NCBI GenBank assembly: GCA_900770145.1 | Contig: CAAGJL010000030.1 | Coordinates: forward strand, 1 to 48,818 | Length of the DNA: 48,818 bases | Source of the DNA: Clostridia bacterium | GTDB lineage: Bacteria; Bacillota; Clostridia; Oscillospirales; CAG-272 | Reading direction: 5' to 3' | In this document: piece by piece, positions 1-48,818 of the stretch | How positions within the stretch are numbered: the first letter of the stretch is position 1 | Layout: every line of letters begins with the position of its first letter | Translations under genes and position numbers: made by a program | The notes under the pieces: model-generated | Seen by the model: the letters and a program-made list of their open reading frames with translations, nothing else | What the model was told of the DNA's origin: nothing | Database searches by the model: none

Positions 1-240
1 CCCGCCGCAAGGCGGTTTTTGAAAAAATCCCCCTTAAAATCCCCTAAAAACTTTTGGGCAGCCGATGCCGGAATGTTCGGCGAACGCACCCAAAGTAACG
101 TATCAGTCGGTCAGCCCCCGCCGCAGGCGGTATCCGCAAGGTGCCCCCGCCGCAGGCGGCCGCAAGGCGGTCGCAAGGCGATGCCGGGACGCTTGAATAT
201 CGGTCTATTTCCCCGCCCCGGCACATAAGATATGCCGGGG
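1..240. repeat. cluster of short GC-rich hairpin repeats upstream of spoIIIAA
   Basis: CCCCCGCCGCAGGCGG occurs at 115-130 and again at 144-159. Related CCGCAAGGCGG-type units lie at 2-15, 160-170 and 171-181. Hairpin CCCCGGCA(9 nt)TGCCGGGG at 216-240. No credible ORF. Confidence 0.5.
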
Positions 241-247
241 GGATTTT

Positions 248-1168
248 ATGCAATCGGTGATTTTCAACCGGCGGCGCTTGTTTCCGGCGGCGCTGACGGC
301 GCTCTTGCCTCCCAGGATTGCGGCGGAGGCGGAAGCCGCCACCCCGGCAGGAGTTCTGCCGGAGGAACTGCGCCTTGGTCGCGGGCGGTGCGCGATGTTG
401 GTGGCGGGCGGCAAAAATCTGCGCCTTTCCCCCGCCACGGCGCTCTCCGCCGAAGAATGCGAAACGCTCCTGCTCCGCTTTTGCGACGGCGCGCTTTACG
501 CGCATGAGGAAACCCTGTGCGAGGGGTATCTCACGCTTGCCGGCGGCATCCGTATAGGGGTCGCCGGGTGCGCCGCCGTACAGGGGCACCGGGTGACCGG
601 CGTGCGCGATATTTCCTCTTTCGTGATCCGCATTCCGCACGAAACGCCCCCCGCAGGAGAGGAAATCTGCGAGTTGCTTCGCCTGCTTTCCGGGCGCGGG
701 GTGCTGATTTTTGCCCCTCCCGGGGTGGGAAAAACCACGCTGTTGCGCGCCGTGGCGGAGAAAATGGCGGGGGGCGTTCCCCCTTGCCGCGTGGTGCTGG
801 TGGACGCGCGCGAGGAACTTTCGGCGTTCCCTTTCGGCGCGGCGCGGTGCCCCGATATTCTGCGCGGCTACCCCAAAGGGGTCGGCATTTCCATCGCCGT
901 GCGCACGCTTTCGGCGGAGCTGATCGTATGCGACGAAATCGGCGGCTTTGAGGAGGCGGAGGAAATCGTGCGGGCACACATCTGCGGGGTGCCGCTGCTT
1001 GCCAGCGCCCATGCCGCCACCGCACCGGAACTGCTGGCGAGACCCGGCATGCGGCTTCTTCATGACGCGCGTTGTTTCGGCGCATATGTGGGGATTTCCC
1101 GCCGGGCGGGGGCGGTGGACTTTGATTATGACGTTCTTTCCTGGGAGGCGGCGGATGCACTTTTATAA
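248..1168 (+). CDS. spoIIIAA: stage III sporulation protein AA (ATPase)
   Basis: 306-aa ORF with Walker A PGVGKTTLLR and Walker B-like ELIVCDEIG. First gene of a colinear spoIIIAA-AG set. Its stop overlaps the next gene start. Confidence 0.9.
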   Translation: MQSVIFNRRRLFPAALTALLPPRIAAEAEAATPAGVLPEELRLGRGRCAMLVAGGKNLRLSPATALSAEECETLLLRFCDGALYAHEETLCEGYLTLAGGIRIGVAGCAAVQGHRVTGVRDISSFVIRIPHETPPAGEEICELLRLLSGRGVLIFAPPGVGKTTLLRAVAEKMAGGVPPCRVVLVDAREELSAFPFGAARCPDILRGYPKGVGISIAVRTLSAELIVCDEIGGFEEAEEIVRAHICGVPLLASAHAATAPELLARPGMRLLHDARCFGAYVGISRRAGAVDFDYDVLSWEAADALL

Positions 1169-1637
1169 ACTGTTCGGTTTGATTTTGCTGTTTGCCTGCG
1201 GCGTGGTTGCCGGGCTGTCGTTTCGCGCTTTCTTCCGGCGGCGGTGCCGACAGGCGGAAGCGTTTCTCTCCCTCTTGCGTTATTACCGGTTTCAGATTGA
1301 CTGTTTCTCCGCGCCCGAACGGGCAATTCTCGCCTCGTGTGACCGCGCCCTGCTGGCGGACTGCGGCGCCGAGGGCGCCGCACGCCCGGCTGACCTTGCG
1401 ACGCTGTTGAAAAGCGCGCGGCTGTACCTGCCGGAGGAGATGAGCGCGCTGTTGGTTTCGCTCTCCGGGGAGCTGGGCGGCACCTACCGCGCGGAGCAGG
1501 TGCGGTGTATCGATCACTATATCGCGCGGTTTACCCCGCTGTGCGAGGCGCTGAACAGGGAACTGCCCAAGTGGGAAAAACTGGCGCTGGCGCTTCCCCT
1601 GTCGCTCTCGGCGGCGGTGATGCTGTTGTTGTGGTAG
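1155..1637 (+). CDS. spoIIIAB: stage III sporulation protein AB
   Basis: ATG at 1155 (MHFYKLFGLILLFACGVVAG...) overlaps the spoIIIAA stop. N-terminal TM helix, soluble domain and C-terminal TM helix. Assigned mainly by position after AA. The 948 start in the ORF track lies inside spoIIIAA. Confidence 0.8.
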   Translation: MHFYKLFGLILLFACGVVAGLSFRAFFRRRCRQAEAFLSLLRYYRFQIDCFSAPERAILASCDRALLADCGAEGAARPADLATLLKSARLYLPEEMSALLVSLSGELGGTYRAEQVRCIDHYIARFTPLCEALNRELPKWEKLALALPLSLSAAVMLLLW

Positions 1638-1744
1638 GGGCGGGGCGGAACGGGTCCCCCGCCGCGGCTCGCGGCGGCGGACGGTGGGATAAGATTCCGA
1701 CAAACGGCGAGTGCCTGCCCCGTGCCCTGCGGGAACGGCAAAAT

Positions 1745-2110
1745 ATTTTTCGCAATGTTCGCACAACCTCCGCAGGGCGTCGGTTGTCTGCGGTAAGAGG
1801 TCACCCGCGAGTTCGCACAAACAAGAAAAGACACCCCCCCGGTAAAGGGAGCCGGCGCCACCCCCTGTTGACGCATAGCGTCAACGTCGGATAGGGGGCA
1901 ACCGGGAATTGGGATTAGACTTCTTATCGCGGGGGGTATATGGAATGCCCCCCTACGGTGAAGTAAGGTGTTTCTCACATTGTTCGCACAATCTCAAAGG
2001 CTCCCTTGTGTAAAGGGAGCTGGCGCCAAAGGCGCCTGAGGGATTGTAAAAGTTTGGCGTTTACAGAAAAGAATAAAGATAGTTTGTGTCAGGTACAACC
2101 CCTCAGCCTC
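1745..2110. repeat. interspersed REP-like repeat block (GTTCGCACAA / GGCTCCCTTGTGYAAAGGGAGCTGGCGC...GCGCCTGAGGGATTGT family) inside the spoIIIA operon
   Basis: GTTCGCACAA at 1757-1766, 1811-1820 and 1982-1991. The unit 1936-2100 aligns closely with units at 48455-48560 and 48640-48818, including the tail AGATAGTTTGTGTCAGGYACAACCCCTC. ORF 2006-2239 is repeat-derived. Confidence 0.8.
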
Positions 2111-2223
2111 GTTTCACTCGGCACCTCCCCTTACACAGGGCAGGCTCAGAAGTGCGCCGCCGGTTGTGCTCTGATTTTATTCAAAATTCCGGTAAAGTTC
2201 AACTCAGACGGGAGGTTGCAAAA

Positions 2224-2418
2224 ATGGATGTCAGCCTGATATTACGGGTGGCGGGAATCGGTATTTTAGTGGCGGTTGCCGCGCAGATTCTGCAAAAAAG
2301 CGGAAGGGACGAGCAGGCAACGCTGGTGGTGGTTTCCGGCATTGTCGTGGTGTTTCTGCTTCTGGTGCGGGAGATCGGCACCCTGTTTGATACGGTGCGC
2401 AGCACCTTCGGATTCTGA
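2224..2418 (+). CDS. spoIIIAC: stage III sporulation protein AC
   Basis: 64 aa from ATG 2224 with GGGAGG upstream. Two hydrophobic helices (MDVSLILRVAGIGILVAVAAQILQKSGRDEQATLVVVSGIVVVFLLL). Operon position. Confidence 0.85.
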   Translation: MDVSLILRVAGIGILVAVAAQILQKSGRDEQATLVVVSGIVVVFLLLVREIGTLFDTVRSTFGF

Positions 2419-2804
2419 TGAGCATTTTTGCGGTGTGCGGCTGTGCGCTCCTTGCCGCGGTGCTGATTCTGCTGTTGCGCGAATGGCGCTCCTCCCTGGC
2501 GCTGCCTTTGCGCATTGCCGGGGCGCTGGTGCTGTTTTTGGCGGCATTTTCGCTGTTTACCCCCATCACGGTGCGCATTTCGGAGCTTTTTTCGGTCGCC
2601 GGCGGGGGCGACATCGCCCCGATTCTTTTTCGGGCGCTGGGCATTGCGCTGATTGCGGAATTTACCGCCTCGCTCTGCCGTGACCTTGGCGAGAGTACGC
2701 TTTCCGCCGGGGTGGCGCTGTTCGGCAAGTTGGAAATTCTCTTGCTGGCGCTCCCGTTTGTGGACGACCTCCTCTCGCTGGCAAAGGAGTTGCTGGAATG
2801 GTAA
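2418..2804 (+). CDS. spoIIIAD: stage III sporulation protein AD
   Basis: 128-aa multi-pass membrane protein. Its ATG overlaps the AC stop (TGATG). The ALGIALIAEFTASLCRDLGES pattern is typical of SpoIIIAD. Confidence 0.85.
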   Translation: MSIFAVCGCALLAAVLILLLREWRSSLALPLRIAGALVLFLAAFSLFTPITVRISELFSVAGGGDIAPILFRALGIALIAEFTASLCRDLGESTLSAGVALFGKLEILLLALPFVDDLLSLAKELLEW

Positions 2805-3970
2805 AAAAACGCCTGTTTTGCATCACGTGTGCCGTCTTTTTGCTCTTTTGGCTGTCCGTGCCCGCCGCCGCAGAGGCAACGGCGGCGGGCACGGACGGCG
2901 CCGCGGGGAGCGTGGAGGAGAGCGGCTTCGGTGCATTCCGCGATTTTCGGTCGGCGCTCCCGCCGGAGGTGGCGGCGCTGTTGCCGGACGGCTTTTTTGA
3001 CGACGACCCGGAGGCGGTGGCTTCCGCCGTGCAGAAAGCTGCCGACGTGCCGGAAATCCTCGCGTTTATCCGCGATTTTCTCGGCGTTTCCTTTCGGCAG
3101 CTGCTCCCCCTGCTGGCAGCGATTGCGGGGATTCTGGTGATTTCCGCCGTGTTGCGCACGGTGGGGGAGCATTGCGGCGGCGGGAGCGGACGTGCCTTCT
3201 CCTTTTGTTCGGTCACGGCGCTGGCGCTGCTGCTGTTGCGGCAGTCGCTTTCCGGCGTTTCGCGTCTGCGCACCTGGTTTGACACGCTGAGCACGCTGGC
3301 AGGCTCGATGTTGCCGATGATGGGCACGCTTTACGCGCTGGGCGGCAACGTGCGCGCCGCGGCGGCAAATCACGCGGTGTTTTCGATCTTTTTATCGGTT
3401 GCCCAGGTGCTGTGCACCCGCGCGGTACTGCCCGTGGCGGGTATTTGCCTGCTGCTTGCCGTCTGCGACGCGCTGACCGGGCGCGCGGCGCTCAAACCCC
3501 TCGGCAATCTGATCAAGCGCACGTTTACCTTAGGGCTTTCGTTTTTTATGCTGTTACTTTCCTTCCTCCTGGGGTTACAGACCACGCTGGCGGCAGGCAG
3601 CGACACGCTGGCACTGCGCACCGTGCGCTTTGCCGCGGGCAGTTTTCTCCCGGTGGTGGGCGGCTCGGTCTCCGAGGCGATGAAAACCGTGGCGGGCAGT
3701 ATCGCTTATCTGCGCACGCTTGCCGGCACCGGCGGGATTTTGGTACTTTTCCTCTTCTTTTTGCCTACCTTTCTGACGGTTCTGACCACGAGAATTGTAT
3801 TTATGCTTTGCGGCGCGCTGGCGGAACTGTTGGAGGCGAAAAGCGAGGGGCGGGTGCTTTCGGAACTGGCGTCGGTTTACGGGTTCTTTCTCGCCGTGAT
3901 TGCGGCGGTGTTTACCATGGCGGTGTTCGCACTGACCGTTTTTGCGCACTGCGCCGTGGCGGGAGGCTGA
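2798..3970 (+). CDS. spoIIIAE: stage III sporulation protein AE
   Basis: 390 aa with a signal-like N-terminus and then a polytopic membrane region. Start overlaps the AD stop. Operon position. Confidence 0.85.
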   Translation: MVKKRLFCITCAVFLLFWLSVPAAAEATAAGTDGAAGSVEESGFGAFRDFRSALPPEVAALLPDGFFDDDPEAVASAVQKAADVPEILAFIRDFLGVSFRQLLPLLAAIAGILVISAVLRTVGEHCGGGSGRAFSFCSVTALALLLLRQSLSGVSRLRTWFDTLSTLAGSMLPMMGTLYALGGNVRAAAANHAVFSIFLSVAQVLCTRAVLPVAGICLLLAVCDALTGRAALKPLGNLIKRTFTLGLSFFMLLLSFLLGLQTTLAAGSDTLALRTVRFAAGSFLPVVGGSVSEAMKTVAGSIAYLRTLAGTGGILVLFLFFLPTFLTVLTTRIVFMLCGALAELLEAKSEGRVLSELASVYGFFLAVIAAVFTMAVFALTVFAHCAVAGG

Positions 3971-3971
3971 A

Positions 3972-4424
3972 ATGAACGTGATTTTTCCTCTTTTTTGCGT
4001 GGTGCTGGCGGCGGCAATGGCGGAATTGCTGATCCCGGAGGAGGGGGGCGCGGGCACCAAAAAGGTGTTGCGGGTGCTGACCTCGCTTGCCGTGCTGTTG
4101 CTGATTCTGTCTCCGCTGACCTCTTTTTTGAAAAAAAACGCGGAAATCCCCTTGCCCGCCGCCGGGGAAACGCCGGATTTCGAGGCGGTGTTTGCCGGGG
4201 CAGCGGACGCGGCGGGCAAAGCGGAGTTTGAATCGCGCCTTCGCGCGGCGCTGGCGGCAGAATTCGGGGCGGAAGAAAGCAATTTTACCCTGACGGTACG
4301 ATACGAAAACGGAGAGCCGACGGAAATTGCGGTGGCGCTTTCCGGCAAGGCACTGACGGTTGACCCGCGGGAGGTCGAAACCTATCTGACAGGGCTTTTG
4401 CAACTGCCGGTGCAGGTGAGATAA
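3972..4424 (+). CDS. spoIIIAF: stage III sporulation protein AF
   Basis: ATG at 3972, one nt after the AE stop. Two N-terminal TM helices (MNVIFPLFCVVLAAAMAELL..., VLTSLAVLLLILSPL) plus a soluble C-terminal domain. Operon position. Confidence 0.75.
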   Translation: MNVIFPLFCVVLAAAMAELLIPEEGGAGTKKVLRVLTSLAVLLLILSPLTSFLKKNAEIPLPAAGETPDFEAVFAGAADAAGKAEFESRLRAALAAEFGAEESNFTLTVRYENGEPTEIAVALSGKALTVDPREVETYLTGLLQLPVQVR

Positions 4425-4470
4425 TAAGATAAAATCCCCCCATACGGATAGAGAAAAAGGAGAAAACGGC

Positions 4471-4959
4471 ATGAAAAAAGAAAACATCCTGGGGTTTTTG
4501 AAAACCAAGGGGCGCTTAGCGGCGCTGGTCGCGCTGGGGGTGCTGGGGATCTTTCTGCTTCTGTTTGCAGGGGTCAGGGAGGGCGGCGGCGACAGCGCCG
4601 CCGTCAGCGAGGACAGCACTGCGGAGCGGGAGGCGCTTGCCGCCTACGAGGCGGAATTGGAAAAGGAGCTGGAACTGTTTTGCGAGTCGGCGGCGGGCGT
4701 GTCGGACGTGCACGTGATGGTCAGTTTTTCCGAGGGATTCTGCCGGCGGTACGTGCGGGATGAAAACGGAAAACCGATCACGGTCGGCAGCGGCTCCTCC
4801 GTGCGGGCGCTGGAAGAGGGCACCGTCCCCCCCGCCGTCAGCGGGGTGGGCATCGTGTGCCGCCGGGGGAACGACCCCGCAGTGCAAAAAACCCTGACCG
4901 AGCTGATTTCCACCGCCCTCGGCATCCCCTCCAACCGCGTTTTTGTGACGGGAAGATAA
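4471..4959 (+). CDS. spoIIIAG: stage III sporulation protein AG
   Basis: 162 aa with AAGGAGA RBS and an N-terminal TM helix. C-terminal pattern GVSDVHVMVSF ... PPAVSGVGIVCRRG ... IPSNRVFVTG matches my recollection of the SpoIIIAG ring-building domain. Confidence 0.8.
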   Translation: MKKENILGFLKTKGRLAALVALGVLGIFLLLFAGVREGGGDSAAVSEDSTAEREALAAYEAELEKELELFCESAAGVSDVHVMVSFSEGFCRRYVRDENGKPITVGSGSSVRALEEGTVPPAVSGVGIVCRRGNDPAVQKTLTELISTALGIPSNRVFVTGR

Positions 4960-5108
4960 TCGCAAACATCCCGCCGCCGCCTTGCGGCGGGGCTAACAGG
5001 CCGGCGCGTACCTCTGGGTGCACACGCCCGACATCCCGGCAACAGTCGCCGAAAAATTTTTGCGGGGCACCTTGCGGCGGCGTTTGATTCTTTTCTTTCT
5101 CCCCTTTG

Positions 5109-5117
5109 CATACAGTA
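5109..5117 (+). promoter_or_regulatory. possible mother-cell sigma (sigma-E/sigma-K type) -10 element upstream of the ATPase gene
   Basis: CATACAGTA matches both CATACAnT (sigma-E) and CATAnnnTA (sigma-K) -10 consensus as I remember them. It lies 27 nt before ATG 5144. No convincing -35 (TTGATTC at 5084-5090 at best). Confidence 0.3.
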
Positions 5118-5143
5118 AAAGGAAGAAAAAGGAGGTACATTCC

Positions 5144-6052
5144 ATGACAAACGAAATCCACCGCCGGCGGGCGGGGTTGTCGCCGCGGCAGGTACAGGAG
5201 GCGCGCCGCGCGCACGGCGAAAACCGGTTCAGCGAGGCAAAGCGGCAGGGGTTCTGGCGGCATTTTCTTGCCAATCTCGGCGACCCTGTCATCAAAGTGT
5301 TGCTGGCGGCGCTTGCCGTCAACCTCCTGCTGCTTTTTCGCGGCAGGGACTGGTTTGAAACCGTCGGCATTGCGGTCTCCGTGTTTCTTGCCACTTTTAT
5401 CTCCACCCTCTCGGAATACGGAAGCGAGGCGGCGTTCAACCGACTTTGCGAGAGCTGCGGCACGGCGTTTTGCCGGGTGCGGCGCGGAAACGTGACCGAA
5501 ATCCCGGTCGCCGAAGTGGTGGTGGGCGACGTGGTTCTGCTTTCCCCCGGTGAGAAAATCCCCGCGGACGGGGTGCTTTTTGAAGGGAAACTGACGGTAG
5601 ATCAATCGGCGCTCACGGGCGAGAGCCGCGAGGCGGAAAAGTCCCCCTCCCCCGTGCGCGGCGCCCTCTCGCCCGACTCCCCTGCCGGGTTGTTTGCCGG
5701 GTGCACCGTGCTTTCCGGCGAGGGGGAAATGGAGGTCGCCCGCGTGGGGGACGCCACCATGCTTGGCGGCATTTCGGGCGAACTGCAACAGGCGACCGGC
5801 GACAGCCCGCTCAAGCGGCGCCTCTCGAAACTGGCGAGGCAGATCAGCGTGGTGGGCTACCTCGCGGCGGGGCTGTGCGTGGCGGCATTCCTTTTTGACC
5901 GCCTGTTTATCGACTGCGGCTTTTCGGGCGCGGTGCTGCTCTCGCGCGTGCGCGATTTTCCTTTTCTCGCCTCGCTCCTCTTAAACGCCCTCACGCTGGG
6001 ACTGACCGTCGTGGTCATGGCTGTCCCCGAGGGCAATGTGCTGTTAGTATAA
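5144..6052 (+). pseudogene. P-type (IIA, Ca2+-type) cation ATPase, N-terminal fragment truncated by prophage insertion
   Basis: ATG 5144 with AAAAAGGAGG RBS. Cation-ATPase N-terminus (GLSPRQVQEARRAHGENRF) and TGES actuator motif. The host-derived frame ends ...VVVMAVPEG at 6030, then reads 5 phage-derived codons (NVLLV) to TAA 6050-6052. Confidence 0.9.
6016..6051. other. attL (host half-site CATGGCTGTCCCC, core GA at 6029-6030, phage half-site GGGCAATGTGCTGTTAGTATA)
   Basis: CCCCGAGGG is shared with attR. The phage arm ends in GTTAGTATA, the exact inverted copy of TATACTAAC at 44820-44828. Confidence 0.8.
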
Positions 6053-6094
6053 CAGGGGTAGCCGGTTGGCTACCCCTGTTATTGTTTTGTTTTC
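6051..6094. terminator. bidirectional intrinsic terminator at the left prophage end
   Basis: Perfect 13-bp stem AACAGGGGTAGCC (6051-6063) / GGCTACCCCTGTT (6068-6080) with loop GGTT, followed by ATTGTTTTGTTTTC on the + strand. It lies just after the stop of the truncated ATPase fragment and downstream of the - strand gene ending at 6110. Confidence 0.75.
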
Positions 6095-6109
6095 GCATTT
6101 GTTATGTTG

Positions 6110-6988
6110 TTATTGCGTTGCTGTGTTTTGCTGTTGCACCGTTTCTTCCGGGCTTTCTTTTGCGCACCACTCTTTGCACAGGCGGATCATGTAGATCTGG
6201 TTTTTCTTGAATCCGGCTTCCACTTCCGTGATATTGAGAAAACCGTTACTGCGACCGAAAATCAGAGCGAAGAGAATCGGCAGCATCCGAATCCCCCATT
6301 GAATCAGGGCAGTCCACGAGAAATTGAACACGAGGTCGATGCAAACGGTGCCGGAAAATATCGTCATAAGCGCGCGCCACAGCATACCGGACATTTTGTT
6401 CACCTTCTCAAGTTTATGCCCGGACATCCCCATCGGGCGCGACCTGCGGACGCTGTTCTCGTCACAGGAAATCAGGTCGGATTTCTTAATTGCCACCGGT
6501 TTTGCGCGGTTGCACTTGATGATTGCCAGCTTCACGCGGAAACGCATTTTCTGCCGCAGAATGGCATGCAACGGCATCGGAAGGTATTTCGCGGCGTACT
6601 CTTCGTAATTCAGGTCATACGGAAGCAGGATTCCTTTCCGGTATTCCACCAATTCGGACTTGATATAATCCTCCAGGAAATCCGGGAGTTTGCCGATGAG
6701 ATTGCCGTGCAGCAAAGAATCTCTTTCCGTCTGATACTCCTTCGCCGTTGCGAGATATTCTCCGTCCTGCTTTCCGTCCATCTTTCCCTTGTTATAGCAA
6801 TGATTGTAGGTCATTGTGGTGACAATATAGAGCAGTACGGACAGAGCGGTAATTCTATTGATTCCCTGAAAGGAAAACCCGAAATCCGTGAAGTTTACTG
6901 CCGTGGCGATGACAATCGTGACGAAAATCACGATGTCGCCCCATTTCACCCCCGCTTTTCCGGGTTCCTTTTCTCTCACGTCAAACAT
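6110..6988 (-). CDS. membrane protein, unknown function (last gene of the late region)
   Basis: 292 aa with AAGGAG RBS. Two N-terminal and two C-terminal hydrophobic helices flank a soluble region of about 140 aa. More AT-rich than the flanks. No motif recognised. Confidence 0.75.
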   Translation of the reverse strand: MFDVREKEPGKAGVKWGDIVIFVTIVIATAVNFTDFGFSFQGINRITALSVLLYIVTTMTYNHCYNKGKMDGKQDGEYLATAKEYQTERDSLLHGNLIGKLPDFLEDYIKSELVEYRKGILLPYDLNYEEYAAKYLPMPLHAILRQKMRFRVKLAIIKCNRAKPVAIKKSDLISCDENSVRRSRPMGMSGHKLEKVNKMSGMLWRALMTIFSGTVCIDLVFNFSWTALIQWGIRMLPILFALIFGRSNGFLNITEVEAGFKKNQIYMIRLCKEWCAKESPEETVQQQNTATQ

Positions 6989-7000
6989 TGTTTACTCCTT

Positions 7001-7378
7001 TCACACCGGGGTCTCCCGGTCTGCGTACCTGTTTCTCTGCATGCACACCAGAGCGCTGAGAGCCGACCCGACAAGACCCCCGATGCAGATGGCAAACATC
7101 TGACCGGAAATGTTCATCAAGACATAGGAAATCCCGGCGCCGATAGTCCAGAGCACCGGCATGGAGGCGTTCATCACAAACTCAAACATGCTTTTGAATT
7201 TTTTGAAAAACGGGATGGAAGCAATCAGGGCCACCACGACAAGACCGCCGGATACCACGGGCTTTGAGCCGGTTCTGACCCAGATGGGAAAGCAATAGCA
7301 CGCCACGGCAATCGGGGGGAGAGCCCCCACAATACGGGAAACAAGATCCCACAGGTCGTAAAGTTGCCGTTTTGTCAT
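7001..7378 (-). CDS. small polytopic membrane protein (holin-like by size and position only)
   Basis: 125 aa with AAGGAGA RBS and about four hydrophobic segments. Located after the fibre genes. Confidence 0.7.
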   Translation of the reverse strand: MTKRQLYDLWDLVSRIVGALPPIAVACYCFPIWVRTGSKPVVSGGLVVVALIASIPFFKKFKSMFEFVMNASMPVLWTIGAGISYVLMNISGQMFAICIGGLVGSALSALVCMQRNRYADRETPV

Positions 7379-7381
7379 CGC

Positions 7382-8146
7382 TTACTCTCCTTTTTCCGCT
7401 TCTTCCGGCTTTGCCTCGGCGGATACCTCCACGGGCTCTCCGATTGCTTTGAGATAGTCGATATTCATCATCCGCTTGCCTGCTTCGTCAATCGTGCGGG
7501 AGTTCTGAAAAATATCCTTCAGCATTGTTGCCACACCAACCGCGGCAAGGCGCGCCTGCTCGGAGCTTTCCGAATTTCCGTTCAAGGCTTCTTTCAGTTC
7601 CGAGAGACCTTTATACACTTTTTCCAGTGCCGCGATGGTGCCGGAAACGCCCTCTTTGACGGCTTCCCCGGTTTCTTTCTGGGTATTGATGTCTTTCTTG
7701 AGCAAAAGCAGATCGTCGTTGGTGCTCCTGATAGAGACCTCCTGCCTTTTCCGCAGGACAAAGAATGTAATTCCGATCACAACGATAAAAATCATCGCAA
7801 CCGTTGTGACGATGTTTTCCGGCTTGAAAAACTCCTCCAGCCGGTCGGCAAGCGTGACATCCTCGCCGTTGGTGCTCTCCCACTGCTCCATCAGTTTTAC
7901 GATGTTCTCCGCCAGCCCCTGCGGAAGTTCGTCTTTGATCATCGCATATACCTTGTCGGCAATCTCTTTGTAATCCAGCGAATCGTTCTCGGGCTGTTTC
8001 GTCTCCGTTTCTCCCTCGCCCTCTTCCGGCTTCGTTTCCGTCTCGCCCCCGGCGGGCGGGGTTTCCGCGTCCTCTGCCGCCGCCCAAAGCGGGAGAGCGC
8101 ACAGAGCAAGCAGCAGCACCAGTACCGCAACAATCAGTCTTTTCAT
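7382..8146 (-). CDS. bitopic secreted/membrane protein with acidic ectodomain and coiled-coil tail
   Basis: 254 aa with AAGGAGG RBS. Signal peptide MKRLIVAVLVLLLALCALPLWAAA, an E/T/P-rich acidic stretch, a central TM helix (IVTTVAMIFIVVIGITFFVL), then a coiled-coil-like C-terminus. Confidence 0.75.
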   Translation of the reverse strand: MKRLIVAVLVLLLALCALPLWAAAEDAETPPAGGETETKPEEGEGETETKQPENDSLDYKEIADKVYAMIKDELPQGLAENIVKLMEQWESTNGEDVTLADRLEEFFKPENIVTTVAMIFIVVIGITFFVLRKRQEVSIRSTNDDLLLLKKDINTQKETGEAVKEGVSGTIAALEKVYKGLSELKEALNGNSESSEQARLAAVGVATMLKDIFQNSRTIDEAGKRMMNIDYLKAIGEPVEVSAEAKPEEAEKGE

Positions 8147-8159
8147 GTTTCATTCCTCC

Positions 8160-8846
8160 TTAAACCACTTCGTACCCGTCGATATGCGCGGATACTCTCT
8201 GTTCGGTTTTGTGATATGCCGTCATCAGCTTGTACACGGCATCCAGCAAATCATCATAATCCTTGGAGCAGGAAATGTACCTGCCCTTCTCCCCGGTTTT
8301 CACTTCCATATGCAGCACGTTCGTGGGGAGCCCACGCGGGAAAGAAGCGCAGACGAGATATTTCCCGTCCGTCAGAAACTCCCCCGGCACGCACACGGTG
8401 CCGCCGTGAAGCGCGGCGTCATAGGTGCCGCCATCCTCCCGCCGGAAATGAAACACCGTGTCCAGCGGCGCGTCGATTTCAATGGTCAGGCCGTTGCCGC
8501 ACTCCTCACTGTACCGGCTGGTACAAAAGATGGCGTTTTCCATATAAATCATTTTCATTGCGCTGTTTTCCTCCACAACCCTTTCGCTTTTTCCGTTCAT
8601 TTGCCCCTGCAACTCATACCGACACAGCCGCGCCAGCCCGCACCCGAACCGATCTGCCCGGAATCGGATACGCCGAACCTCGTGTTCTTTCATGATCTGA
8701 GAAAGCTGGAGCGAAAACGCCTCTTTCATGTCGCGCCACGTGGCGAAAACGCCCTTTGTCGCGTCCCCCCGGAACGTGACGGTCAGCACGCCGTCGAGGA
8801 AGTGAAAGGCGTAAAAGGTGTCAGACCCGAAAACTTCTGTTTCCAC
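8160..8846 (-). CDS. hypothetical protein downstream of the fibre gene
   Basis: 228 aa. GTG start 13 nt after the fibre stop. No motif recognised. By position it could be a fibre-assembly or accessory protein. Confidence 0.65.
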   Translation of the reverse strand: METEVFGSDTFYAFHFLDGVLTVTFRGDATKGVFATWRDMKEAFSLQLSQIMKEHEVRRIRFRADRFGCGLARLCRYELQGQMNGKSERVVEENSAMKMIYMENAIFCTSRYSEECGNGLTIEIDAPLDTVFHFRREDGGTYDAALHGGTVCVPGEFLTDGKYLVCASFPRGLPTNVLHMEVKTGEKGRYISCSKDYDDLLDAVYKLMTAYHKTEQRVSAHIDGYEVV

Positions 8847-8859
8847 CGTGCGCCGCCTT

Positions 8860-11268
8860 TCAGGAAATCTCCGCCCGCGTTTTGCCGGCGAAGGTGTTTT
8901 CGTATTTTTTGATCAGTGTTTTCTGCACGCTTGCCCTGACCGCCTGTTCTGCCGCCTCCAGTTCTTCCGCAAGACCGCGCAGCCGCTCCCGCAGGTCGTT
9001 GACGGCGTCTCTTGCCGCCTGCCGCGCGACCCTGGTGTCGGCGTATTCCTCCTCGGTGAGAAGACCCTCGGCAAGTTTTGCGGTCTGATAATCCGTGCTG
9101 TCAAGATACTGTTGCCGCTCGGCAAGCATCGTGTCAAGAAGCGCACGCTCTTTGCGCAACTCCCGCGTGGCTTCCTCGTATTCCCTGCTGAATCGCCAGT
9201 TGCGGCGGTGCATCCCCTCTGCCCACGCGCGCTTGAAATAGTTCCGGTCGCCTTCGGTCAGCCCGTTCCAGTATTCCGCGTATTCCGGCGCGGTCAGGCG
9301 CGGGTAAAAGAGTTCCACCTTATCGCCGACCTGAATGCCCCCGGCAAGATACCGCCCCTTGAACGTCATCAGGGTATAGTGCCGCACCGGGGCGGCGGGC
9401 ACAATCTCCTCACTGCCAGTATAAGTGACAATATCGCCTGTTGCCGTGCACACCCGACTCTCTCCCGGCACCAGCTGCGTCCAGTTAATCAGCTGGTCGC
9501 GGTCGATCTCCCAGAAAAACTGGTTGCCGAACACGTCCACGGTTTTCCCGTCCGAAAAGGACAAACGATGGTACTTGTCGCATTCGCCGACCACCGGGGG
9601 CACGACGGCGCGGGTCTGCGTGAGTCTGCCTTTGGCGGGCGACCAGAACGCCAGATAATCCCCTGCCTGCACGTCCTCGATGTTTTTCTCGGTGATCTCG
9701 CCGGTGTCCTTATTGCGCAGCAAGACAGGTGTCCCCTCGATGAAGCAGGTGACTGTTTGCCGGCTGAAATGGCGCACCGGAATCACGGAGCAGACGACGC
9801 TTTCATAGGAACCGGGCGACACGTAACCGGTCACGGTCACAGTGCCATCGGCGTTGTTGCGGACACCGGCATAGTTCAGATTTCCGCCGTAATCATATGG
9901 GGCGGTGTTTGCCACCATCTGCCCGTTGTGCAACACGTAGGTCACAAGGTTGTTGCCGGTATAGGTACTGGCGTCAAACCGGATCAGGTACGTCCGGTCT
10001 CCGCGCACGGTGGCGACCTCGGCGGAGCCCTCTCCGCCGTTGCCGGAGGTGTTGGTGAAAACAACCGCGTCCGCTTTTGCCGCGTCCACCGTCCGTCGGT
10101 TGGCAATCCCGAGGTCATCCGTCGGGTCTTGCATCCGGCAGCTGCCGTCCGCCTCACGGCAAAGTACCGTGTTGCCGCCCGTTCCGGAACCGGAAGCCGG
10201 CAGCGTCGTCTGTCCGCCTTCGGGGGTCACGGCGTAGACCCGCCTGTCCCCGGCGGAGGTCACTTTCCCCAGCGCGCCGATGCTCTCGGCGGTGATGCTC
10301 TCCGCGCCGGCGCCGGGGTCTCCTTTTTCCCCTTTTTCGCCCTTGTCCCCTTTGTTGCCCTTTTCTCCTTTGATGCCGGCGGCGCCGGAAAGATCGGTCA
10401 CAAATCCAAAGCCGTAATCGTTTCTCACATACAGTTTGGCGTTGTCCTCGTCCTCCACAGAGGAACTGATCATCACCATTTTGCCGTAAGGCACATTCTC
10501 CGCGTCGGCATTCATCTGCCCCACGGAAGGGTAGGTTTTGAACACGGCAAACGGATCGCCCTTCTCCCCCTTTTCCCCGGTGGCGCCGTCACTCCCGTTG
10601 GTCACGGTAAAGGTTTTGGCCTGCCCATCGGTCAGGGTCACGGTATAGGTGTCGGTTTTGCCCTCGGTGGCGGTTTTGACGATGTTGGCAATCCCGGTGC
10701 CGGTGGCGCCGGTAGCACCGGTAAGACCGGTATCGCCCCGCTCGCCCTTTTCCCCTCGGTCGCCCTTCAGCGTCCCCGCGCGGAAAGCGGAAAAAACCGT
10801 GTTCATAGTGCCCGCCACGTTTTCCAGATCCTGCACGCGTTTGGTCAGGTCGTTGCAGCCGTTGTATGCCTCTACCAGCGCATCAAACTCCGACGTGGAC
10901 TCCAGATCGATATCGTGGATGACCGCTTCCCGCACGCAGACCGAGAAAACAGGGGCGGAAACAGCACCTGCGGCGTTGGTAACCGTCAGCTGGCAGTCAA
11001 ACGTGCCCACTGCGGCGGTGGCGTTGCCTGACAGGTAATAGGTAATTGTGCCGTCGTTGTTGATGGTGCAGCTGCTCACCAGTTCCGTGCCGTCCGGCTT
11101 CACGGCGGACAGCAGGCAGGAACAATCCTTCGTGACCCGATAGGGCTTTCCGTCCTCGGTCAGTACAAAAATAATCGTTCGCAGGGAATCCCCCCGGTTG
11201 AATTGCAACAGAGTCTGCGAGCCTTTGTTGTGCATGTCCAGCAACACTCTGTATTCCACGTTGTTCAT
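8860..11268 (-). CDS. tail fibre / receptor-binding protein with BppU-like N-terminus, three collagen-like Gly-X-Y runs and a Hint (intein-like) domain
   Basis: ATG 11268 with AAGGAGA RBS. Gly-X-Y runs at 10693-10764, 10552-10587 and 10306-10377. CFIEGTPVLL... starts at Cys codon 9745-9747 and the domain runs to about 9322, followed by a coiled-coil C-terminus. The + strand ORF 8818-11031 is antisense. Confidence 0.8.
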   Translation of the reverse strand: MNNVEYRVLLDMHNKGSQTLLQFNRGDSLRTIIFVLTEDGKPYRVTKDCSCLLSAVKPDGTELVSSCTINNDGTITYYLSGNATAAVGTFDCQLTVTNAAGAVSAPVFSVCVREAVIHDIDLESTSEFDALVEAYNGCNDLTKRVQDLENVAGTMNTVFSAFRAGTLKGDRGEKGERGDTGLTGATGATGTGIANIVKTATEGKTDTYTVTLTDGQAKTFTVTNGSDGATGEKGEKGDPFAVFKTYPSVGQMNADAENVPYGKMVMISSSVEDEDNAKLYVRNDYGFGFVTDLSGAAGIKGEKGNKGDKGEKGEKGDPGAGAESITAESIGALGKVTSAGDRRVYAVTPEGGQTTLPASGSGTGGNTVLCREADGSCRMQDPTDDLGIANRRTVDAAKADAVVFTNTSGNGGEGSAEVATVRGDRTYLIRFDASTYTGNNLVTYVLHNGQMVANTAPYDYGGNLNYAGVRNNADGTVTVTGYVSPGSYESVVCSVIPVRHFSRQTVTCFIEGTPVLLRNKDTGEITEKNIEDVQAGDYLAFWSPAKGRLTQTRAVVPPVVGECDKYHRLSFSDGKTVDVFGNQFFWEIDRDQLINWTQLVPGESRVCTATGDIVTYTGSEEIVPAAPVRHYTLMTFKGRYLAGGIQVGDKVELFYPRLTAPEYAEYWNGLTEGDRNYFKRAWAEGMHRRNWRFSREYEEATRELRKERALLDTMLAERQQYLDSTDYQTAKLAEGLLTEEEYADTRVARQAARDAVNDLRERLRGLAEELEAAEQAVRASVQKTLIKKYENTFAGKTRAEIS

Positions 11269-11319
11269 GCCGAAAATATCTCCTTTTTTCTTCCATCTTA
11301 CCACGCGGACAGGCGGTTA

Positions 11320-11333
11320 TTATATACCCACCC
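11320..11333 (-). promoter_or_regulatory. GGGTGGGTATATAA motif (copy 1), candidate late promoter element
   Basis: An exact 14-mer is shared with 33550-33563. It ends 51 nt upstream of the fibre ATG, in the only intergenic gap (11269-11355) of this part of the late region. Confidence 0.4.
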
Positions 11334-11355
11334 GTCCGCGCGGGCGGGAGCCCTT

Positions 11356-14300
11356 TCAGGCCGCCCCGATGAGTTTTTGAACGATCGGACGCAGATCCCG
11401 CTCGATATTCCGGAACGGAATCCCGAAAAACGCGGAGACCGCGCCGATAATAGCCGTCACCTTCTGATAAGCGGATTTCGTGCCGCTGTCTATGGATTTC
11501 AGCGCACTGACCAGATCCTCAAACAAATCCATGTCCATCCGGGAAACATCGTACCCCTGGCACAGGGAAACAATATCTTTTGCAAACGGGATATACGTCA
11601 GCGGATTGAAATTGTCCAGAAAATCCTCCAGGGCAGCTTTCCCGTATTTCTCGGCATAGGTCTCGTCATCATCGTCCCCGATGTGCCGCCATGCCACGAC
11701 AACCGCTTTGAGCAGAGAGTTCAACACGATGGAGGCCGTCACCGCCCCGACCGCGCCCGATATGATTTTTGCGCCCTGCTTTCCGCCGATTCTCTTACCC
11801 CTCACAAAAGCGTCCGCCACCATGTTCATCGTGGTGGTGGGTTCCGCCATGAATGCGGTTGCCATCTTCATCCCGGTGTCTTTGCTTCTCATCAGTCCGC
11901 TTCTCGACAGCACGGAATCGTACACCTGCGTCAGGGTGATAACCTGCGTGAATTTCCTGCCCGCCTCGGTGAGCAATGCCTCCCCCGAAAGGTCGGTCGT
12001 GTCCGCCACAAGCGCCTTTGTCGCGTTCCAGATGTAGCACCACGTCAACTCGTCCGCCATGGACGGAGCCTTGGAAAGCACCTCGTCCCGATAACTGCCG
12101 TCCTTCAGGAACGCCGCGATCTTGTTCCGGAGCCCCTCGGGTGCTTCTGCTTTCAGCCAATCAACGGAACCTTTGCCCATACCGGTGTCAAAATACCCCA
12201 TCTCCTTGATGCCCGCCACCGGCGCATATTTCTTGCACTCCTCCCAGACGGCGCGATGCTGACGGAAGTTAAATGCCTGCGCAAAGGTTTTGGCAAAGTA
12301 TTTGGGGCTGATGTACGCCATTGCCCGGCAAATGGCTGAGGGCTGCTGAATCGTGACCGAAGCGGAGGCAAACACCGCGCCCTTTTTGGCAAGCGACATC
12401 AGTTTGCCGATCTCTTCCGCCCCGCTTTGCCGCGCGCCGCCGTTCAGATCGGTCAGAAGGGTGCTGATATACTCGTTGACCCCCGTTCCGTATGCGTTCT
12501 GCAACGCCTGTTTGACCGAGGAGGTCTCCGCCTTGTCGTCGGTTTCCGTTTTGTAGTTCCATACCCGGTTGAAGTCCTCCAACGGGAGAACGAACGAATG
12601 GTACATCGCCATGTCGTTGCAGTGCCCTGCCCATACGTCCATAAAGTTGCTAAGGATGATCGGGTTGTTTGCGTGCGCCACGGTCGCTTTGGAAAACCCG
12701 GAGTTTCTGATCCGCACCTCGCCCGCCACCTCGTTCTGCTGATACAGAAACTGCCGTGCGGACTTCAGCGGGAAGTATGTTTTCTCCTTGAAAAGTTTCA
12801 CGCCGTACAGGGCCAGGGACACCTCGTTGCCCTTTTCCCCCATCACCTCCGAAAGGTACGCCTGCATCTCGTCCGCAAACGCCCGCTGTTCCGGAGAGAG
12901 CGTGCCGCAGATTTCGGCAATCACCTCTTCGGAAAGATTGAAAGCGGTTGCCGTGTTGACCCGGTATTTCACGGGCACGCCGTATTTCTTTTCGGTGACT
13001 TCGATTGCGCCGTCAAACACAATGCCGCCCTTTGTCAGGTGTTCTGTCGCCTGCGGGCGCTTGGCATACGCGTAAAGGGACAGAATCTGCTCCAGCGTCA
13101 TCTCAAAGGTTTTTCCGCTTTTGGCGGTGAACCGATACCGCTTCCCGAAGTCCCAGCCGGAATACCCGTGCTTTTTGTACTGCTCCTCCCTGAATGCCTT
13201 TGCGGCAGACATATCGCGGTACCAGGCGTCCTCGCCGCTTCGCACGTTTTCATACAGTTCGGTAAAGGTATCCGAGCCGATCATGCGCATCGCGTAAACC
13301 GGCTTTAAGGACTTCCAGCCGAATTTTTTCAGCCACCGCAGGGCGGCAACCTCCCTTGCGTGGTCTCCCCCGGTGGCCCGCACCTGCCCCCGCACGGCTT
13401 CCCCCAGTTGCGTGATGGTTTCCGCCTTGTTTGTAAGAAAGACTTTGTTTGCATTCCGGACGGAAGTGAGGATCATCCGGTACATCCCGTACACCTCTTC
13501 CAACTGTTCCAGGGTCATATCCCGGATGGAGGTATCGCCCACCTTGCCGATGACGTCGTCAATCTTGTTTTCAATGACCTCATCGTGGGCATTTGCAATC
13601 AGCGGGTCATCGGAGTTGATGATGTCCGCATACGCGGTTTTCAGCCGTTCCAGTCTGCCCTTCAGGGTTTCGCCCTGTTCCGCAATCCGGTCGCGCGTTG
13701 CCTGAAGCTCCCTCACCACATCCGGGTCGGTCTCCTTTGCAATCAGTGCGTCGTATTTCGCCACCCGCGCATCCGCGCCGACGGTGTCCATATTGACCGC
13801 GTCCAGCGCTTCTGCCACGATTTTTTGCATGCCGATCAGAATCTTGTTTTCTTTGAGGTAAGCGTTCAGCTCCCCGACCACCTTTTTGACCTTGCCCCGC
13901 ATTTCGGTTTTGTTTCTGCCCTCTGCGGCTTTTCTGCGCGACTCCTGATTTTTCTGCACAATGTCACTTACGGTCTCGGCGGTTTTCTTCTTGTAGGCGT
14001 TCAAAGCCTCCCTGTAGCGCGCCGCCTCTGCCTTCTGCACCCTGGCGGATTCCCGAGACAGGACGTTTCTCAGCGGTGCAGACGCCTCCAGGTTGAAGAG
14101 TTGCCGGTCATAGTTGCTGATTCGGCGCTCCAGTTCCGTGGCGGTTTTCTGAAGTCTGCCAATCTGTTCCGTATCCCGCGCTCCTTTGGAAAAAGACAAT
14201 TCCCGGATTTTTGCCCTGGTGGCGGTCAACTGCTTTTCCGATTGCTCCATCAGGCCGATTTTGGTTTTGTACTGCCGCAGTTTTTCTTTTTCCGTTTCGT

Positions 14301-17300
14301 TCTGCGCCACGCTCTCCAGCGCGTTTGCCAGCAGTGAGCGGGCGGAAACGTTCTCCCGGTCGGAAAACAGGGCGCTCTCGCCCAGCACCCCGCCGGGTCG
14401 TTCCGTGTAGCCATAATGCCGCAGCGCGTCCTCCGGTAAAATATCCGGAAAATACCTGTTGACAAATTCGAGAAGCTCTGCTATACTGATAGTGGAACGG
14501 TAATCCGGGTGAAAGACCGGAGGCGCATCGAGCGCAGCCGTTCCTTTTTGTTTTGCATTGATGGAATACAAAACATCCATAGACAGCAGTTCGTTGCTGA
14601 AACGGTTGACCACGGATTCCACAATCTGCACACTTCCACCCTCGCGACCGGCAACGCCGATGAGCACATAACATGCGCTTGCTTTTTCGTTTTTTGGTAC
14701 CAGTTCGTTGATGACGACAGAATTTGCAAGAATTTCGCCCGCATTCACCGTGACCGGGGCGTTTTGCGAAAACCGCCTGTCAAGGCTATGGATAAGCCCC
14801 GCCTTGGAAAGAATAACATCCGCGCCTGCATCTTTCACATAGACCGAAACGCTCCCGTCCTTTGCGTTGAATTTTCCGATTTTTGCGGCATTCTTCCGCG
14901 CCAATGCCACCACATCCGCGCGGTTTGCGGGCGCGGTGTCGCCCAATACCGTCACCTTCATATCCGGTTTGGATATCAGTTCCTCATAAGAATATCCCGT
15001 TTTCTTATTTTCTGCAGTTTCACGGGTGGATTGCTTCACGGAATCCTTAGTGACGATTGCGGAAACTTTTCCGAACATATCTGTACTCTCAACGGTGAAT
15101 CCGTCCCCCAGTGCATCTCTCAGATAACCTACCAGTTCAGACCGTGTAAAGCCTTTCTGGTAACTGCCGGTGTTTGAAATATACACCTCAAGGTTGCCTT
15201 TGCTTATGATTTCTTTGGTAGAAGCGTTCAGCACATCGTCTCCGCGCACATTGATGAACATCGTACCACCTGGATTGAGCATTTCTCCCATCTTTACAAC
15301 CAGTGCGTCCCGCTGGTCCTGCGGCAACACATTGAGAACCGCATTGCTGATGATGACATCATACGTTTTGTCCAACGCGGAATAGTCCGTGTATTTCGGC
15401 GAATAGTTTTTCCCGGGGTAAGGCTCAATATCTTCCACGTCAAAGCCAAACTCTTCAATCCCCGCTCTCGTCCCATACCCGAGCCCACTTGACGCATCAA
15501 GGATAGCACCGTGGAATCCCTTTTGCCTGAGATACCGGTAAATCTTCCGGTAAGAAGAAACCGTAACCTTTACCTGTGTGGGATTTCTCGTCTCGCTTTC
15601 CTCTGCCGAAACATCCCAAAGATGCGGAAACCGCTCTTTTGCTTCCGCAGTTGTCAGACTTCTTTCCCACGCGCCCGATTTTGGCTGAACAGGCTCTACT
15701 TCCCGCAAAGAATACCGGATGTCAGGAGACGAGGTAGGCTTTTTGTTGTCTGCGTTTTTGAATTGTTCCGAGGTAAAGGCAACATAAACGGTGGAATTTT
15801 CGTATTTTCCATCGACAATGTAGCCATCGTAGCCGAGAACCCGCTTCACCGTAAGCAGTACCGTTTCGGCTCCTGCACCGGAATTTGCAATATTCGCAAG
15901 AATTTCCGAATCGCTGTCACAGTATTCCATACACGATCTGACTGTATCGTCAAGCGCACGGGTATACCAGGTCTTTGAAGGATACCCCATTCCACCCGCA
16001 GAATCGTAATTGATAATCACGTCATCGCCGGTAGGGTCAATGGCTTGAATCAACCGTCTTACCTCGACAGGGGTGAGCGTTATTTTGCTGTCGGACAAGG
16101 GCTTTTTAATGCTCAGATAGCCGTCAAGCAGTTGCCCGCCGTTTCTCTGATATCCCTCTGCCATATCCTTGTTCTGCGTGAAGTAGATACCTTGCCCCTC
16201 AGAAGAACCGTTTCTGCTCATAAACTGATAGGAGAACTCCGTAAACACCGCGGGGGAACCGTGATATACGCGCAGCAGGTTTCCGTTGGCGTCCACGACC
16301 TTTGTCCCATCGAAGTATTCCCGTTGCTCATCGGAAAGTCGCTCCCCCTCGCTGTCGGTCTCGCGCAGAGAATACCGGACGCCGGAGGCTTCGGAATTCT
16401 CGGAAACCTTTTGCCGAACCCGCGAAGACCTGTCACTCACGGAACCACGGCCGGAGAAATCGGTATCCGATCTGATGATTTCATTTGTGATTCTTTCCAC
16501 GACCTTCGGCATGCTTTTTTTGAGCTCGGATTCCTTCGCCGTCTGCCCTTTCGCATAATCCTTCAGAAGCCCGGTGATATACGCGTTGTCAAAGATCGGC
16601 TTCACAGGCATCTGTGGGAGATATTCCCCGGTTTTTGTCTGTGCGAAGGTTTTGAAATCCACCAACAGCTTGTGATAGCCCTCGGTGTATACGTAGTTGC
16701 CGTTTTCATCCGTGTTGAGGAACTGCGCAAACCGGGGGGTCAGCCCGTTTTCCTTGCACACCTGAAGGAATTTTTCCACAAAAGTCCGCTTGGTGATGGG
16801 GGCACCTTCCTTTTCCAGAACCTGAAGCACCTCCGTATATATGTTGACCTGATGGCGGGATACCTTCCCCGTTCCGATGTCTTTTTCGGTTTGAAAATCC
16901 TTGTAGTTTTTCCATGCCGAAATGCCCTTTTCCTCCAGAACAAGCGTGCTTTGCCCGGTGTGAAACGGGATAATCTGGTCTATAAAATCGCTGACCATGG
17001 CGGCGCGGATCTGCAGGTCGTTGATGCCGATGGTAATGTTGCCGACGTTCGGGTTGTTCCTGTTGTCAAAGAAATCCTTGCTGTTGATGTCAATCCCCTC
17101 GACCGTGTCATAGTCGAGAACGACTTCATTCCCCTCAATGTGATACCCCAGGTCTCCTTTGGGAATCAGAGATCTGTTCAGTTTTTCCCCCGTGTCTTTT
17201 ACGGCTTTTGCATATTCGTTGACCTTTGTATACCCTTGCAGGGAAAGCCCTACCGCTGCGCTGTCCGTAATCACCTGAATGATGTCAATCAGGTGGAACA

Positions 17301-20300
17301 TCTCCGCGTCGGAAAACGAGTAAATCCGAAGGCCGCCCTTGTCGTTTTTGGACTTGACCGTGCCGGGGCTGTATCCGAGAATCTGACGCTTGTACTCTGC
17401 CTCATTTGCAAGAAGCCTTACAGATTGCATGCCTCTCGCATTATTGAACGCCACCCACGCGTCCGCAAGTCCCCGGTTCTTCTTTTTCAGGGAGTTCAGC
17501 CCCTCCAGAGATACCAGCTCATATACGGACGGCGTGTAGTTTATCCCCTCTGCAAACCGGAAGCTCTCAATCTGCTGTTCGTTGAACGGTTTTCCGTCCG
17601 GTCTTGTTCTGCTTCCTTCCCGGTACAGCTTCAGGCTGTCAATAAAATTCTGCGCAACGATTGTATCCTGTTGCCGCCTGTCCTCTACATAACAGATGCC
17701 ACACGGTACCCGCATGCCCTCATCCTGCATGATTGTCCGGATTTTTGCGAGGTCTGTCGATTTGAAAACGTGGTCAGGGAACAGCCTCAGCACATTGTTC
17801 ATGACCGCGGTAAACTCCCGTCTTTTGGCGCAGATAGGGGAAAAGTCCACGGTACCCTGCGGGTAATCTTTGTTCGCCTTGATTGCCGTTTCGTCAGGGT
17901 CTGCCTCATAATCCGGATACCCGGAATACTTAGGGTTGAGAATAAGACTCGCAAGAGATGTTTCTGCGGTCAGCCACTGATGTGCTTCCGCTTTTGTGAC
18001 GCCCAATCTGTCCGCAAGCGCGATGGCGACTTTTTCTTTTTTCTCTTCGTCGAGAACGTCGCGCACGGAATAAAGGGAAGCAGAATCCGTTTCCGCATCA
18101 ACGTGAATCCCGCTTTCGGAGAGGGTTTCCTCCGCGCGCACCGCCTCGCTCTGATAACTTTTCACCGTATCCGCCATGGCATCCGCAAATGCGTCGCGGA
18201 TGGCGGTGACGCGGTTGATGGTATCCACGGCAACCTCCCCGAGGGTGCTGTTGGACCTCTGCCCCCGGTAGTCGCCCCGCAACCGGTCGATGATCTTCTG
18301 AAAGAAGTCCACGATTTTCTGAAGGAGCGTCCTGTCCGCCTTTGCCACCCGCGCGGAAAACCGTTCCAACACGTCCGTATCCGTGAAAATCTTTTCGGAG
18401 CATTTTGCCACCACTTCGGAGTACGCAATCTCTTTTTGCTTCGCGTCGCCAAGGCCCTTGTACTCGTCCATGCCGCGCATCCGCGCCTGTTCTGCTTCCA
18501 ACATTTTTGTCACGGATTTGTTGTCGTTCCCAAGCTCCTCGAAAAGCAGATCCGCATATTTCCGGAACAGCTCCGGGCTCTTTTGCTCCATCTCATGCAC
18601 AAACTCATGCGTAAGGGTGTAGGCAACCAGCCCCTCTCCGCGCGCCCCGGAATTTAAGTCAATATGAATGCTCCCGTCCGCGCCGAGGTAATACCCGTTT
18701 GCTGTCCCGTTCTGCCTCCCGCTTGCGGTGGATTCATATACGTAGATGTCCGCGCCGAGTTTTGAGAGCACCTTTGCCAGGGAAAGCCCGCTTTTTTGCA
18801 ACTTGTTGAGATTCCGATTCCTGACCTCCGGCACTTTGCCGTCCGTAATCCGGTATTCCCCGGGATACGCGGTTGTGCTTTTTGCGGCGGTCTTTGTAAG
18901 GTTTGCCGTTTTGTCGGCGGTCTTTGCCGCAGGGGCTGCCGCCTTGCCGGCAGTCTCCCGCACCGCGTCAATCTTCCCGAGATTGTACGCGGTTTTTCTT
19001 TGCGCTTCCGCCAGCCCGGCGGTAAATGTCCCCTCGCCGAGAGCATTGTAATTTACGCTCTTTTTGCCGTACCAATAAGCGTCCCGGAGCCCAAGGGCAA
19101 CCGAAATCAGCCCCCCGCTGTCCGTGCCGGAGGCAACCCCCAGCAGCTTGTTTGCAGTTTCTGCGCTCACGCCGAGGTCGGCGATGACGGAATACAGCAC
19201 CGCCTCCCCTTTGGTGCCGAAACTCAGATCAGAGGCGGAAACGGTCTCCCCGTTTTGCAGTTTCAGCGTCAGTTTTCCCCCGTCGGTGGACGCCACCGCG
19301 TCCGTGGCGGCAATCGTTACGGCTTCCCCGGTATCGTTGCGGACGGTTCTGCCGCCGTCGGCAGTATCAAACCGCCCGGTCAGCGTTCCGGCTTCGGTTT
19401 CGGCTGCTGCCTGCGCGACACCGCGCTGCACGTACTCCTGAACGATTTTTTGTTTCGCCCTCGCATGGCGCTCCTCCCGCTGCCCGATTTCCGAATCCGC
19501 ATTCCGGATTACTTTGTCATAAACCGCCTTCACGGAAGGGCCTTTCAGCATCTTTTGCAGGTCGATTTCTTCCCCGTTGTACTCCTGAAGCAGTTTTTCC
19601 GCGATTTTCCCGGATTTCTTTTTTGCCGTTTTTTCCTCCACGCCGTCGCTCACCATCTGCTCAACCAGCGCGTTTTCAATACTCCTGAGGTTGTTTTGGT
19701 TTCTCGCCTCGTTTACCCGCTGATTCAGGATGCCAACGTTCATCGCCGTGGGCTTTTTTACGACATTCTCCGCATAACGGGAAAGCGTGTCGTTGCCCCC
19801 GTACTCGTTTGCGGTTTCCACCGCAAGATTCCGGAGTGCCTCTGTACCTCCCATCTCCCGGATGGATTTCCCGTTCCGGTACAGATCGGCATCCTGCAGG
19901 GTGTTCCCGATGACCGCGCCCGGGGCGTTCATCATCGCTGCGGACAGAGCGCCGAGCGTAAAACTGTACGCCTGCTCTTCCAGCGTTGACCACTCCCATT
20001 CCCCGGTCATGGTGCCTTTGATAATCGTGGAGCCGATGTCCTGAATGACCTCTTCAAGACCCTCTGTGGAGGCGTCAACAACGCCGTCAAACACTTTCAT
20101 CAGGGCTCTTGTAAACCCGCTGGCGGAGGATTTCAGCCCGCTGACCAGTTTCGTTTTGTTCAGCAGTTTGGAGGCGTGTTTTCCGCCAAGCCCCTCAATG
20201 GAGCCGAGGTAATACTCCGACGCGCCTTCCCATACGCCAAGCGCCACAGACAGCGCCCTTGCCTGCCCCTTGCTCATTCCGCTGTTCAGGAACTCCCGGT

Positions 20301-21390
20301 AGTAGTTGCCCCCGGCGGAAAATCCCATCAGCGACGTACCGAGTACAGACCCCGCCGTGCCGCCGGTCATGGCGGACACCATGATTGAGGGGAGCATATT
20401 TGCCACCGTGGTTACGGTATCATACGCAATCTGCCCCGTGGAGTTTCCGAGAAACTGCCCGCCAACGTCCCCCAGATCCTCCCGCACGTATTGGGAGGCA
20501 TAGTCCATCAGCGACGGCGCGATGTACCCGTCACCGGTGCGGAACATATTCTGAACGCCGCCGGCAAACTGGTTCAGCCCGGCGGCGACTCCGAACACAA
20601 GCTGAAGCCCCATGTTTCCGTCCGCCCTGTCCGCCACTTTTCCGGCTTCCCGTTGATTCAGCACGTCGTCCATCGCATCAAGATAAGCCTTTGCCGTGCC
20701 CTTTGCCACGCTTCCCTCGTTTTCCTTGGCAAGCCAGTAGTTGTACACGGACACCTCGTCGTCGGTGAAATTGGAATATCGGTAGTCACCGACCGGCTTC
20801 TGGTCATACGACATTCTGATGGTATCGTTGTTATCACGTGAGAACGTTACAATGTTCCCTATTTCTTTGGCTCCCGTGCGATGACCGAAAATGTAAAACT
20901 TTCCGTCTGCTTCCTCAAACGTAGGGTTCTGAATTGCCGCGCCGATTCCGGCGTATTTTCCAAAGTCCTCCGCGCCGGTTGCCCGGTCGTAAAGGTCTTT
21001 GCCAAGCTGCGTTTTTTTGTAGAAATCCTCATATGCGGCGTCCGAAGCAAAAGAGGAGACGTATTGATCATAACTGTCCACCCCCTCCTGCAGTTTCTTC
21101 AGGTTTTCCAGGTAGTTTCTTGCATCCTCGTTTGATTGGTTATAAACCTTGGAATATTTTCCGACGAAATCATCCAGCCGCGTCTTGTACGAGCGGATGG
21201 TACCCCTGTCAATATAACCGCCTTTTTCAAGGGTTCCCAAAATGTCGGAAAGATCGGTGGTAGCAACCTCGGCACGTGTGCGCGCCAGATAGTCGGAAAG
21301 GGTGGTTTCGCCCTTTTGTTCTCTTTTTTTCCGGGCAAGATACCCGTCAAGCGTTTCTCCGCTTTTTTGAAGATATTCCGTGAGCGTCAT
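11356..21390 (-). CDS. giant multi-domain virion protein (polyvalent-protein type; 3344 aa)
   Basis: ATG 21390 with AAGGAG 7 nt upstream (the track start at 21408 is a TTG). Gly/Ala-rich hydrophobic region at about 20190-20616. HEFVH zincin motif at 18595-18609. YHGS...GQGIYFT ADP-ribosyltransferase-like region at about 15750-16350. Class I SAM methyltransferase motifs (ILDASSGLGYG, YDVIISNAVLNVL, LNPGGTMFINV) at about 15200-15560. Long coiled coil. Hydrophobic helices near the C-terminus. Confidence 0.9.
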   Translation of the reverse strand: MTLTEYLQKSGETLDGYLARKKREQKGETTLSDYLARTRAEVATTDLSDILGTLEKGGYIDRGTIRSYKTRLDDFVGKYSKVYNQSNEDARNYLENLKKLQEGVDSYDQYVSSFASDAAYEDFYKKTQLGKDLYDRATGAEDFGKYAGIGAAIQNPTFEEADGKFYIFGHRTGAKEIGNIVTFSRDNNDTIRMSYDQKPVGDYRYSNFTDDEVSVYNYWLAKENEGSVAKGTAKAYLDAMDDVLNQREAGKVADRADGNMGLQLVFGVAAGLNQFAGGVQNMFRTGDGYIAPSLMDYASQYVREDLGDVGGQFLGNSTGQIAYDTVTTVANMLPSIMVSAMTGGTAGSVLGTSLMGFSAGGNYYREFLNSGMSKGQARALSVALGVWEGASEYYLGSIEGLGGKHASKLLNKTKLVSGLKSSASGFTRALMKVFDGVVDASTEGLEEVIQDIGSTIIKGTMTGEWEWSTLEEQAYSFTLGALSAAMMNAPGAVIGNTLQDADLYRNGKSIREMGGTEALRNLAVETANEYGGNDTLSRYAENVVKKPTAMNVGILNQRVNEARNQNNLRSIENALVEQMVSDGVEEKTAKKKSGKIAEKLLQEYNGEEIDLQKMLKGPSVKAVYDKVIRNADSEIGQREERHARAKQKIVQEYVQRGVAQAAAETEAGTLTGRFDTADGGRTVRNDTGEAVTIAATDAVASTDGGKLTLKLQNGETVSASDLSFGTKGEAVLYSVIADLGVSAETANKLLGVASGTDSGGLISVALGLRDAYWYGKKSVNYNALGEGTFTAGLAEAQRKTAYNLGKIDAVRETAGKAAAPAAKTADKTANLTKTAAKSTTAYPGEYRITDGKVPEVRNRNLNKLQKSGLSLAKVLSKLGADIYVYESTASGRQNGTANGYYLGADGSIHIDLNSGARGEGLVAYTLTHEFVHEMEQKSPELFRKYADLLFEELGNDNKSVTKMLEAEQARMRGMDEYKGLGDAKQKEIAYSEVVAKCSEKIFTDTDVLERFSARVAKADRTLLQKIVDFFQKIIDRLRGDYRGQRSNSTLGEVAVDTINRVTAIRDAFADAMADTVKSYQSEAVRAEETLSESGIHVDAETDSASLYSVRDVLDEEKKEKVAIALADRLGVTKAEAHQWLTAETSLASLILNPKYSGYPDYEADPDETAIKANKDYPQGTVDFSPICAKRREFTAVMNNVLRLFPDHVFKSTDLAKIRTIMQDEGMRVPCGICYVEDRRQQDTIVAQNFIDSLKLYREGSRTRPDGKPFNEQQIESFRFAEGINYTPSVYELVSLEGLNSLKKKNRGLADAWVAFNNARGMQSVRLLANEAEYKRQILGYSPGTVKSKNDKGGLRIYSFSDAEMFHLIDIIQVITDSAAVGLSLQGYTKVNEYAKAVKDTGEKLNRSLIPKGDLGYHIEGNEVVLDYDTVEGIDINSKDFFDNRNNPNVGNITIGINDLQIRAAMVSDFIDQIIPFHTGQSTLVLEEKGISAWKNYKDFQTEKDIGTGKVSRHQVNIYTEVLQVLEKEGAPITKRTFVEKFLQVCKENGLTPRFAQFLNTDENGNYVYTEGYHKLLVDFKTFAQTKTGEYLPQMPVKPIFDNAYITGLLKDYAKGQTAKESELKKSMPKVVERITNEIIRSDTDFSGRGSVSDRSSRVRQKVSENSEASGVRYSLRETDSEGERLSDEQREYFDGTKVVDANGNLLRVYHGSPAVFTEFSYQFMSRNGSSEGQGIYFTQNKDMAEGYQRNGGQLLDGYLSIKKPLSDSKITLTPVEVRRLIQAIDPTGDDVIINYDSAGGMGYPSKTWYTRALDDTVRSCMEYCDSDSEILANIANSGAGAETVLLTVKRVLGYDGYIVDGKYENSTVYVAFTSEQFKNADNKKPTSSPDIRYSLREVEPVQPKSGAWERSLTTAEAKERFPHLWDVSAEESETRNPTQVKVTVSSYRKIYRYLRQKGFHGAILDASSGLGYGTRAGIEEFGFDVEDIEPYPGKNYSPKYTDYSALDKTYDVIISNAVLNVLPQDQRDALVVKMGEMLNPGGTMFINVRGDDVLNASTKEIISKGNLEVYISNTGSYQKGFTRSELVGYLRDALGDGFTVESTDMFGKVSAIVTKDSVKQSTRETAENKKTGYSYEELISKPDMKVTVLGDTAPANRADVVALARKNAAKIGKFNAKDGSVSVYVKDAGADVILSKAGLIHSLDRRFSQNAPVTVNAGEILANSVVINELVPKNEKASACYVLIGVAGREGGSVQIVESVVNRFSNELLSMDVLYSINAKQKGTAALDAPPVFHPDYRSTISIAELLEFVNRYFPDILPEDALRHYGYTERPGGVLGESALFSDRENVSARSLLANALESVAQNETEKEKLRQYKTKIGLMEQSEKQLTATRAKIRELSFSKGARDTEQIGRLQKTATELERRISNYDRQLFNLEASAPLRNVLSRESARVQKAEAARYREALNAYKKKTAETVSDIVQKNQESRRKAAEGRNKTEMRGKVKKVVGELNAYLKENKILIGMQKIVAEALDAVNMDTVGADARVAKYDALIAKETDPDVVRELQATRDRIAEQGETLKGRLERLKTAYADIINSDDPLIANAHDEVIENKIDDVIGKVGDTSIRDMTLEQLEEVYGMYRMILTSVRNANKVFLTNKAETITQLGEAVRGQVRATGGDHAREVAALRWLKKFGWKSLKPVYAMRMIGSDTFTELYENVRSGEDAWYRDMSAAKAFREEQYKKHGYSGWDFGKRYRFTAKSGKTFEMTLEQILSLYAYAKRPQATEHLTKGGIVFDGAIEVTEKKYGVPVKYRVNTATAFNLSEEVIAEICGTLSPEQRAFADEMQAYLSEVMGEKGNEVSLALYGVKLFKEKTYFPLKSARQFLYQQNEVAGEVRIRNSGFSKATVAHANNPIILSNFMDVWAGHCNDMAMYHSFVLPLEDFNRVWNYKTETDDKAETSSVKQALQNAYGTGVNEYISTLLTDLNGGARQSGAEEIGKLMSLAKKGAVFASASVTIQQPSAICRAMAYISPKYFAKTFAQAFNFRQHRAVWEECKKYAPVAGIKEMGYFDTGMGKGSVDWLKAEAPEGLRNKIAAFLKDGSYRDEVLSKAPSMADELTWCYIWNATKALVADTTDLSGEALLTEAGRKFTQVITLTQVYDSVLSRSGLMRSKDTGMKMATAFMAEPTTTMNMVADAFVRGKRIGGKQGAKIISGAVGAVTASIVLNSLLKAVVVAWRHIGDDDDETYAEKYGKAALEDFLDNFNPLTYIPFAKDIVSLCQGYDVSRMDMDLFEDLVSALKSIDSGTKSAYQKVTAIIGAVSAFFGIPFRNIERDLRPIVQKLIGAA

Positions 21391-21408
21391 ATCTGAACTC
21401 CTTTCCAA

Positions 21409-22416
21409 TCAGTCCTTATACAGGGAATCCATCAGGTTTTTATACCCCTTTGTTTCTCCGATGCCGAAAAGGCCGTTTGTCGCTCCCACTTTGTAATACT
21501 TTCCGCCGCTCCGATAGTACAACTGGCCGTTTCGGTTGATAAGATCCCCGTCATTTTCGCTGGCGGCGGCCAATTTGGACTTGAGGGTTTCATCGGTCAC
21601 TTCTCCCTTGTTTTCAACCGTGTGCCCGTTGATCTTGAAATTATCTCCTTTTCGGGGTTTGCGCGCAAATCCTGTCACGGTTTGGGCACCATACGAAACA
21701 GCACCGGTGGTTTGGGCAACCTTCTGCCCGTCAATGCCTGTTATTTCTCCATCTTCATTCGTTTGTACTTTGTCCGGATCAATCATTCCGGCTATTCTCG
21801 TTTCCAGCCCGGCAATCCTCTCATCCTGGTCACTGTTGAATTTCGCCAGTGCGCGGTTATATTCGTCGGAATACCGGCCGTAATCGTAGGCCTGCTCGTT
21901 TTGAACGGCGCCGGTGATGTAGTCCCGGTCGGCGTTCCACTGCGCCATGGCGTCCTGCCGTTCTCCGTAACCGGTGTCGTACTTGTCCTTTTCCATCCCA
22001 TACGCATTCAAAAGGTCGGCGCCCTCCTGGTTGTACTTATCCAATGCCAGCTGATACAGCTCCGGCACTTTGTCATTCAGACCCTGCAAATACCCCTGAT
22101 AGGTCTGCTGCCCCACGGTCTGTGCATACGAGTTCCCGTACCCGCCGGTCATCGCCGAGGCCTGCCCCATCACGTCCATCATCGCCTGTTTGCCCTGGTT
22201 GACATATTGATCCTTGTATTGGTTGTACAGCGCGTCCGTATTGATGTCATAGGAGAATTTGCCTCTGTTTTTGTATGCGTCAAGCGCCAGCTGCACCGGC
22301 GCATAATTTTTTTCCCTGTCCCAATCGGCAGGTCTGGAACCGAGGACTCTGTTTTGCTCCTCTTCCAGATTCAGCAGTCTTTGTCCTTTTTTATACGGGT
22401 CGTAAGTAAACGCCAT
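21409..22416 (-). CDS. virion-associated protein (candidate internal/ejection protein by position)
   Basis: 335 aa, Q/N/Y/D-rich. ATG overlaps the upstream stop (TAATG). Its stop abuts the giant gene. Confidence 0.75.
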   Translation of the reverse strand: MAFTYDPYKKGQRLLNLEEEQNRVLGSRPADWDREKNYAPVQLALDAYKNRGKFSYDINTDALYNQYKDQYVNQGKQAMMDVMGQASAMTGGYGNSYAQTVGQQTYQGYLQGLNDKVPELYQLALDKYNQEGADLLNAYGMEKDKYDTGYGERQDAMAQWNADRDYITGAVQNEQAYDYGRYSDEYNRALAKFNSDQDERIAGLETRIAGMIDPDKVQTNEDGEITGIDGQKVAQTTGAVSYGAQTVTGFARKPRKGDNFKINGHTVENKGEVTDETLKSKLAAASENDGDLINRNGQLYYRSGGKYYKVGATNGLFGIGETKGYKNLMDSLYKD

Positions 22417-22637
22417 TACGCCCCCTCCTTTCCTTTCGCGGTCTCGGCTTCATATCTCGCCCTTTCCGCCCTTGCCTGCGCTTCGGCAGCCTGACGCAAC
22501 CGCAGGTAATAGTTGCCGAAAATCGGCTCCAACAGGAAGGAGGGCAGCCCGCTTTCCGCAATAGCCCGCTCCACCTTTTCTTTCAGCTCCTCCACCGTCA
22601 TCGTCAACGGTTTTTCCGGTTTTTTCTCGTTGCTCAT
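22416..22637 (-). CDS. small hypothetical structural-module protein
   Basis: 73 aa with AAAGGAGAGAG RBS and a helical, charged C-terminus. Confidence 0.65.
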   Translation of the reverse strand: MSNEKKPEKPLTMTVEELKEKVERAIAESGLPSFLLEPIFGNYYLRLRQAAEAQARAERARYEAETAKGKEGA

Positions 22638-22655
22638 ATCTCTCTCCTTTGATTT

Positions 22656-24398
22656 TTATTCCACCGCGGTCAGAATGCCGTTTGTAAAGGTCAGTGTTTT
22701 ATTGGTGCCGGACATTGAAAACGTATTGGAAAAGTTTGCCCCGTTCACGATCTTTTGGACAGCCTCGCAGACATCGTACCAATCCACAAGAATCCTTACA
22801 CCGTCCCGATACCCTTCCAGCCCGTATCTCCGGATTGCCACTCCCGTGCCGTTTTCCACGCGGTAAATTCCCTCGCCCGGAGAAAAATTGAACCCGCCGA
22901 TAAAGGCTTTGCCGTTCGGGCGGACATAGAAAACCGGGGTTTCGTTTTCCTTCACAAGCAGACTGGTGGAATGCTCAATCCACGCAGCAGTGGTGGTTCC
23001 CACGGTTTTGTTCAGGCTGGAATCAAATGAAACTTCATATTCGGTGGCGTCGGCCGTAAAAGTTTTGCGCAACCGCTCCGGGCTGATTTGCCACCCCCCG
23101 ATCTCCCCGGAGGTGGCTTTCATCTCTCCGGCGTGCCCGACGCGGAACGGGGCGTTCAGCCCGGTATCGCTCCCTGCCCAAAAGGCACAATCCGTTTCAT
23201 CAGATCCTGCAACCGGCGCCCCGCACATTCCGACCTTTTGACCCTTCAGCAGATCCCCGGTGATTTCAAACCCGGCAATCTTCCCGGTGGTGGCGGTGAT
23301 TTTGCCGGTGACCTCCGCCCCGGCAGCAGTCACATCCATCACGGCCGCTCCGTTGGATTTCAGCAGAAAGCCGTTCTCCGTCAGCGACCAGGAAAAAGAG
23401 GAGGCGTTGCCGCCCGTGGTGCTGACCTTTGCGGTAATCGCCGCGGCATTCTCCTCCGCCTTGGCGGAGATGAATGCGATGGACGACACATCATCCTCCA
23501 CTCCGGATTTCCAGGCGGACAGGGCGGAAAGCCCCTCCGTATTTGCCGTAATCCTGGCGGAGAGCGATTCTTCGATCTTTGCGGGGTCGTTCTCCTCGCC
23601 CCAGATGATGTCCCCCGTCAGCCGGATGCTGCCGCTGAGCGTGGCGTTGCCGGCGGCGTCCACCAGAAACCGGTTGCCGATGTTGATCGTGCCGCCCGTG
23701 ATGTCCCCGGTGATTTTTGCGCCGTAGGCGGTCAGCGTGCCGCTGGGAAAGTACACCTGAGTCGGGGTGATGTGGGCAAGCTCCGTGTTATTGCCCCAAA
23801 AGGAAATTTTGCCGGGGGTAAAGGTGGCGGCAAGGTTGCCCCGGTCGATCACCCGGTGTCCGTCCGCGTCCGTGGTGGCGGTCAGAAGCCCCACGCCGAC
23901 CCCGTATACCGGCTGTGAGTCCTCCTCATACAAAAGCCCGGTTTTGATGTAGGACTGATTTGCCACGTCAAAATCCCCGTAGTCCGAGCGGATGTTGGAG
24001 GTATAGGAATACAACTGGGTGATGCCGGCGGAGTTGGCGTCAAGCGCCATATCGGTCTTTTCCCGATAGGTGCCAAACTCGGATTTTGCCACAAAACTGC
24101 CGCCAAGTTGCAGTTTGACCTCCTCATACAACGACTCGGTAAAGTCCGCGGACTTGATGATCATGGATTTGATCGTGCTGTAACTCTTTTCCAGTTTTTC
24201 CGCCTCTGTGAGCGCGGCGTCGTCCCCCCCGGGGTCTGACCGCAGGGAGGCCCCATAGGCGCCACCCGCCGGGGATTCTATCTCGTTTAACGAGAAATTC
24301 AGCTGTTCGGTCAGCTGATAGATGTATCTGGTCAGCTGCGTAATCTTTTCGGTATCGGTTTTCCCGGTGATGTTCGGCAGGCGCAGGTTTGTGCTCAC
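22656..24398 (-). CDS. tail spike/fibre-like structural protein
   Basis: 580 aa. GTG start in a GTGA overlap with the upstream stop. Repeated TGKIAGFEITGDLL / SGEIGGWQISPERL motifs are typical of Firmicute phage tail proteins, from memory. Confidence 0.75.
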   Translation of the reverse strand: MSTNLRLPNITGKTDTEKITQLTRYIYQLTEQLNFSLNEIESPAGGAYGASLRSDPGGDDAALTEAEKLEKSYSTIKSMIIKSADFTESLYEEVKLQLGGSFVAKSEFGTYREKTDMALDANSAGITQLYSYTSNIRSDYGDFDVANQSYIKTGLLYEEDSQPVYGVGVGLLTATTDADGHRVIDRGNLAATFTPGKISFWGNNTELAHITPTQVYFPSGTLTAYGAKITGDITGGTINIGNRFLVDAAGNATLSGSIRLTGDIIWGEENDPAKIEESLSARITANTEGLSALSAWKSGVEDDVSSIAFISAKAEENAAAITAKVSTTGGNASSFSWSLTENGFLLKSNGAAVMDVTAAGAEVTGKITATTGKIAGFEITGDLLKGQKVGMCGAPVAGSDETDCAFWAGSDTGLNAPFRVGHAGEMKATSGEIGGWQISPERLRKTFTADATEYEVSFDSSLNKTVGTTTAAWIEHSTSLLVKENETPVFYVRPNGKAFIGGFNFSPGEGIYRVENGTGVAIRRYGLEGYRDGVRILVDWYDVCEAVQKIVNGANFSNTFSMSGTNKTLTFTNGILTAVE

Positions 24399-26155
24399 GG
24401 GGTATCACTCCCTTCCTCCATGGTTTTGACCAGGGAGTACACCTTTGCATCCCCGGTGCCCTCCATTCTCAGCCGCAGGTGGTCGCACCGGCGGGGTCTG
24501 ATCGGCATCGTGAAACTTTTCAGTCTCCCGGCGGTCTGCGTGCAGACGTGTTCCCACGCGCCCATCGAGTCATACTGCACGAAAAACGACACCCGCGCGC
24601 CCTCGGAGAGCGACATGCGCACGTTCAGCGCGGAAAGATACTTCCGGTCAGGTCCCGACCCGCCGATCACACCGGTCTCGGCCATCCAGTTGATTTTTGC
24701 GGTGTCCGCCGTGCCGCTGCCGAACAGGGTGCGGATGCCCCCGCCGCTGTGGTCGATGTAATACAGTTCGTTCCGGCAGGAGCAAAACGCGTCCACCTGC
24801 AGGTTGTCCTCCTTGTGCCAGAGCCCCCTTGTCGTGTCAAATACAAAGAGGGTATACTGCCCGGTTTCGTCCTTCATCGAGATATAATATTTGTTCCCGT
24901 GGGAGGCGGCAACGGCGTCGCGATACGCCACGTCCCCCAGGGCGGAGGAAATCTCCGAGGGCAGAGAACCGTCATAAGCGCAGACCCCGTTTTTGCCCTT
25001 GTAAAACAGCGTTTCGTTGACCATGGCAAGGCTCTTGCCGCTCCCCTTCTGCACGCCGCGGCAGGCGGTGGTCTGAATCTGATAATTTGCGGGATAATTG
25101 CCGAAAACCTTGTGCACATAGTTCTCTTTGAAAAACAGCGGATATCCAAGGTAGGTAAACGCCCCGGTAAACACACCGTCCGTGCCCACGCTTGCCGCAT
25201 AACTGTCGGTAGAAAGCCCCATAAAGCAGTTCCAGTTTTTGAAGTCGCCCTGCCGGCAGGCGTAGATTTCGTTGACCGGTTTGCCGTTTACCACACCATA
25301 TTTACAGCCCCACAGCCGGTTTTCGGATTCGATCACAAAATCCATATCGGGCATGGTGCGCCTCACCGTGACCGCGGCGGTCAGCGTTGCCGCCTCGTCC
25401 AGCATTCCCACAATCACAATGCTGTTTCTCTCCGCCGCCCAAAGGATAAAATTGCCGTCGATGGCGTCCAGGTCCGCACGGTCGGTTTTACCCCTGATGC
25501 CGGAGATGGTGACCCCGTCATACTGTGAAAACCCGGTGCCGATGCCGGGGGCGGATATTTTGAGATAGGTGGTGGCAACCGAGGTCCAGAGGCCGCTGGT
25601 CCCGGAGTATTGTTTCAGCGCGTGGGGGGTGGAGCCGGTGTCAATCCAGTACTGCCGGTCGGTCGGTGTTTCCGGTGCGGTGGCGCCGGTGGGAATGGTT
25701 TCCCCGGTACCGAACGCGCTGCCGTCCTGCCGGCAAAGCGAGACCGTCACCTCCCCGGCGGTAATCACGCCGGCCTCGATACTGCCGTACTCCGCGGTGT
25801 TTGCCGTGTTGACGTATTTTTTGTCTGGCAGGATGATGAGATAGGCACCCATGGAGATCAGCGTTTTTTCGCCCCCGCTTTGCAGCAAAAGACCGCTGAC
25901 CGCCTTCCCGCCGATGAAAAGCGTGTTGCCGTCCACATAGCAAAGCGCGTCTTTGGCAATCATCCCGCGCGGCGCCGCCGCGTTCACGTAAGTGCCGCGC
26001 GGGGCGCGCGGGGAAAGAACGGGATAATAGGAGGATGTCAGGTTTTTCATATCGTAAAACTCGCCGTCCCCGATCCGCAGGTTGTGGTTATACCCGCCGA
26101 ACGCGTCAATGACGGAACGGGTGACGGCAAGCTCCGCTAATTTCGGTAGTTTCAT
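24395..26155 (-). CDS. large structural protein (candidate tail tubular/nozzle-type protein by position)
   Basis: 586 aa from ATG 26155 (MKLPKLAELAVTRSVIDAFGGYNHN...). The longer 26314 start in the track overlaps the upstream gene. No enzymatic motif seen. Confidence 0.7.
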   Translation of the reverse strand: MKLPKLAELAVTRSVIDAFGGYNHNLRIGDGEFYDMKNLTSSYYPVLSPRAPRGTYVNAAAPRGMIAKDALCYVDGNTLFIGGKAVSGLLLQSGGEKTLISMGAYLIILPDKKYVNTANTAEYGSIEAGVITAGEVTVSLCRQDGSAFGTGETIPTGATAPETPTDRQYWIDTGSTPHALKQYSGTSGLWTSVATTYLKISAPGIGTGFSQYDGVTISGIRGKTDRADLDAIDGNFILWAAERNSIVIVGMLDEAATLTAAVTVRRTMPDMDFVIESENRLWGCKYGVVNGKPVNEIYACRQGDFKNWNCFMGLSTDSYAASVGTDGVFTGAFTYLGYPLFFKENYVHKVFGNYPANYQIQTTACRGVQKGSGKSLAMVNETLFYKGKNGVCAYDGSLPSEISSALGDVAYRDAVAASHGNKYYISMKDETGQYTLFVFDTTRGLWHKEDNLQVDAFCSCRNELYYIDHSGGGIRTLFGSGTADTAKINWMAETGVIGGSGPDRKYLSALNVRMSLSEGARVSFFVQYDSMGAWEHVCTQTAGRLKSFTMPIRPRRCDHLRLRMEGTGDAKVYSLVKTMEEGSDTP

Positions 26156-26166
26156 CGGTTTGCCTT

Positions 26167-26535
26167 TCAGAAAAATTGCAACCGGGTGCCTTTTGGCGTG
26201 TGGCTGCGGTGATAGTGCCCCGCAAACTCCGCATACGCGGCGTTGAAGGCGGCGGCGCTGTTGTTGTATTTGGCGTACTCGTTGTTTGCAAAGTCGATCT
26301 GCGCCTCCAACCACCGCAGATACAGGTCGTCATAGGGTGCCGGCGCCAGCAGCACGGCACCGGTGGCGACCTCGTCATACCCGGCAAACGCCGCGCCGTC
26401 CCCGCCCTCATGCGCGTTGATGATTTCCGCCGTGATTCTGCCGTCCAGGCGGGAAAGCCAGCGGATTTTCTGCGCTTGCGAGTAGTTGTTCGGTTTGATG
26501 TTGTCCAGTTCGGTAATGGCTTCCAGAACGGTCAT
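26167..26535 (-). CDS. hypothetical head/neck-associated protein
   Basis: 122 aa, between the capsid and tail genes. Adaptor role inferred from position only. Confidence 0.65.
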   Translation of the reverse strand: MTVLEAITELDNIKPNNYSQAQKIRWLSRLDGRITAEIINAHEGGDGAAFAGYDEVATGAVLLAPAPYDDLYLRWLEAQIDFANNEYAKYNNSAAAFNAAYAEFAGHYHRSHTPKGTRLQFF

Positions 26536-26591
26536 ATGTCCCCCCTGTTTTCAGGCAAAGAGGAGCCGGTTTGCCCCCCTTTGCCGTTTTT

Positions 26592-26795
26592 TTATTTGCT
26601 CTTGTTTGCCTCTTGGAATTCGTAGTCCGCTTCTTCGGCTTCCTCTTTGTGTCGCAGAACCTCTGCCACACATTCGGGCACTTCCACTTCCACGCCCCGT
26701 TTGATCAGCCACGTCCGCTCGTTGACCGAAACGAACACGTCAGAGTCGTTGTCTTTCTCCCGCGGGATGCGGATTTTTACTGTTTTTTCTGCCAT
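26592..26795 (-). CDS. small hypothetical protein downstream of the capsid gene
   Basis: 67 aa with AAGGAG RBS. Confidence 0.6.
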   Translation of the reverse strand: MAEKTVKIRIPREKDNDSDVFVSVNERTWLIKRGVEVEVPECVAEVLRHKEEAEEADYEFQEANKSK

Positions 26796-26818
26796 GATTT
26801 GATTCTCCTTTCAGGCGC

Positions 26819-26844
26819 GGGGAGGGAGAGCCCCTCCCCTTTTT
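26819..26844. terminator. GC-rich hairpin after the capsid gene (T-tract on the + strand side)
   Basis: GGGGAGGG (26819-26826) pairs with CCCTCCCC (26832-26839), then TTTTT (26840-26844). On the coding (- strand) RNA the hairpin is preceded by A5 and lacks a U-tract. Confidence 0.4.
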
Positions 26845-26853
26845 GGTGTTCTG

Positions 26854-27930
26854 TCAGTTTGCCGCGGTGCTGTCCCAATCAGGGGAGCAGGATTCCACGC
26901 GCACCAGGTAGTTCGGGATCAGCAGTTCCGCGGTCTTGGTTGCTTTCCAGCCCACGGTGCTTCTCTGATCCAGCGGGTCTGCGGTGCCGGCAGAACCCTT
27001 CTGCTTCACGATGGTCTGAAGCCCGCCGCCCGTGACTTCGGTCACGCCGTAGGCGCCCTCGCCCATAAACAGCGTGGCGAATACGGCATGATGGGCGGCG
27101 CTCCCGTTTGCCGGGCAGGTGCTGTCGTTCCACACCTTTGCCTCGGTGGTCTGCACAAAGCGCACGCCCGCAAGCTCGCCGATCTCGCCCTCATACAGTT
27201 TGGTGGGGTCGGCGTATTTGTGCGCCTCAATCCATTCCGGGTCACGCATCAGATCATACGCCACATATGGGTGAATGATGGCAACATACTTGCCGCCGAT
27301 GGTGGGGGCGTTCTGCCCGCGGAGCTTTGCCACAACCTTCTGCACCATTTTTGCAGTCAGTTTGGCGGTGGTGTCCAGCCCCGCTCTGCCGGTCACGGCG
27401 GTCTCCGCGCCGCTTTCCACCTTCGGGCAGTAGGAAACATTCGTTCCGCCGACCAGTTTGTTCCGGGTCACGGTGTCCAGCGTTGCCCCTGCCTGTCTTC
27501 CCAGCAGTTTGGTCGCCTCCAGAATGGTGTTGTCCAGCGCGGTCAGCTCCAGCATGTCGGACTGCTGAATGTAATCGCCGTACTGCGAAACGGTTGCGGT
27601 CTGGCTGGTCACATCCAGCCGTTTGCCCACAGGGGTCACGCCCTCGGTGAGCGGCGTGGTCGCCTTGGGAAGGGAGGAAAATTTGCGGAATTCAATGGTC
27701 TTGCCGCCGTTTTTGGGGATGGGGCGCTTCTGCCCGAACTGATCGTGCACCAGCTGCGCGGATGCTTCGTCAATCAGGGTCATGTCGTAGAAGGTTTTCA
27801 TCTCCGCGGAAAGCCCGTTTGCCTCGGTCGGTTTGTACTCCCCGCTGCGGGTGTCGGTCGTGACGTTGGTATGCGTGGCGGTATCAGCCGCGAACAGCTG
27901 AAGGTCGATGTTTTCAAACAGTTTTTTCAT
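26854..27930 (-). CDS. major capsid protein
   Basis: 358 aa with AAGGAGA RBS, directly after the scaffold gene. TIEFRKFSSLPKATTPLTEGVTP resembles major capsid families I recall. N-terminal propeptide ends in DLQLFA (27889-27906). Confidence 0.85.
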   Translation of the reverse strand: MKKLFENIDLQLFAADTATHTNVTTDTRSGEYKPTEANGLSAEMKTFYDMTLIDEASAQLVHDQFGQKRPIPKNGGKTIEFRKFSSLPKATTPLTEGVTPVGKRLDVTSQTATVSQYGDYIQQSDMLELTALDNTILEATKLLGRQAGATLDTVTRNKLVGGTNVSYCPKVESGAETAVTGRAGLDTTAKLTAKMVQKVVAKLRGQNAPTIGGKYVAIIHPYVAYDLMRDPEWIEAHKYADPTKLYEGEIGELAGVRFVQTTEAKVWNDSTCPANGSAAHHAVFATLFMGEGAYGVTEVTGGGLQTIVKQKGSAGTADPLDQRSTVGWKATKTAELLIPNYLVRVESCSPDWDSTAAN

Positions 27931-27996
27931 TTTGAATCTCCTTATGTTTTTTGATTTTGGATGCCTTCTGTCAGGCTAAGGAGATCGGACCGGTTT

Positions 27997-28941
27997 TCAG
28001 AACCGGATCTTTTCTCCTCTTGCGACGCGGCGGATAATCTCCGCCCGGTCTTCTTTGGAGAGTTGCGACACATCACTCTTGATCACTGCGGACGACTGAG
28101 GACTGATGCCGTTTTCGGTCGGTCTTGCCCCGTTTGCGAGAATCCGGTTTACGGTTTTCTTCTGGGCTTGCTGTGCCGCATACCCCATGGCCGCCGGGAT
28201 GATTTCATCCTTATGTACCACCGTGAATGCCGTGTCCACATCAATCCCGCTACGCAAAAGGGACGCGAACTGCGGATTTTTGATTTCCTCGTTCAGGTCA
28301 AGGGAAGGATATTTCGCCTTGGCTCTCTCGGCTTGTTCGATCCAGCCTTCGTAGATCCGCCTGGCTTCCTTCTCCTGCTTCTGGCTGTCCATCTGCCGTT
28401 TCAGCTCGGCGTTTTCCCGCTCCAGTTTTTTCACCTCTTTGAGGCGCTCCACGGAAATCCCTTTTTCCAGCGCTTCCTCCTCGTAGTAGGAGTCGTCTTC
28501 CTCGATGGCTTTGACCAGCGCCCCGACATCGGAGGCGTCGGCGCCGTACTTCCGGGAGAGCATCTCCAGTACCGGAGTGAGCGCTTCGTACTTCTCGACA
28601 GTTTCCTTTGTGCTTTTCAGTCTCTTCTGAACGGTATCCTGCACCCTTGCGTTGTAGAGGTCTTTGTACTCGCCCTTGATGAGCTTTTCAAATTCCGCAG
28701 TGCGGTCAGGGGGGGCAGGCGTGCCGTCGTCCGTTTCCCCGGTGGCGGGTCGGGGGGAACTCTCCTGAATGCCGTATCTGACATTTGCAAGAGGGTTCTT
28801 TGCTGCCTGTTTTGCCTGCAGGTCGGAGGCACCTGCCGTTACTCCCGTTGTTCCGTCCGCTCCTGTGCCACCGTCTCCGCCCGTGCCTTCGGCAAACAGT
28901 TGGAGATCGAGGAGCGTCCGGTAAGTCTGTGCGTTTTTCAT
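27997..28941 (-). CDS. capsid scaffolding protein
   Basis: 314 aa from ATG 28941. Highly charged and helical (EEDDSYYEEEALEKG, KLERENAELKRQMDSQKQEKEARR). Sits between the Prp and capsid genes. N-terminal DLQLFA motif at 28891-28908. Confidence 0.8.
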   Translation of the reverse strand: MKNAQTYRTLLDLQLFAEGTGGDGGTGADGTTGVTAGASDLQAKQAAKNPLANVRYGIQESSPRPATGETDDGTPAPPDRTAEFEKLIKGEYKDLYNARVQDTVQKRLKSTKETVEKYEALTPVLEMLSRKYGADASDVGALVKAIEEDDSYYEEEALEKGISVERLKEVKKLERENAELKRQMDSQKQEKEARRIYEGWIEQAERAKAKYPSLDLNEEIKNPQFASLLRSGIDVDTAFTVVHKDEIIPAAMGYAAQQAQKKTVNRILANGARPTENGISPQSSAVIKSDVSQLSKEDRAEIIRRVARGEKIRF

Positions 28942-29082
28942 TGTTTTTCCCTTTCTGCCCGTCAGTGGGCGATCCTTCTGGTTTCTATCCGGGCGGAATT
29001 CTACCCGCCCAAAAGGCATTCGGGCAACCGCCGGGTTGCGCGGGATTGCCCTTAACCCTACCATACCAATGAGTCTGCCGGT

Positions 29083-29421
29083 CTACAGGTACCGGGTCAG
29101 TTTTACATACTGCGGGGTATTTTCCGCCAGCAGTTCCATCCCCGCAAGGATGACCGAGAAAATCCCCTTTGCCCGTTCGTATTCTTCTGCGGTCGCGGCG
29201 GTGCAGGAGATGTTTGCCGTCCCGTAGAAAAGGGACACGTCCACCTCCGCATACAGCCCGCCGGCGCGGTCGCGCATCAGGTTCTGCGCCAGGGTGTATA
29301 CCAGGATTGACGCGGCGGCGCACACAAGATCCTTGCCGTGCTCTGCCTGCCCCGCGTGCCCCGATACCGCCAGGTGCAACGTCCTGACGCCGTCCTTTTT
29401 TTCGTATACGATGTCAATCAT
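29083..29421 (-). CDS. prp: Prp-like (ribosomal-processing cysteine protease family) prohead protease
   Basis: 112 aa from ATG 29421. VSGHAGQAEHGKDLVCAAASILVYT matches the His/Cys signature of the Prp (DUF464) family as I recall it. Confidence 0.75.
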   Translation of the reverse strand: MIDIVYEKKDGVRTLHLAVSGHAGQAEHGKDLVCAAASILVYTLAQNLMRDRAGGLYAEVDVSLFYGTANISCTAATAEEYERAKGIFSVILAGMELLAENTPQYVKLTRYL

Positions 29422-29558
29422 TCCGTTGCCGCCGTCCCTTGGTTGAAGTTTACCGTTACAACCATTTTCGGGCAGTCTCTGCCGAGTTTCTCGCAATATC
29501 CGCAGGGGAGCCGGTACGGGCAGAACGCGTTACCGTCATTCAGAGTATAAGAATTCAT
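29418..29558 (-). CDS. small Cys-rich hypothetical protein
   Basis: 46 aa with AAGGAGG RBS 5 nt before ATG 29558. CPYRLPCGYCEKLGRDC. ATGA overlap with the prp start. Confidence 0.5.
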   Translation of the reverse strand: MNSYTLNDGNAFCPYRLPCGYCEKLGRDCPKMVVTVNFNQGTAATE

Positions 29559-29568
29559 TGCTTCCTCC

Positions 29569-31605
29569 TTACGTCGGGCTGGTGGATTCCGCCACCCGCT
29601 CTCTTGCTTTTTTGGTGGTGGCGGTCTCTCCGCCACCCGCCTCCCCGCCAAGGGCTTCTTTATCCGTTGCGGTGACCTCTGCCGCCGCAGGGGCGGCAAG
29701 CCCGTATTGCTGTGCAATCCCTGCGGACACCGCGCCGGTGCCGCCGTCCAGCATCTTTGCCAGCATCATCAGCTGCTGCAGCATTCCGCCGTTTTGCGAA
29801 ACCTTCTGCACGATGAATTCTTTGCGGTCAAAATCCATCATATCCAGGCACGCAAGCGCCTGATCTGCCATGGAGGGGTTGAAAAACCCGGCCTGATAAA
29901 ACTGCAACGCCAACTCGTTCTGGCTCATCTTGCTGTACGGGTTTTGCTTCTGCGCCGTGATGTCAATGTCAAACAGGGGCACGCGAAAGCCCATATCCAT
30001 CCCGAAATCCGCCCCTTGCGCCTGGGGCTGAATTCCCTGATTGCTGTATTGCACAAAGCGCGCGGCGCCCCCTTCGCCCATAATGCGGAAGCACCGGGGC
30101 GTGTCATAAAATTGCCGGATCAGTTCCACACACAACAAGCACACCCGGCGGAACGCCCGGTACGACGCCTTGATGTTGTCCCTGGACAGTTTGCTGCCCG
30201 CCTCCTGCATCGCCGCAATGGCGGAAGCCGCCGTTACGCCGCTTGCCGTGCCGCCCGTGGAAATATCCCGGTTGCCCGTGGTTTCTTTGAGTTCGTCAAT
30301 TTTGCTGTTCAGCACCGATACATAAATGCTGTTCAGGGGCTTGCCCTGAATGGGCAGCACGTTGTCCTCCCCGATGTTTCCCTCTACGTGCACAAAGTCT
30401 TTTTCCAGGTCCGCATATTCCGCTTCGTTGACCCCGCCGCCGTTCCGCACGAAATACCGGGGTTTGACGTTTGCCAGCATATTCTCCAAAATCGCCTGGT
30501 TGCCCCGGTCGATGTACTGCTGTGCGTCCTTGCCCACGTCAATGTAGCCAAAGCCGGTGGGCGTGCCCTCTACGGGAAACAGCGCGTCAAACACAAACGG
30601 GTATTCCCCATGGTCGTACCACCCGCGCCCCGCATACGCCGGGTCGTTCTCGGTGGCAAACAGCACGGTATCATTCACATATTTGCAGTAGTGCAGCACC
30701 TTTTTGCCGCCCTCGTATCTGTGATAGTACCAGTCCACCACCACAGACTTGCCGGAGGTGTCCACCTTGTCGTCATAGACGTATCTGGCAACGTCAATGC
30801 CGCCGGAGCCGAGCTTGCCGGCAAGCGCCGGGTAAGCCTCCTCCAGGGCTTCGTTGTCGGTCAGTTCTACGTGAAACAGGTTGCGCGAGTGCCGGATGTC
30901 CGTAATCCCCGGCTCCCAGAACAGATTCAGCAGATCCACCTTGCGGATGGCAATATCGCCGAGACCGTTCAGGCGGGACTTATCCCAGAACACCCCGTAA
31001 ACGCCGGTGCCGGTTTTGAGCTTGTACATCCACACGTCGGAGTACACCTGCTCAAATTCGCACTGATCCAGCACCACCGGGAGAATGGAGGAAAGCATCT
31101 GCGCCTCGGCTCTGTCCCCCTCCTCCCGCGGCAGGATATTGGGGGAGGGAAAGTTGTCCATCGCGTCGGCGTGCTTGTTGGCAATGCTGTTGAACAGCCA
31201 TGCGGAAACCGGCTTTACACGGTCGTCCCTGCTTCTCATGCACTCCCAGTGGCGCAGTTTGTACCACTGCTCGTTGTCCACGATCTTCCGCTCCAGGTTT
31301 GCCTTGCCCTCCTTGTATCGGTTCAGGGTCTGGTTTGCCTTCTGTATCTGCTCTCTGCCGATGGGCGGGAGCCTCCGGAAGCCGCCCGCGGCGGCGCTCT
31401 GACCAGGCTCCTGCCCGCCCGGCATCATCGGCTGCCCGTCCGGCTCTCTTTGTCCGTTTGCCGCCGTTGCCTGTCCGGCAAGAAAATCGGCGGCGGTCGG
31501 CTGCGGGGCGCTCTGCCGCCGCGCCATCTGGTCTCCCACGGCAGGAGCCACGCCCACCCGCAGGGGCGTTTTTTCCTGCGGGTTTTTGTCTTTTTCGCTG
31601 TTCAT
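29569..31605 (-). CDS. portal protein
   Basis: 678 aa from ATG 31605 (GGAGG RBS overlapping the TerL stop). Size and position directly after TerL. Disordered Q/P/G/A-rich N-terminal extension. Confidence 0.8.
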   Translation of the reverse strand: MNSEKDKNPQEKTPLRVGVAPAVGDQMARRQSAPQPTAADFLAGQATAANGQREPDGQPMMPGGQEPGQSAAAGGFRRLPPIGREQIQKANQTLNRYKEGKANLERKIVDNEQWYKLRHWECMRSRDDRVKPVSAWLFNSIANKHADAMDNFPSPNILPREEGDRAEAQMLSSILPVVLDQCEFEQVYSDVWMYKLKTGTGVYGVFWDKSRLNGLGDIAIRKVDLLNLFWEPGITDIRHSRNLFHVELTDNEALEEAYPALAGKLGSGGIDVARYVYDDKVDTSGKSVVVDWYYHRYEGGKKVLHYCKYVNDTVLFATENDPAYAGRGWYDHGEYPFVFDALFPVEGTPTGFGYIDVGKDAQQYIDRGNQAILENMLANVKPRYFVRNGGGVNEAEYADLEKDFVHVEGNIGEDNVLPIQGKPLNSIYVSVLNSKIDELKETTGNRDISTGGTASGVTAASAIAAMQEAGSKLSRDNIKASYRAFRRVCLLCVELIRQFYDTPRCFRIMGEGGAARFVQYSNQGIQPQAQGADFGMDMGFRVPLFDIDITAQKQNPYSKMSQNELALQFYQAGFFNPSMADQALACLDMMDFDRKEFIVQKVSQNGGMLQQLMMLAKMLDGGTGAVSAGIAQQYGLAAPAAAEVTATDKEALGGEAGGGETATTKKARERVAESTSPT

Positions 31606-31609
31606 CTTC

Positions 31610-33025
31610 TTATCCTCCGATGATTTCCACACGGGATTTTACGGGTTTCGGCAGGATGTCCTCTTTCGGGATGTCCAGTGCCGTGTATTGGGGGGATCGG
31701 TAATAGGAATCCTCCGGCAGGGTCATGCGCGGGCGGATCGGTCTTGACATACAGAAGTACCGCACCTCGTCCGCCACGTGATCCTCTCCGGCGGTGTCCA
31801 GGTCTTCGGGTCTGTGCCCGTCGTACATCAGCAACGGAATCGTGCGGATGAACGCCTTGCAGTTAGAAAACACATACATCATCGGGTAGCCGTTTTCGTC
31901 AAACGCCATCCGGTAGTGCATCTGCATCCACCCTGCAATGCGCTCATGGTCGCCCTTGGAGAAATACACCCGGTAGCGCGCCGCCCGCTCGGCAAGGCTC
32001 TCGCCGGTCTCGGCGTTCCAGATTGCCGGGTCTGCCACCCCCTGAATGTTCCTGCCCTTCAGCCACGGGTGCTCGCATTCCGTCCGGTGGATTTCCGCAA
32101 ACACCTTGTCGGGCGTCCATTTCACGCCCTCGTTCGGGGTCTTGGTACAGCCGTACAGTTCCAGTATCCGATACAGAACGCCGTCGTAGTCCACCGCCCA
32201 CCAACCGCAGGAAAACGGGCGGTTATACCCCCAGTCAAACGACCGGTAGACCGTCCATCCGTCCGGGATTTCAAACGGCTGTATCACGTGCGTGTACTGC
32301 CGGTCACGATAGTGTTCGGGGCGGTCTGCAAATTCTTCAAAAAACTGCCCCTCGTATACGTCCCAGGAGCCGTACAGCCACGCCTCGCGCAGTTTCGGGG
32401 GCAGCGCCTCCAACTGGCGGATGTAATCGGGCTGTGCGGTCATCAATGCTTTGTTGTCGGTCACAAGACTCTGAATAAAGGTGTAGTCGGCGGGGTTTTC
32501 CCCGTCCTCATACCGCCTGTCCACAAAAATTCTCTTGATGTATTGGTGCCCCTGCCCCCCGGGGTTGCAGGTGTAATACACCCGCTTCGGAAAATCGTTG
32601 ACGCCGCGCAGGCACGCCGTGATGGTTTTCATCTGATACTCGGAGAGCTGCGTCGCCTCGTCCAGAAAAATCACGTCGTATTCCACGCCCTGCAACCGGT
32701 CAAGGTCCTGATCCTTGGCGCAATACGCAAAATTCACGGTGCTGCCGTTCACAAACCTCAGCACCTTGTCCTTGTCGTGGTACCGGGCAACGTCTCCGAG
32801 TTCCGCGCGCAGAATGTTGATGTGGTTATTGATCAGTTCCGGGTAGGTTCTGCGCACAATCAGAATGCGGATGCCCGCGTACCGGAGCGCCAGCAGTTTT
32901 GCCTTGGTCCGCACCGCCCACGATTTTCCGCCGCCGCGCGCCCCGCCGAACGCGATGTGCTTGCTTGCCGCGCGCAGAAACAGTTTTTGCTTTTCGGAGG
33001 GGGCGTCCATGTGCAGGATTGTCAC
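31610..33025 (-). CDS. terL: terminase large subunit
   Basis: Walker A GGARGGGKSW and Walker B VIFLDEAT, with a nuclease-type C-terminal half. GTG 33025 overlaps the terS stop (GTGA). ATG 33010 is an alternative start. Confidence 0.9.
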   Translation of the reverse strand: MTILHMDAPSEKQKLFLRAASKHIAFGGARGGGKSWAVRTKAKLLALRYAGIRILIVRRTYPELINNHINILRAELGDVARYHDKDKVLRFVNGSTVNFAYCAKDQDLDRLQGVEYDVIFLDEATQLSEYQMKTITACLRGVNDFPKRVYYTCNPGGQGHQYIKRIFVDRRYEDGENPADYTFIQSLVTDNKALMTAQPDYIRQLEALPPKLREAWLYGSWDVYEGQFFEEFADRPEHYRDRQYTHVIQPFEIPDGWTVYRSFDWGYNRPFSCGWWAVDYDGVLYRILELYGCTKTPNEGVKWTPDKVFAEIHRTECEHPWLKGRNIQGVADPAIWNAETGESLAERAARYRVYFSKGDHERIAGWMQMHYRMAFDENGYPMMYVFSNCKAFIRTIPLLMYDGHRPEDLDTAGEDHVADEVRYFCMSRPIRPRMTLPEDSYYRSPQYTALDIPKEDILPKPVKSRVEIIGG

Positions 33026-33501
33026 TTTGCAAAATCCTCCGTCCCGCCGGGCATCAGAACCGTAATCTGCGTGTCCTTTGCCGCGTCCGCCTGTGCGTCC
33101 TGTTTCAGCTTCTGAATCCTTGCCTGCTGTTCCTCCACGTCCAGCTCCGGTCGGATACCCTTGATCTCCCGCAGGTCTTTCAACGCCCCCGTGATGTCGC
33201 GGAAACCCCGCCCGCAACAGGCGATGGCGATGGAGCCGTCGTCAATCCCGTCGCTGATCATTTTCAGCAGTTTGTCCGAGATGGCCCCGAACAGGTCTTC
33301 CCGTTCCGCCTCCCGGCGCGCCACGGAATCCGCGAGTTTTGCATCCAGTTTCATTCCCGTTTCTTTCCGCAGTTCCGACCATTTTTCTCTCATCGCCACC
33401 TTGGAAAGCGTGCTGACGGAAACACCGTATTTTTCCGCCAGTTTTCGGTGGCTGCAGCCTCCCCGGAGATACTCTGCCTTGATTTTCTTCCAGTCCGGCA
33501 T
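33022..33501 (-). CDS. terS: terminase small subunit
   Basis: 159 aa with GAGGAGG RBS. N-terminal HTH (CSHRKLAEKYGVSVSTLSKV). Directly upstream of terL. Confidence 0.8.
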   Translation of the reverse strand: MPDWKKIKAEYLRGGCSHRKLAEKYGVSVSTLSKVAMREKWSELRKETGMKLDAKLADSVARREAEREDLFGAISDKLLKMISDGIDDGSIAIACCGRGFRDITGALKDLREIKGIRPELDVEEQQARIQKLKQDAQADAAKDTQITVLMPGGTEDFAK

Positions 33502-33549
33502 CGCATACCTCCTCTTTTGATTCCATTTTACAATGGGTACCCGTGAATT

Positions 33550-33563
33550 TTATATACCCACCC
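33550..33563 (-). promoter_or_regulatory. GGGTGGGTATATAA motif (copy 2), candidate late promoter element
   Basis: An exact 14-mer is shared with 11320-11333. It ends 48 nt upstream of the terS ATG and lies just downstream of the early-operon terminator. Confidence 0.4.
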
Positions 33564-33580
33564 CGGCAGAATATTTCCCG

Positions 33581-33621
33581 AAAAAAACACCCCCACGGAT
33601 TCCTCCGTGAGGGCATCTTTT
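33581..33621. terminator. intrinsic terminator between the early and late regions
   Basis: Stem CCCCACGG (33591-33598) pairs with CCGTGAGGG (33605-33613, one bulge). It is flanked by A7 (U7 on the - strand RNA) and by TTTTT on the + strand. Confidence 0.65.
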
Positions 33622-33839
33622 TCACCCGCAGTGCCACTTGCACCGCATTCCGTTTCATCTTCTCCCGTTCCGTCCCCTTGCGTATTGCTTCCGGATGATC
33701 CGCGCCTTCCCCGCTGTCATGCAAGGCGCATTTTCAAGCAGCCGCCCGGCATACTCTTTTTCCCGCCGCGCCCAAGAATCCCACCGCGCGCGGCTCGTTT
33801 ACAATCTCCTTACCCGTCTCGTTGTCGATTACAAGCACT

Positions 33840-34355
33840 TTAAGTCCTTTTTTCATTTGATTCTACACCTTTCATAAAACAAAGCCAATGTGTTTTCATT
33901 TGCTTTCCGCTCTTATGCCCAAACAGCGGTTCTGCTCCGATAGCGTCAATGATTTTGCGGGTTGGTATATCAAACTCATTCCACTTAAAAATCAGCGTTC
34001 CATATGGTTTTAAGACACGCATACATTCCCAAAATCCATTGTGAATAAGTTGCGGCCAATTCTCTGGGAGTTTTCCGTACTTTTTCCGAAGCCACGCGTT
34101 TTCTCCAAGATGTACAAGGTGTGGCGGGTCAAACACGACCAATTCAAAAGATTCATCCGCAAATGGCATTTTCGTAAAATCTCCAATGATATCCGGCGTC
34201 ACATCAATCGTTCTGACAGAATCGTTCTTGGTGCTTCTCCAAATTGCCGTTCCGTGTTCTTCTCTGCAATCAAAATAGACGGCAGCAGGGCAATTTTTGT
34301 CAAACCATATTGTTCGAGATCCGCAGGTAGCGTCCAATATATGTTTATCTGTCAT
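33840..34355 (-). CDS. small SAM-dependent (probably DNA N6-A/N4-C) methyltransferase
   Basis: 171 aa. Motif I-like ILDATCGSRT and catalytic-type VVFDPPH. Lies in an AT-rich segment. Confidence 0.7.
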   Translation of the reverse strand: MTDKHILDATCGSRTIWFDKNCPAAVYFDCREEHGTAIWRSTKNDSVRTIDVTPDIIGDFTKMPFADESFELVVFDPPHLVHLGENAWLRKKYGKLPENWPQLIHNGFWECMRVLKPYGTLIFKWNEFDIPTRKIIDAIGAEPLFGHKSGKQMKTHWLCFMKGVESNEKRT

Positions 34356-34676
34356 TCACTTTTCCTCCAAATCCATCTTCGCGCCGCAGTTCGGGCAATA
34401 TTTTGGGTTTTCCATCGAATAAATACGAGGATCTATGTGGCATACACTGCACTCCCAACAATAACCAATATCAATAGGATATAATTGCCATTTTCCATGC
34501 CTGACTTCCTGAACATCGGCTGTCGATGCTTTGAATAATACAATTTTTTCAGCTTCCGCGAATCCCTCAGCAAGGTTGTCAAGCTGTGTTTCTCCTGCTT
34601 CGATCAGCTTTTGTGTTTCCTTAAATTTTTCATCAAACAGATCCGGAATGGTTTCCGCGTCAATGTATCTCGGCAT
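34356..34676 (-). CDS. hypothetical protein with C-terminal zinc-ribbon
   Basis: 106 aa from ATG 34676 (MPRYIDAETIPDLF...). CWECSVC...CPNCG. Confidence 0.6.
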   Translation of the reverse strand: MPRYIDAETIPDLFDEKFKETQKLIEAGETQLDNLAEGFAEAEKIVLFKASTADVQEVRHGKWQLYPIDIGYCWECSVCHIDPRIYSMENPKYCPNCGAKMDLEEK

Positions 34677-34974
34677 TGTCCTTTCTCCTCTCTCCGCGAC
34701 TGCAAAACTCGTCCGGTTCGCAAAAACCGAGCACTCCGCAATGCCCATTTGCAGAATAAAACTTGCACTCCTTACACCGCACGACTTCCGCCAGATTCTC
34801 CATTCCGCAAAACATCCGAATAGCTCTTTCCAGCTCTTGCTTGTTGATTTGGCTTTCTACGGTTTGGGCATACGGCATAAGCGATTCAAGAATAAATTCG
34901 TCCTGCGTCTCGCGTATTTCCACGCCTATGTTCGTGACATGCCTACCGATAGCATCATCAAAATTTATTTTCAC
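34660..34974 (-). CDS. hypothetical protein
   Basis: 104 aa. GTG 34974 preceded by AGGAGG with a 7-nt spacer. C-terminal CKECKF...HCGVLGFC cysteine cluster. Confidence 0.5.
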   Translation of the reverse strand: MKINFDDAIGRHVTNIGVEIRETQDEFILESLMPYAQTVESQINKQELERAIRMFCGMENLAEVVRCKECKFYSANGHCGVLGFCEPDEFCSRGERRKDNAEIH

Positions 34975-35236
34975 CGTCCGCCCTCCTGTTCCATGCTTCG
35001 ACTGCTTCCTCTCTCGTGTCGTAGATATACACGCCGCCAACGATAGCACCGTCCTCGGCGTATCTTGCAATCGGGCAATCTTCGTTTTCTTCGTGCGAAT
35101 GTCTGATTTGATACCCTAAACCACTCCACGGGTCATTTTCGTAATCATCACCGTGGATATTTCCCTCATCATCACAGCAGATAATTGTCGCTTTCCCTCC
35201 ACAAAACGGGCAGGGCTTCAATTCTTCACGATTCAT
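34958..35236 (-). CDS. Lar-family (restriction alleviation-like) zinc-ribbon protein
   Basis: 92 aa from ATG 35236 (AAGGAG RBS). LKPCPFCGGKA near the N-terminus and EEAVEAWNRR near the C-terminus match the Lar family pattern as I recall it. Confidence 0.55.
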   Translation of the reverse strand: MNREELKPCPFCGGKATIICCDDEGNIHGDDYENDPWSGLGYQIRHSHEENEDCPIARYAEDGAIVGGVYIYDTREEAVEAWNRRADGENKF

Positions 35237-35450
35237 CTTCAGGCTCCTTTTCGTAAAAACTGTATTCAACCCACAATTTTCCGGTTTTGTCGTTTTTCGC
35301 ACAGCCTGTGATTGTGCAATCACCGTTGATTAGCATTTTCAGCAACTCAGCAACAAGAAACTTTCCAAACGGCTGATTCTTTTCGGATTCCCGTTGCTTA
35401 ATAAAATTTAGAAGGTCTTTTTGCAGTGTAGCATCAATCTCGGTTAACAT
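35226..35450 (-). CDS. hypothetical protein
   Basis: 74 aa. ATG overlaps the upstream stop (ATGTTAA). AT-rich. Confidence 0.55.
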   Translation of the reverse strand: MLTEIDATLQKDLLNFIKQRESEKNQPFGKFLVAELLKMLINGDCTITGCAKNDKTGKLWVEYSFYEKEPEDES

Positions 35451-35758
35451 TCTTTTCTCCTTTTAACAAGTTCTTTTTCAGCTTCTTCTCTCGTTAGAAA
35501 TACGGTTTTTCCAACATCATCAATATTAAAGTTAAGACCATAAACAGTCATAATTGTTTTCACATCTATAATCTTTGTTTTCAGCACTTTCAATTCCGGC
35601 TTACGCATTTGATTAAAACTCGGCTCAAAGCAATATACATTATCCCCCAGCTTGCACGGCAAATGTACCCACTCGGATTTATCTGCAAAATCAGCACAGA
35701 GCTTGCCAATCTGTCCATAATTGCACATTTTATAGTGCAAACAATCTTTACAAGTCAT
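35444..35758 (-). CDS. hypothetical Cys-containing protein
   Basis: 104 aa with GGGAGG RBS. N-terminal CKDCLHYKMC. AT-rich. Confidence 0.6.
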   Translation of the reverse strand: MTCKDCLHYKMCNYGQIGKLCADFADKSEWVHLPCKLGDNVYCFEPSFNQMRKPELKVLKTKIIDVKTIMTVYGLNFNIDDVGKTVFLTREEAEKELVKRRKEC

Positions 35759-35762
35759 TGTT

Positions 35763-36125
35763 TTATACCTCCCTCACCCTGATCCCGTTTACCCACAGCA
35801 TCAGCTTTCTTTTGATGATGTACTCCTTTGTCCTCACGCCCTTTGCGTCCTCCACCACGGTGTTTCCGTCTTTGTCCCGGTACACAAAGTCGGCATTGTA
35901 GTCCACGCCGCGCTCAATCAGTTTGCCGGGTTTTACGCCGCCCCGCGCGCCCACCGTGTCCGGCTCCCGCTGGGGCGGAATCAGATTGTACGGCACCTGC
36001 CTCCGGAGGTCTGAAATCTCTCCGGCGCGCGCCAAGAGGCACAACTCGCACCAGCGTCTCGCCTCCTTGCTGGAGTCATACACTTCATCGCCCAACTTCA
36101 CCTTCAGGTTGTGATATTTGGTCAT
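35763..36125 (-). CDS. DUF1064-type phage protein
   Basis: 120 aa from ATG 36125. KLGDEVYDSSKEARRWCEL...YNADFVYRDKDGNTVVEDAKGVRTKEYIIKRKL matches the DUF1064 pattern from memory. Confidence 0.65.
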   Translation of the reverse strand: MTKYHNLKVKLGDEVYDSSKEARRWCELCLLARAGEISDLRRQVPYNLIPPQREPDTVGARGGVKPGKLIERGVDYNADFVYRDKDGNTVVEDAKGVRTKEYIIKRKLMLWVNGIRVREV

Positions 36126-36349
36126 ACCATCCCTCCGTTCTTTTCGTACAGCATTCTGGCAACCAGGCACTCTTTGTAGTGCGCTTTGCAATAATTTTCC
36201 TCATAGTGCTTTTTCCTCCGTTCGTCCTTGAAGGAAACCTGAAGGGACGACCCGGGGCACACCCCTTCGCAGAAGATCCGCCATCTGTCATTGCTGGCGT
36301 AAAACGGACATTTGCAGTTATAGTCAACCGTTCGTTGTTTCTTCATCAT
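36122..36349 (-). CDS. small Cys-rich hypothetical protein
   Basis: 75 aa from ATG 36349 with AGGAGG RBS. CKCPFY...FCEGVCPG...YCKAHYKEC. Confidence 0.55.
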   Translation of the reverse strand: MMKKQRTVDYNCKCPFYASNDRWRIFCEGVCPGSSLQVSFKDERRKKHYEENYCKAHYKECLVARMLYEKNGGMV

Positions 36350-36746
36350 CCATTCCTCCTGCGGGTAAACTCCGCGTTTCTTCGCCACCGGCAAGCGCGG
36401 GCAGGGTCGGCTCCGGCTCCCGGCCGCATACATCCAGAATCCGCGCAATCCGCCGGCGCTGTCCGTCCGTCAGATTTCCGTAAGTGTTTGCCGCTTTCAG
36501 CTCAAAGGTCGCCTCCCAGTACATGTCTTTCAGCTTGCCCTTGACCTCGCTGACCGCAGGCGGAAAGGGGCTGGTGGCAATCAGCTTGTTTACGGCAACC
36601 AGGATTACATCGACCGGGGTTTGCGCAAACTGCGTTGCCCATACCGAGATTACGCCGTTTGCCTCCTGCCTGGTCATCCCCTTGTAGGAAGCCGGATACG
36701 CCGCCTTGAGCAGCGCCAGCACCTGCACCGTCTCTTGCCTTGTCAT
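36324..36746 (-). CDS. replicative helicase loader-like protein (G40P-loader type)
   Basis: 140 aa. ATGA overlap with the replisome organizer stop. LLKAAYPASYKGMTRQEANGVISVWATQFA pattern and position. Confidence 0.55.
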   Translation of the reverse strand: MTRQETVQVLALLKAAYPASYKGMTRQEANGVISVWATQFAQTPVDVILVAVNKLIATSPFPPAVSEVKGKLKDMYWEATFELKAANTYGNLTDGQRRRIARILDVCGREPEPTLPALAGGEETRSLPAGGMDDEETTNG

Positions 36747-37489
36747 ACCAGTCCCTCCTCTTTGGCGATGGAGAGAAAAACATTCTCCCCCTGCGTGCCC
36801 TTTGCCGCGGCGGCGGTCTTGTCGTTCCTTGCCCAGTTGCGGATGGTGGCAAGATGGTTTTTGTATACTTTCCCGGTAGAGGCAATGTAAGATGACAGCC
36901 GCTCGATCCGGCTTTCATAGTCTGCGGGGAATTCTGCCCGCAGTTTGTCCATGTCCTCGTCTGACAGGAGCACGTTCCGGTACTCCCCGTATTTGTGGAC
37001 GACCCCCTCCGGTTTCGGGTCGCCTTTGCGCGGGGGCGTATTTTCCCTTTCGGATTCGGATTCGGATTCGGATTTGTATTCTGATTCGGATTCGGATTCG
37101 GATTGGATTACGGAGACATTTGCATGCATTTGCCTGCAAATGCTTTCAGATGATTTCATACCGTCAGCGGGTGACGGAAACCTGCTCTTTTTGGCGCGGA
37201 TGCTCTGGTGCCTCTCCCAAGTGCGAATTTGCAGGAACGGACGACCATCTACTTCGTATAGATCGACAATGCCTACCGACCGCAAGGATTGGAGCGCGGA
37301 CACAACTTGCTTATCCGTCACACTTTTGAGCGGGAACAGACGGGACCTGAGAATGGCAGGTCGCGCGTCCATCCGCCCGTAATCGTCACAGTTGACAATC
37401 AACCGATAAAAGAAAACCTCTTCAAACCACGAAAGCGCATCTACCGTTTCACTGCCGCAAACAGATTCTTTGATAATCCTGTTCGGCAT
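36743..37489 (-). CDS. phage replisome organizer / replication initiator (DnaD-like C-terminus)
   Basis: 248 aa. N-terminal ALSWFEEVFFYRLIVNCDDYGRMDARPAILRSRLFP matches replisome-organizer N-domains as I recall. Central SESESESEYKSESESESE linker. C-terminal YKNHLATIRNWARND. Confidence 0.7.
   Translation of the reverse strand: MPNRIIKESVCGSETVDALSWFEEVFFYRLIVNCDDYGRMDARPAILRSRLFPLKSVTDKQVVSALQSLRSVGIVDLYEVDGRPFLQIRTWERHQSIRAKKSRFPSPADGMKSSESICRQMHANVSVIQSESESESEYKSESESESERENTPPRKGDPKPEGVVHKYGEYRNVLLSDEDMDKLRAEFPADYESRIERLSSYIASTGKVYKNHLATIRNWARNDKTAAAAKGTQGENVFLSIAKEEGLV
37052..37105. repeat. hexanucleotide microsatellite (GGATTC)n inside the replisome organizer gene
   Basis: Nine 6-nt units, six of them perfect GGATTC. 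They encode the (SE)n linker on the - strand. Unit length preserves the reading frame. Confidence 0.9.
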
Positions 37490-37666
37490 TCAATCACCGA
37501 TCCTTTCTTTTGTCACGGCAATCGGAAATTCTTCGATTTCCGAAGCCCACAGGCAAGAACCCTTGCCGTTCAGTTGCTCCCACAGGAGCGGAAAGCCGCC
37601 GATGATGCAGTCCACAGCGGGGGCGGTATTCCCGCTTATCTTGGTGATGTCTCCGAGGTGCCGCAT
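37490..37666 (-). CDS. 58-aa ORF with cytosine-C5 methyltransferase-like motifs (probable remnant)
   Basis: Not in the supplied track (shorter than 60 aa). ATG 37666 preceded by GAGGAGG. The TGA stop abuts the ATG of the next gene. Translation: MRHLGDITKISGNTAPAVDCIIGGFPLLWEQLNGKGSCLWASEIEEFPIAVTKERIGD. Confidence 0.45.
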   Translation of the reverse strand: MRHLGDITKISGNTAPAVDCIIGGFPLLWEQLNGKGSCLWASEIEEFPIAVTKERIGD

Positions 37667-37821
37667 ACGCCCTCCTCAAACTCCAACACCGTCTCCCGCG
37701 TCTTGCCGCCGGGTTTCAGATCGGAAGCCAGCCTCACCGCGTACCCTGCTTTGACCAGCAGGGTGGCAAGGGTGAGGTAGTCATCGTTGGTGAGTTTTCC
37801 ACGCAATGCTCTGATTTTCAT
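37636..37821 (-). CDS. hypothetical protein
   Basis: 61 aa, directly after ssb. Overlaps the following small ORF by 31 nt. Confidence 0.45.
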   Translation of the reverse strand: MKIRALRGKLTNDDYLTLATLLVKAGYAVRLASDLKPGGKTRETVLEFEEGVCGTSETSPR

Positions 37822-37833
37822 CTCTGCACCTCC

Positions 37834-38292
37834 TTAAAACGGCAGGTCTTCCTCCCCGCTGACGGGGGAGAAGTCCGCGGGGCGCAGTTGCATCTGCTTG
37901 CCCTCTGTGGGCGGAATTTCGCGTTTTGCCGCACTTTCCGTGCGGGTGGCACTTGCGGTCGCGCTTTCCCTTTTCTCGCCGCAGAACGAAACCTCGGCGG
38001 CTACCACCTCGGTTGCATACCGGGTGGCTCCCTGTGCGTCCTTCCAGGTGCGGGTCTGAAGCTCTCCGCACACCAGCATCGGGCTTCCCTTGGTGAAATA
38101 GTTCCGCACAAACTCTGCGGTTTTGCCAAAGGCAACGACGTTCGGAAAGTCGGTCTTCCGCTCCTCCTCTTTCCCGGAAAACCGCCTGTCCACCGCAAGC
38201 GTAAAAGCGGTGACGGACATGCCGTTTTGCGTCTGCTTCAGCTCCGGAACGGACACCAGCCGCCCCATCAGAATCACTTTATTGAATGCCAT
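37834..38292 (-). CDS. ssb: single-stranded DNA-binding protein
   Basis: 152 aa from ATG 38292 (GGAGGA RBS). OB-fold pattern NKVILMGRLVSVPELKQTQNG...FTLAVDR and acidic C-terminal tip EEDLPF. Confidence 0.9.
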   Translation of the reverse strand: MAFNKVILMGRLVSVPELKQTQNGMSVTAFTLAVDRRFSGKEEERKTDFPNVVAFGKTAEFVRNYFTKGSPMLVCGELQTRTWKDAQGATRYATEVVAAEVSFCGEKRESATASATRTESAAKREIPPTEGKQMQLRPADFSPVSGEEDLPF

Positions 38293-38518
38293 GTGTGCTT
38301 TCCTCCTCTGCCATGGAATATCGGGCAAATCTCGTTTTTTCGCCCAGCCTGTTGGTACCGGTGATATATTCCGTTCGGATGCGGTACCCCATCCGTTTCA
38401 GGTCGTTGATGCGGCTGGCAAGCCGCATACATCCGATGTCGGCAACCGCCTGAAGCGGCGTGATGCTGCCAAACTGCCGGATATACGCCACAATGCGCTC
38501 GTTTTGCGTTGCTTTCAT
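38279..38518 (-). CDS. small winged-helix/HTH DNA-binding protein
   Basis: 79 aa from ATG 38518 (GGAGGA RBS, ATGA overlap). NERIVAYIRQFGSITPLQAVADIGCMRLASRINDLKRMGY. Confidence 0.6.
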   Translation of the reverse strand: MKATQNERIVAYIRQFGSITPLQAVADIGCMRLASRINDLKRMGYRIRTEYITGTNRLGEKTRFARYSMAEEESTHGIQ

Positions 38519-39075
38519 TTCGTATCCTCCGTTTCTTTTTCTCCCCAAAGGGATAACAGGTTTGCAATCTCGTCCGGCGTGCGGGTTTCCACGCCAACAG
38601 CGCGGCAGTCCTGCACGATGTGGTCAATCAGGCGGGACATCTGCGCGCGGTCATAGGTAGAGGAGCCGTAGTACAAGATGACATTGGTGCACCCCGCGAT
38701 CCTGCTGGGGAAAACCTCCGTCTGCCAGCCAAGCCCGTTTTTCTCCCACCCGTCACAGACCCGCGCCACCGCGTCGTTTTGCACGCATACCACCTCGGAA
38801 GCGCCGCCGATACCCCGCACGGCGTTCCGGTAAACTTCCTCTTTCGTCAGCCCCAGCTTTTCCGCCAGTCTGTCCGCCAGCACAAAGAAATAAGCGTTGG
38901 CGTCAAGGTTTCTTTTTTCCCGGTAGGGCTTGATTTCCACGGAAAGTTTTTCTTTCCCGGAAAACTCGTCCGCAAGAATCTCAAAGTCGCTTTGCTCGTT
39001 GACCTCCAGCAAAAGCCTTGGCTTGCCCGTTTTGTAATCGACGGTCGTATCGATAATTTTTCCCGTTACACGCAT
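38515..39075 (-). CDS. NinB/Orf-like recombination mediator
   Basis: 186 aa from ATG 39075. KRNLDANAYFFVLADRLA and YGSSTYDRAQMSRLIDHIVQDCRAVGVE parallel the lambda NinB segments RSLDQNRKLWACLGDVS and GQSTSRMRVGEFAELLELIQAFG as I recall them. Confidence 0.55.
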   Translation of the reverse strand: MRVTGKIIDTTVDYKTGKPRLLLEVNEQSDFEILADEFSGKEKLSVEIKPYREKRNLDANAYFFVLADRLAEKLGLTKEEVYRNAVRGIGGASEVVCVQNDAVARVCDGWEKNGLGWQTEVFPSRIAGCTNVILYYGSSTYDRAQMSRLIDHIVQDCRAVGVETRTPDEIANLLSLWGEKETEDTK

Positions 39076-39620
39076 GGAAATCTCCCCTCCATCAGGCACC
39101 CGGCAAGATAGGTGAGCCTCGGCAGGTACACCCCGCGCACCCATTCCCCGTCATAGGTGACCGGGTGCGTGCTTCTTCTCGCCGGGTCTATCGGATTGAA
39201 AAAGTTGTCGTAATCCTTTTCGGTCAGCCCGTAGGAAACGATGTTCGCTTTCCGGAAGCCGGTGGCAAACATCTGCACCTGCACCTGCCAAAGGTATTTT
39301 TTCGGCATCCGGAAGCCCTTCTCAAAGCCGTATGTCTTGCACTCAAAAATCGTGTCGTCGGTGTTTCCGTCCAGGTTTACGCGCAGTCTCAGATCCTCTA
39401 TGAGAAACTGCCTGTCCGTTTCCATCGGGATACCGAGCGACTCCAGAATCCGGTGTTCGTAATGCGTCCCTGCGGCGGTGTACCGGTTTTCAAAGTGATC
39501 CCGGTTCAGCCCCAGTTTCTGCATCCACCATTTTTCAAAGGTCGCCGTGTTCCGGTTGCCGAGGATAAACGCCGTGTCGGAAGCGCCGAACCACCCGCTC
39601 CTGTCCTTGTCCGCAATCAT
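39066..39620 (-). CDS. YqaJ/lambda-Exo-type recombination exonuclease (PD-(D/E)XK)
   Basis: 184 aa. GWFGASDTAFILG N-terminus and DGNTDDTIFECKT catalytic-type D...ExK motif. Adjacent to the annealase gene. Confidence 0.75.
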   Translation of the reverse strand: MIADKDRSGWFGASDTAFILGNRNTATFEKWWMQKLGLNRDHFENRYTAAGTHYEHRILESLGIPMETDRQFLIEDLRLRVNLDGNTDDTIFECKTYGFEKGFRMPKKYLWQVQVQMFATGFRKANIVSYGLTEKDYDNFFNPIDPARRSTHPVTYDGEWVRGVYLPRLTYLAGCLMEGRFPCV

Positions 39621-40240
39621 ACCGACAGCATCTTCTTTTCAAAGCGGTCCAGTTGGTCGAAAAAGGTGAACAGCATCTTGACCTCGTCCTCGGTCATTCC
39701 GCACTTCTCCGCGATCTCCCGGGTGGTCAGGTGCTTATCCCGGAGAAGCCGCGTGTACTCCTGCATAAACCGCTCCTTCACAGCAAACAGATTGTGCCGC
39801 CCGAGGTCTTCTTCCTCCGGTGCGTCGCTCTCTTCCTTTGCCCAGAGTGAAAACCCAAGCCCGTACCGGAATGCCACCGCTTTGACAAACGCCCGCGTCA
39901 TCGCCTTAAAAACCGTATTCTGATTGAGCGAGTTGTCCTTCACCGGGTTGATGCCGTTGAGCAAAGGATAACTGTACAGAAACCGGTCGTCGTCCACCGT
40001 GACCTCAATGCGCACCTCATAGCAGCGGTTGGTGTTCCCCTTGCTGTCGGTAAACGTCTGATCCGACATAAACAGGGAACTGCCGTTCTCCCCGTACACC
40101 GGGGTGAAGAACACCCGCTCCGCTCCGTTGTCGTGCAACAGATCCACCACCGTAGCCCATGGCAGGTAGTCCGCCCCGTCCCGCTGCTTGACATAAGGCG
40201 AAACATCCAGTCGCCGCAACTCAGAATAAGATTTCAGCAT
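39617..40240 (-). CDS. Rad52/Sak-like single-strand annealing protein (DUF1071 type)
   Basis: 207 aa. GADYLPWATVVDLL and VAFRYGLGFSLWAKEE resemble Sak/DUF1071 annealases. Paired with the exonuclease (ATGA overlap). Confidence 0.65.
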   Translation of the reverse strand: MLKSYSELRRLDVSPYVKQRDGADYLPWATVVDLLHDNGAERVFFTPVYGENGSSLFMSDQTFTDSKGNTNRCYEVRIEVTVDDDRFLYSYPLLNGINPVKDNSLNQNTVFKAMTRAFVKAVAFRYGLGFSLWAKEESDAPEEEDLGRHNLFAVKERFMQEYTRLLRDKHLTTREIAEKCGMTEDEVKMLFTFFDQLDRFEKKMLSV

Positions 40241-40437
40241 TTTTCCTCCTCGCTTTCCACTACCCAGAAATCATACCGGCGGTAGTCCTCCTCCGAATAT
40301 TGCATGAGTTTTGCAACGTCCTCAAACTTCATCTCGTTCACGCAATGCACGGTCGCGGTTTTACGGTCCAGCACCCACACGGCACGGCTCCGCACTTCCT
40401 CGATCAGCTCACTGCGATACAACTCCCGATATTTCAT
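40234..40437 (-). CDS. hypothetical early protein
   Basis: 67 aa with GGGAGG RBS. Confidence 0.55.
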   Translation of the reverse strand: MKYRELYRSELIEEVRSRAVWVLDRKTATVHCVNEMKFEDVAKLMQYSEEDYRRYDFWVVESEEEKC

Positions 40438-40521
40438 TTTTTCGTCCTCCCGTTTCGCTTATTTTGATTTTTGTTTCAATTAACAGACTTTTTATTTCAC
40501 TTACCGATTTTTTATTTCTGT

Positions 40522-40731
40522 TTAGTTATCTTCTTCCGCGTCCTCCGGGTCGTCCGTCTCTTCCAGGTTGTCACTCCCGCAACACGGGCAAACAGGTACC
40601 GCCGCCGGCACCCATACGTCTCTCCCCCAGTACTCCTCATAGGTTCCGTCATCGCGGATGTCCGCCTCGTCGTCGCGAAATACTTCCCCGCACCTGCAAC
40701 AACGGTAAAATGTGCTGCAGAATTCCATCAT
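40522..40731 (-). CDS. small zinc-ribbon protein with acidic tail
   Basis: 69 aa with AAGGAGG RBS. CRCGEVF...CPCCGS. Confidence 0.6.
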   Translation of the reverse strand: MMEFCSTFYRCCRCGEVFRDDEADIRDDGTYEEYWGRDVWVPAAVPVCPCCGSDNLEETDDPEDAEEDN

Positions 40732-40743
40732 CTTCCGCCTCCT

Positions 40744-41004
40744 TCACTCGTCTGGGCAGCAGACTTGCCGCCGCGTGCGTTCCTTTTCGGCAGCAGCGCC
40801 GCAAAAAAGGAAGAACAACATCCTTGCCTCAAAGCACCATTCGCCGACCCGCATCCCTCCGATACCGGGGAAAAGGTGTCTTTTTTCAGCGTGGGCAAGA
40901 AACGCCGCCCGCTGTTTCTCCAACCAGTCAAAATAGTCAGTTGTCAGTTTCTTCCTGCCAGTCGCAAGTTTCCACGCTTCCGGCGGCAACAGATAATTTT
41001 CCAT
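40744..41004 (-). CDS. hypothetical early protein
   Basis: 86 aa from ATG 41004 (AAAGGAAGGA upstream). Overlaps the 3' end of 40937-41140 in another frame, so one of the two extents may be wrong. Confidence 0.4.
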   Translation of the reverse strand: MENYLLPPEAWKLATGRKKLTTDYFDWLEKQRAAFLAHAEKRHLFPGIGGMRVGEWCFEARMLFFLFCGAAAEKERTRRQVCCPDE

Positions 41005-41140
41005 CCGGTTTGTCCTTCCTTTCATATTTGACAATCAGTTCAATCCCCCGCGCGTCATAGATGCGCACCAGCGCCGCAATCCATTTGTCGATGTCCAGCG
41101 TGTCGCGCCACGTCCTTGCGGATTCGTTCGCAGAATGCAT
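40937..41140 (-). CDS. small early protein, paralog of 42990-43211
   Basis: 67 aa with AAGGAG RBS. IDKWIAALVRIYDARGIELIVKYERKD aligns with IEKLLAALVRIFAARGIELCVRYERKD in the other copy. Confidence 0.6.
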   Translation of the reverse strand: MHSANESARTWRDTLDIDKWIAALVRIYDARGIELIVKYERKDKPDGKLSVAAGSVETCDWQEETDN

Positions 41141-41162
41141 ATCCTACTCCTTTTGTAGATTT

Positions 41163-41378
41163 TTATTCTACAAAGTTAGCAAAAAAAATGGTTTGCACTT
41201 CTCCGTCGTCGAGAGCAAGCGCCTTGCTGATAGACTGGACTTCACTGACCAAAAACTCTTTTTTGTTGTGGATCTTATTAAAAAGAGCGGTAGGGGAAAG
41301 CCCAATTTCGCCTGCAAGAGATTTGATGGTAAATTTTCTTTCCCTCATCTTCCCCTGCAATTTGCCGGTGTTTGTCAT
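41163..41378 (-). CDS. Cro-like HTH regulator (first gene of the early lytic operon)
   Basis: 71 aa from ATG 41378 (GGAGG RBS). HTH KSLAGEIGLSPTALFNKIHNKK. Divergent from the repressor gene. Confidence 0.75.
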   Translation of the reverse strand: MTNTGKLQGKMRERKFTIKSLAGEIGLSPTALFNKIHNKKEFLVSEVQSISKALALDDGEVQTIFFANFVE

Positions 41379-41403
41379 ACCCGTTCCTCCTTTGTTGAAT
41401 TTG

Positions 41404-41438
41404 ATTCTACACCGAGTATAGCACGGGTTTTGTAGAAT
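41404..41438. promoter_or_regulatory. operator inverted repeat ATTCTACA(19 nt)TGTAGAAT bracketing the P-cro -10
   Basis: Half-sites at 41404-41411 and 41431-41438. A third palindrome of the same half-site, TTGTAGA(7 nt)TCTACAA, lies at 41153-41173. Confidence 0.55.
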
Positions 41439-41443
41439 GTCAA
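41415..41443 (-). promoter_or_regulatory. early lytic promoter (P-cro)
   Basis: The - strand reads TTGACA (41443-41438), a 17-nt spacer, then TATACT (41420-41415). Followed by GGAGG and ATG 41378. Confidence 0.7.
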
Positions 41444-41483
41444 GACATTTTTTCAAAAAACTTTGACTTTTTTTCAAAAAATG

Positions 41484-41512
41484 TTGATTTTCATTCCCCA
41501 ATATGATATGAT
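41484..41512 (+). promoter_or_regulatory. repressor maintenance promoter (P-cI)
   Basis: TTGATT (41484-41489), a 17-nt spacer, then TATGAT (41507-41512), followed by GGAGG and ATG 41535. Preceded by a tandem 20-nt repeat TTTTTTCAAAAAAYKTTGAY at 41448-41488. Confidence 0.55.
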
Positions 41513-41534
41513 GTAGGTACACGGAGGTGCTACT

Positions 41535-42191
41535 ATGCCCAATCTTACAGAATTCGGAACAAGAATCAAGCAGAAACGGCTTGAACTCAATATGACGCAG
41601 GATGAACTGGCGCGAAAGGTCGGATATACATCCCGGTCAAGTATCAATAAAATAGAACTCGGATTTGTGGATCTTCCACAATCCAAAATTGCCGCAATCG
41701 CCAACGCGCTCGGCACCACGCCCGCATATCTGATGGGGTGGGATTCCGAAAAGAATACCGCCACCTCCCCCTTCGTCGGGTTTTCCAACATCTCCCCCGT
41801 TTCCACCCAGCGCATCCCGATGCTCGGCGAGATTGCCTGCGGCCAGCCGCTCCTGTGCAATGAAGACCACGAAAGTTATATTGAAACCAACTCCGCCATC
41901 AAAGCGGATTTCTGCCTGAGATGCAAGGGTGACAGTATGACCGGGGCAAGAATTTATGACGGAGACATCGTTTTCGTTCACCAGCAGGAAATTGTGGAGA
42001 ACGGGCAGATTGCCGCCGTTGCAATCGGCAACGAAGCCACGCTGAAAAGAGTGTTCTATTACCCGGAAAAAGCAAAGCTGGTGTTGCAAGCCGAAAACCC
42101 GAAATATGAGCCCCTCGTTTTTGTCAACGAGGAGCTCAACGAGGTCCATATCCTCGGCCTTGCCATCATGTTTCAAAGTACCGTAAGATAA
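41535..42191 (+). CDS. cI/LexA-like repressor (XRE HTH + S24 peptidase domain)
   Basis: 218 aa. HTH LNMTQDELARKVGYTSRSSINKIELG. S24 signature CKGDSMTGARIYDGDIVFV (Ser) and ATLKRV (Lys). Confidence 0.9.
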   Translation: MPNLTEFGTRIKQKRLELNMTQDELARKVGYTSRSSINKIELGFVDLPQSKIAAIANALGTTPAYLMGWDSEKNTATSPFVGFSNISPVSTQRIPMLGEIACGQPLLCNEDHESYIETNSAIKADFCLRCKGDSMTGARIYDGDIVFVHQQEIVENGQIAAVAIGNEATLKRVFYYPEKAKLVLQAENPKYEPLVFVNEELNEVHILGLAIMFQSTVR

Positions 42192-42216
42192 ATTTCTATA
42201 GGGAGGAATTTGACAT

Positions 42217-42972
42217 ATGAAAGAGATTTCCGAAAAAAAGAAAAAAGTCCTTTTTGTAGTGGGTGCGGTGCTGTGCTTTTCATTCTTGGTTCTATCTTTT
42301 GCGCTGATACCAACTGCGGCAGAAGAGTATTCGTGCTTTTCAATAGACCGCGAAACCCTCGCTGTTACACATATTTACTTGACCGAAGCGGTGCTTCTGC
42401 TTGCCCTTTCCGCAGTCTCGTTGATCCTTGGCATCGTTCTGTTTATCACTATGGTAATGAGATTTTCCGGCTCGACTAAAAAAGTAATCAGTGCCATTGC
42501 GTTTGCTCTGCTTTTTGTTGCCGTACTTGCGCTTTCCGCTGTGGGTACATGGAATTCCTATGACAATATGCAATATGAAATAGATCGTCAAAAGAAATAT
42601 ATAGAAGACAACACGCTCAGATACACAGAAGTATCCATCGGTGATTTCCTTGATGACGTAAATCGGTTCCCTAAAAAATACGAAGGAAAAGCAGTAACTC
42701 TTGAAGGGTGGGTTCGCGACCCCGACAGTTACTACGATAGCGAAATACCCGGATTGGAGAATGACCGCATCGAGACATTCACCCTATCTTTGGACTCCTG
42801 TTCTGTAACGGTTATCTATTATTTAAGTTCACTTGGCGCGTCCATGCCAAGAGCCTTAAAGGGTGACTATGCCGTGGTAACCGGCGAGGCGCATGTTTTT
42901 TACTCTGAAAAAACTCAAAAATATGTTGCGTATCTGGATAACTCCACCTATGAAATAAAAGACAAAAAATAA
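42217..42972 (+). CDS. membrane protein co-oriented with the repressor (candidate superinfection-exclusion / lysogenic-conversion gene)
   Basis: 251 aa with GGGAGG RBS, starting 25 nt after the repressor stop. About four N-terminal TM helices plus a soluble C-terminal domain of about 120 aa (KYEGKAVTLEGWV...GDYAVVTGEAHVF). AT-rich. Confidence 0.8.
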   Translation: MKEISEKKKKVLFVVGAVLCFSFLVLSFALIPTAAEEYSCFSIDRETLAVTHIYLTEAVLLLALSAVSLILGIVLFITMVMRFSGSTKKVISAIAFALLFVAVLALSAVGTWNSYDNMQYEIDRQKKYIEDNTLRYTEVSIGDFLDDVNRFPKKYEGKAVTLEGWVRDPDSYYDSEIPGLENDRIETFTLSLDSCSVTVIYYLSSLGASMPRALKGDYAVVTGEAHVFYSEKTQKYVAYLDNSTYEIKDKK

Positions 42973-42989
42973 CCCCTGAACGGGAACGG

Positions 42990-43211
42990 TCAGGAAGCAC
43001 CAACCACCCCGCCGCCGTTCCCGTCCTTTCTCTCGTATCTGACGCACAGTTCAATTCCCCGCGCCGCAAAGATGCGCACCAGTGCCGCAAGCAATTTTTC
43101 AATATCCGGCTCGTTCTTCCCCGATTGCGGCAAATTTATACTGCCGGAGCCGTCGCGCGCATATTCTTTATCGGTAACGGGTTCCGGGCGCTTTGCGTCG
43201 TTCAATTTCAT
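42990..43211 (-). CDS. small protein, paralog of 40937-41140 (possibly a decayed copy)
   Basis: 73 aa with a conserved AALVRIFAARGIELCVRYERKD block. GGAGGG abuts the ATG with no spacer, so translation may be poor. Confidence 0.45.
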   Translation of the reverse strand: MKLNDAKRPEPVTDKEYARDGSGSINLPQSGKNEPDIEKLLAALVRIFAARGIELCVRYERKDGNGGGVVGAS

Positions 43212-43293
43212 CCCTCCAAAAAATCAGATAAAGGCATCCGCCTTTTATTGAAAAATATGCCGGACATCACAAAAAAAGAATGGAGCCAGGACT

Positions 43294-43488
43294 ATGAAAA
43301 AACCGAAATTCCCCTTTTCCGAAATCTTTGACAGAGGCGTATATATGTACATCTCTTTCCTGTTTTTGTCCTATTACGCCGTGCAACTGATCCGGCTGGG
43401 AGAACTCAATGCGGTGGAGATCGTTTTATTTGCCGTCTTTGTGGTCTACGCAATCGTTACATTCTTTGTGACAAGCGAAAAGGAGTAA
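43294..43488 (+). CDS. small membrane protein upstream of the integrase
   Basis: 64 aa with two hydrophobic helices. Its stop is 4 nt before the integrase ATG. Confidence 0.55.
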   Translation: MKKPKFPFSEIFDRGVYMYISFLFLSYYAVQLIRLGELNAVEIVLFAVFVVYAIVTFFVTSEKE

Positions 43489-43492
43489 AAAT

Positions 43493-44812
43493 ATGAAAGA
43501 ACCGAAAACCGTCGGCGGCTATATCCGGGTGTCCACCGAAGAGCAGTCGCGGAAAGGGCTTTCGTTGGAGTCTCAAAAAGCCGATATAGAGGATTACTGC
43601 AAACGGCAGGGGTACCGGCTTGCGGGGCTGTACATCGACCGGGGCATCACTGCCCGGAAAAATTTGTATAAACGGACAGCCTTTATGGAGATGATGCAGG
43701 ACGTGAAAAGGCGGAAGATTAACCATGTCGTGGTTATCCGCCTGGATCGATTCTTCCGCAATGTGTATGACTATCACCGTATGATGCACGAGTTTCTTGA
43801 CCCCGCCGGATGTGGCTGGTCGGCAGTGAAGGAGGAGTACGACACCACTACCACCAACGGCAGACTGATGATCAACCTGCGGCTTTCCATCGCGGAACAG
43901 GAGTGCGACCAGGACTCCGACCGGATTAAGGACGTTTTCGCCAACCGCGTCCGGGAGGGATTTGTGGTAACCGGCCATACACCGATCGGGCTGAAGATTG
44001 AAAACAAACGCCTTGTACCGAATGAGGACGCAGACCTCCTGCGGGATATGTTCCAAACTTACCTGCGGCTGAACTCCGTCGGAAAAACGCTGTGCTACAT
44101 CAATGAAAAGTACGGCAGACACTACGATTACACCACAGTCAGAAGAACGCTCACCAAAAGGATTTATATCGGGGAATACCGGGACAATGCGCAATTCTGC
44201 GAGCCGCTGGTCAGCCGGGAAACATTTTTCGCCGTCGAACGGAATCTGCGGCATAACGTCAGAGTCCGGAAAAGTCATAACAACTATATGTTCTGCGGGC
44301 TCTTGCGCTGTGAGGAGTGCGGCAGAACCCTGATCGGCTGCGTCAACCGCGGGCATCTTTACTACCGCTGTAACGGCGCATATATGAACAACGCCTGCCT
44401 CCAGCGGAATTATATCCGCGAGGACGCTGTAGAAGCCTACCTCCTTGAGAACGTGGAACGCCTCGTAGAAGAATATAAATTTGAAATCGAAACCAAAGAA
44501 AAAACGGTTGCTCCAAACAAAAGCAACCGGGAAAAGATTCAGAAAAAAATCGACCGCCTGACCGACCTGTTCGTCAACGGAATGATCGGGATGGACGACT
44601 TCAGAAAACGGAAATCAGAACTCGATGCCCAACTCGAAGAAGAACCGGAGCCCGTTAAAAAAGACCTCACCGCCGTCAACGCCTTCCTCGCCAGAGGACT
44701 CCTCCCCGTGTATCACACCCTTACCCCGGAAGAAAAACAAAGCCTCTGGAGGTCCGCCGTCCAAGAAATCCGCATAAAGGACAAAGAAATCCTCTCCGTC
44801 CGTTTTTTATAA
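43493..44812 (+). CDS. large serine recombinase (phage integrase)
   Basis: 439 aa. Resolvase-type catalytic N-domain GGYIRVSTEEQ (Ser14). Recombinase domain. Zinc-ribbon CGLLRCEECG...YYRCNG. C-terminal coiled coil. Its stop is 8 nt from attR. Confidence 0.92.
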   Translation: MKEPKTVGGYIRVSTEEQSRKGLSLESQKADIEDYCKRQGYRLAGLYIDRGITARKNLYKRTAFMEMMQDVKRRKINHVVVIRLDRFFRNVYDYHRMMHEFLDPAGCGWSAVKEEYDTTTTNGRLMINLRLSIAEQECDQDSDRIKDVFANRVREGFVVTGHTPIGLKIENKRLVPNEDADLLRDMFQTYLRLNSVGKTLCYINEKYGRHYDYTTVRRTLTKRIYIGEYRDNAQFCEPLVSRETFFAVERNLRHNVRVRKSHNNYMFCGLLRCEECGRTLIGCVNRGHLYYRCNGAYMNNACLQRNYIREDAVEAYLLENVERLVEEYKFEIETKEKTVAPNKSNREKIQKKIDRLTDLFVNGMIGMDDFRKRKSELDAQLEEEPEPVKKDLTAVNAFLARGLLPVYHTLTPEEKQSLWRSAVQEIRIKDKEILSVRFL

Positions 44813-44819
44813 ACGTTGG

Positions 44820-44855
44820 TATACTAACTTTACAAACCCCGAGGGGCTGCCGATG
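44820..44855. other. attR (phage half-site TATACTAACTTTACAAACCCC, core GA at 44841-44842, host half-site GGGGCTGCCGATG)
   Basis: Shares CCCCGAGGG with attL. The outer 9-mer TATACTAAC is the inverted copy of 6043-6051. Confidence 0.8.
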
Positions 44856-46601
44856 ATGATTGCGGTGGTGCTTTCCTCCAACATCCGCCGGATGTTGCGG
44901 GATCAGGTGCTGGTGCGCAAACCCGCAGGGATCGAGGCGGCGGGCAGTATGAATATTCTGTTTACCGACAAAACGGGCACGCTCACCCGCGGGCGCCTGA
45001 CCGCCTCCTTTGTGCTGACGGCGGGCGGCACGTTCGGCAGCGTGGCGGAACTGCACAAAAAAGCGCCGGGGCTTTTCCGGCTGTTGTCCCTCTCGGCATA
45101 TGCCAATTCCGGCGCCATGCCGGGAGAGCGGGACGGCAAAGTCGCCGCGCTCGGCGGAAACGCCACCGACCGGGCGCTGCTTTCCGCCTTTCTCCCGTTC
45201 GGCACGCCGGAATATGCGGTGCGGGCGCGACTACCCTTTGACAGCGCCCGTAAATTTGCCGCCGTGCGCTTGGGGGACGGGCGAGTGTTTGTCACCGGGG
45301 CGCCCGAAAAACTGCTGCCCCACGTGCACGCCGCCAAAGACCCGGACGGGTTGCCCGGCGCTTTTTCCCGCAACGTGTTTGCGGGGCAACTGCGGGCGAG
45401 GGCGGAACGCGGCGAACGGGTAATCTTATTGTGCGAAGCCGAAAAAATGCCGGATGAGGACGGCGGAATCCCGCCCCTTTCCCTGCTGGCGGCGGTCAGT
45501 TTCTGCGACCCCGTGCGCCCGGAGGCGGCGGGCGCGGTGGCGACCCTGCGGCGCGCCGGCGTGCAGGTGGTGATGATCACCGGGGACGGGAAAGAGACCG
45601 CCACCCACATCGCCGCCGCGTGCGGAATGCTGAACACGGACTCCGTATGCCTGGACGGCGGCGAACTGGCGGCGCTTTCCGATGAGGAACTCTCGGCGCT
45701 CTTACCCCGCCTTGCGGTGGTGGCGCGCGCCTTGCCCTCCGACAAAAGCCGCCTGGTGCGCCTTGGCAGGGCGGCGGGGCTGGTGGTCGGCATGACAGGG
45801 GACGGCGTGAACGACGCGCCCGCCCTCAAAGCCGCCGACGTGGGCTTTGCCATGGGTAGCGGCACCGGCGTGGCGAAAGAGGCGGGCGATGTGGTGATTC
45901 TGGACGACAACCTTGCCTCCGTGACCCACGCGGTGCTTTACGGGCGCACCATCTTCAAAAGCATCCGCAAATTCATCACGTTACAGCTGATTATGAACTT
46001 CTGCGCCGTGGGCATTTCCGTCATCGGTCCCTTCATCGGGTTTGAATCCCCGGTCACGGTGGTGCAGATGTTGTGGATCAACCTGATTATGGATACCCTC
46101 GGCGGGCTTGCCTTTGCGGGCGAGGCGCCCATGCCGCGCTACCTGAAAGAACCGCCCAAAAAGCGAGACGAGCCGATCCTCACCCGCGGCATTGCGGGGC
46201 GCATTGCGTTTCTCTCCGCTTTCACCGTGGCGCTGTCGGTCTTTTTCTTGAAATCCCCCCTCACGGTACGCGTTTTCCGGCAGATGCCGGGGGATTTGTG
46301 CCTCCTGACCGCCTTCTTTGCGCTCTTTATTTTCGCCGGGGTCTTCAACTGTTTCAATGCGAGAAGCGACCGCGTACGCATGCTTGCCGGGATCCGCAAA
46401 AACAAGGCGTTTTTGCCGATTATGCTGGCGGTGGCGGCGGTGCAGATTGCCTTTGTGTACCTGGGCGGCACGATGTTGCGCACCACGCCCCTGACCCCGA
46501 AAGAACTCGGCGCCACGCTGTTGTTTGCCTTTTCGGTGATTCCGGCGGGCTTTTTGCAGCTGGTATGGAAAAAACTGTGCGGCAAGGGCGATCTTTACTG
46601 A
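44841..46601 (+). pseudogene. P-type (IIA, Ca2+-type) cation ATPase, C-terminal fragment
   Basis: The frame resumes EGLPMMIAVVLSS. Contains the phosphorylation motif DKTGTLT, plus VTGAPEKLL, MITGDGKETA, GDGVNDAPALKAADVGFAMG and C-terminal TM helices. There is no start context of its own other than the internal ATG 44853. Confidence 0.9.
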
Positions 46602-46610
46602 TTTTTTACC

Positions 46611-46639
46611 TTGACAAGGGGTTTTCCGGATGTTATACT
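46611..46639 (+). promoter_or_regulatory. sigma-A type promoter of the nfeD-SPFH operon
   Basis: TTGACA (46611-46616), a 17-nt spacer, then TATACT (46634-46639), 29 nt before the ATG 46669 with AAGGAGG RBS. Confidence 0.65.
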
Positions 46640-46668
46640 GAAGATAACGAAAAACAAGGAGGAGTTTT

Positions 46669-47121
46669 ATGGAGTATCTCTGGATTCTGTGGATCGCGGT
46701 GCTGGTTGCCTCTGTTGTGTTGGAAGCGGCAACGGCGGATCTGGTTGCCATCTGGTTTTTCCCGGGGGCGCTGATCGCCATGATCCTGTCTTTCTGCGGG
46801 GCGCCGGTGGCGGCGCAGTTGCCGGTGTTTCTCGGTTGCGGGCTGTTGCTGATCTTCTGCACCAGACCCTTCTGCCGGAAATTCCTCAAAGAGAAAAACG
46901 CCAAAACCAACACCGACATACTCATCGGCGGCGAGTGCCTGGTCACCGAGGAGATTGACAATCTGAAAGAGCGGGGCGAGGTCAAAATCGGCGGGTTGCG
47001 CTGGTCGGCGCGCACGGAACACGGCGAGGTCATCCCCGCAGGGGCGCTGGTCACGGTGTTGCGCATTGAGGGCGTGAAACTGATCGTAAAACCGAAAAAA
47101 GAAAAGAAAGAGGAAAATTGA
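46669..47121 (+). CDS. NfeD-family membrane protein
   Basis: 150 aa. N-terminal TM helices plus a C-terminal OB-like domain (GECLVTEEIDNLKERGEVKIGGLRWSART...VTVLRIEGVKLIV). Precedes an SPFH gene. Confidence 0.85.
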   Translation: MEYLWILWIAVLVASVVLEAATADLVAIWFFPGALIAMILSFCGAPVAAQLPVFLGCGLLLIFCTRPFCRKFLKEKNAKTNTDILIGGECLVTEEIDNLKERGEVKIGGLRWSARTEHGEVIPAGALVTVLRIEGVKLIVKPKKEKKEEN

Positions 47122-47122
47122 A

Positions 47123-48049
47123 ATGGTAGGACTTGTTGTTGCGATTTGTATTATTGCGGTCATTCTGATCATCGTTCTGGTTTCCAATATCCGCGTGGTG
47201 CCCCAGGCATACGCCTATGTGGTAGAGCGGCTCGGCTCCTATCACACCACCTGGAAGAACGGTCTGCACGTGAAAGTGCCGTTTATCGACAAACTCAATC
47301 AGCGCATCAACCTGATGGAGCAGGTGGTGGACTTTCCGCCTCAGTCGGTCATTACCAAAGACAACGTGCGCATGCAGATTGACACCGTGGTGTACTATCA
47401 GGTGACCGACTGCAAGCTTTACGCCTACGGCGTTTCCAACCCGCTGTTCGCCATCGAGACCCTGACGGCAACCACCCTGCGGAATATGATCGGCGAGCTG
47501 GATCTGGACGGCACGCTGACCTCGCGCGACACCATCAACACCAAAATGCGCGCGATTCTGGACGAGGCGACCGACGCGTGGGGGATCAAAGTCAACCGCG
47601 TGGAGCTGAAAAACATCATGCCCCCGAAAGAGATTCAGGACGCGATGGAAAAACAGATGAAAGCGGAGCGTGAGCGCCGCGAGTCGATTCTGAAAGCGGA
47701 GGGTGAAAAAAATTCCGCCATTCTGGTGGCGGAAGGGCGCAAACAGTCCGCGATTCTGGAAGCGGAAGCCGAAAAACAGGCGGCGATTCTGCGTGCCGAA
47801 GCCGAGCGCGAGGTGCGCATCCGCGAGGCGGAGGGCGAAGCCGAAGCCATCCTCAAAGTGCAGGAAGCCACTGCCGCGGGTATCCGTATGATCAACGAGG
47901 CAAAGCCCTGCAAAGAAATGCTGACGCTCAAGAGTTTTGAAGCGCTGGAAAAGGTGGCAAACGGACAGGCGACCAAGATTATCATCCCCTCCGAGTTGCA
48001 ATCCCTCGCCGGGCTTGCCGCCACCCTGACCGAAACGGTAAAACAGTAA
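47123..48049 (+). CDS. SPFH/Band 7 (stomatin/prohibitin-like) protein
   Basis: 308 aa. N-terminal TM helix, then IRVVPQAYAYVVERLGSY...ITKDNVRMQIDTVVYYQVTD and a charged E/A/K/R-rich C-terminal region typical of the family. Confidence 0.9.
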   Translation: MVGLVVAICIIAVILIIVLVSNIRVVPQAYAYVVERLGSYHTTWKNGLHVKVPFIDKLNQRINLMEQVVDFPPQSVITKDNVRMQIDTVVYYQVTDCKLYAYGVSNPLFAIETLTATTLRNMIGELDLDGTLTSRDTINTKMRAILDEATDAWGIKVNRVELKNIMPPKEIQDAMEKQMKAERERRESILKAEGEKNSAILVAEGRKQSAILEAEAEKQAAILRAEAEREVRIREAEGEAEAILKVQEATAAGIRMINEAKPCKEMLTLKSFEALEKVANGQATKIIIPSELQSLAGLAATLTETVKQ

Positions 48050-48058
48050 AAGAGAGCG

Positions 48059-48094
48059 GGCGAGGGGGGCCTTTTTCAAAAAGCCCCCCTCGCC
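48059..48094 (+). terminator. GC-rich hairpin after the SPFH gene
   Basis: GGCGAGGGGGGC (48059-48070) pairs with GCCCCCCTCGCC (48083-48094) around a 12-nt loop. No U-tract follows the stem, so terminator function is uncertain. Confidence 0.35.
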
Positions 48095-48104
48095 ACTCCC
48101 CGCA

Positions 48105-48818
48105 AAAACTTTTCGGCAGCTCTTGCCGGGCGTTGGGGTTTGATTCCATACAAGCGGCAAACAGGAGTTGCCGCAGGCAACCGCCGCCCCTACGGTGAGA
48201 AGCGTGCGCCCCCGCGATGTTCGCACAAACTAAAAAGACTCCCTCCGGGAGGGAGCTTTCAGGTGCCCACGCCTAACAAAAATCAATATTTGTAGGGGAG
48301 GGGTCTCCCCTCCCGCCTACTTGAAATCTATGCTTTGCTGACCGCAGGGCGGGGGTAAGCACCCGCCGCGTTTGTTGAGATAAAATTCCATATAAGCGGG
48401 GGCATATGGAATGCCCCTGACGGTGTTAGATTTTCGCCAAGCAAACGGTGCATTGTAACCGCCGCCCCCTGTGGCAAGAGATCACCCGCAATATTCGCAC
48501 AATCTAAAAAGGCTCCCTTGTGCAAAAGGCGCTGGCGCGCCAGCGCCTGAGGGATTGTTTTGCTTGGATTTTTCGCCCTACAGGCGGGAGGGGAAACCCC
48601 TCCCCTACGGGACTTAGGTTTTATTGGGGTAGCGGGCGACCATTGGTCGCCCCTACGGTGAGCAAGCGTGCACCCCGCGAGTTCGCACAAAATAAGAAAA
48701 GGCTCCCTTGTGCAAAGGGAGCTGGCGCGTGAGCGCCTGAGGGATTGTAAAAGCTGAAAGTTTGCAGGAAAGAAAAGAAAAAAGATAGTTTGTGTCAGGC
48801 ACAACCCCTCCGCCGCGC
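48105..48818. repeat. array of interspersed REP-like repeats (same family as 1745-2110)
   Basis: (G/A)TTCGCACAA at 48219-48228, 48493-48502 and 48681-48690. CCCCTACGGTGA-type motifs. GGCTCCCTTGTGCAAA(A)GG...GCTGGCGC(4 nt)GCGCCTGAGGGATTGT units. The last unit matches 1982-2100 through to AGATAGTTTGTGTCAGGCACAACCCCTC. The ORFs here are repeat-derived. Confidence 0.8.

Follow-up and report, generated by a model that had tools for sequence, protein, structure and literature searches.

Insertion of a temperate phage into the PEGL codons of a PMCA-type Ca2+-ATPase gene in gut Clostridia and its possible link to sporulation

The split Ca2+-ATPase gene and the inserted prophage

The window analysed here is the whole 48,818-nucleotide stretch of contig CAAGJL010000030.1 from a Clostridia bacterium. 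Its main parts are as follows.

248..4959, plus strand: spoIIIAA-AG operon (Pfam Spore_III_AA/AB/AC-AD/AE; weak AF and AG matches)
5144..6033, plus strand: 5' part of a PMCA-type Ca2+-ATPase gene, amino acids 1-297, ending ...VVVMAVPEG
6034..44845: prophage of 38,812 bp, its ends set by an empty site and by attP contigs of 100% identity
44846..46601, plus strand: 3' part of the Ca2+-ATPase gene, from LPMMIAV... to the stop at 46601
46669..48049, plus strand: NfeD and SPFH/HflK-like genes, a downstream synteny of the ATPase kept in its 11 closest relatives

The truncated 5' ORF of the ATPase acquires six phage codons and stops at 6050-6052. Its reading frame is picked up again at 44841/44846 as (EG)LPMMIAV...DKTGTLT...GDGVNDAPALK; translation thus confirmed the sequence-only reading, in which the N-terminal part ended at ...VVVMAVPEG and the frame returned at 44841 to end at 46601. 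Joining the two parts in silico without the prophage gave an intact 881-aa ORF with no stop and no frameshift, in agreement with the claim that the host gene is otherwise undamaged. An uninterrupted orthologue, with DNA that covers the empty site, shared 98% identity with the rejoined protein. The rejoined protein scored 540 bits against TIGR01517 (PMCA-type Ca2+-ATPase; cutoff 507), contained all four Pfam P-type ATPase domains and showed each of the type IIB motifs TGES, PEGL, DKTGT, and GDGxNDxP; the nearest solved structures were ACA8, PMCA1/2, and LMCA1. By sequence, the split gene is therefore one for a type IIB P-type ATPase, a PMCA-type Ca2+ pump. The prophage interrupts its PEGL codons (TM4 ion site), and the insertion is precise.

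A contiguous match to positions 5078-6033 and 44837-48558 of the window, with a 9-bp overlap and 93-96% nucleotide identity, was found in L001 (UMGS1122). As this is the empty site of a close relative, the match is not due to chance. All 80 ATPase orthologue loci were also uninterrupted. An intact allele, which the sequence-only reading had proposed to seek in related genomes, thus exists in L001 and in these 80 loci, indicating that the insertion is not fixed.

On entering the prophage, the GC content falls from about 0.63 to 0.45-0.60. The following features were assigned within it.

6049..6082, plus strand: terminator-like hairpin with a 15-bp stem at the left phage end, directly after the stop of the truncated ATPase
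6110..8846, minus strand: four ORFs of 292, 125, 254, and 228 aa without family matches
8860..11304, minus strand: tail fibre with collagen-like repeats (PHROG tail-fibre families; BppU_N/Collagen on the identical L147 gene)
11356..21408, minus strand: giant polyvalent protein of 3350 aa with an ADP-ribosyltransferase domain at aa 1706-1892 (PF18760 ART-PolyVal, phrog_22978)
24395..33217, minus strand: virion and packaging module, with the next five genes
24395-26314, minus strand: internal virion protein
26854-27930, minus strand: major capsid protein
29083-29496, minus strand: Prp-like peptidase
29569-31632, minus strand: portal protein
31610-33217, minus strand: large terminase
33840..40240, minus strand: block holding DNA methyltransferase, Lar-like protein, RusA-type resolvase, replication initiator/loader, SSB, NinB, RecE-like protein, and Sak-like annealase
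40937..41140, minus strand: 67-aa small protein with the motif AALVRIYDARGIEL, copy 1 of a candidate recombination directionality factor (RDF), in the early lytic operon
41535..42191, plus strand: CI/LexA-type repressor (HTH_3 and Peptidase_S24)
42990..43211, minus strand: 73-aa paralogue, candidate RDF copy 2, adjoining int and 51% identical to copy 1
43493..44812, plus strand: large serine recombinase (int) of 439 aa, catalytic Ser14 in YIRVSTEEQ

Beside the recombinase gene, we recognised genes for replication, packaging, the head, and the tail fibre, as expected from the earlier description of a serine-recombinase prophage. No tape-measure, sheath, or tube gene was recognised in this 38,812-bp temperate phage, which is therefore possibly podovirus-like. 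No endolysin was recognised among its genes. Several of the four ORFs at 6110..8846 contain hydrophobic stretches by eye, and the group may form a lysis cassette.

Attachment sites, recombinase, and the excised phage

The element is bounded by a 9-bp direct repeat, CCCCGAGGG, at 6025-6033 and 44837-44845.

6025..6033: attL core CCCCGAGGG, overlapping the empty site in L001
44818..44845: attR, composed of the phage arm GGTATACTAAC, 8 nt, and the core (44837-44845)

Since cuts anywhere inside the repeat are equivalent, the boundaries 6031-44842 proposed from the sequence alone are correct within it. The attP of a large serine recombinase is about 50 bp long; its imperfect inverted-repeat arms enclose a central crossover dinucleotide, and its identity with attB is short. 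In the reconstructed attP, the arms TATACTAAC and GTTAGTATA flank a 26-nt spacer with a central GA, and the core common with attB is 9 bp; the same architecture was observed in the attP sites of eight relatives. At nucleotides 13-14 of the spacer, the window has GA, and L081, with its prophage reversed, has TC. From the attP symmetry and the two insertion orientations, we infer that the crossover takes place at the GA of the Glu codon. On the host side, CCNGARGG was conserved in 80/80 orthologues, and over about 50 nt around the core, codon positions 1 and 2 matched the window in at least 90% of them.

In large serine recombinases, an N-terminal resolvase catalytic domain that carries the nucleophilic Ser precedes a Recombinase domain and a zinc ribbon. 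The Resolvase, Recombinase, and Zn_ribbon_recom domains (PF00239, PF07508, and PF13408) of the prophage enzyme all scored above cutoff, and YIRVSTEEQ and the arginines of RLDRFFRN were invariant across eight relatives. The int stop, previously placed 8 nt from attR, does lie about there: the attP-type inverted-repeat arm is 5 nt away and the core 24 nt. In four further genomes, other P-type ATPase genes carry integrases of 48-60% identity at these codons, in the opposite orientation, and there the integrase abuts an ATPase N-terminal part ending in VPEG or VPDG. The window prophage was presumably integrated by its own large serine recombinase.

The attB and attP junctions that the sequence-only reading had suggested looking for were both found, attB in L001 and attP in public gut metagenomes. 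Two contigs carry the exact attP junction, namely ERZ27229799 k119_308497 (38,931 = 38,812 + 119) and ERZ28569202 scaffold_626 (38,867 = 38,812 + 55); each length is the sum of the element and the assembler k-mer. The parts retrieved from the two contigs were 100% identical to the window, with 44845 joined to 6025. The exact junction and these lengths demonstrate that the same phage also occurs in gut metagenomes in an excised or circular state. Considering this circle and the structural, replication, and lysogeny genes, the phage is apparently viable rather than a decayed remnant. Sample ERZ28569202 holds an attR contig as well, and this pair could represent free virions plus lysogens without any link to sporulation. 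The S24/LexA-type repressor alone could account for the excised circles; together with the near-complete phage gene set, ordinary induction is enough to explain them.

Promoters of the ATPase and the candidate directionality factor

We compared the regions upstream of the ATPase family using a promoter matrix trained on ATPase-orthologue promoters (threshold 14 bits). Just two matches above 14 bits were present in the window.

203..231, plus strand: sigma-E-like spoIIIAA promoter, GTCTATT-N14-CATAAGAT, 19.8 bits (0.01 expected per shuffled window)
5088..5116, plus strand: sigma-E-like ATPase promoter, TTCTTTT-N14-CATACAGT, 22.0 bits, the top match in the window

The sigma-E-like motif was detected in 46 of 75 orthologue upstream regions versus 9 of 449 controls (p = 6e-37). 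In L141 and L142, the sole match of at least 12 bits is located 26 nt before spoIIIAA, and the ATPases targeted in L084 and L085, both outside the training set, scored 19.1 and 22.7 bits, respectively. The -35 element of the window ATPase, TTCTTTT, is a poor match to the ATA type. In both C. difficile and B. subtilis, spoIIIA depends on sigma-E, and sigma-E and sigma-K promoters have a common -10 element and distinct -35 elements (ATA vs AC) (PMC3789822). The mother-cell-type -10 noted earlier is therefore upheld as part of a sigma-E-like promoter that is kept upstream of ATPase genes of this family and agrees with the organism's own spoIIIAA promoter. This comparative promoter analysis makes it likely that the ATPase gene is one of the sigma-E-type sporulation genes of the mother cell and is functionally similar to YloB.

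The proximity of spoIIIA, to which the sequence-only reading had appealed, carries no weight here: spoIIIA genes were found within 10 kb of the ATPase in 0/80 orthologue loci, and homology to the nearest relative ends between spoIIIAG and the ATPase promoter. The reported distance of 184 nt holds when counted from the ORF at 4471-4959, whose identity as spoIIIAG is weak (TIGR02830, 45 bits, below cutoff) and which is positioned in order after spoIIIAA-AF. No spoIIIAH follows AG in the operon of the window, and comparison with L141 revealed a repeat-bearing insertion of about 565 bp between AB and AC (1638-2202).

Excision by a large serine recombinase requires a cognate RDF. The small "RGIEL" protein, which has no Pfam or PHROG match, belongs to a conserved family; most of the large serine recombinase loci examined encode a member upstream of int, on the strand opposite to it. 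The phages of the window, L084, and L085 each have two copies, one of them int-proximal; the arrangement of the 73-aa gene recurs in the latter two. As a directionality factor under control of its own, the duplicated gene next to int is the leading candidate. The matrix scan detected no sigma-E/K-type promoter above 14 bits anywhere in the window's prophage; the best sigma-E-like site there (43252-43280, minus strand; 10.9 bits, below threshold) lies in AT-rich DNA, 48 nt before the 73-aa gene. The sister phages L084 and L085 have sigma-E-like sites of 15.3-16.0 bits directed into the int operon, and no comparable site precedes int in the window.

Proposed exit routes and comparison with known systems

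The prophage probably belongs to the SPbeta/skin class. As the best overall explanation, to which we give about even odds, we propose that this phage resides in a sporulation Ca2+ pump gene and leaves it both upon SOS induction and by excision in the mother cell. If the ATPase is made only in the mother cell, lysogeny would be silent during growth, and the phage would gain a highly conserved attB in a gene dispensable to growing cells. SOS induction via the LexA-type repressor would release the prophage from the chromosome for lytic growth. Excision in the terminal mother cell would rebuild the pump, while the forespore would retain the prophage. That both routes operate, as with SPbeta in spsM, is nearly an even bet in our judgement and the least secure part of the proposal. 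A more elaborate version, which we put forward tentatively, is that a clade of infectious gut-Clostridia phages is specialised on the PEGL Glu codon of a sigma-E-controlled pump and carries two RDF copies, one lytic and SOS-controlled and the other int-side and mother-cell-controlled, with spore calcium loading depending on excision in the mother cell only.

The prophage may instead simply inactivate the gene, using the PEGL codons only as an extremely conserved landing site in a gene dispensable for growth and excising only upon SOS induction, so that lysogens sporulate without the pump or with another transporter compensating. We regard this as a real possibility, though not a probable one. 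It fits the S24 repressor and gene set, the attP circles expected from ordinary induction, the position of attB among the most conserved stretches of the gene, the insertion-free relatives, and the lack of a strong sporulation-type promoter in the prophage. However, if the pump matters as YloB does (PMC12999246), the host, a spore-transmitted gut anaerobe, and its prophage would both pay for losing it in every spore. Furthermore, the serine-recombinase elements in mother-cell genes that the consulted papers describe excise in a developmental or growth-phase-dependent manner (PMC4191935, PMC5595907, PMC10747680), and two phage lineages share the duplicated int-proximal gene and its weak sigma-E-like site. 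Finally, it is unlikely that the ATPase is a housekeeping Ca2+ efflux pump disrupted by an ordinary prophage, its CATA-type motif being a vegetative promoter or another element: CATATAnT does include the sigma-A-like -10 TATAnT, the T-rich "-35" of the nearest clade overlaps upstream terminator T-tracts, and spoIIIA adjacency is not conserved, but the T located 18 nt before the C of CATA, unlike that C free of the anchoring, is conserved in 91% of sequences at sigma-E spacing, several orthologues have the canonical TCATATT-N14-CATATAGT, the matrix selects non-homologous spoIIIAA promoters in three genomes and nothing else, and no sigma-70-like site (TTGACA-N17-TATAAT) is present in 4900-6200.

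If excision in the mother cell is true, an ion pump joins the short list of sporulation genes split by mobile elements, via an apparently viable phage, and the phenomenon widens from Bacillus and pathogenic clostridia to hard-to-culture, spore-forming gut commensals. To our knowledge, a phage-gated pump would be the first transporter target and the first case in uncultured gut bacteria of the Oscillospiraceae type, as related bins are labelled. Independently of excision, the promoter result predicts that dozens of gut Clostridia species, from bins with the labels Oscillospiraceae, Eubacteriales, or Clostridia, have a PMCA-type Ca2+-ATPase in their sigma-E regulon. The prediction is relevant to the calcium route to the forespore for Ca-DPA, recently tied to YloB (PMC12999246). 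In practical terms, the integrase family offers a defined, very conserved 40-50-bp target and a GA/TC orientation rule, with natural attB, attP, attL, and attR sequences all available.

Active lysogeny, as of phi10403S in Listeria comK and phiSa3 in hlb, likewise involves a prophage inside a host ORF whose reversible excision could switch the gene on. Most of those examples rely on tyrosine integrases and react to cues of infection, whereas any switching cue for the window prophage is hypothetical. Known serine-recombinase elements that interrupt mother-cell genes leave them during sporulation (PMC4191935, PMC5595907, PMC10747680); a Ca2+-ATPase was not among their named targets in the literature searched, in line with the sequence-only reading, which knew of no such target. 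Skin (sigK), vfbin (spoVFB), vrin (spoVR), gin (gerE), and yin (yabG) resemble the window prophage in their short flanking core repeat and in the intact composite gene left after excision. They lie in mother-cell sporulation genes, while mother-cell expression of the window gene is predicted, and they are mostly defective or non-phage, in contrast to the free circular genome found here.

YloB of Bacillus and Solibacillus is also a P-type Ca2+-ATPase; it is produced in the mother cell at engulfment, located around the forespore, and required for heat-resistant spores (PMC12999246). The window gene has a spoIIIA (sigma-E)-type promoter, and its family has a clear sigma-E motif, whereas none could be found for yloB (PMC12999246). 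The window ATPase is of the PMCA type by TIGR01517, and its suggested likeness to YloB, drawn from PMC12999246 and the promoter, is one of function.

The closest parallel to the two routes proposed is SPbeta in spsM of B. subtilis, with its SprA integrase and SprB directionality factor. The window phage is unrelated to it, being 38.8 kb long with a giant polyvalent protein and no recognised tail tube or tape measure, and its host is of an uncultured gut Clostridia lineage. Its target is a membrane ion pump, whereas spsM is a polysaccharide-synthesis gene. SPbeta has one RDF gene with two promoters, and the candidate RDF of the window phage is duplicated; sporulation-specific excision and an RDF sporulation promoter have been demonstrated for SPbeta and are hypothetical for the window phage. 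Both are apparently viable phages with a large serine recombinase at one end, a repressor-controlled lytic route, and precise excision that restores an ORF, in each case that of a mother-cell gene, a status that the promoter suggests for the ATPase.

The split ATPase gene and the excised phage genome

Translation of 5144-6033 gave the 297 N-terminal residues of a P-type ATPase ending in ...VVVMAVPEG; after VPEG, the truncated ORF contained six phage-derived codons and then a stop. The ATPase frame picks up at 44841/44846, includes the DKTGTLT and GDGVNDAPALK motifs, and ends with the stop at 46601. As a 9-bp direct repeat, CCCCGAGGG, was common to both junctions (6025-6033 and 44837-44845), the element was determined to be 38,812 bp, and the cut points proposed in the sequence-only reading are equivalent to these boundaries. 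The attB sequence is ...GTCCCCGAGGGGCTGCCG..., and joining the halves in silico yielded an 881-aa ORF without defects, consistent with the earlier claim that the host gene is otherwise intact. The rejoined protein contained four Pfam P-type ATPase domains and scored 540 bits against TIGR01517, the PMCA-type Ca2+-ATPase model (curated cutoff, 507). Its nearest solved structures were plant ACA8, PMCA1/2, and Listeria LMCA1.

With the rejoined protein as query, 185,579 species genomes were scanned, yielding 80 orthologue loci (53-98% identity). All of these were uninterrupted; the sequence-only reading had suggested looking for such an empty allele. The top orthologue, from uncultured Clostridiales UMGS1122 (L001), aligned with 5078-6033 at 92.8% and with 44837-48558 at 96.1%. 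This alignment was contiguous across the empty site, with an overlap of exactly the 9-bp core, indicating a real and precise insertion that has not become fixed in the lineage. No record of the N-terminal fragment was found by exact-sequence look-up. Genes for NfeD and then an SPFH protein follow the ATPase gene, and this synteny was retained in the 11 closest orthologues.

The excised form was identified in metagenomes. Exact-protein look-up placed the integrase on ENA contig ERZ27229799:k119_308497, in which the left-end genes of the phage come straight after int, the large serine recombinase gene. The 7.3 kb retrieved was 100% identical to 40493-44845 joined to 6025-9000 with a 9-bp overlap, which is exactly the predicted attP. 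The contig size, 38,931 bp (38,812 + 119), is what assembly at k = 119 should give for a circle. In a second assembly, ERZ28569202, scaffold_626 (38,867 bp, i.e., 38,812 + 55) also contained the attP junction with 100% identity, and two loci on it had coordinates collinear with a circle. The same sample included a 3,794-bp contig with the attR junction (99.7% identity to the window): it starts 36 nt within the phage and runs on through the ATPase 3' part into NfeD and SPFH. Capsid-region variants (98-99%) were present in two more samples. Thus, attP-spanning reads exist in nature, whereas the sequence-only reading had named a lack of attB and attP junctions under any condition as evidence against its proposal. 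An exact-pattern search of IMG/VR gave no attP match, the integrase had no close relatives in that database, and INPHARED phages gave at best 66-69% nucleotide matches, to unannotated human-faecal phage contigs.

Two features may affect expression of the split gene. The PEGL codons GAGGGG lie 7 nt 5' of ATGATG (Met-Met) at 44853, so the ATPase 3' fragment might be translated if int transcripts read through. Directly 3' of the truncated ORF, a terminator-like hairpin with a 15-bp stem (6049-6082) would keep transcripts from the ATPase promoter out of the prophage.

Phage gene content and integrase target choice

Gene content of the prophage (module, strand, predicted products)
Lysogeny module, right end, + strand: CI/LexA-type repressor (HTH + Peptidase_S24), unknown membrane protein, 439-aa large serine recombinase
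Early genes, part 1, - strand: Sak-like annealase, RecE-like nuclease, NinB, SSB, replication initiator and loader
Early genes (continued), - strand: RusA-type resolvase, Lar-like protein, DNA methyltransferase
Packaging and virion, - strand: large terminase, P22/SU10-type portal, Prp-like peptidase, major capsid, internal virion protein
Other structural, - strand: 3350-aa polyvalent protein with ADP-ribosyltransferase domain, collagen-repeat tail fibre

The prophage had no recognisable tape-measure, sheath, or tube gene, as would fit a podovirus-like virion. Four left-end ORFs and the small ORFs had no Pfam or PHROG match. The phage had been described as fully equipped; the lysogeny, early, packaging, and structural genes bear this out, but no endolysin or lysis gene was recognised in the prophage, and the description is therefore only likely to hold.

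The ORF at 11356-21408 (-) takes up one quarter of the phage genome. The only recognised domain of its 3350-aa product was ART-PolyVal (ADP-ribosyltransferase of polyvalent proteins; aa 1706-1892), and the C-terminal 900 aa matched phrog_22978 (~3500-aa proteins of unknown function). Given the location of the gene between those for the internal virion protein and the tail fibre, the product may be a virion-packaged, injected effector. The tail fibre (8860-11304, -) combines collagen-like GEKGxKGD repeats with a C-terminal segment, CFIEGTPVLLRNKDTGE..., resembling a Hint/intein-type autoprocessing module.

Integrase relatives in the genome scans shared 48-60% identity. In four further contigs (L081/L084, L082/L085, L089, and L090), the int stop directly abuts a P-type ATPase N-part that is encoded on the opposite strand and terminates in VPEG or VPDG; the ATPases targeted were 42-52% identical to that of the window. 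As judged from these junctions, target choice is a property of the integrase clade. The landing pad is about as conserved as protein-coding genes offer, since CCNGARGG was invariant in all 80 orthologues, and the first and second codon positions matched the window in at least 90% of them over ~50 nt around the core. A tRNA-type att site was ruled out, as Rfam and tRNA scans of the window were empty.

The reconstructed attP has arms TATACTAAC/GTTAGTATA, 26 nt apart, and eight metagenomic relatives likewise showed TTG(T/G)ACTAAC - ~26 nt - GTTAGT(A/C)CAA 3' of int. At nucleotides 13-14 of the spacer, the window has GA. L081/L090, in which the prophage has the opposite orientation relative to the ATPase gene, have TC. 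The simplest reading would be that crossover occurs at the GA of the Glu codon and that this dinucleotide sets the orientation. A metagenome scan with the integrase alignment yielded relatives of 45-51% identity followed by an intact attP-like palindrome; these had no ATPase flanks and are informative on attP architecture, not on targets.

In L086, L087, L095-L101, and L106, whose integrases were 45-53% identical to that of the window, an intact attP-like palindrome likewise came after int. Their central dinucleotides are not GA/TC (GT in L106; the others appear different too), so these phages probably target sites other than the PEGL Glu codon. The phage-ATPase junction of L081 (CAVEOF010000003.1) is in a bin labelled Coriobacteriaceae. 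This label looks doubtful and was set aside, because L081 matched L082, binned as Clostridia, at 88% DNA identity over the integrase and ATPase N-part, and its ATPase promoter was sigma-E-like.

A sigma-E-like promoter and the spoIIIA neighbourhood

The sequence-only reading had noted a mother-cell-type -10 element before the ATPase gene, and the orthologues strengthened this observation. Between -70 and -20, the CATAYANT/CATANNNTA element was present in 46 of 75 orthologue upstream regions, whereas among control genes taken from those loci the count was 9 of 449 (Fisher p = 6e-37). In the CATA-anchored alignment, T occurred exactly 18 nt upstream in 91% of sequences. The consensus was kCATTTT-N14-CATAtAnT, with many orthologues showing the textbook form, e.g., TCATATT-N14-CATATAGT. 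Sigma-E shares its -10 with sigma-K and has a -35 of ATA type, not AC; in C. difficile and B. subtilis, the spoIIIA operon depends on sigma-E (PMC3789822). By its consensus, the ATPase-family promoter is the arrangement described for sigma-E; no sigma-70-type promoter was predicted 5' of the ATPase gene.

As an unbiased test, a weight matrix was built from 40 orthologue promoters, with the window and L001 left out, and run over both strands of the 48.8-kb window; only two matches exceeded 14 bits. These were the ATPase promoter (5088-5116; 22.0 bits) and a site 24 nt 5' of spoIIIAA (19.8 bits, against an expectation of 0.01 for each shuffled window). For two other species, the sole match of at least 12 bits at their spoIIIA loci lay 26 nt before spoIIIAA (17.0 and 20.4 bits), and the ATPases targeted in L084/L085, outside the training set, scored 19.1 and 22.7 bits. 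[quoted passage not shown] A functional precedent is YloB of Solibacillus, whose gene is transcribed in the mother cell at engulfment and whose product lies around the forespore; heat-resistant spores depend on it. No sigma-E motif could be identified at yloB (PMC12999246), unlike in the family described here.

Adjacency to spoIIIA, by contrast, did not hold up as a sign of a sporulation role. Genes spoIIIAA to AF (Pfam) and a weak spoIIIAG match lie 5' of the ATPase gene, but none of the 80 orthologue loci had spoIIIAA, AD, AE, or AG within 10 kb. The homology between L001 and the window starts at 5078, just 5' of the ATPase promoter, and the UMGS1122 spoIIIA operon, on a separate contig, departs from the window directly after AG.

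The operon itself appears truncated or rearranged in the window genome, as spoIIIAG is not followed by spoIIIAH and synteny with both UMGS1122 contigs breaks at 4959-5078. An insertion of ~565 bp (1638-2202), absent from the UMGS1122 operon, separates spoIIIAB from spoIIIAC and contains a dispersed repeat, GTAAAGGGAGCTGGCGC...GAGGGATTGTAAAAG...TTTGTGTCAGGTACAACCCCTC (~2005-2110). UMGS1122 has a copy 3' of spoIIIAG (L141, 11488-11600), and shared reading-frame translation suggested a similar repeat near the right end of the window (~48330-48800, -). The repeat had no Rfam match and looks like a MITE-like element that landed within the operon. A second intergenic repeat of ~130 nt with hairpin GGGGGATTTTTGAAAAAATCCCCC is located at 1-131, 5' of spoIIIAA, and in L001 at 9780-9900 and 15000-15134, one copy directly 5' of the ATPase gene and the other ~2.5 kb 3' of it. 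These repeats may mark the rearrangement breakpoints that put spoIIIA beside the ATPase gene.

Excision, sporulation and known intervening elements

The prophage has two genes for a small protein with the motif AL..IY..RGIEL, one in the early lytic operon (40937-41140, -; 67 aa) and one beside int (42990-43211, -; 73 aa); the copies share 51% identity. The duplication was also found in L084 (561-659, 3134-3256) and L085 (898-1026, 3750-3869), with the second copy divergent from int, and weaker family members were located 5' of int on the opposite strand in most integrase loci examined. The family had no Pfam or PHROG match and is a candidate recombination directionality factor. In all three phages, a weak sigma-E-like site (10.5-10.9 bits) lies 41-48 nt before the start of the int-proximal copy. 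L084 (3282-3313, +) and L085 (3890-3921, +) additionally have sigma-E-type matrix sites of 15-16 bits directed into the int operon. In these two phages, the short stretch separating the small divergent gene from the int operon has promoter-like elements that stand face to face, GTCATATATATGAG...CGAATAGAATATAC, so that each overlaps its partner, -35 against -10.

In the studies consulted, the serine-recombinase elements residing in mother-cell genes leave the chromosome during sporulation or in a manner dependent on growth phase (PMC4191935, PMC5595907, PMC10747680). This precedent, together with the duplicated small gene as a structural lead, argues for excision tied to sporulation. Ordinary induction through the encoded CI/LexA-type repressor alone can account for the phage circles, and the window prophage contained no matrix site above 14 bits, including 5' of int, and only loose matches in a regex scan for sigma-E/K-like promoters, which casts doubt on a sporulation trigger. 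Against induction alone stands the price that a spore-transmitted prophage would pay for crippling every spore. Weighing these points, we regard sporulation-tied excision as close to an even call, tipping slightly towards doubt.

In its predicted organisation, the prophage has the structure required of intervening elements; the behaviour that defines this class, sporulation-specific excision, is a possibility of nearly equal weight for and against in the window prophage. The phenomenon itself is familiar. What is new is the ATPase target and the setting in uncultured gut Clostridia, as well as the evidence that the phage genome occurs excised and circular, the specificity seen across the clade, and the sigma-E promoter signature at a Ca2+ pump gene. 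As the sequence-only reading had supposed, the literature searched named no P-type ATPase as a target, whether for intervening elements or for serine-integrase prophages. These new features give testable predictions, and the duplicated directionality factor, if confirmed, is a possible variation on the known class. Mechanistically, SPbeta in spsM comes closest: it is a viable phage with a serine integrase that sits in a mother-cell gene and can excise by two routes. For the window prophage, which also appears viable, the mother-cell target is probable and the second, sporulation-tied route a possibility.

Follow-up and report, generated by a model that had tools for sequence, protein, structure and literature searches.

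A giant polyvalent protein with constant scaffolds and an exchangeable enzyme cargo in a temperate prophage of a gut Clostridia bacterium: a candidate virion effector carrier

Within the 48,818-nt stretch of Clostridia DNA analysed here (the window) lies a prophage in which a genuine single gene, taking up 25.9% of the 38.8-kb element, encodes a protein of giant size. As judged from comparison with its relatives, this protein is built of constant N- and C-terminal scaffolds that flank a swappable central cargo of enzyme domains, and its sequence supports placing it among the polyvalent proteins as described by Iyer et al., 2017 (PMC5512222). Gene order, together with the precedents of phi24B gp47 and N4 vRNAP, indicates that it is probably packaged in the virion, and on the same grounds we consider it likely that this polyvalent virion protein is packed in the particle and injected with the DNA as an effector carrier. 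The modules and neighbouring genes are collected in Table 1.

Table 1. Positions of the giant gene, its modules and its neighbours in the window.
Feature	Residues (aa)	Position (nt)	Strand	Remarks
Giant polyvalent gene	1-3344	11356..21390	-	3,344 aa + stop; ATG at 21390; RBS GGAAAGGAG at 21398-21406
N-terminal scaffold	1-1100	18091..21390	-	conserved in relatives
Gly-rich, charge-free hydrophobic helices	258-499	19894..20619	-	segments 258-283, 325-364, 473-499
Zincin-like metallopeptidase module	~850-1060	18211..18843	-	HExxH + third-ligand Glu992
Junction motif 1, LYSVRD	1106-1111	18058..18075	-	kept as xSVR[DY] before the Cys module in homologues
Cys module	1112-1645 (~535 aa)	16456..18057	-	enzyme-like, unannotated; beta/alpha core
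Junction motif 2, RYSLRE	1672-1677	16360..16377	-	preceding aa 1644-1672 have pLDDT <50
ART-PolyVal, putative ADP-ribosyltransferase	1700-1886	15733..16293	-	Pfam PF18760; H1710, Y1736, D1855
Junction motif 3, RYSLRE	1892-1897	15700..15717	-	inside PTSSPDIRYSLRE
Class I SAM-methyltransferase-like module	~1940-2110	15061..15573	-	motif I ILDASSGLGYG at 1963-1973
Junction motif 4, degenerate QSTRE	2120-2124	15019..15033	-	motif search
M7 module	2125-2340 (215 aa)	14371..15018	-	no annotation
Junction motif 5, LFSDRE	2341-2346	14353..14370	-	motif search
Long-helix (coiled-coil-like) region	2347-2600	13591..14352	-	start of conserved C-terminal scaffold
C-terminal module	2601-3344	11359..13590	-	mostly alpha-helical; PHROG 22978
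Hydrophobic helix	3203-3235	11686-11784	-	C-terminal module
Hydrophobic helix	3305-3329	11404-11478	-	C-terminal module
Tail fibre		8860..11304	-	downstream of giant gene; BppU_N + collagen repeat
g335		21409-22416	-	syntenic upstream structural gene
g580		22656-24398	-	syntenic upstream structural gene
g639		24395-26314	-	PHROG 511 'internal virion protein'

The frame as listed runs over 11356..21408 on the minus strand from a TTG start; its first ATG is that at 21390, and the stop of the upstream gene (21409-21411) falls just before the ribosome-binding site. No internal stop occurs over the 3,344 codons. Because only 18 nt separate the gene from its upstream neighbour and about 51 nt from the tail-fibre gene downstream, it is tightly coupled with both, and the first-pass annotation, which had described an uninterrupted 10,035-nt minus-strand ORF closely linked to its neighbours in a 38.8-kb element, holds in these respects. 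The counterpart is also a single ORF, of 2,567-3,397 aa, in ten of eleven related genome loci and in the same gene order (syntenic in L002-L011), the tenth ORF, that of L012, being cut short by the end of its locus at a length of at least 2,255 aa; L008 has only a 1,678-aa stop-to-stop ORF. Since related syntenic loci keep one ORF, a sequencing artefact is unlikely, which answers the earlier concern that errors had hidden stop codons and fused several genes.

A related MAG contig (L014, UMGS1122) has the site empty and so confirms the ends of the prophage: it joins window positions 5078-6033 directly to 44837-48558, with the core CCCCGAGGG at both ends. Serine recombinase, Sak, terminase, portal, capsid and lysis genes in its ~38.8 kb give the element the look of a complete temperate phage, probably a short-tailed one of an uncultured kind in gut Clostridia, and its lineage is without a cultured relative. 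The structural block is ordered MCP, g639, g580, g335, giant gene, tail fibre, and this order is kept in L001-L010; lysis genes follow the fibre. For g639, no sequence homologue was found in the PDB.

T7 places gp14-16 in a gene slot equivalent to that of the giant gene, and the slot, with tail or internal-virion genes on one side and the fibre on the other, is shared by T7 gp14/gp15/gp16 and P22 gp7/gp20/gp16. The giant protein is also like these ejection proteins in having hydrophobic regions, rich in helices, with which it could cross the envelope. It differs from them in showing no sequence or fold match, in being without a lytic transglycosylase, and in forming one polypeptide with enzymes predicted to act in the cytoplasm in place of three polypeptides. 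The suggestion that the protein occupies the position of the T7 core proteins is therefore apt as regards gene position and does not extend to a likeness in sequence or fold to solved ejection proteins.

The division into constant ends and a variable middle is apparent from the relatives. L001, L002 and L006 share 52-66% identity with the giant protein over residues 46-1113 and 2133-3343, and the middle is replaced by MuF_C, ART, LPD3 or PBECR3. Across homologues the same cargo slot holds MuF_C, PBECR1/3, LPD3, LPD23 or Kinase-PolyVal, while the conserved scaffolds measure ~1,100 aa at the N-terminus and ~1,000-1,200 aa at the C-terminus. A comparison of homologues for domain shuffling, which had been proposed as a check, thus finds the ends kept and the middle exchanged for other polyvalent cargo.

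Conservation of the N-terminal scaffold (aa 46-1113) reaches 52-55% identity in L001, L002 and L006 and 20-26% in L003, L004, L007 and L010-L012, and searches of Pfam, PHROG, the PDB (by sequence profile) and INPHARED returned no match for it. The Gly/Ala-rich hydrophobic block first noticed at aa 258-400, which contains 18% Gly, proves to belong to a series of three charge-free stretches in aa 258-499; G343, G356, S358, G371, G385 and E388 are nearly invariant in the homologue alignment (A3), and we regard the segments as candidate membrane-active elements. Farther along, the motif THEFVHE (aa 927-933), previously read as a zincin signature, contains HExxH at aa 928-932 (nt 18595-18609) and is followed by the third-ligand Glu992 (nt 18415-18417). 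H928, E929, H932 and E992 are invariant across 10 homologues of 20-55% identity, and the arrangement corresponds to the HEXXH...E pattern described for polyvalent-protein MPTases (PMC5512222). No Pfam model, including MPTase-PolyVal (PF18818), matches this region at E<=1 and no PDB profile match was obtained; the zincin reading is supported by the invariant residues.

Among the cargo modules, the region earlier likened to ADP-ribosyltransferases matches PF18760 well above threshold (E=1e-22; it scores 81.9 bits, where the cut-off is 31.2). The H-Y-D triad described for ART-PolyVal (PMC5512222) is conserved in aligned homologues, with H in 43/43, Y/F/W in 42/43 and D in 33/34, and the identity of this putative enzyme as ART-PolyVal is confirmed at the level of sequence. 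For the proposed class I methyltransferase, whose motifs span aa 1963-2048, the protein's own Pfam matches are partial and sub-threshold (E ~0.02), but homologues with 37-71% identity carry PF13489 or PF08242, and motif I (LDAxSGxGxGT) and D93 are invariant among them. PDB profile matches are all class I MTases, weak at E 0.09-0.8, and NCBIfam and PADLOC searches gave only weak MTase-type matches. We consider the methyltransferase reading moderately supported, on the strength of motifs and homologues rather than of its own Pfam scores. The adjoining M7 module, for which Pfam and PHROG gave no match, moves as a unit and is found at other positions in L002, L003, L009, P0104 and P0105. The L002 homologue of M7 has a weak LPD3 match (E=4e-4); identification of M7 as LPD3 was set aside as unproven, the LPD3 domain of P0104 (aa 342-447) being separate from its M7-like region (540-757).

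The first module of the cargo is a region of about 500 residues that had been noted for its cysteines and left unassigned. It corresponds to a folded domain with the quoted motifs in place, three invariant cysteines (C1187, C1230 and C1233) and a confident AF2 model (pLDDT 86.3, pTM 0.83). In an alignment of 131 sequences, 78 positions are at least 95% conserved; the module is found in 1,918 protein-cluster representatives, almost all of them giant proteins, and travels as a unit, with a copy in L007 that is 47% identical. It has no Pfam, PHROG or PDB-sequence match, tblastn against INPHARED phages and PLSDB plasmids gave zero matches, and a Foldseek search of the PDB with the model reached a best E of 0.67, which is not significant; the top, weak fold matches are TIM-barrel glycosidase-like enzymes. 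The Cys module looks like an enzyme; it is widespread and confidently folded, and the searched databases do not recognise it.

The C-terminal scaffold opens with a region that had been described as a coiled coil of about 230 residues. AF2 predicts continuous helices of 35, 30 and 76 residues within aa 2365-2513, which accords with long helices, and we grade the region as coiled-coil-like only; BLAST finds it conserved in 43 of 144 representatives. The module that follows matches PHROG 22978 (E=7e-281), has 108 homologues at 36-78% identity and is modelled with a pLDDT of 75; the hydrophobic helices in which it was said to end have now been located (Table 1). Foldseek of this model against the PDB gave nothing significant (best E=0.018, TM <=0.10), PDB sequence searches found nothing for the whole protein or the C-terminal profile, and all 60 matches in BFVD are to C-terminal parts of giant phage proteins.

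The junctions between these modules carry a short motif, [YF]-S-x-R-[DE]. In the giant protein S-x-R-[DE] is observed 8 times against 1.76 expected, and 5 of the occurrences stand at independently mapped module borders; the fourth junction coincides with the starts of BLAST HSPs at aa 2112-2133 in L002, L003, L006 and L009. The strict motif occurs 28 times in 156 giants against 3.5 expected, it flanks ~35% of ART borders against a background of 4%, and a linker of the form ...P[DE][IM]R[YF]SxR[DE] also follows the ART domains of homologues. A literature search with the junction peptide strings returned nothing relevant.

With ART-PolyVal, a zincin motif, an MTase-like module and two further conserved globular modules in a phage-borne gene that lies between capsid/tail genes and fibre in conserved order, the protein agrees in domain content and in context with the polyvalent proteins of Iyer et al. 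(PMC5512222), which likewise combine many unrelated enzymatic domains among late (virion) genes and share with it the ART-PolyVal H-Y-D clade and the zincin HExxH...E. The original description as a multi-enzyme polyvalent protein is upheld, firmly for ART-PolyVal and plausibly for the zincin and MTase, and homologues carry known polyvalent cargo. In contrast to that published set, no Pfam LPD or MPTase-PolyVal model matches the giant protein, whether in its scaffolds, its 535-aa Cys domain or its junction motif, and the word 'linker' is absent from the main text of PMC5512222.

A direct precedent is phi24B gp47 (vb_24B_48, ~2,807-2,811 aa), a giant polyvalent protein from a temperate phage with a short tail. 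Proteomics detected gp47 in virions, and it has been proposed as an ejection protein that is packaged in the capsid (bioRxiv 10.64898/2026.04.10.717836). It carries MuF_C cargo, as do relatives of the giant protein, but its modules differ (LPD5, LPD1, LPD38), its phage has a Gram-negative host, and its gene is found at the end of the genome and not in front of the fibre gene. Homology between the C-terminal scaffold and the C-terminal half of gp47 was rejected (hhalign probability 0.1%). Proteins of the N4 vRNAP type and P1 DarB/DdrB are very large, virion-packaged and injected with the DNA, as is proposed for the giant protein, and they contain an MPTase and sometimes an ART (PMC5512222), to which its zincin-like module and its ART-PolyVal compare. 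RNAP, SNF2 helicase and DNA amino-methylase modules were not detected in the giant protein. Prophages phi1 and phi4 of Clostridium clostridioforme LM41 have 8-kb polyvalent-like ORFs that make up ~20% of the prophage and show limited similarity to LPD3 of 'Podoviridae sp.' (PMC11318856); published as hypothetical proteins, they are likened to the giant protein by description only. No N-terminal Phage_Mu_F match, as expected of a MuF (SPP1 gp7) carrier, was found in the giant protein, and its relatives carry only MuF_C. The view that the domain combination is undescribed must accordingly be narrowed: a giant polyvalent ejection protein has a precedent in gp47, and the LM41 ORFs were noted earlier, yet the Cys domain, the aa 2125-2340 module and both scaffolds are unannotated.

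In the proposed mechanism, the scaffolds would steer the giant protein into the capsid or portal channel and, at infection, help build or line a trans-envelope conduit. The cargo enzymes would then enter the cell with the DNA, where they could ADP-ribosylate or methylate host targets, so that defences are blunted or the cell is taken over. The [YF]-S-x-R-[DE] linkers are possible cut sites for the protein's own zincin or for a head protease, and cutting there would release the modules. Against ejection it must be said that neither scaffold resembles solved ejection proteins in sequence or fold. Moreover, no peptidoglycan hydrolase domain was found in the giant protein, a domain that is usual in virion proteins of phages infecting Gram-positive hosts.

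We considered whether the protein might instead belong to the outside of the tail, be it as central fibre, as tail-tip lysin or as host-adhesion complex, with enzymes that act at the surface or are vestigial. The tail-fibre gene comes immediately downstream of its gene, the constant zincin might serve as a cell-wall peptidase, the role put forward in the phi24B preprint for the metallopeptidase of that phage, and the weak fold matches of the Cys module are glycosidase-like. However, the NAD+-dependent ART and the SAM-MTase require cytoplasmic cofactors, the RNase-type cargo of homologues (MuF_C, PBECR) acts inside cells, and the searches turned up neither receptor-binding nor beta-helix nor known lysin domains, which together make an external tail component unlikely.

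Still less probable, in our estimate, is a polymorphic-toxin-like weapon by which the prophage, or a particle derived from it, brings toxic enzymes to competitors in the manner of MuF toxins. A constant scaffold with exchangeable enzyme cassettes and a conserved junction motif recalls polymorphic toxins, and cargo of the ART and RNase kinds is typical of toxins (PMC5512222). In the giant protein, however, the variable cargo is internal rather than C-terminal; there is no immunity-gene array downstream, where the tail fibre and lysis genes come next, and in its gene content the element resembles a complete temperate phage.

The Gly-rich hydrophobic segments, the very long helices and the automatic labels 'Siphoviridae sp.' or 'Myoviridae sp.' on BFVD relatives could also bring to mind the tape-measure-type protein of a long-tailed phage with accreted enzymatic domains, but this is very improbable. 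No major tail or tail-tube, sheath, terminator or frameshifted chaperone genes occur between the capsid and fibre genes, only ~540 nt lie between the capsid gene and g639, the portal is of the P22/SU10 type, and more than half of the protein consists of globular enzyme-like domains. Tape measures scale at 1.5 Å per residue, and 3,344 aa would correspond to an implausible tail of ~500 nm.

That several genes were joined by sequencing or assembly errors that erased stop codons, as the two overlapping ORFs of the relative L001 might suggest, is hardly credible, given the one ORF kept in ten independent loci, and representatives of 3,000-4,000 aa that number in the hundreds. L001 itself is the odd one out: it is 100% identical to intact L006 but for an internal 62-bp repeat, where the two differ by 155 nt, and the split in L001 was therefore rejected as a sign of two genes.

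Two linked readings that go further may be put forward, though we rate the pair as doubtful: (a) that the Cys module is a new enzyme family and (b) that the junction linkers are programmed cleavage sites. Under the first, the fold may be new or a very divergent beta/alpha-barrel, the three cysteines may form a metal or Fe-S site beside many invariant Arg/Lys, and the module may be injected by thousands of uncultured phages and act on a nucleotide or nucleic-acid target. Under the second, the giants may be MARTX-like 'effector strings' cut by the zincin or a head protease. MARTX toxins are giant carriers of an effector string in which an in-built protease frees modules at inter-module sites; the analogy concerns the processing step only, since they use a cysteine protease domain and secretion, as against the zincin and phage ejection proposed here. 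Alternatively, the junction motif could have to do with structure or recombination and not with cleavage.

Few phage proteins are as poorly understood as the giant polyvalent ones, and the present lineage is an unstudied group of gut phages. Because the scaffolds are fixed, the middle is swappable and the junctions are marked, the cargo slot is easy to locate in relatives, which provides a practical route to new effector domains, with the Cys module as a defined target for biochemical work. How a protein of more than 3,000 aa is arranged inside a capsid and put to use in ejection is a question that the phi24B study raises (bioRxiv 10.64898/2026.04.10.717836), and if packaging is confirmed, this family would offer a Gram-positive counterpart for it.

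The lineage is absent from ~50,700 deposited phage genomes, save for a few unannotated fragments. By tblastn against INPHARED, the C-terminal part matches one unannotated 4.8-kb record and the Cys module and N-terminal part have zero matches. Neither the giant protein nor a host gene had a record identical in sequence when both were looked up. The first homologue database, which gave the 108 C-terminal homologues, returned no protein longer than 1,571 aa, so its matches are fragments; full-length giants came only from the 50%-identity representative library, in which their median length is 3,577 aa. Relatives are abundant in public metagenomes and BFVD, and the lineage is commonly met with in gut metagenomes of humans and ruminants.

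The giant gene lies in the structural operon of the prophage, and its product varies in the enzymatic middle part while both ends stay constant. We have little doubt that it is a polyvalent protein, and its modules are listed below together with the neighboring structural genes.

Modules and junctions of the giant protein (aa) and structural genes of the prophage (window nt)
Feature	Position	Strand	Remarks
N-terminal scaffold	aa 1-1100		52-55% identity in related loci L001, L002, L006; 20-26% in remoter relatives
Charge-free Gly-rich stretches	aa 258-283, 325-364, 473-499		18% Gly in aa 258-400
Zincin-like module	aa ~850-1060		H928, E929, H932, E992 invariant in 10 homologues
Junction 1, LYSVRD	aa 1106-1111; nt 18058-18075	-	
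Cys module	aa 1112-1645		between zincin-containing scaffold and ART
Junction 2, RYSLRE	aa 1672-1677; nt 16360-16377	-	
ART-PolyVal	aa 1700-1886		Pfam E=1e-22, above cut-off
Junction 3, RYSLRE	aa 1892-1897; nt 15700-15717	-	
Methyltransferase-like module	aa ~1940-2110		motif I; Pfam domains of homologues
Junction 4, QSTRE	aa 2120-2124; nt 15019-15033	-	
M7	aa 2125-2340		unassigned; no PHROG match
Junction 5, LFSDRE	aa 2341-2346; nt 14353-14370	-	
Long helices	aa 2347-2600		AlphaFold2
C-terminal module	aa 2601-3344		PHROG 22978 ('unknown function'), E=7e-281
Terminase large subunit	31610-33217	-	
P22/SU10-type portal	29569-31632	-	
137-aa ORF	29083-29496	-	between portal and 355-aa gene; PHROG 4478 'peptidase', E=9e-15
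355-aa protein	between PHROG 'peptidase' and major capsid protein genes	-	
Major capsid protein	26854-27930	-	
g639	24395-26314	-	PHROG 511 'internal virion protein'
g580, then g335, then giant gene	between g639 and tail fibre	-	
BppU_N/collagen tail fibre	8860-11304	-	followed by lysis genes

The prophage interrupts a host gene for a P-type cation ATPase (N-terminal part 5018-6052, C-terminal part 44853-46601), and a large serine recombinase (43493-44812, +) adjoins its right end. An uninterrupted site is found in L014, a related human-gut MAG contig ('uncultured Clostridiales UMGS1122') that joins window 5078-6033 directly to 44837-48558 at 93-96% identity. This empty site, together with a 9-bp core, CCCCGAGGG, duplicated at both ends (6025-6033 and 44837-44845), gives an element of ~38.8 kb, of which the giant gene makes up 25.9%, in line with the quarter originally claimed. 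The order g639-g580-g335-giant-fibre is kept in loci L001-L010. The portal type suggests a short-tailed phage, as does a search between the capsid and fibre genes that found neither tail-tube or sheath genes nor a terminator or chaperone gene. Among deposited phage records, those nearest to this phage are unannotated fragments from human faeces and Bacillus phage PK1, with a portal identity of 24%.

The ORF lister places the giant gene at 11356..21408 (-) with a TTG start. An ATG first appears at 21390; ahead of it lie GGAAAGGAG (21398-21406) and the upstream gene's stop codon (21409-21411). Translation from this ATG runs uninterrupted through 3,344 residues, as the first-pass annotation had described. 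With its last 744 residues as query, a scan of species-representative genomes recovered 11 loci, in gut Clostridia MAGs, and in 10 of these a single ORF of 2,567-3,397 aa spans the matching region; that of L012 ends at the locus edge, at a length of at least 2,255 aa, and L008 has only a 1,678-aa stop-to-stop ORF there. A 50%-identity representative library added 144 proteins, of median length 3,577 aa. The single ORFs in relatives and the length of the library giants show the gene to be real, and make sequencing errors that hide stop codons, a concern raised at the outset, very unlikely. In the metagenomic relative L001 the giant gene is broken into two overlapping ORFs. A second metagenomic copy, in L006, is intact and matches it at 100% identity (L001 5793-14104, L006 4073-12226) except at an internal 62-bp direct repeat, where the two differ by 155 nt. 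A local rearrangement or an assembly problem accounts for the split, which is not the ancestral state. Internal repeats in these giant genes seem prone to either event. A word-indexed homologue database undercounts giant proteins: for this family it returned nothing longer than 1,571 aa, only fragments on short contigs, while the representative library contains hundreds of giants at full length.

BLAST of the giant protein against its relatives shows the modules moving as units. Residues 46-1113 and 2133-3343 are retained in L001, L002 and L006, with MuF_C, ART, LPD3 or PBECR3 between them; the Cys module recurs at 47% identity within a different protein in L007, and in L002 M7 precedes ART. 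The proposed comparison of homologues for domain shuffling found constant ends, exchanged cargo and a relocating Cys module and M7. Of the 144 representatives, 77 have a zincin region that BLAST detects, and 70-90 a C-terminal module; M7 is detectable in six and the methyltransferase in only three.

All five BLAST-mapped module borders carry junction sequences, with a recurring linker, [YF]-S-x-R-[DE]. S-x-R-[DE] occurs eight times in the giant protein, against 1.76 +/- 1.33 in shuffles, and the strict form [YF]S[LVIM]R[DE] 28 times in 156 giants, where 3.5 are expected (~8-fold enriched). About 35% of ART borders have the motif, frequently in the form ...P[DE][IM]R[YF]SxR[DE] (often PDIRYSxR[DE]), as against 4% of random windows; it also marks M7 and zincin borders, and follows the zincin module in distant homologues (the end of alignment A3). 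The residues preceding junction 2 are predicted to be disordered. The motif may serve as a cleavage site, as a constant linker that favors recombination or as a structural cap; we regard processing of the giant protein at the motif as less likely than not. The 137-aa 'peptidase' ORF may encode a head-maturation protease, an alternative enzyme for any such processing.

In the N-terminal scaffold, the Gly-rich hydrophobic block noted earlier resolves into the three charge-free stretches within aa 258-499. The claimed zincin reaches no model in a Pfam search, but its motif residues are invariant in the 10 homologues, and it shares the HEXXH-plus-downstream-Glu layout given for polyvalent-protein metallopeptidases (Iyer et al., PMC5512222). 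The ART-like region proved to be an ART-PolyVal domain in which H1710, Y1736 and D1855, the H-Y-D triad of this clade (PMC5512222), are kept across homologues. Judged from these sequences, ART and zincin are both catalytically plausible. The class I SAM methyltransferase assignment is less direct: Pfam matches in this protein are partial and sub-threshold only, but homologues of 37-71% identity contain PF13489 or PF08242, motif I is invariant, and the weak PDB matches are all class I SAM methyltransferases. DNA amino-methylases carry a (D/N/S)PP(Y/F) motif; since this is missing from the module, it does not look like one of them. Close to the terminase, another ORF, of 171 aa (33840-34355, -), matches Methyltransf_11 weakly (E=1.4e-4, 22.9 bits, cut-off 21.2) and sits in a low-GC stretch of the prophage (~0.45-0.49 at 33-36 kb, compared with ~0.57 elsewhere).

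The Cys module, left unassigned in the first-pass annotation, has no match in Pfam, PHROGs, NCBIfam or PDB sequences, either here or in six relatives, and none in 50,697 phage and 72,556 plasmid records. Among 1.84 billion cluster representatives, 1,918 contain it at E<=1e-3 and 616 of these at E<=1e-30; nearly all are 2,000-6,000 aa long. The module co-occurs with Kinase-PolyVal, ART-PolyVal, LPD3, PBECR1 and LPD23. Across 131 sequences 39-81% identical to this protein, 78 positions are >=95% conserved, including C1187, C1230, C1233, many Arg/Lys, and Asp, Glu, Ser and His within GGLRxFSFSD, QGYTK, NRSLIP, VEGI and IIPFH. The AlphaFold2 model (33 sequences; pLDDT 86.3, pTM 0.83) alternates strands and helices through the conserved core, and Foldseek against the PDB gave no match (best E=0.67, query TM <=0.17), the weak top entries being mostly TIM-barrel enzymes. 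From the sequences and the model we read it as a putative uncatalogued enzymatic cargo domain; its conserved Cys and Arg/Lys allow no more than a guess at a metal or Fe-S site and at a substrate rich in phosphate. Besides Clostridia, the module occurs (46-49% identity) on Bacteroidales and Muribaculaceae MAG contigs (L098, L099), so either it crosses phyla or phage contigs have been mis-binned.

For this end of the protein a long coiled coil and a stretch ending in hydrophobic helices had been described; in the C-terminal scaffold the long helices are coiled-coil-like, and two hydrophobic helices (aa 3203-3235 and 3305-3329) do close the protein. The C-terminal module has 108 homologues at 36-78% identity. 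Modeled by AlphaFold2 from 50 sequences (pLDDT 75.4, pTM 0.65), aa 2345-3344 are mostly helical, with no structural neighbor in the PDB and 60 in BFVD at E<=1e-3. The best of the latter (TM 0.5-0.65, identity 20-42%) belong to uncultured gut phages, where they form the final segments of giant proteins whose names reflect the cargo ('Nuclease', 'PolyVal ADP-ribosyltransferase', 'Phage MuF C-terminal domain-containing protein'); remoter matches come from environmental Caudovirales and from a 'structural protein' of Tenacibaculum phage Gundel_1 (E=9e-12, TM 0.27). The module is therefore a putative anchor, widespread at the C-terminus of polyvalent proteins in phages. In L003, L004, L005, L007, L009 and L010 the ORF overruns the C-terminal match by 700-1,150 nt (~240-385 aa), so that this end can also gain extra modules.

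We suggest that the giant protein is probably packed in the capsid and ejected together with the DNA, by analogy with phi24B gp47, a giant polyvalent protein of an Stx phage, with N4 vRNAP and the P1 Dar proteins (PMC5512222), and with T7 gp14-16, whose gene slot is comparable. The Gly-rich stretches and terminal hydrophobic helices would take part in crossing the membrane, and the cargo enzymes would modify host targets. Because the zincin belongs to the constant scaffold, it may have a core role, for instance in processing the protein itself at the junctions or in cleaving peptides of the cell wall. In phi24B (2026), gp47 is detected in virions by proteomics and is absent from the external reconstruction (bioRxiv 10.64898/2026.04.10.717836), an experimental precedent for an ejection protein; the C-terminal half of gp47 has no detectable homology to the C-terminal scaffold described here. 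The domain combination had been thought undescribed. This stands for the Cys domain, M7, the two scaffolds and the junction motif, which were not found in the databases and literature searched, but polyvalent proteins as a class have been described (PMC5512222), and giant polyvalent-like ORFs that occupy ~20% of the prophage have already been noted in gut Clostridia (PMC11318856).
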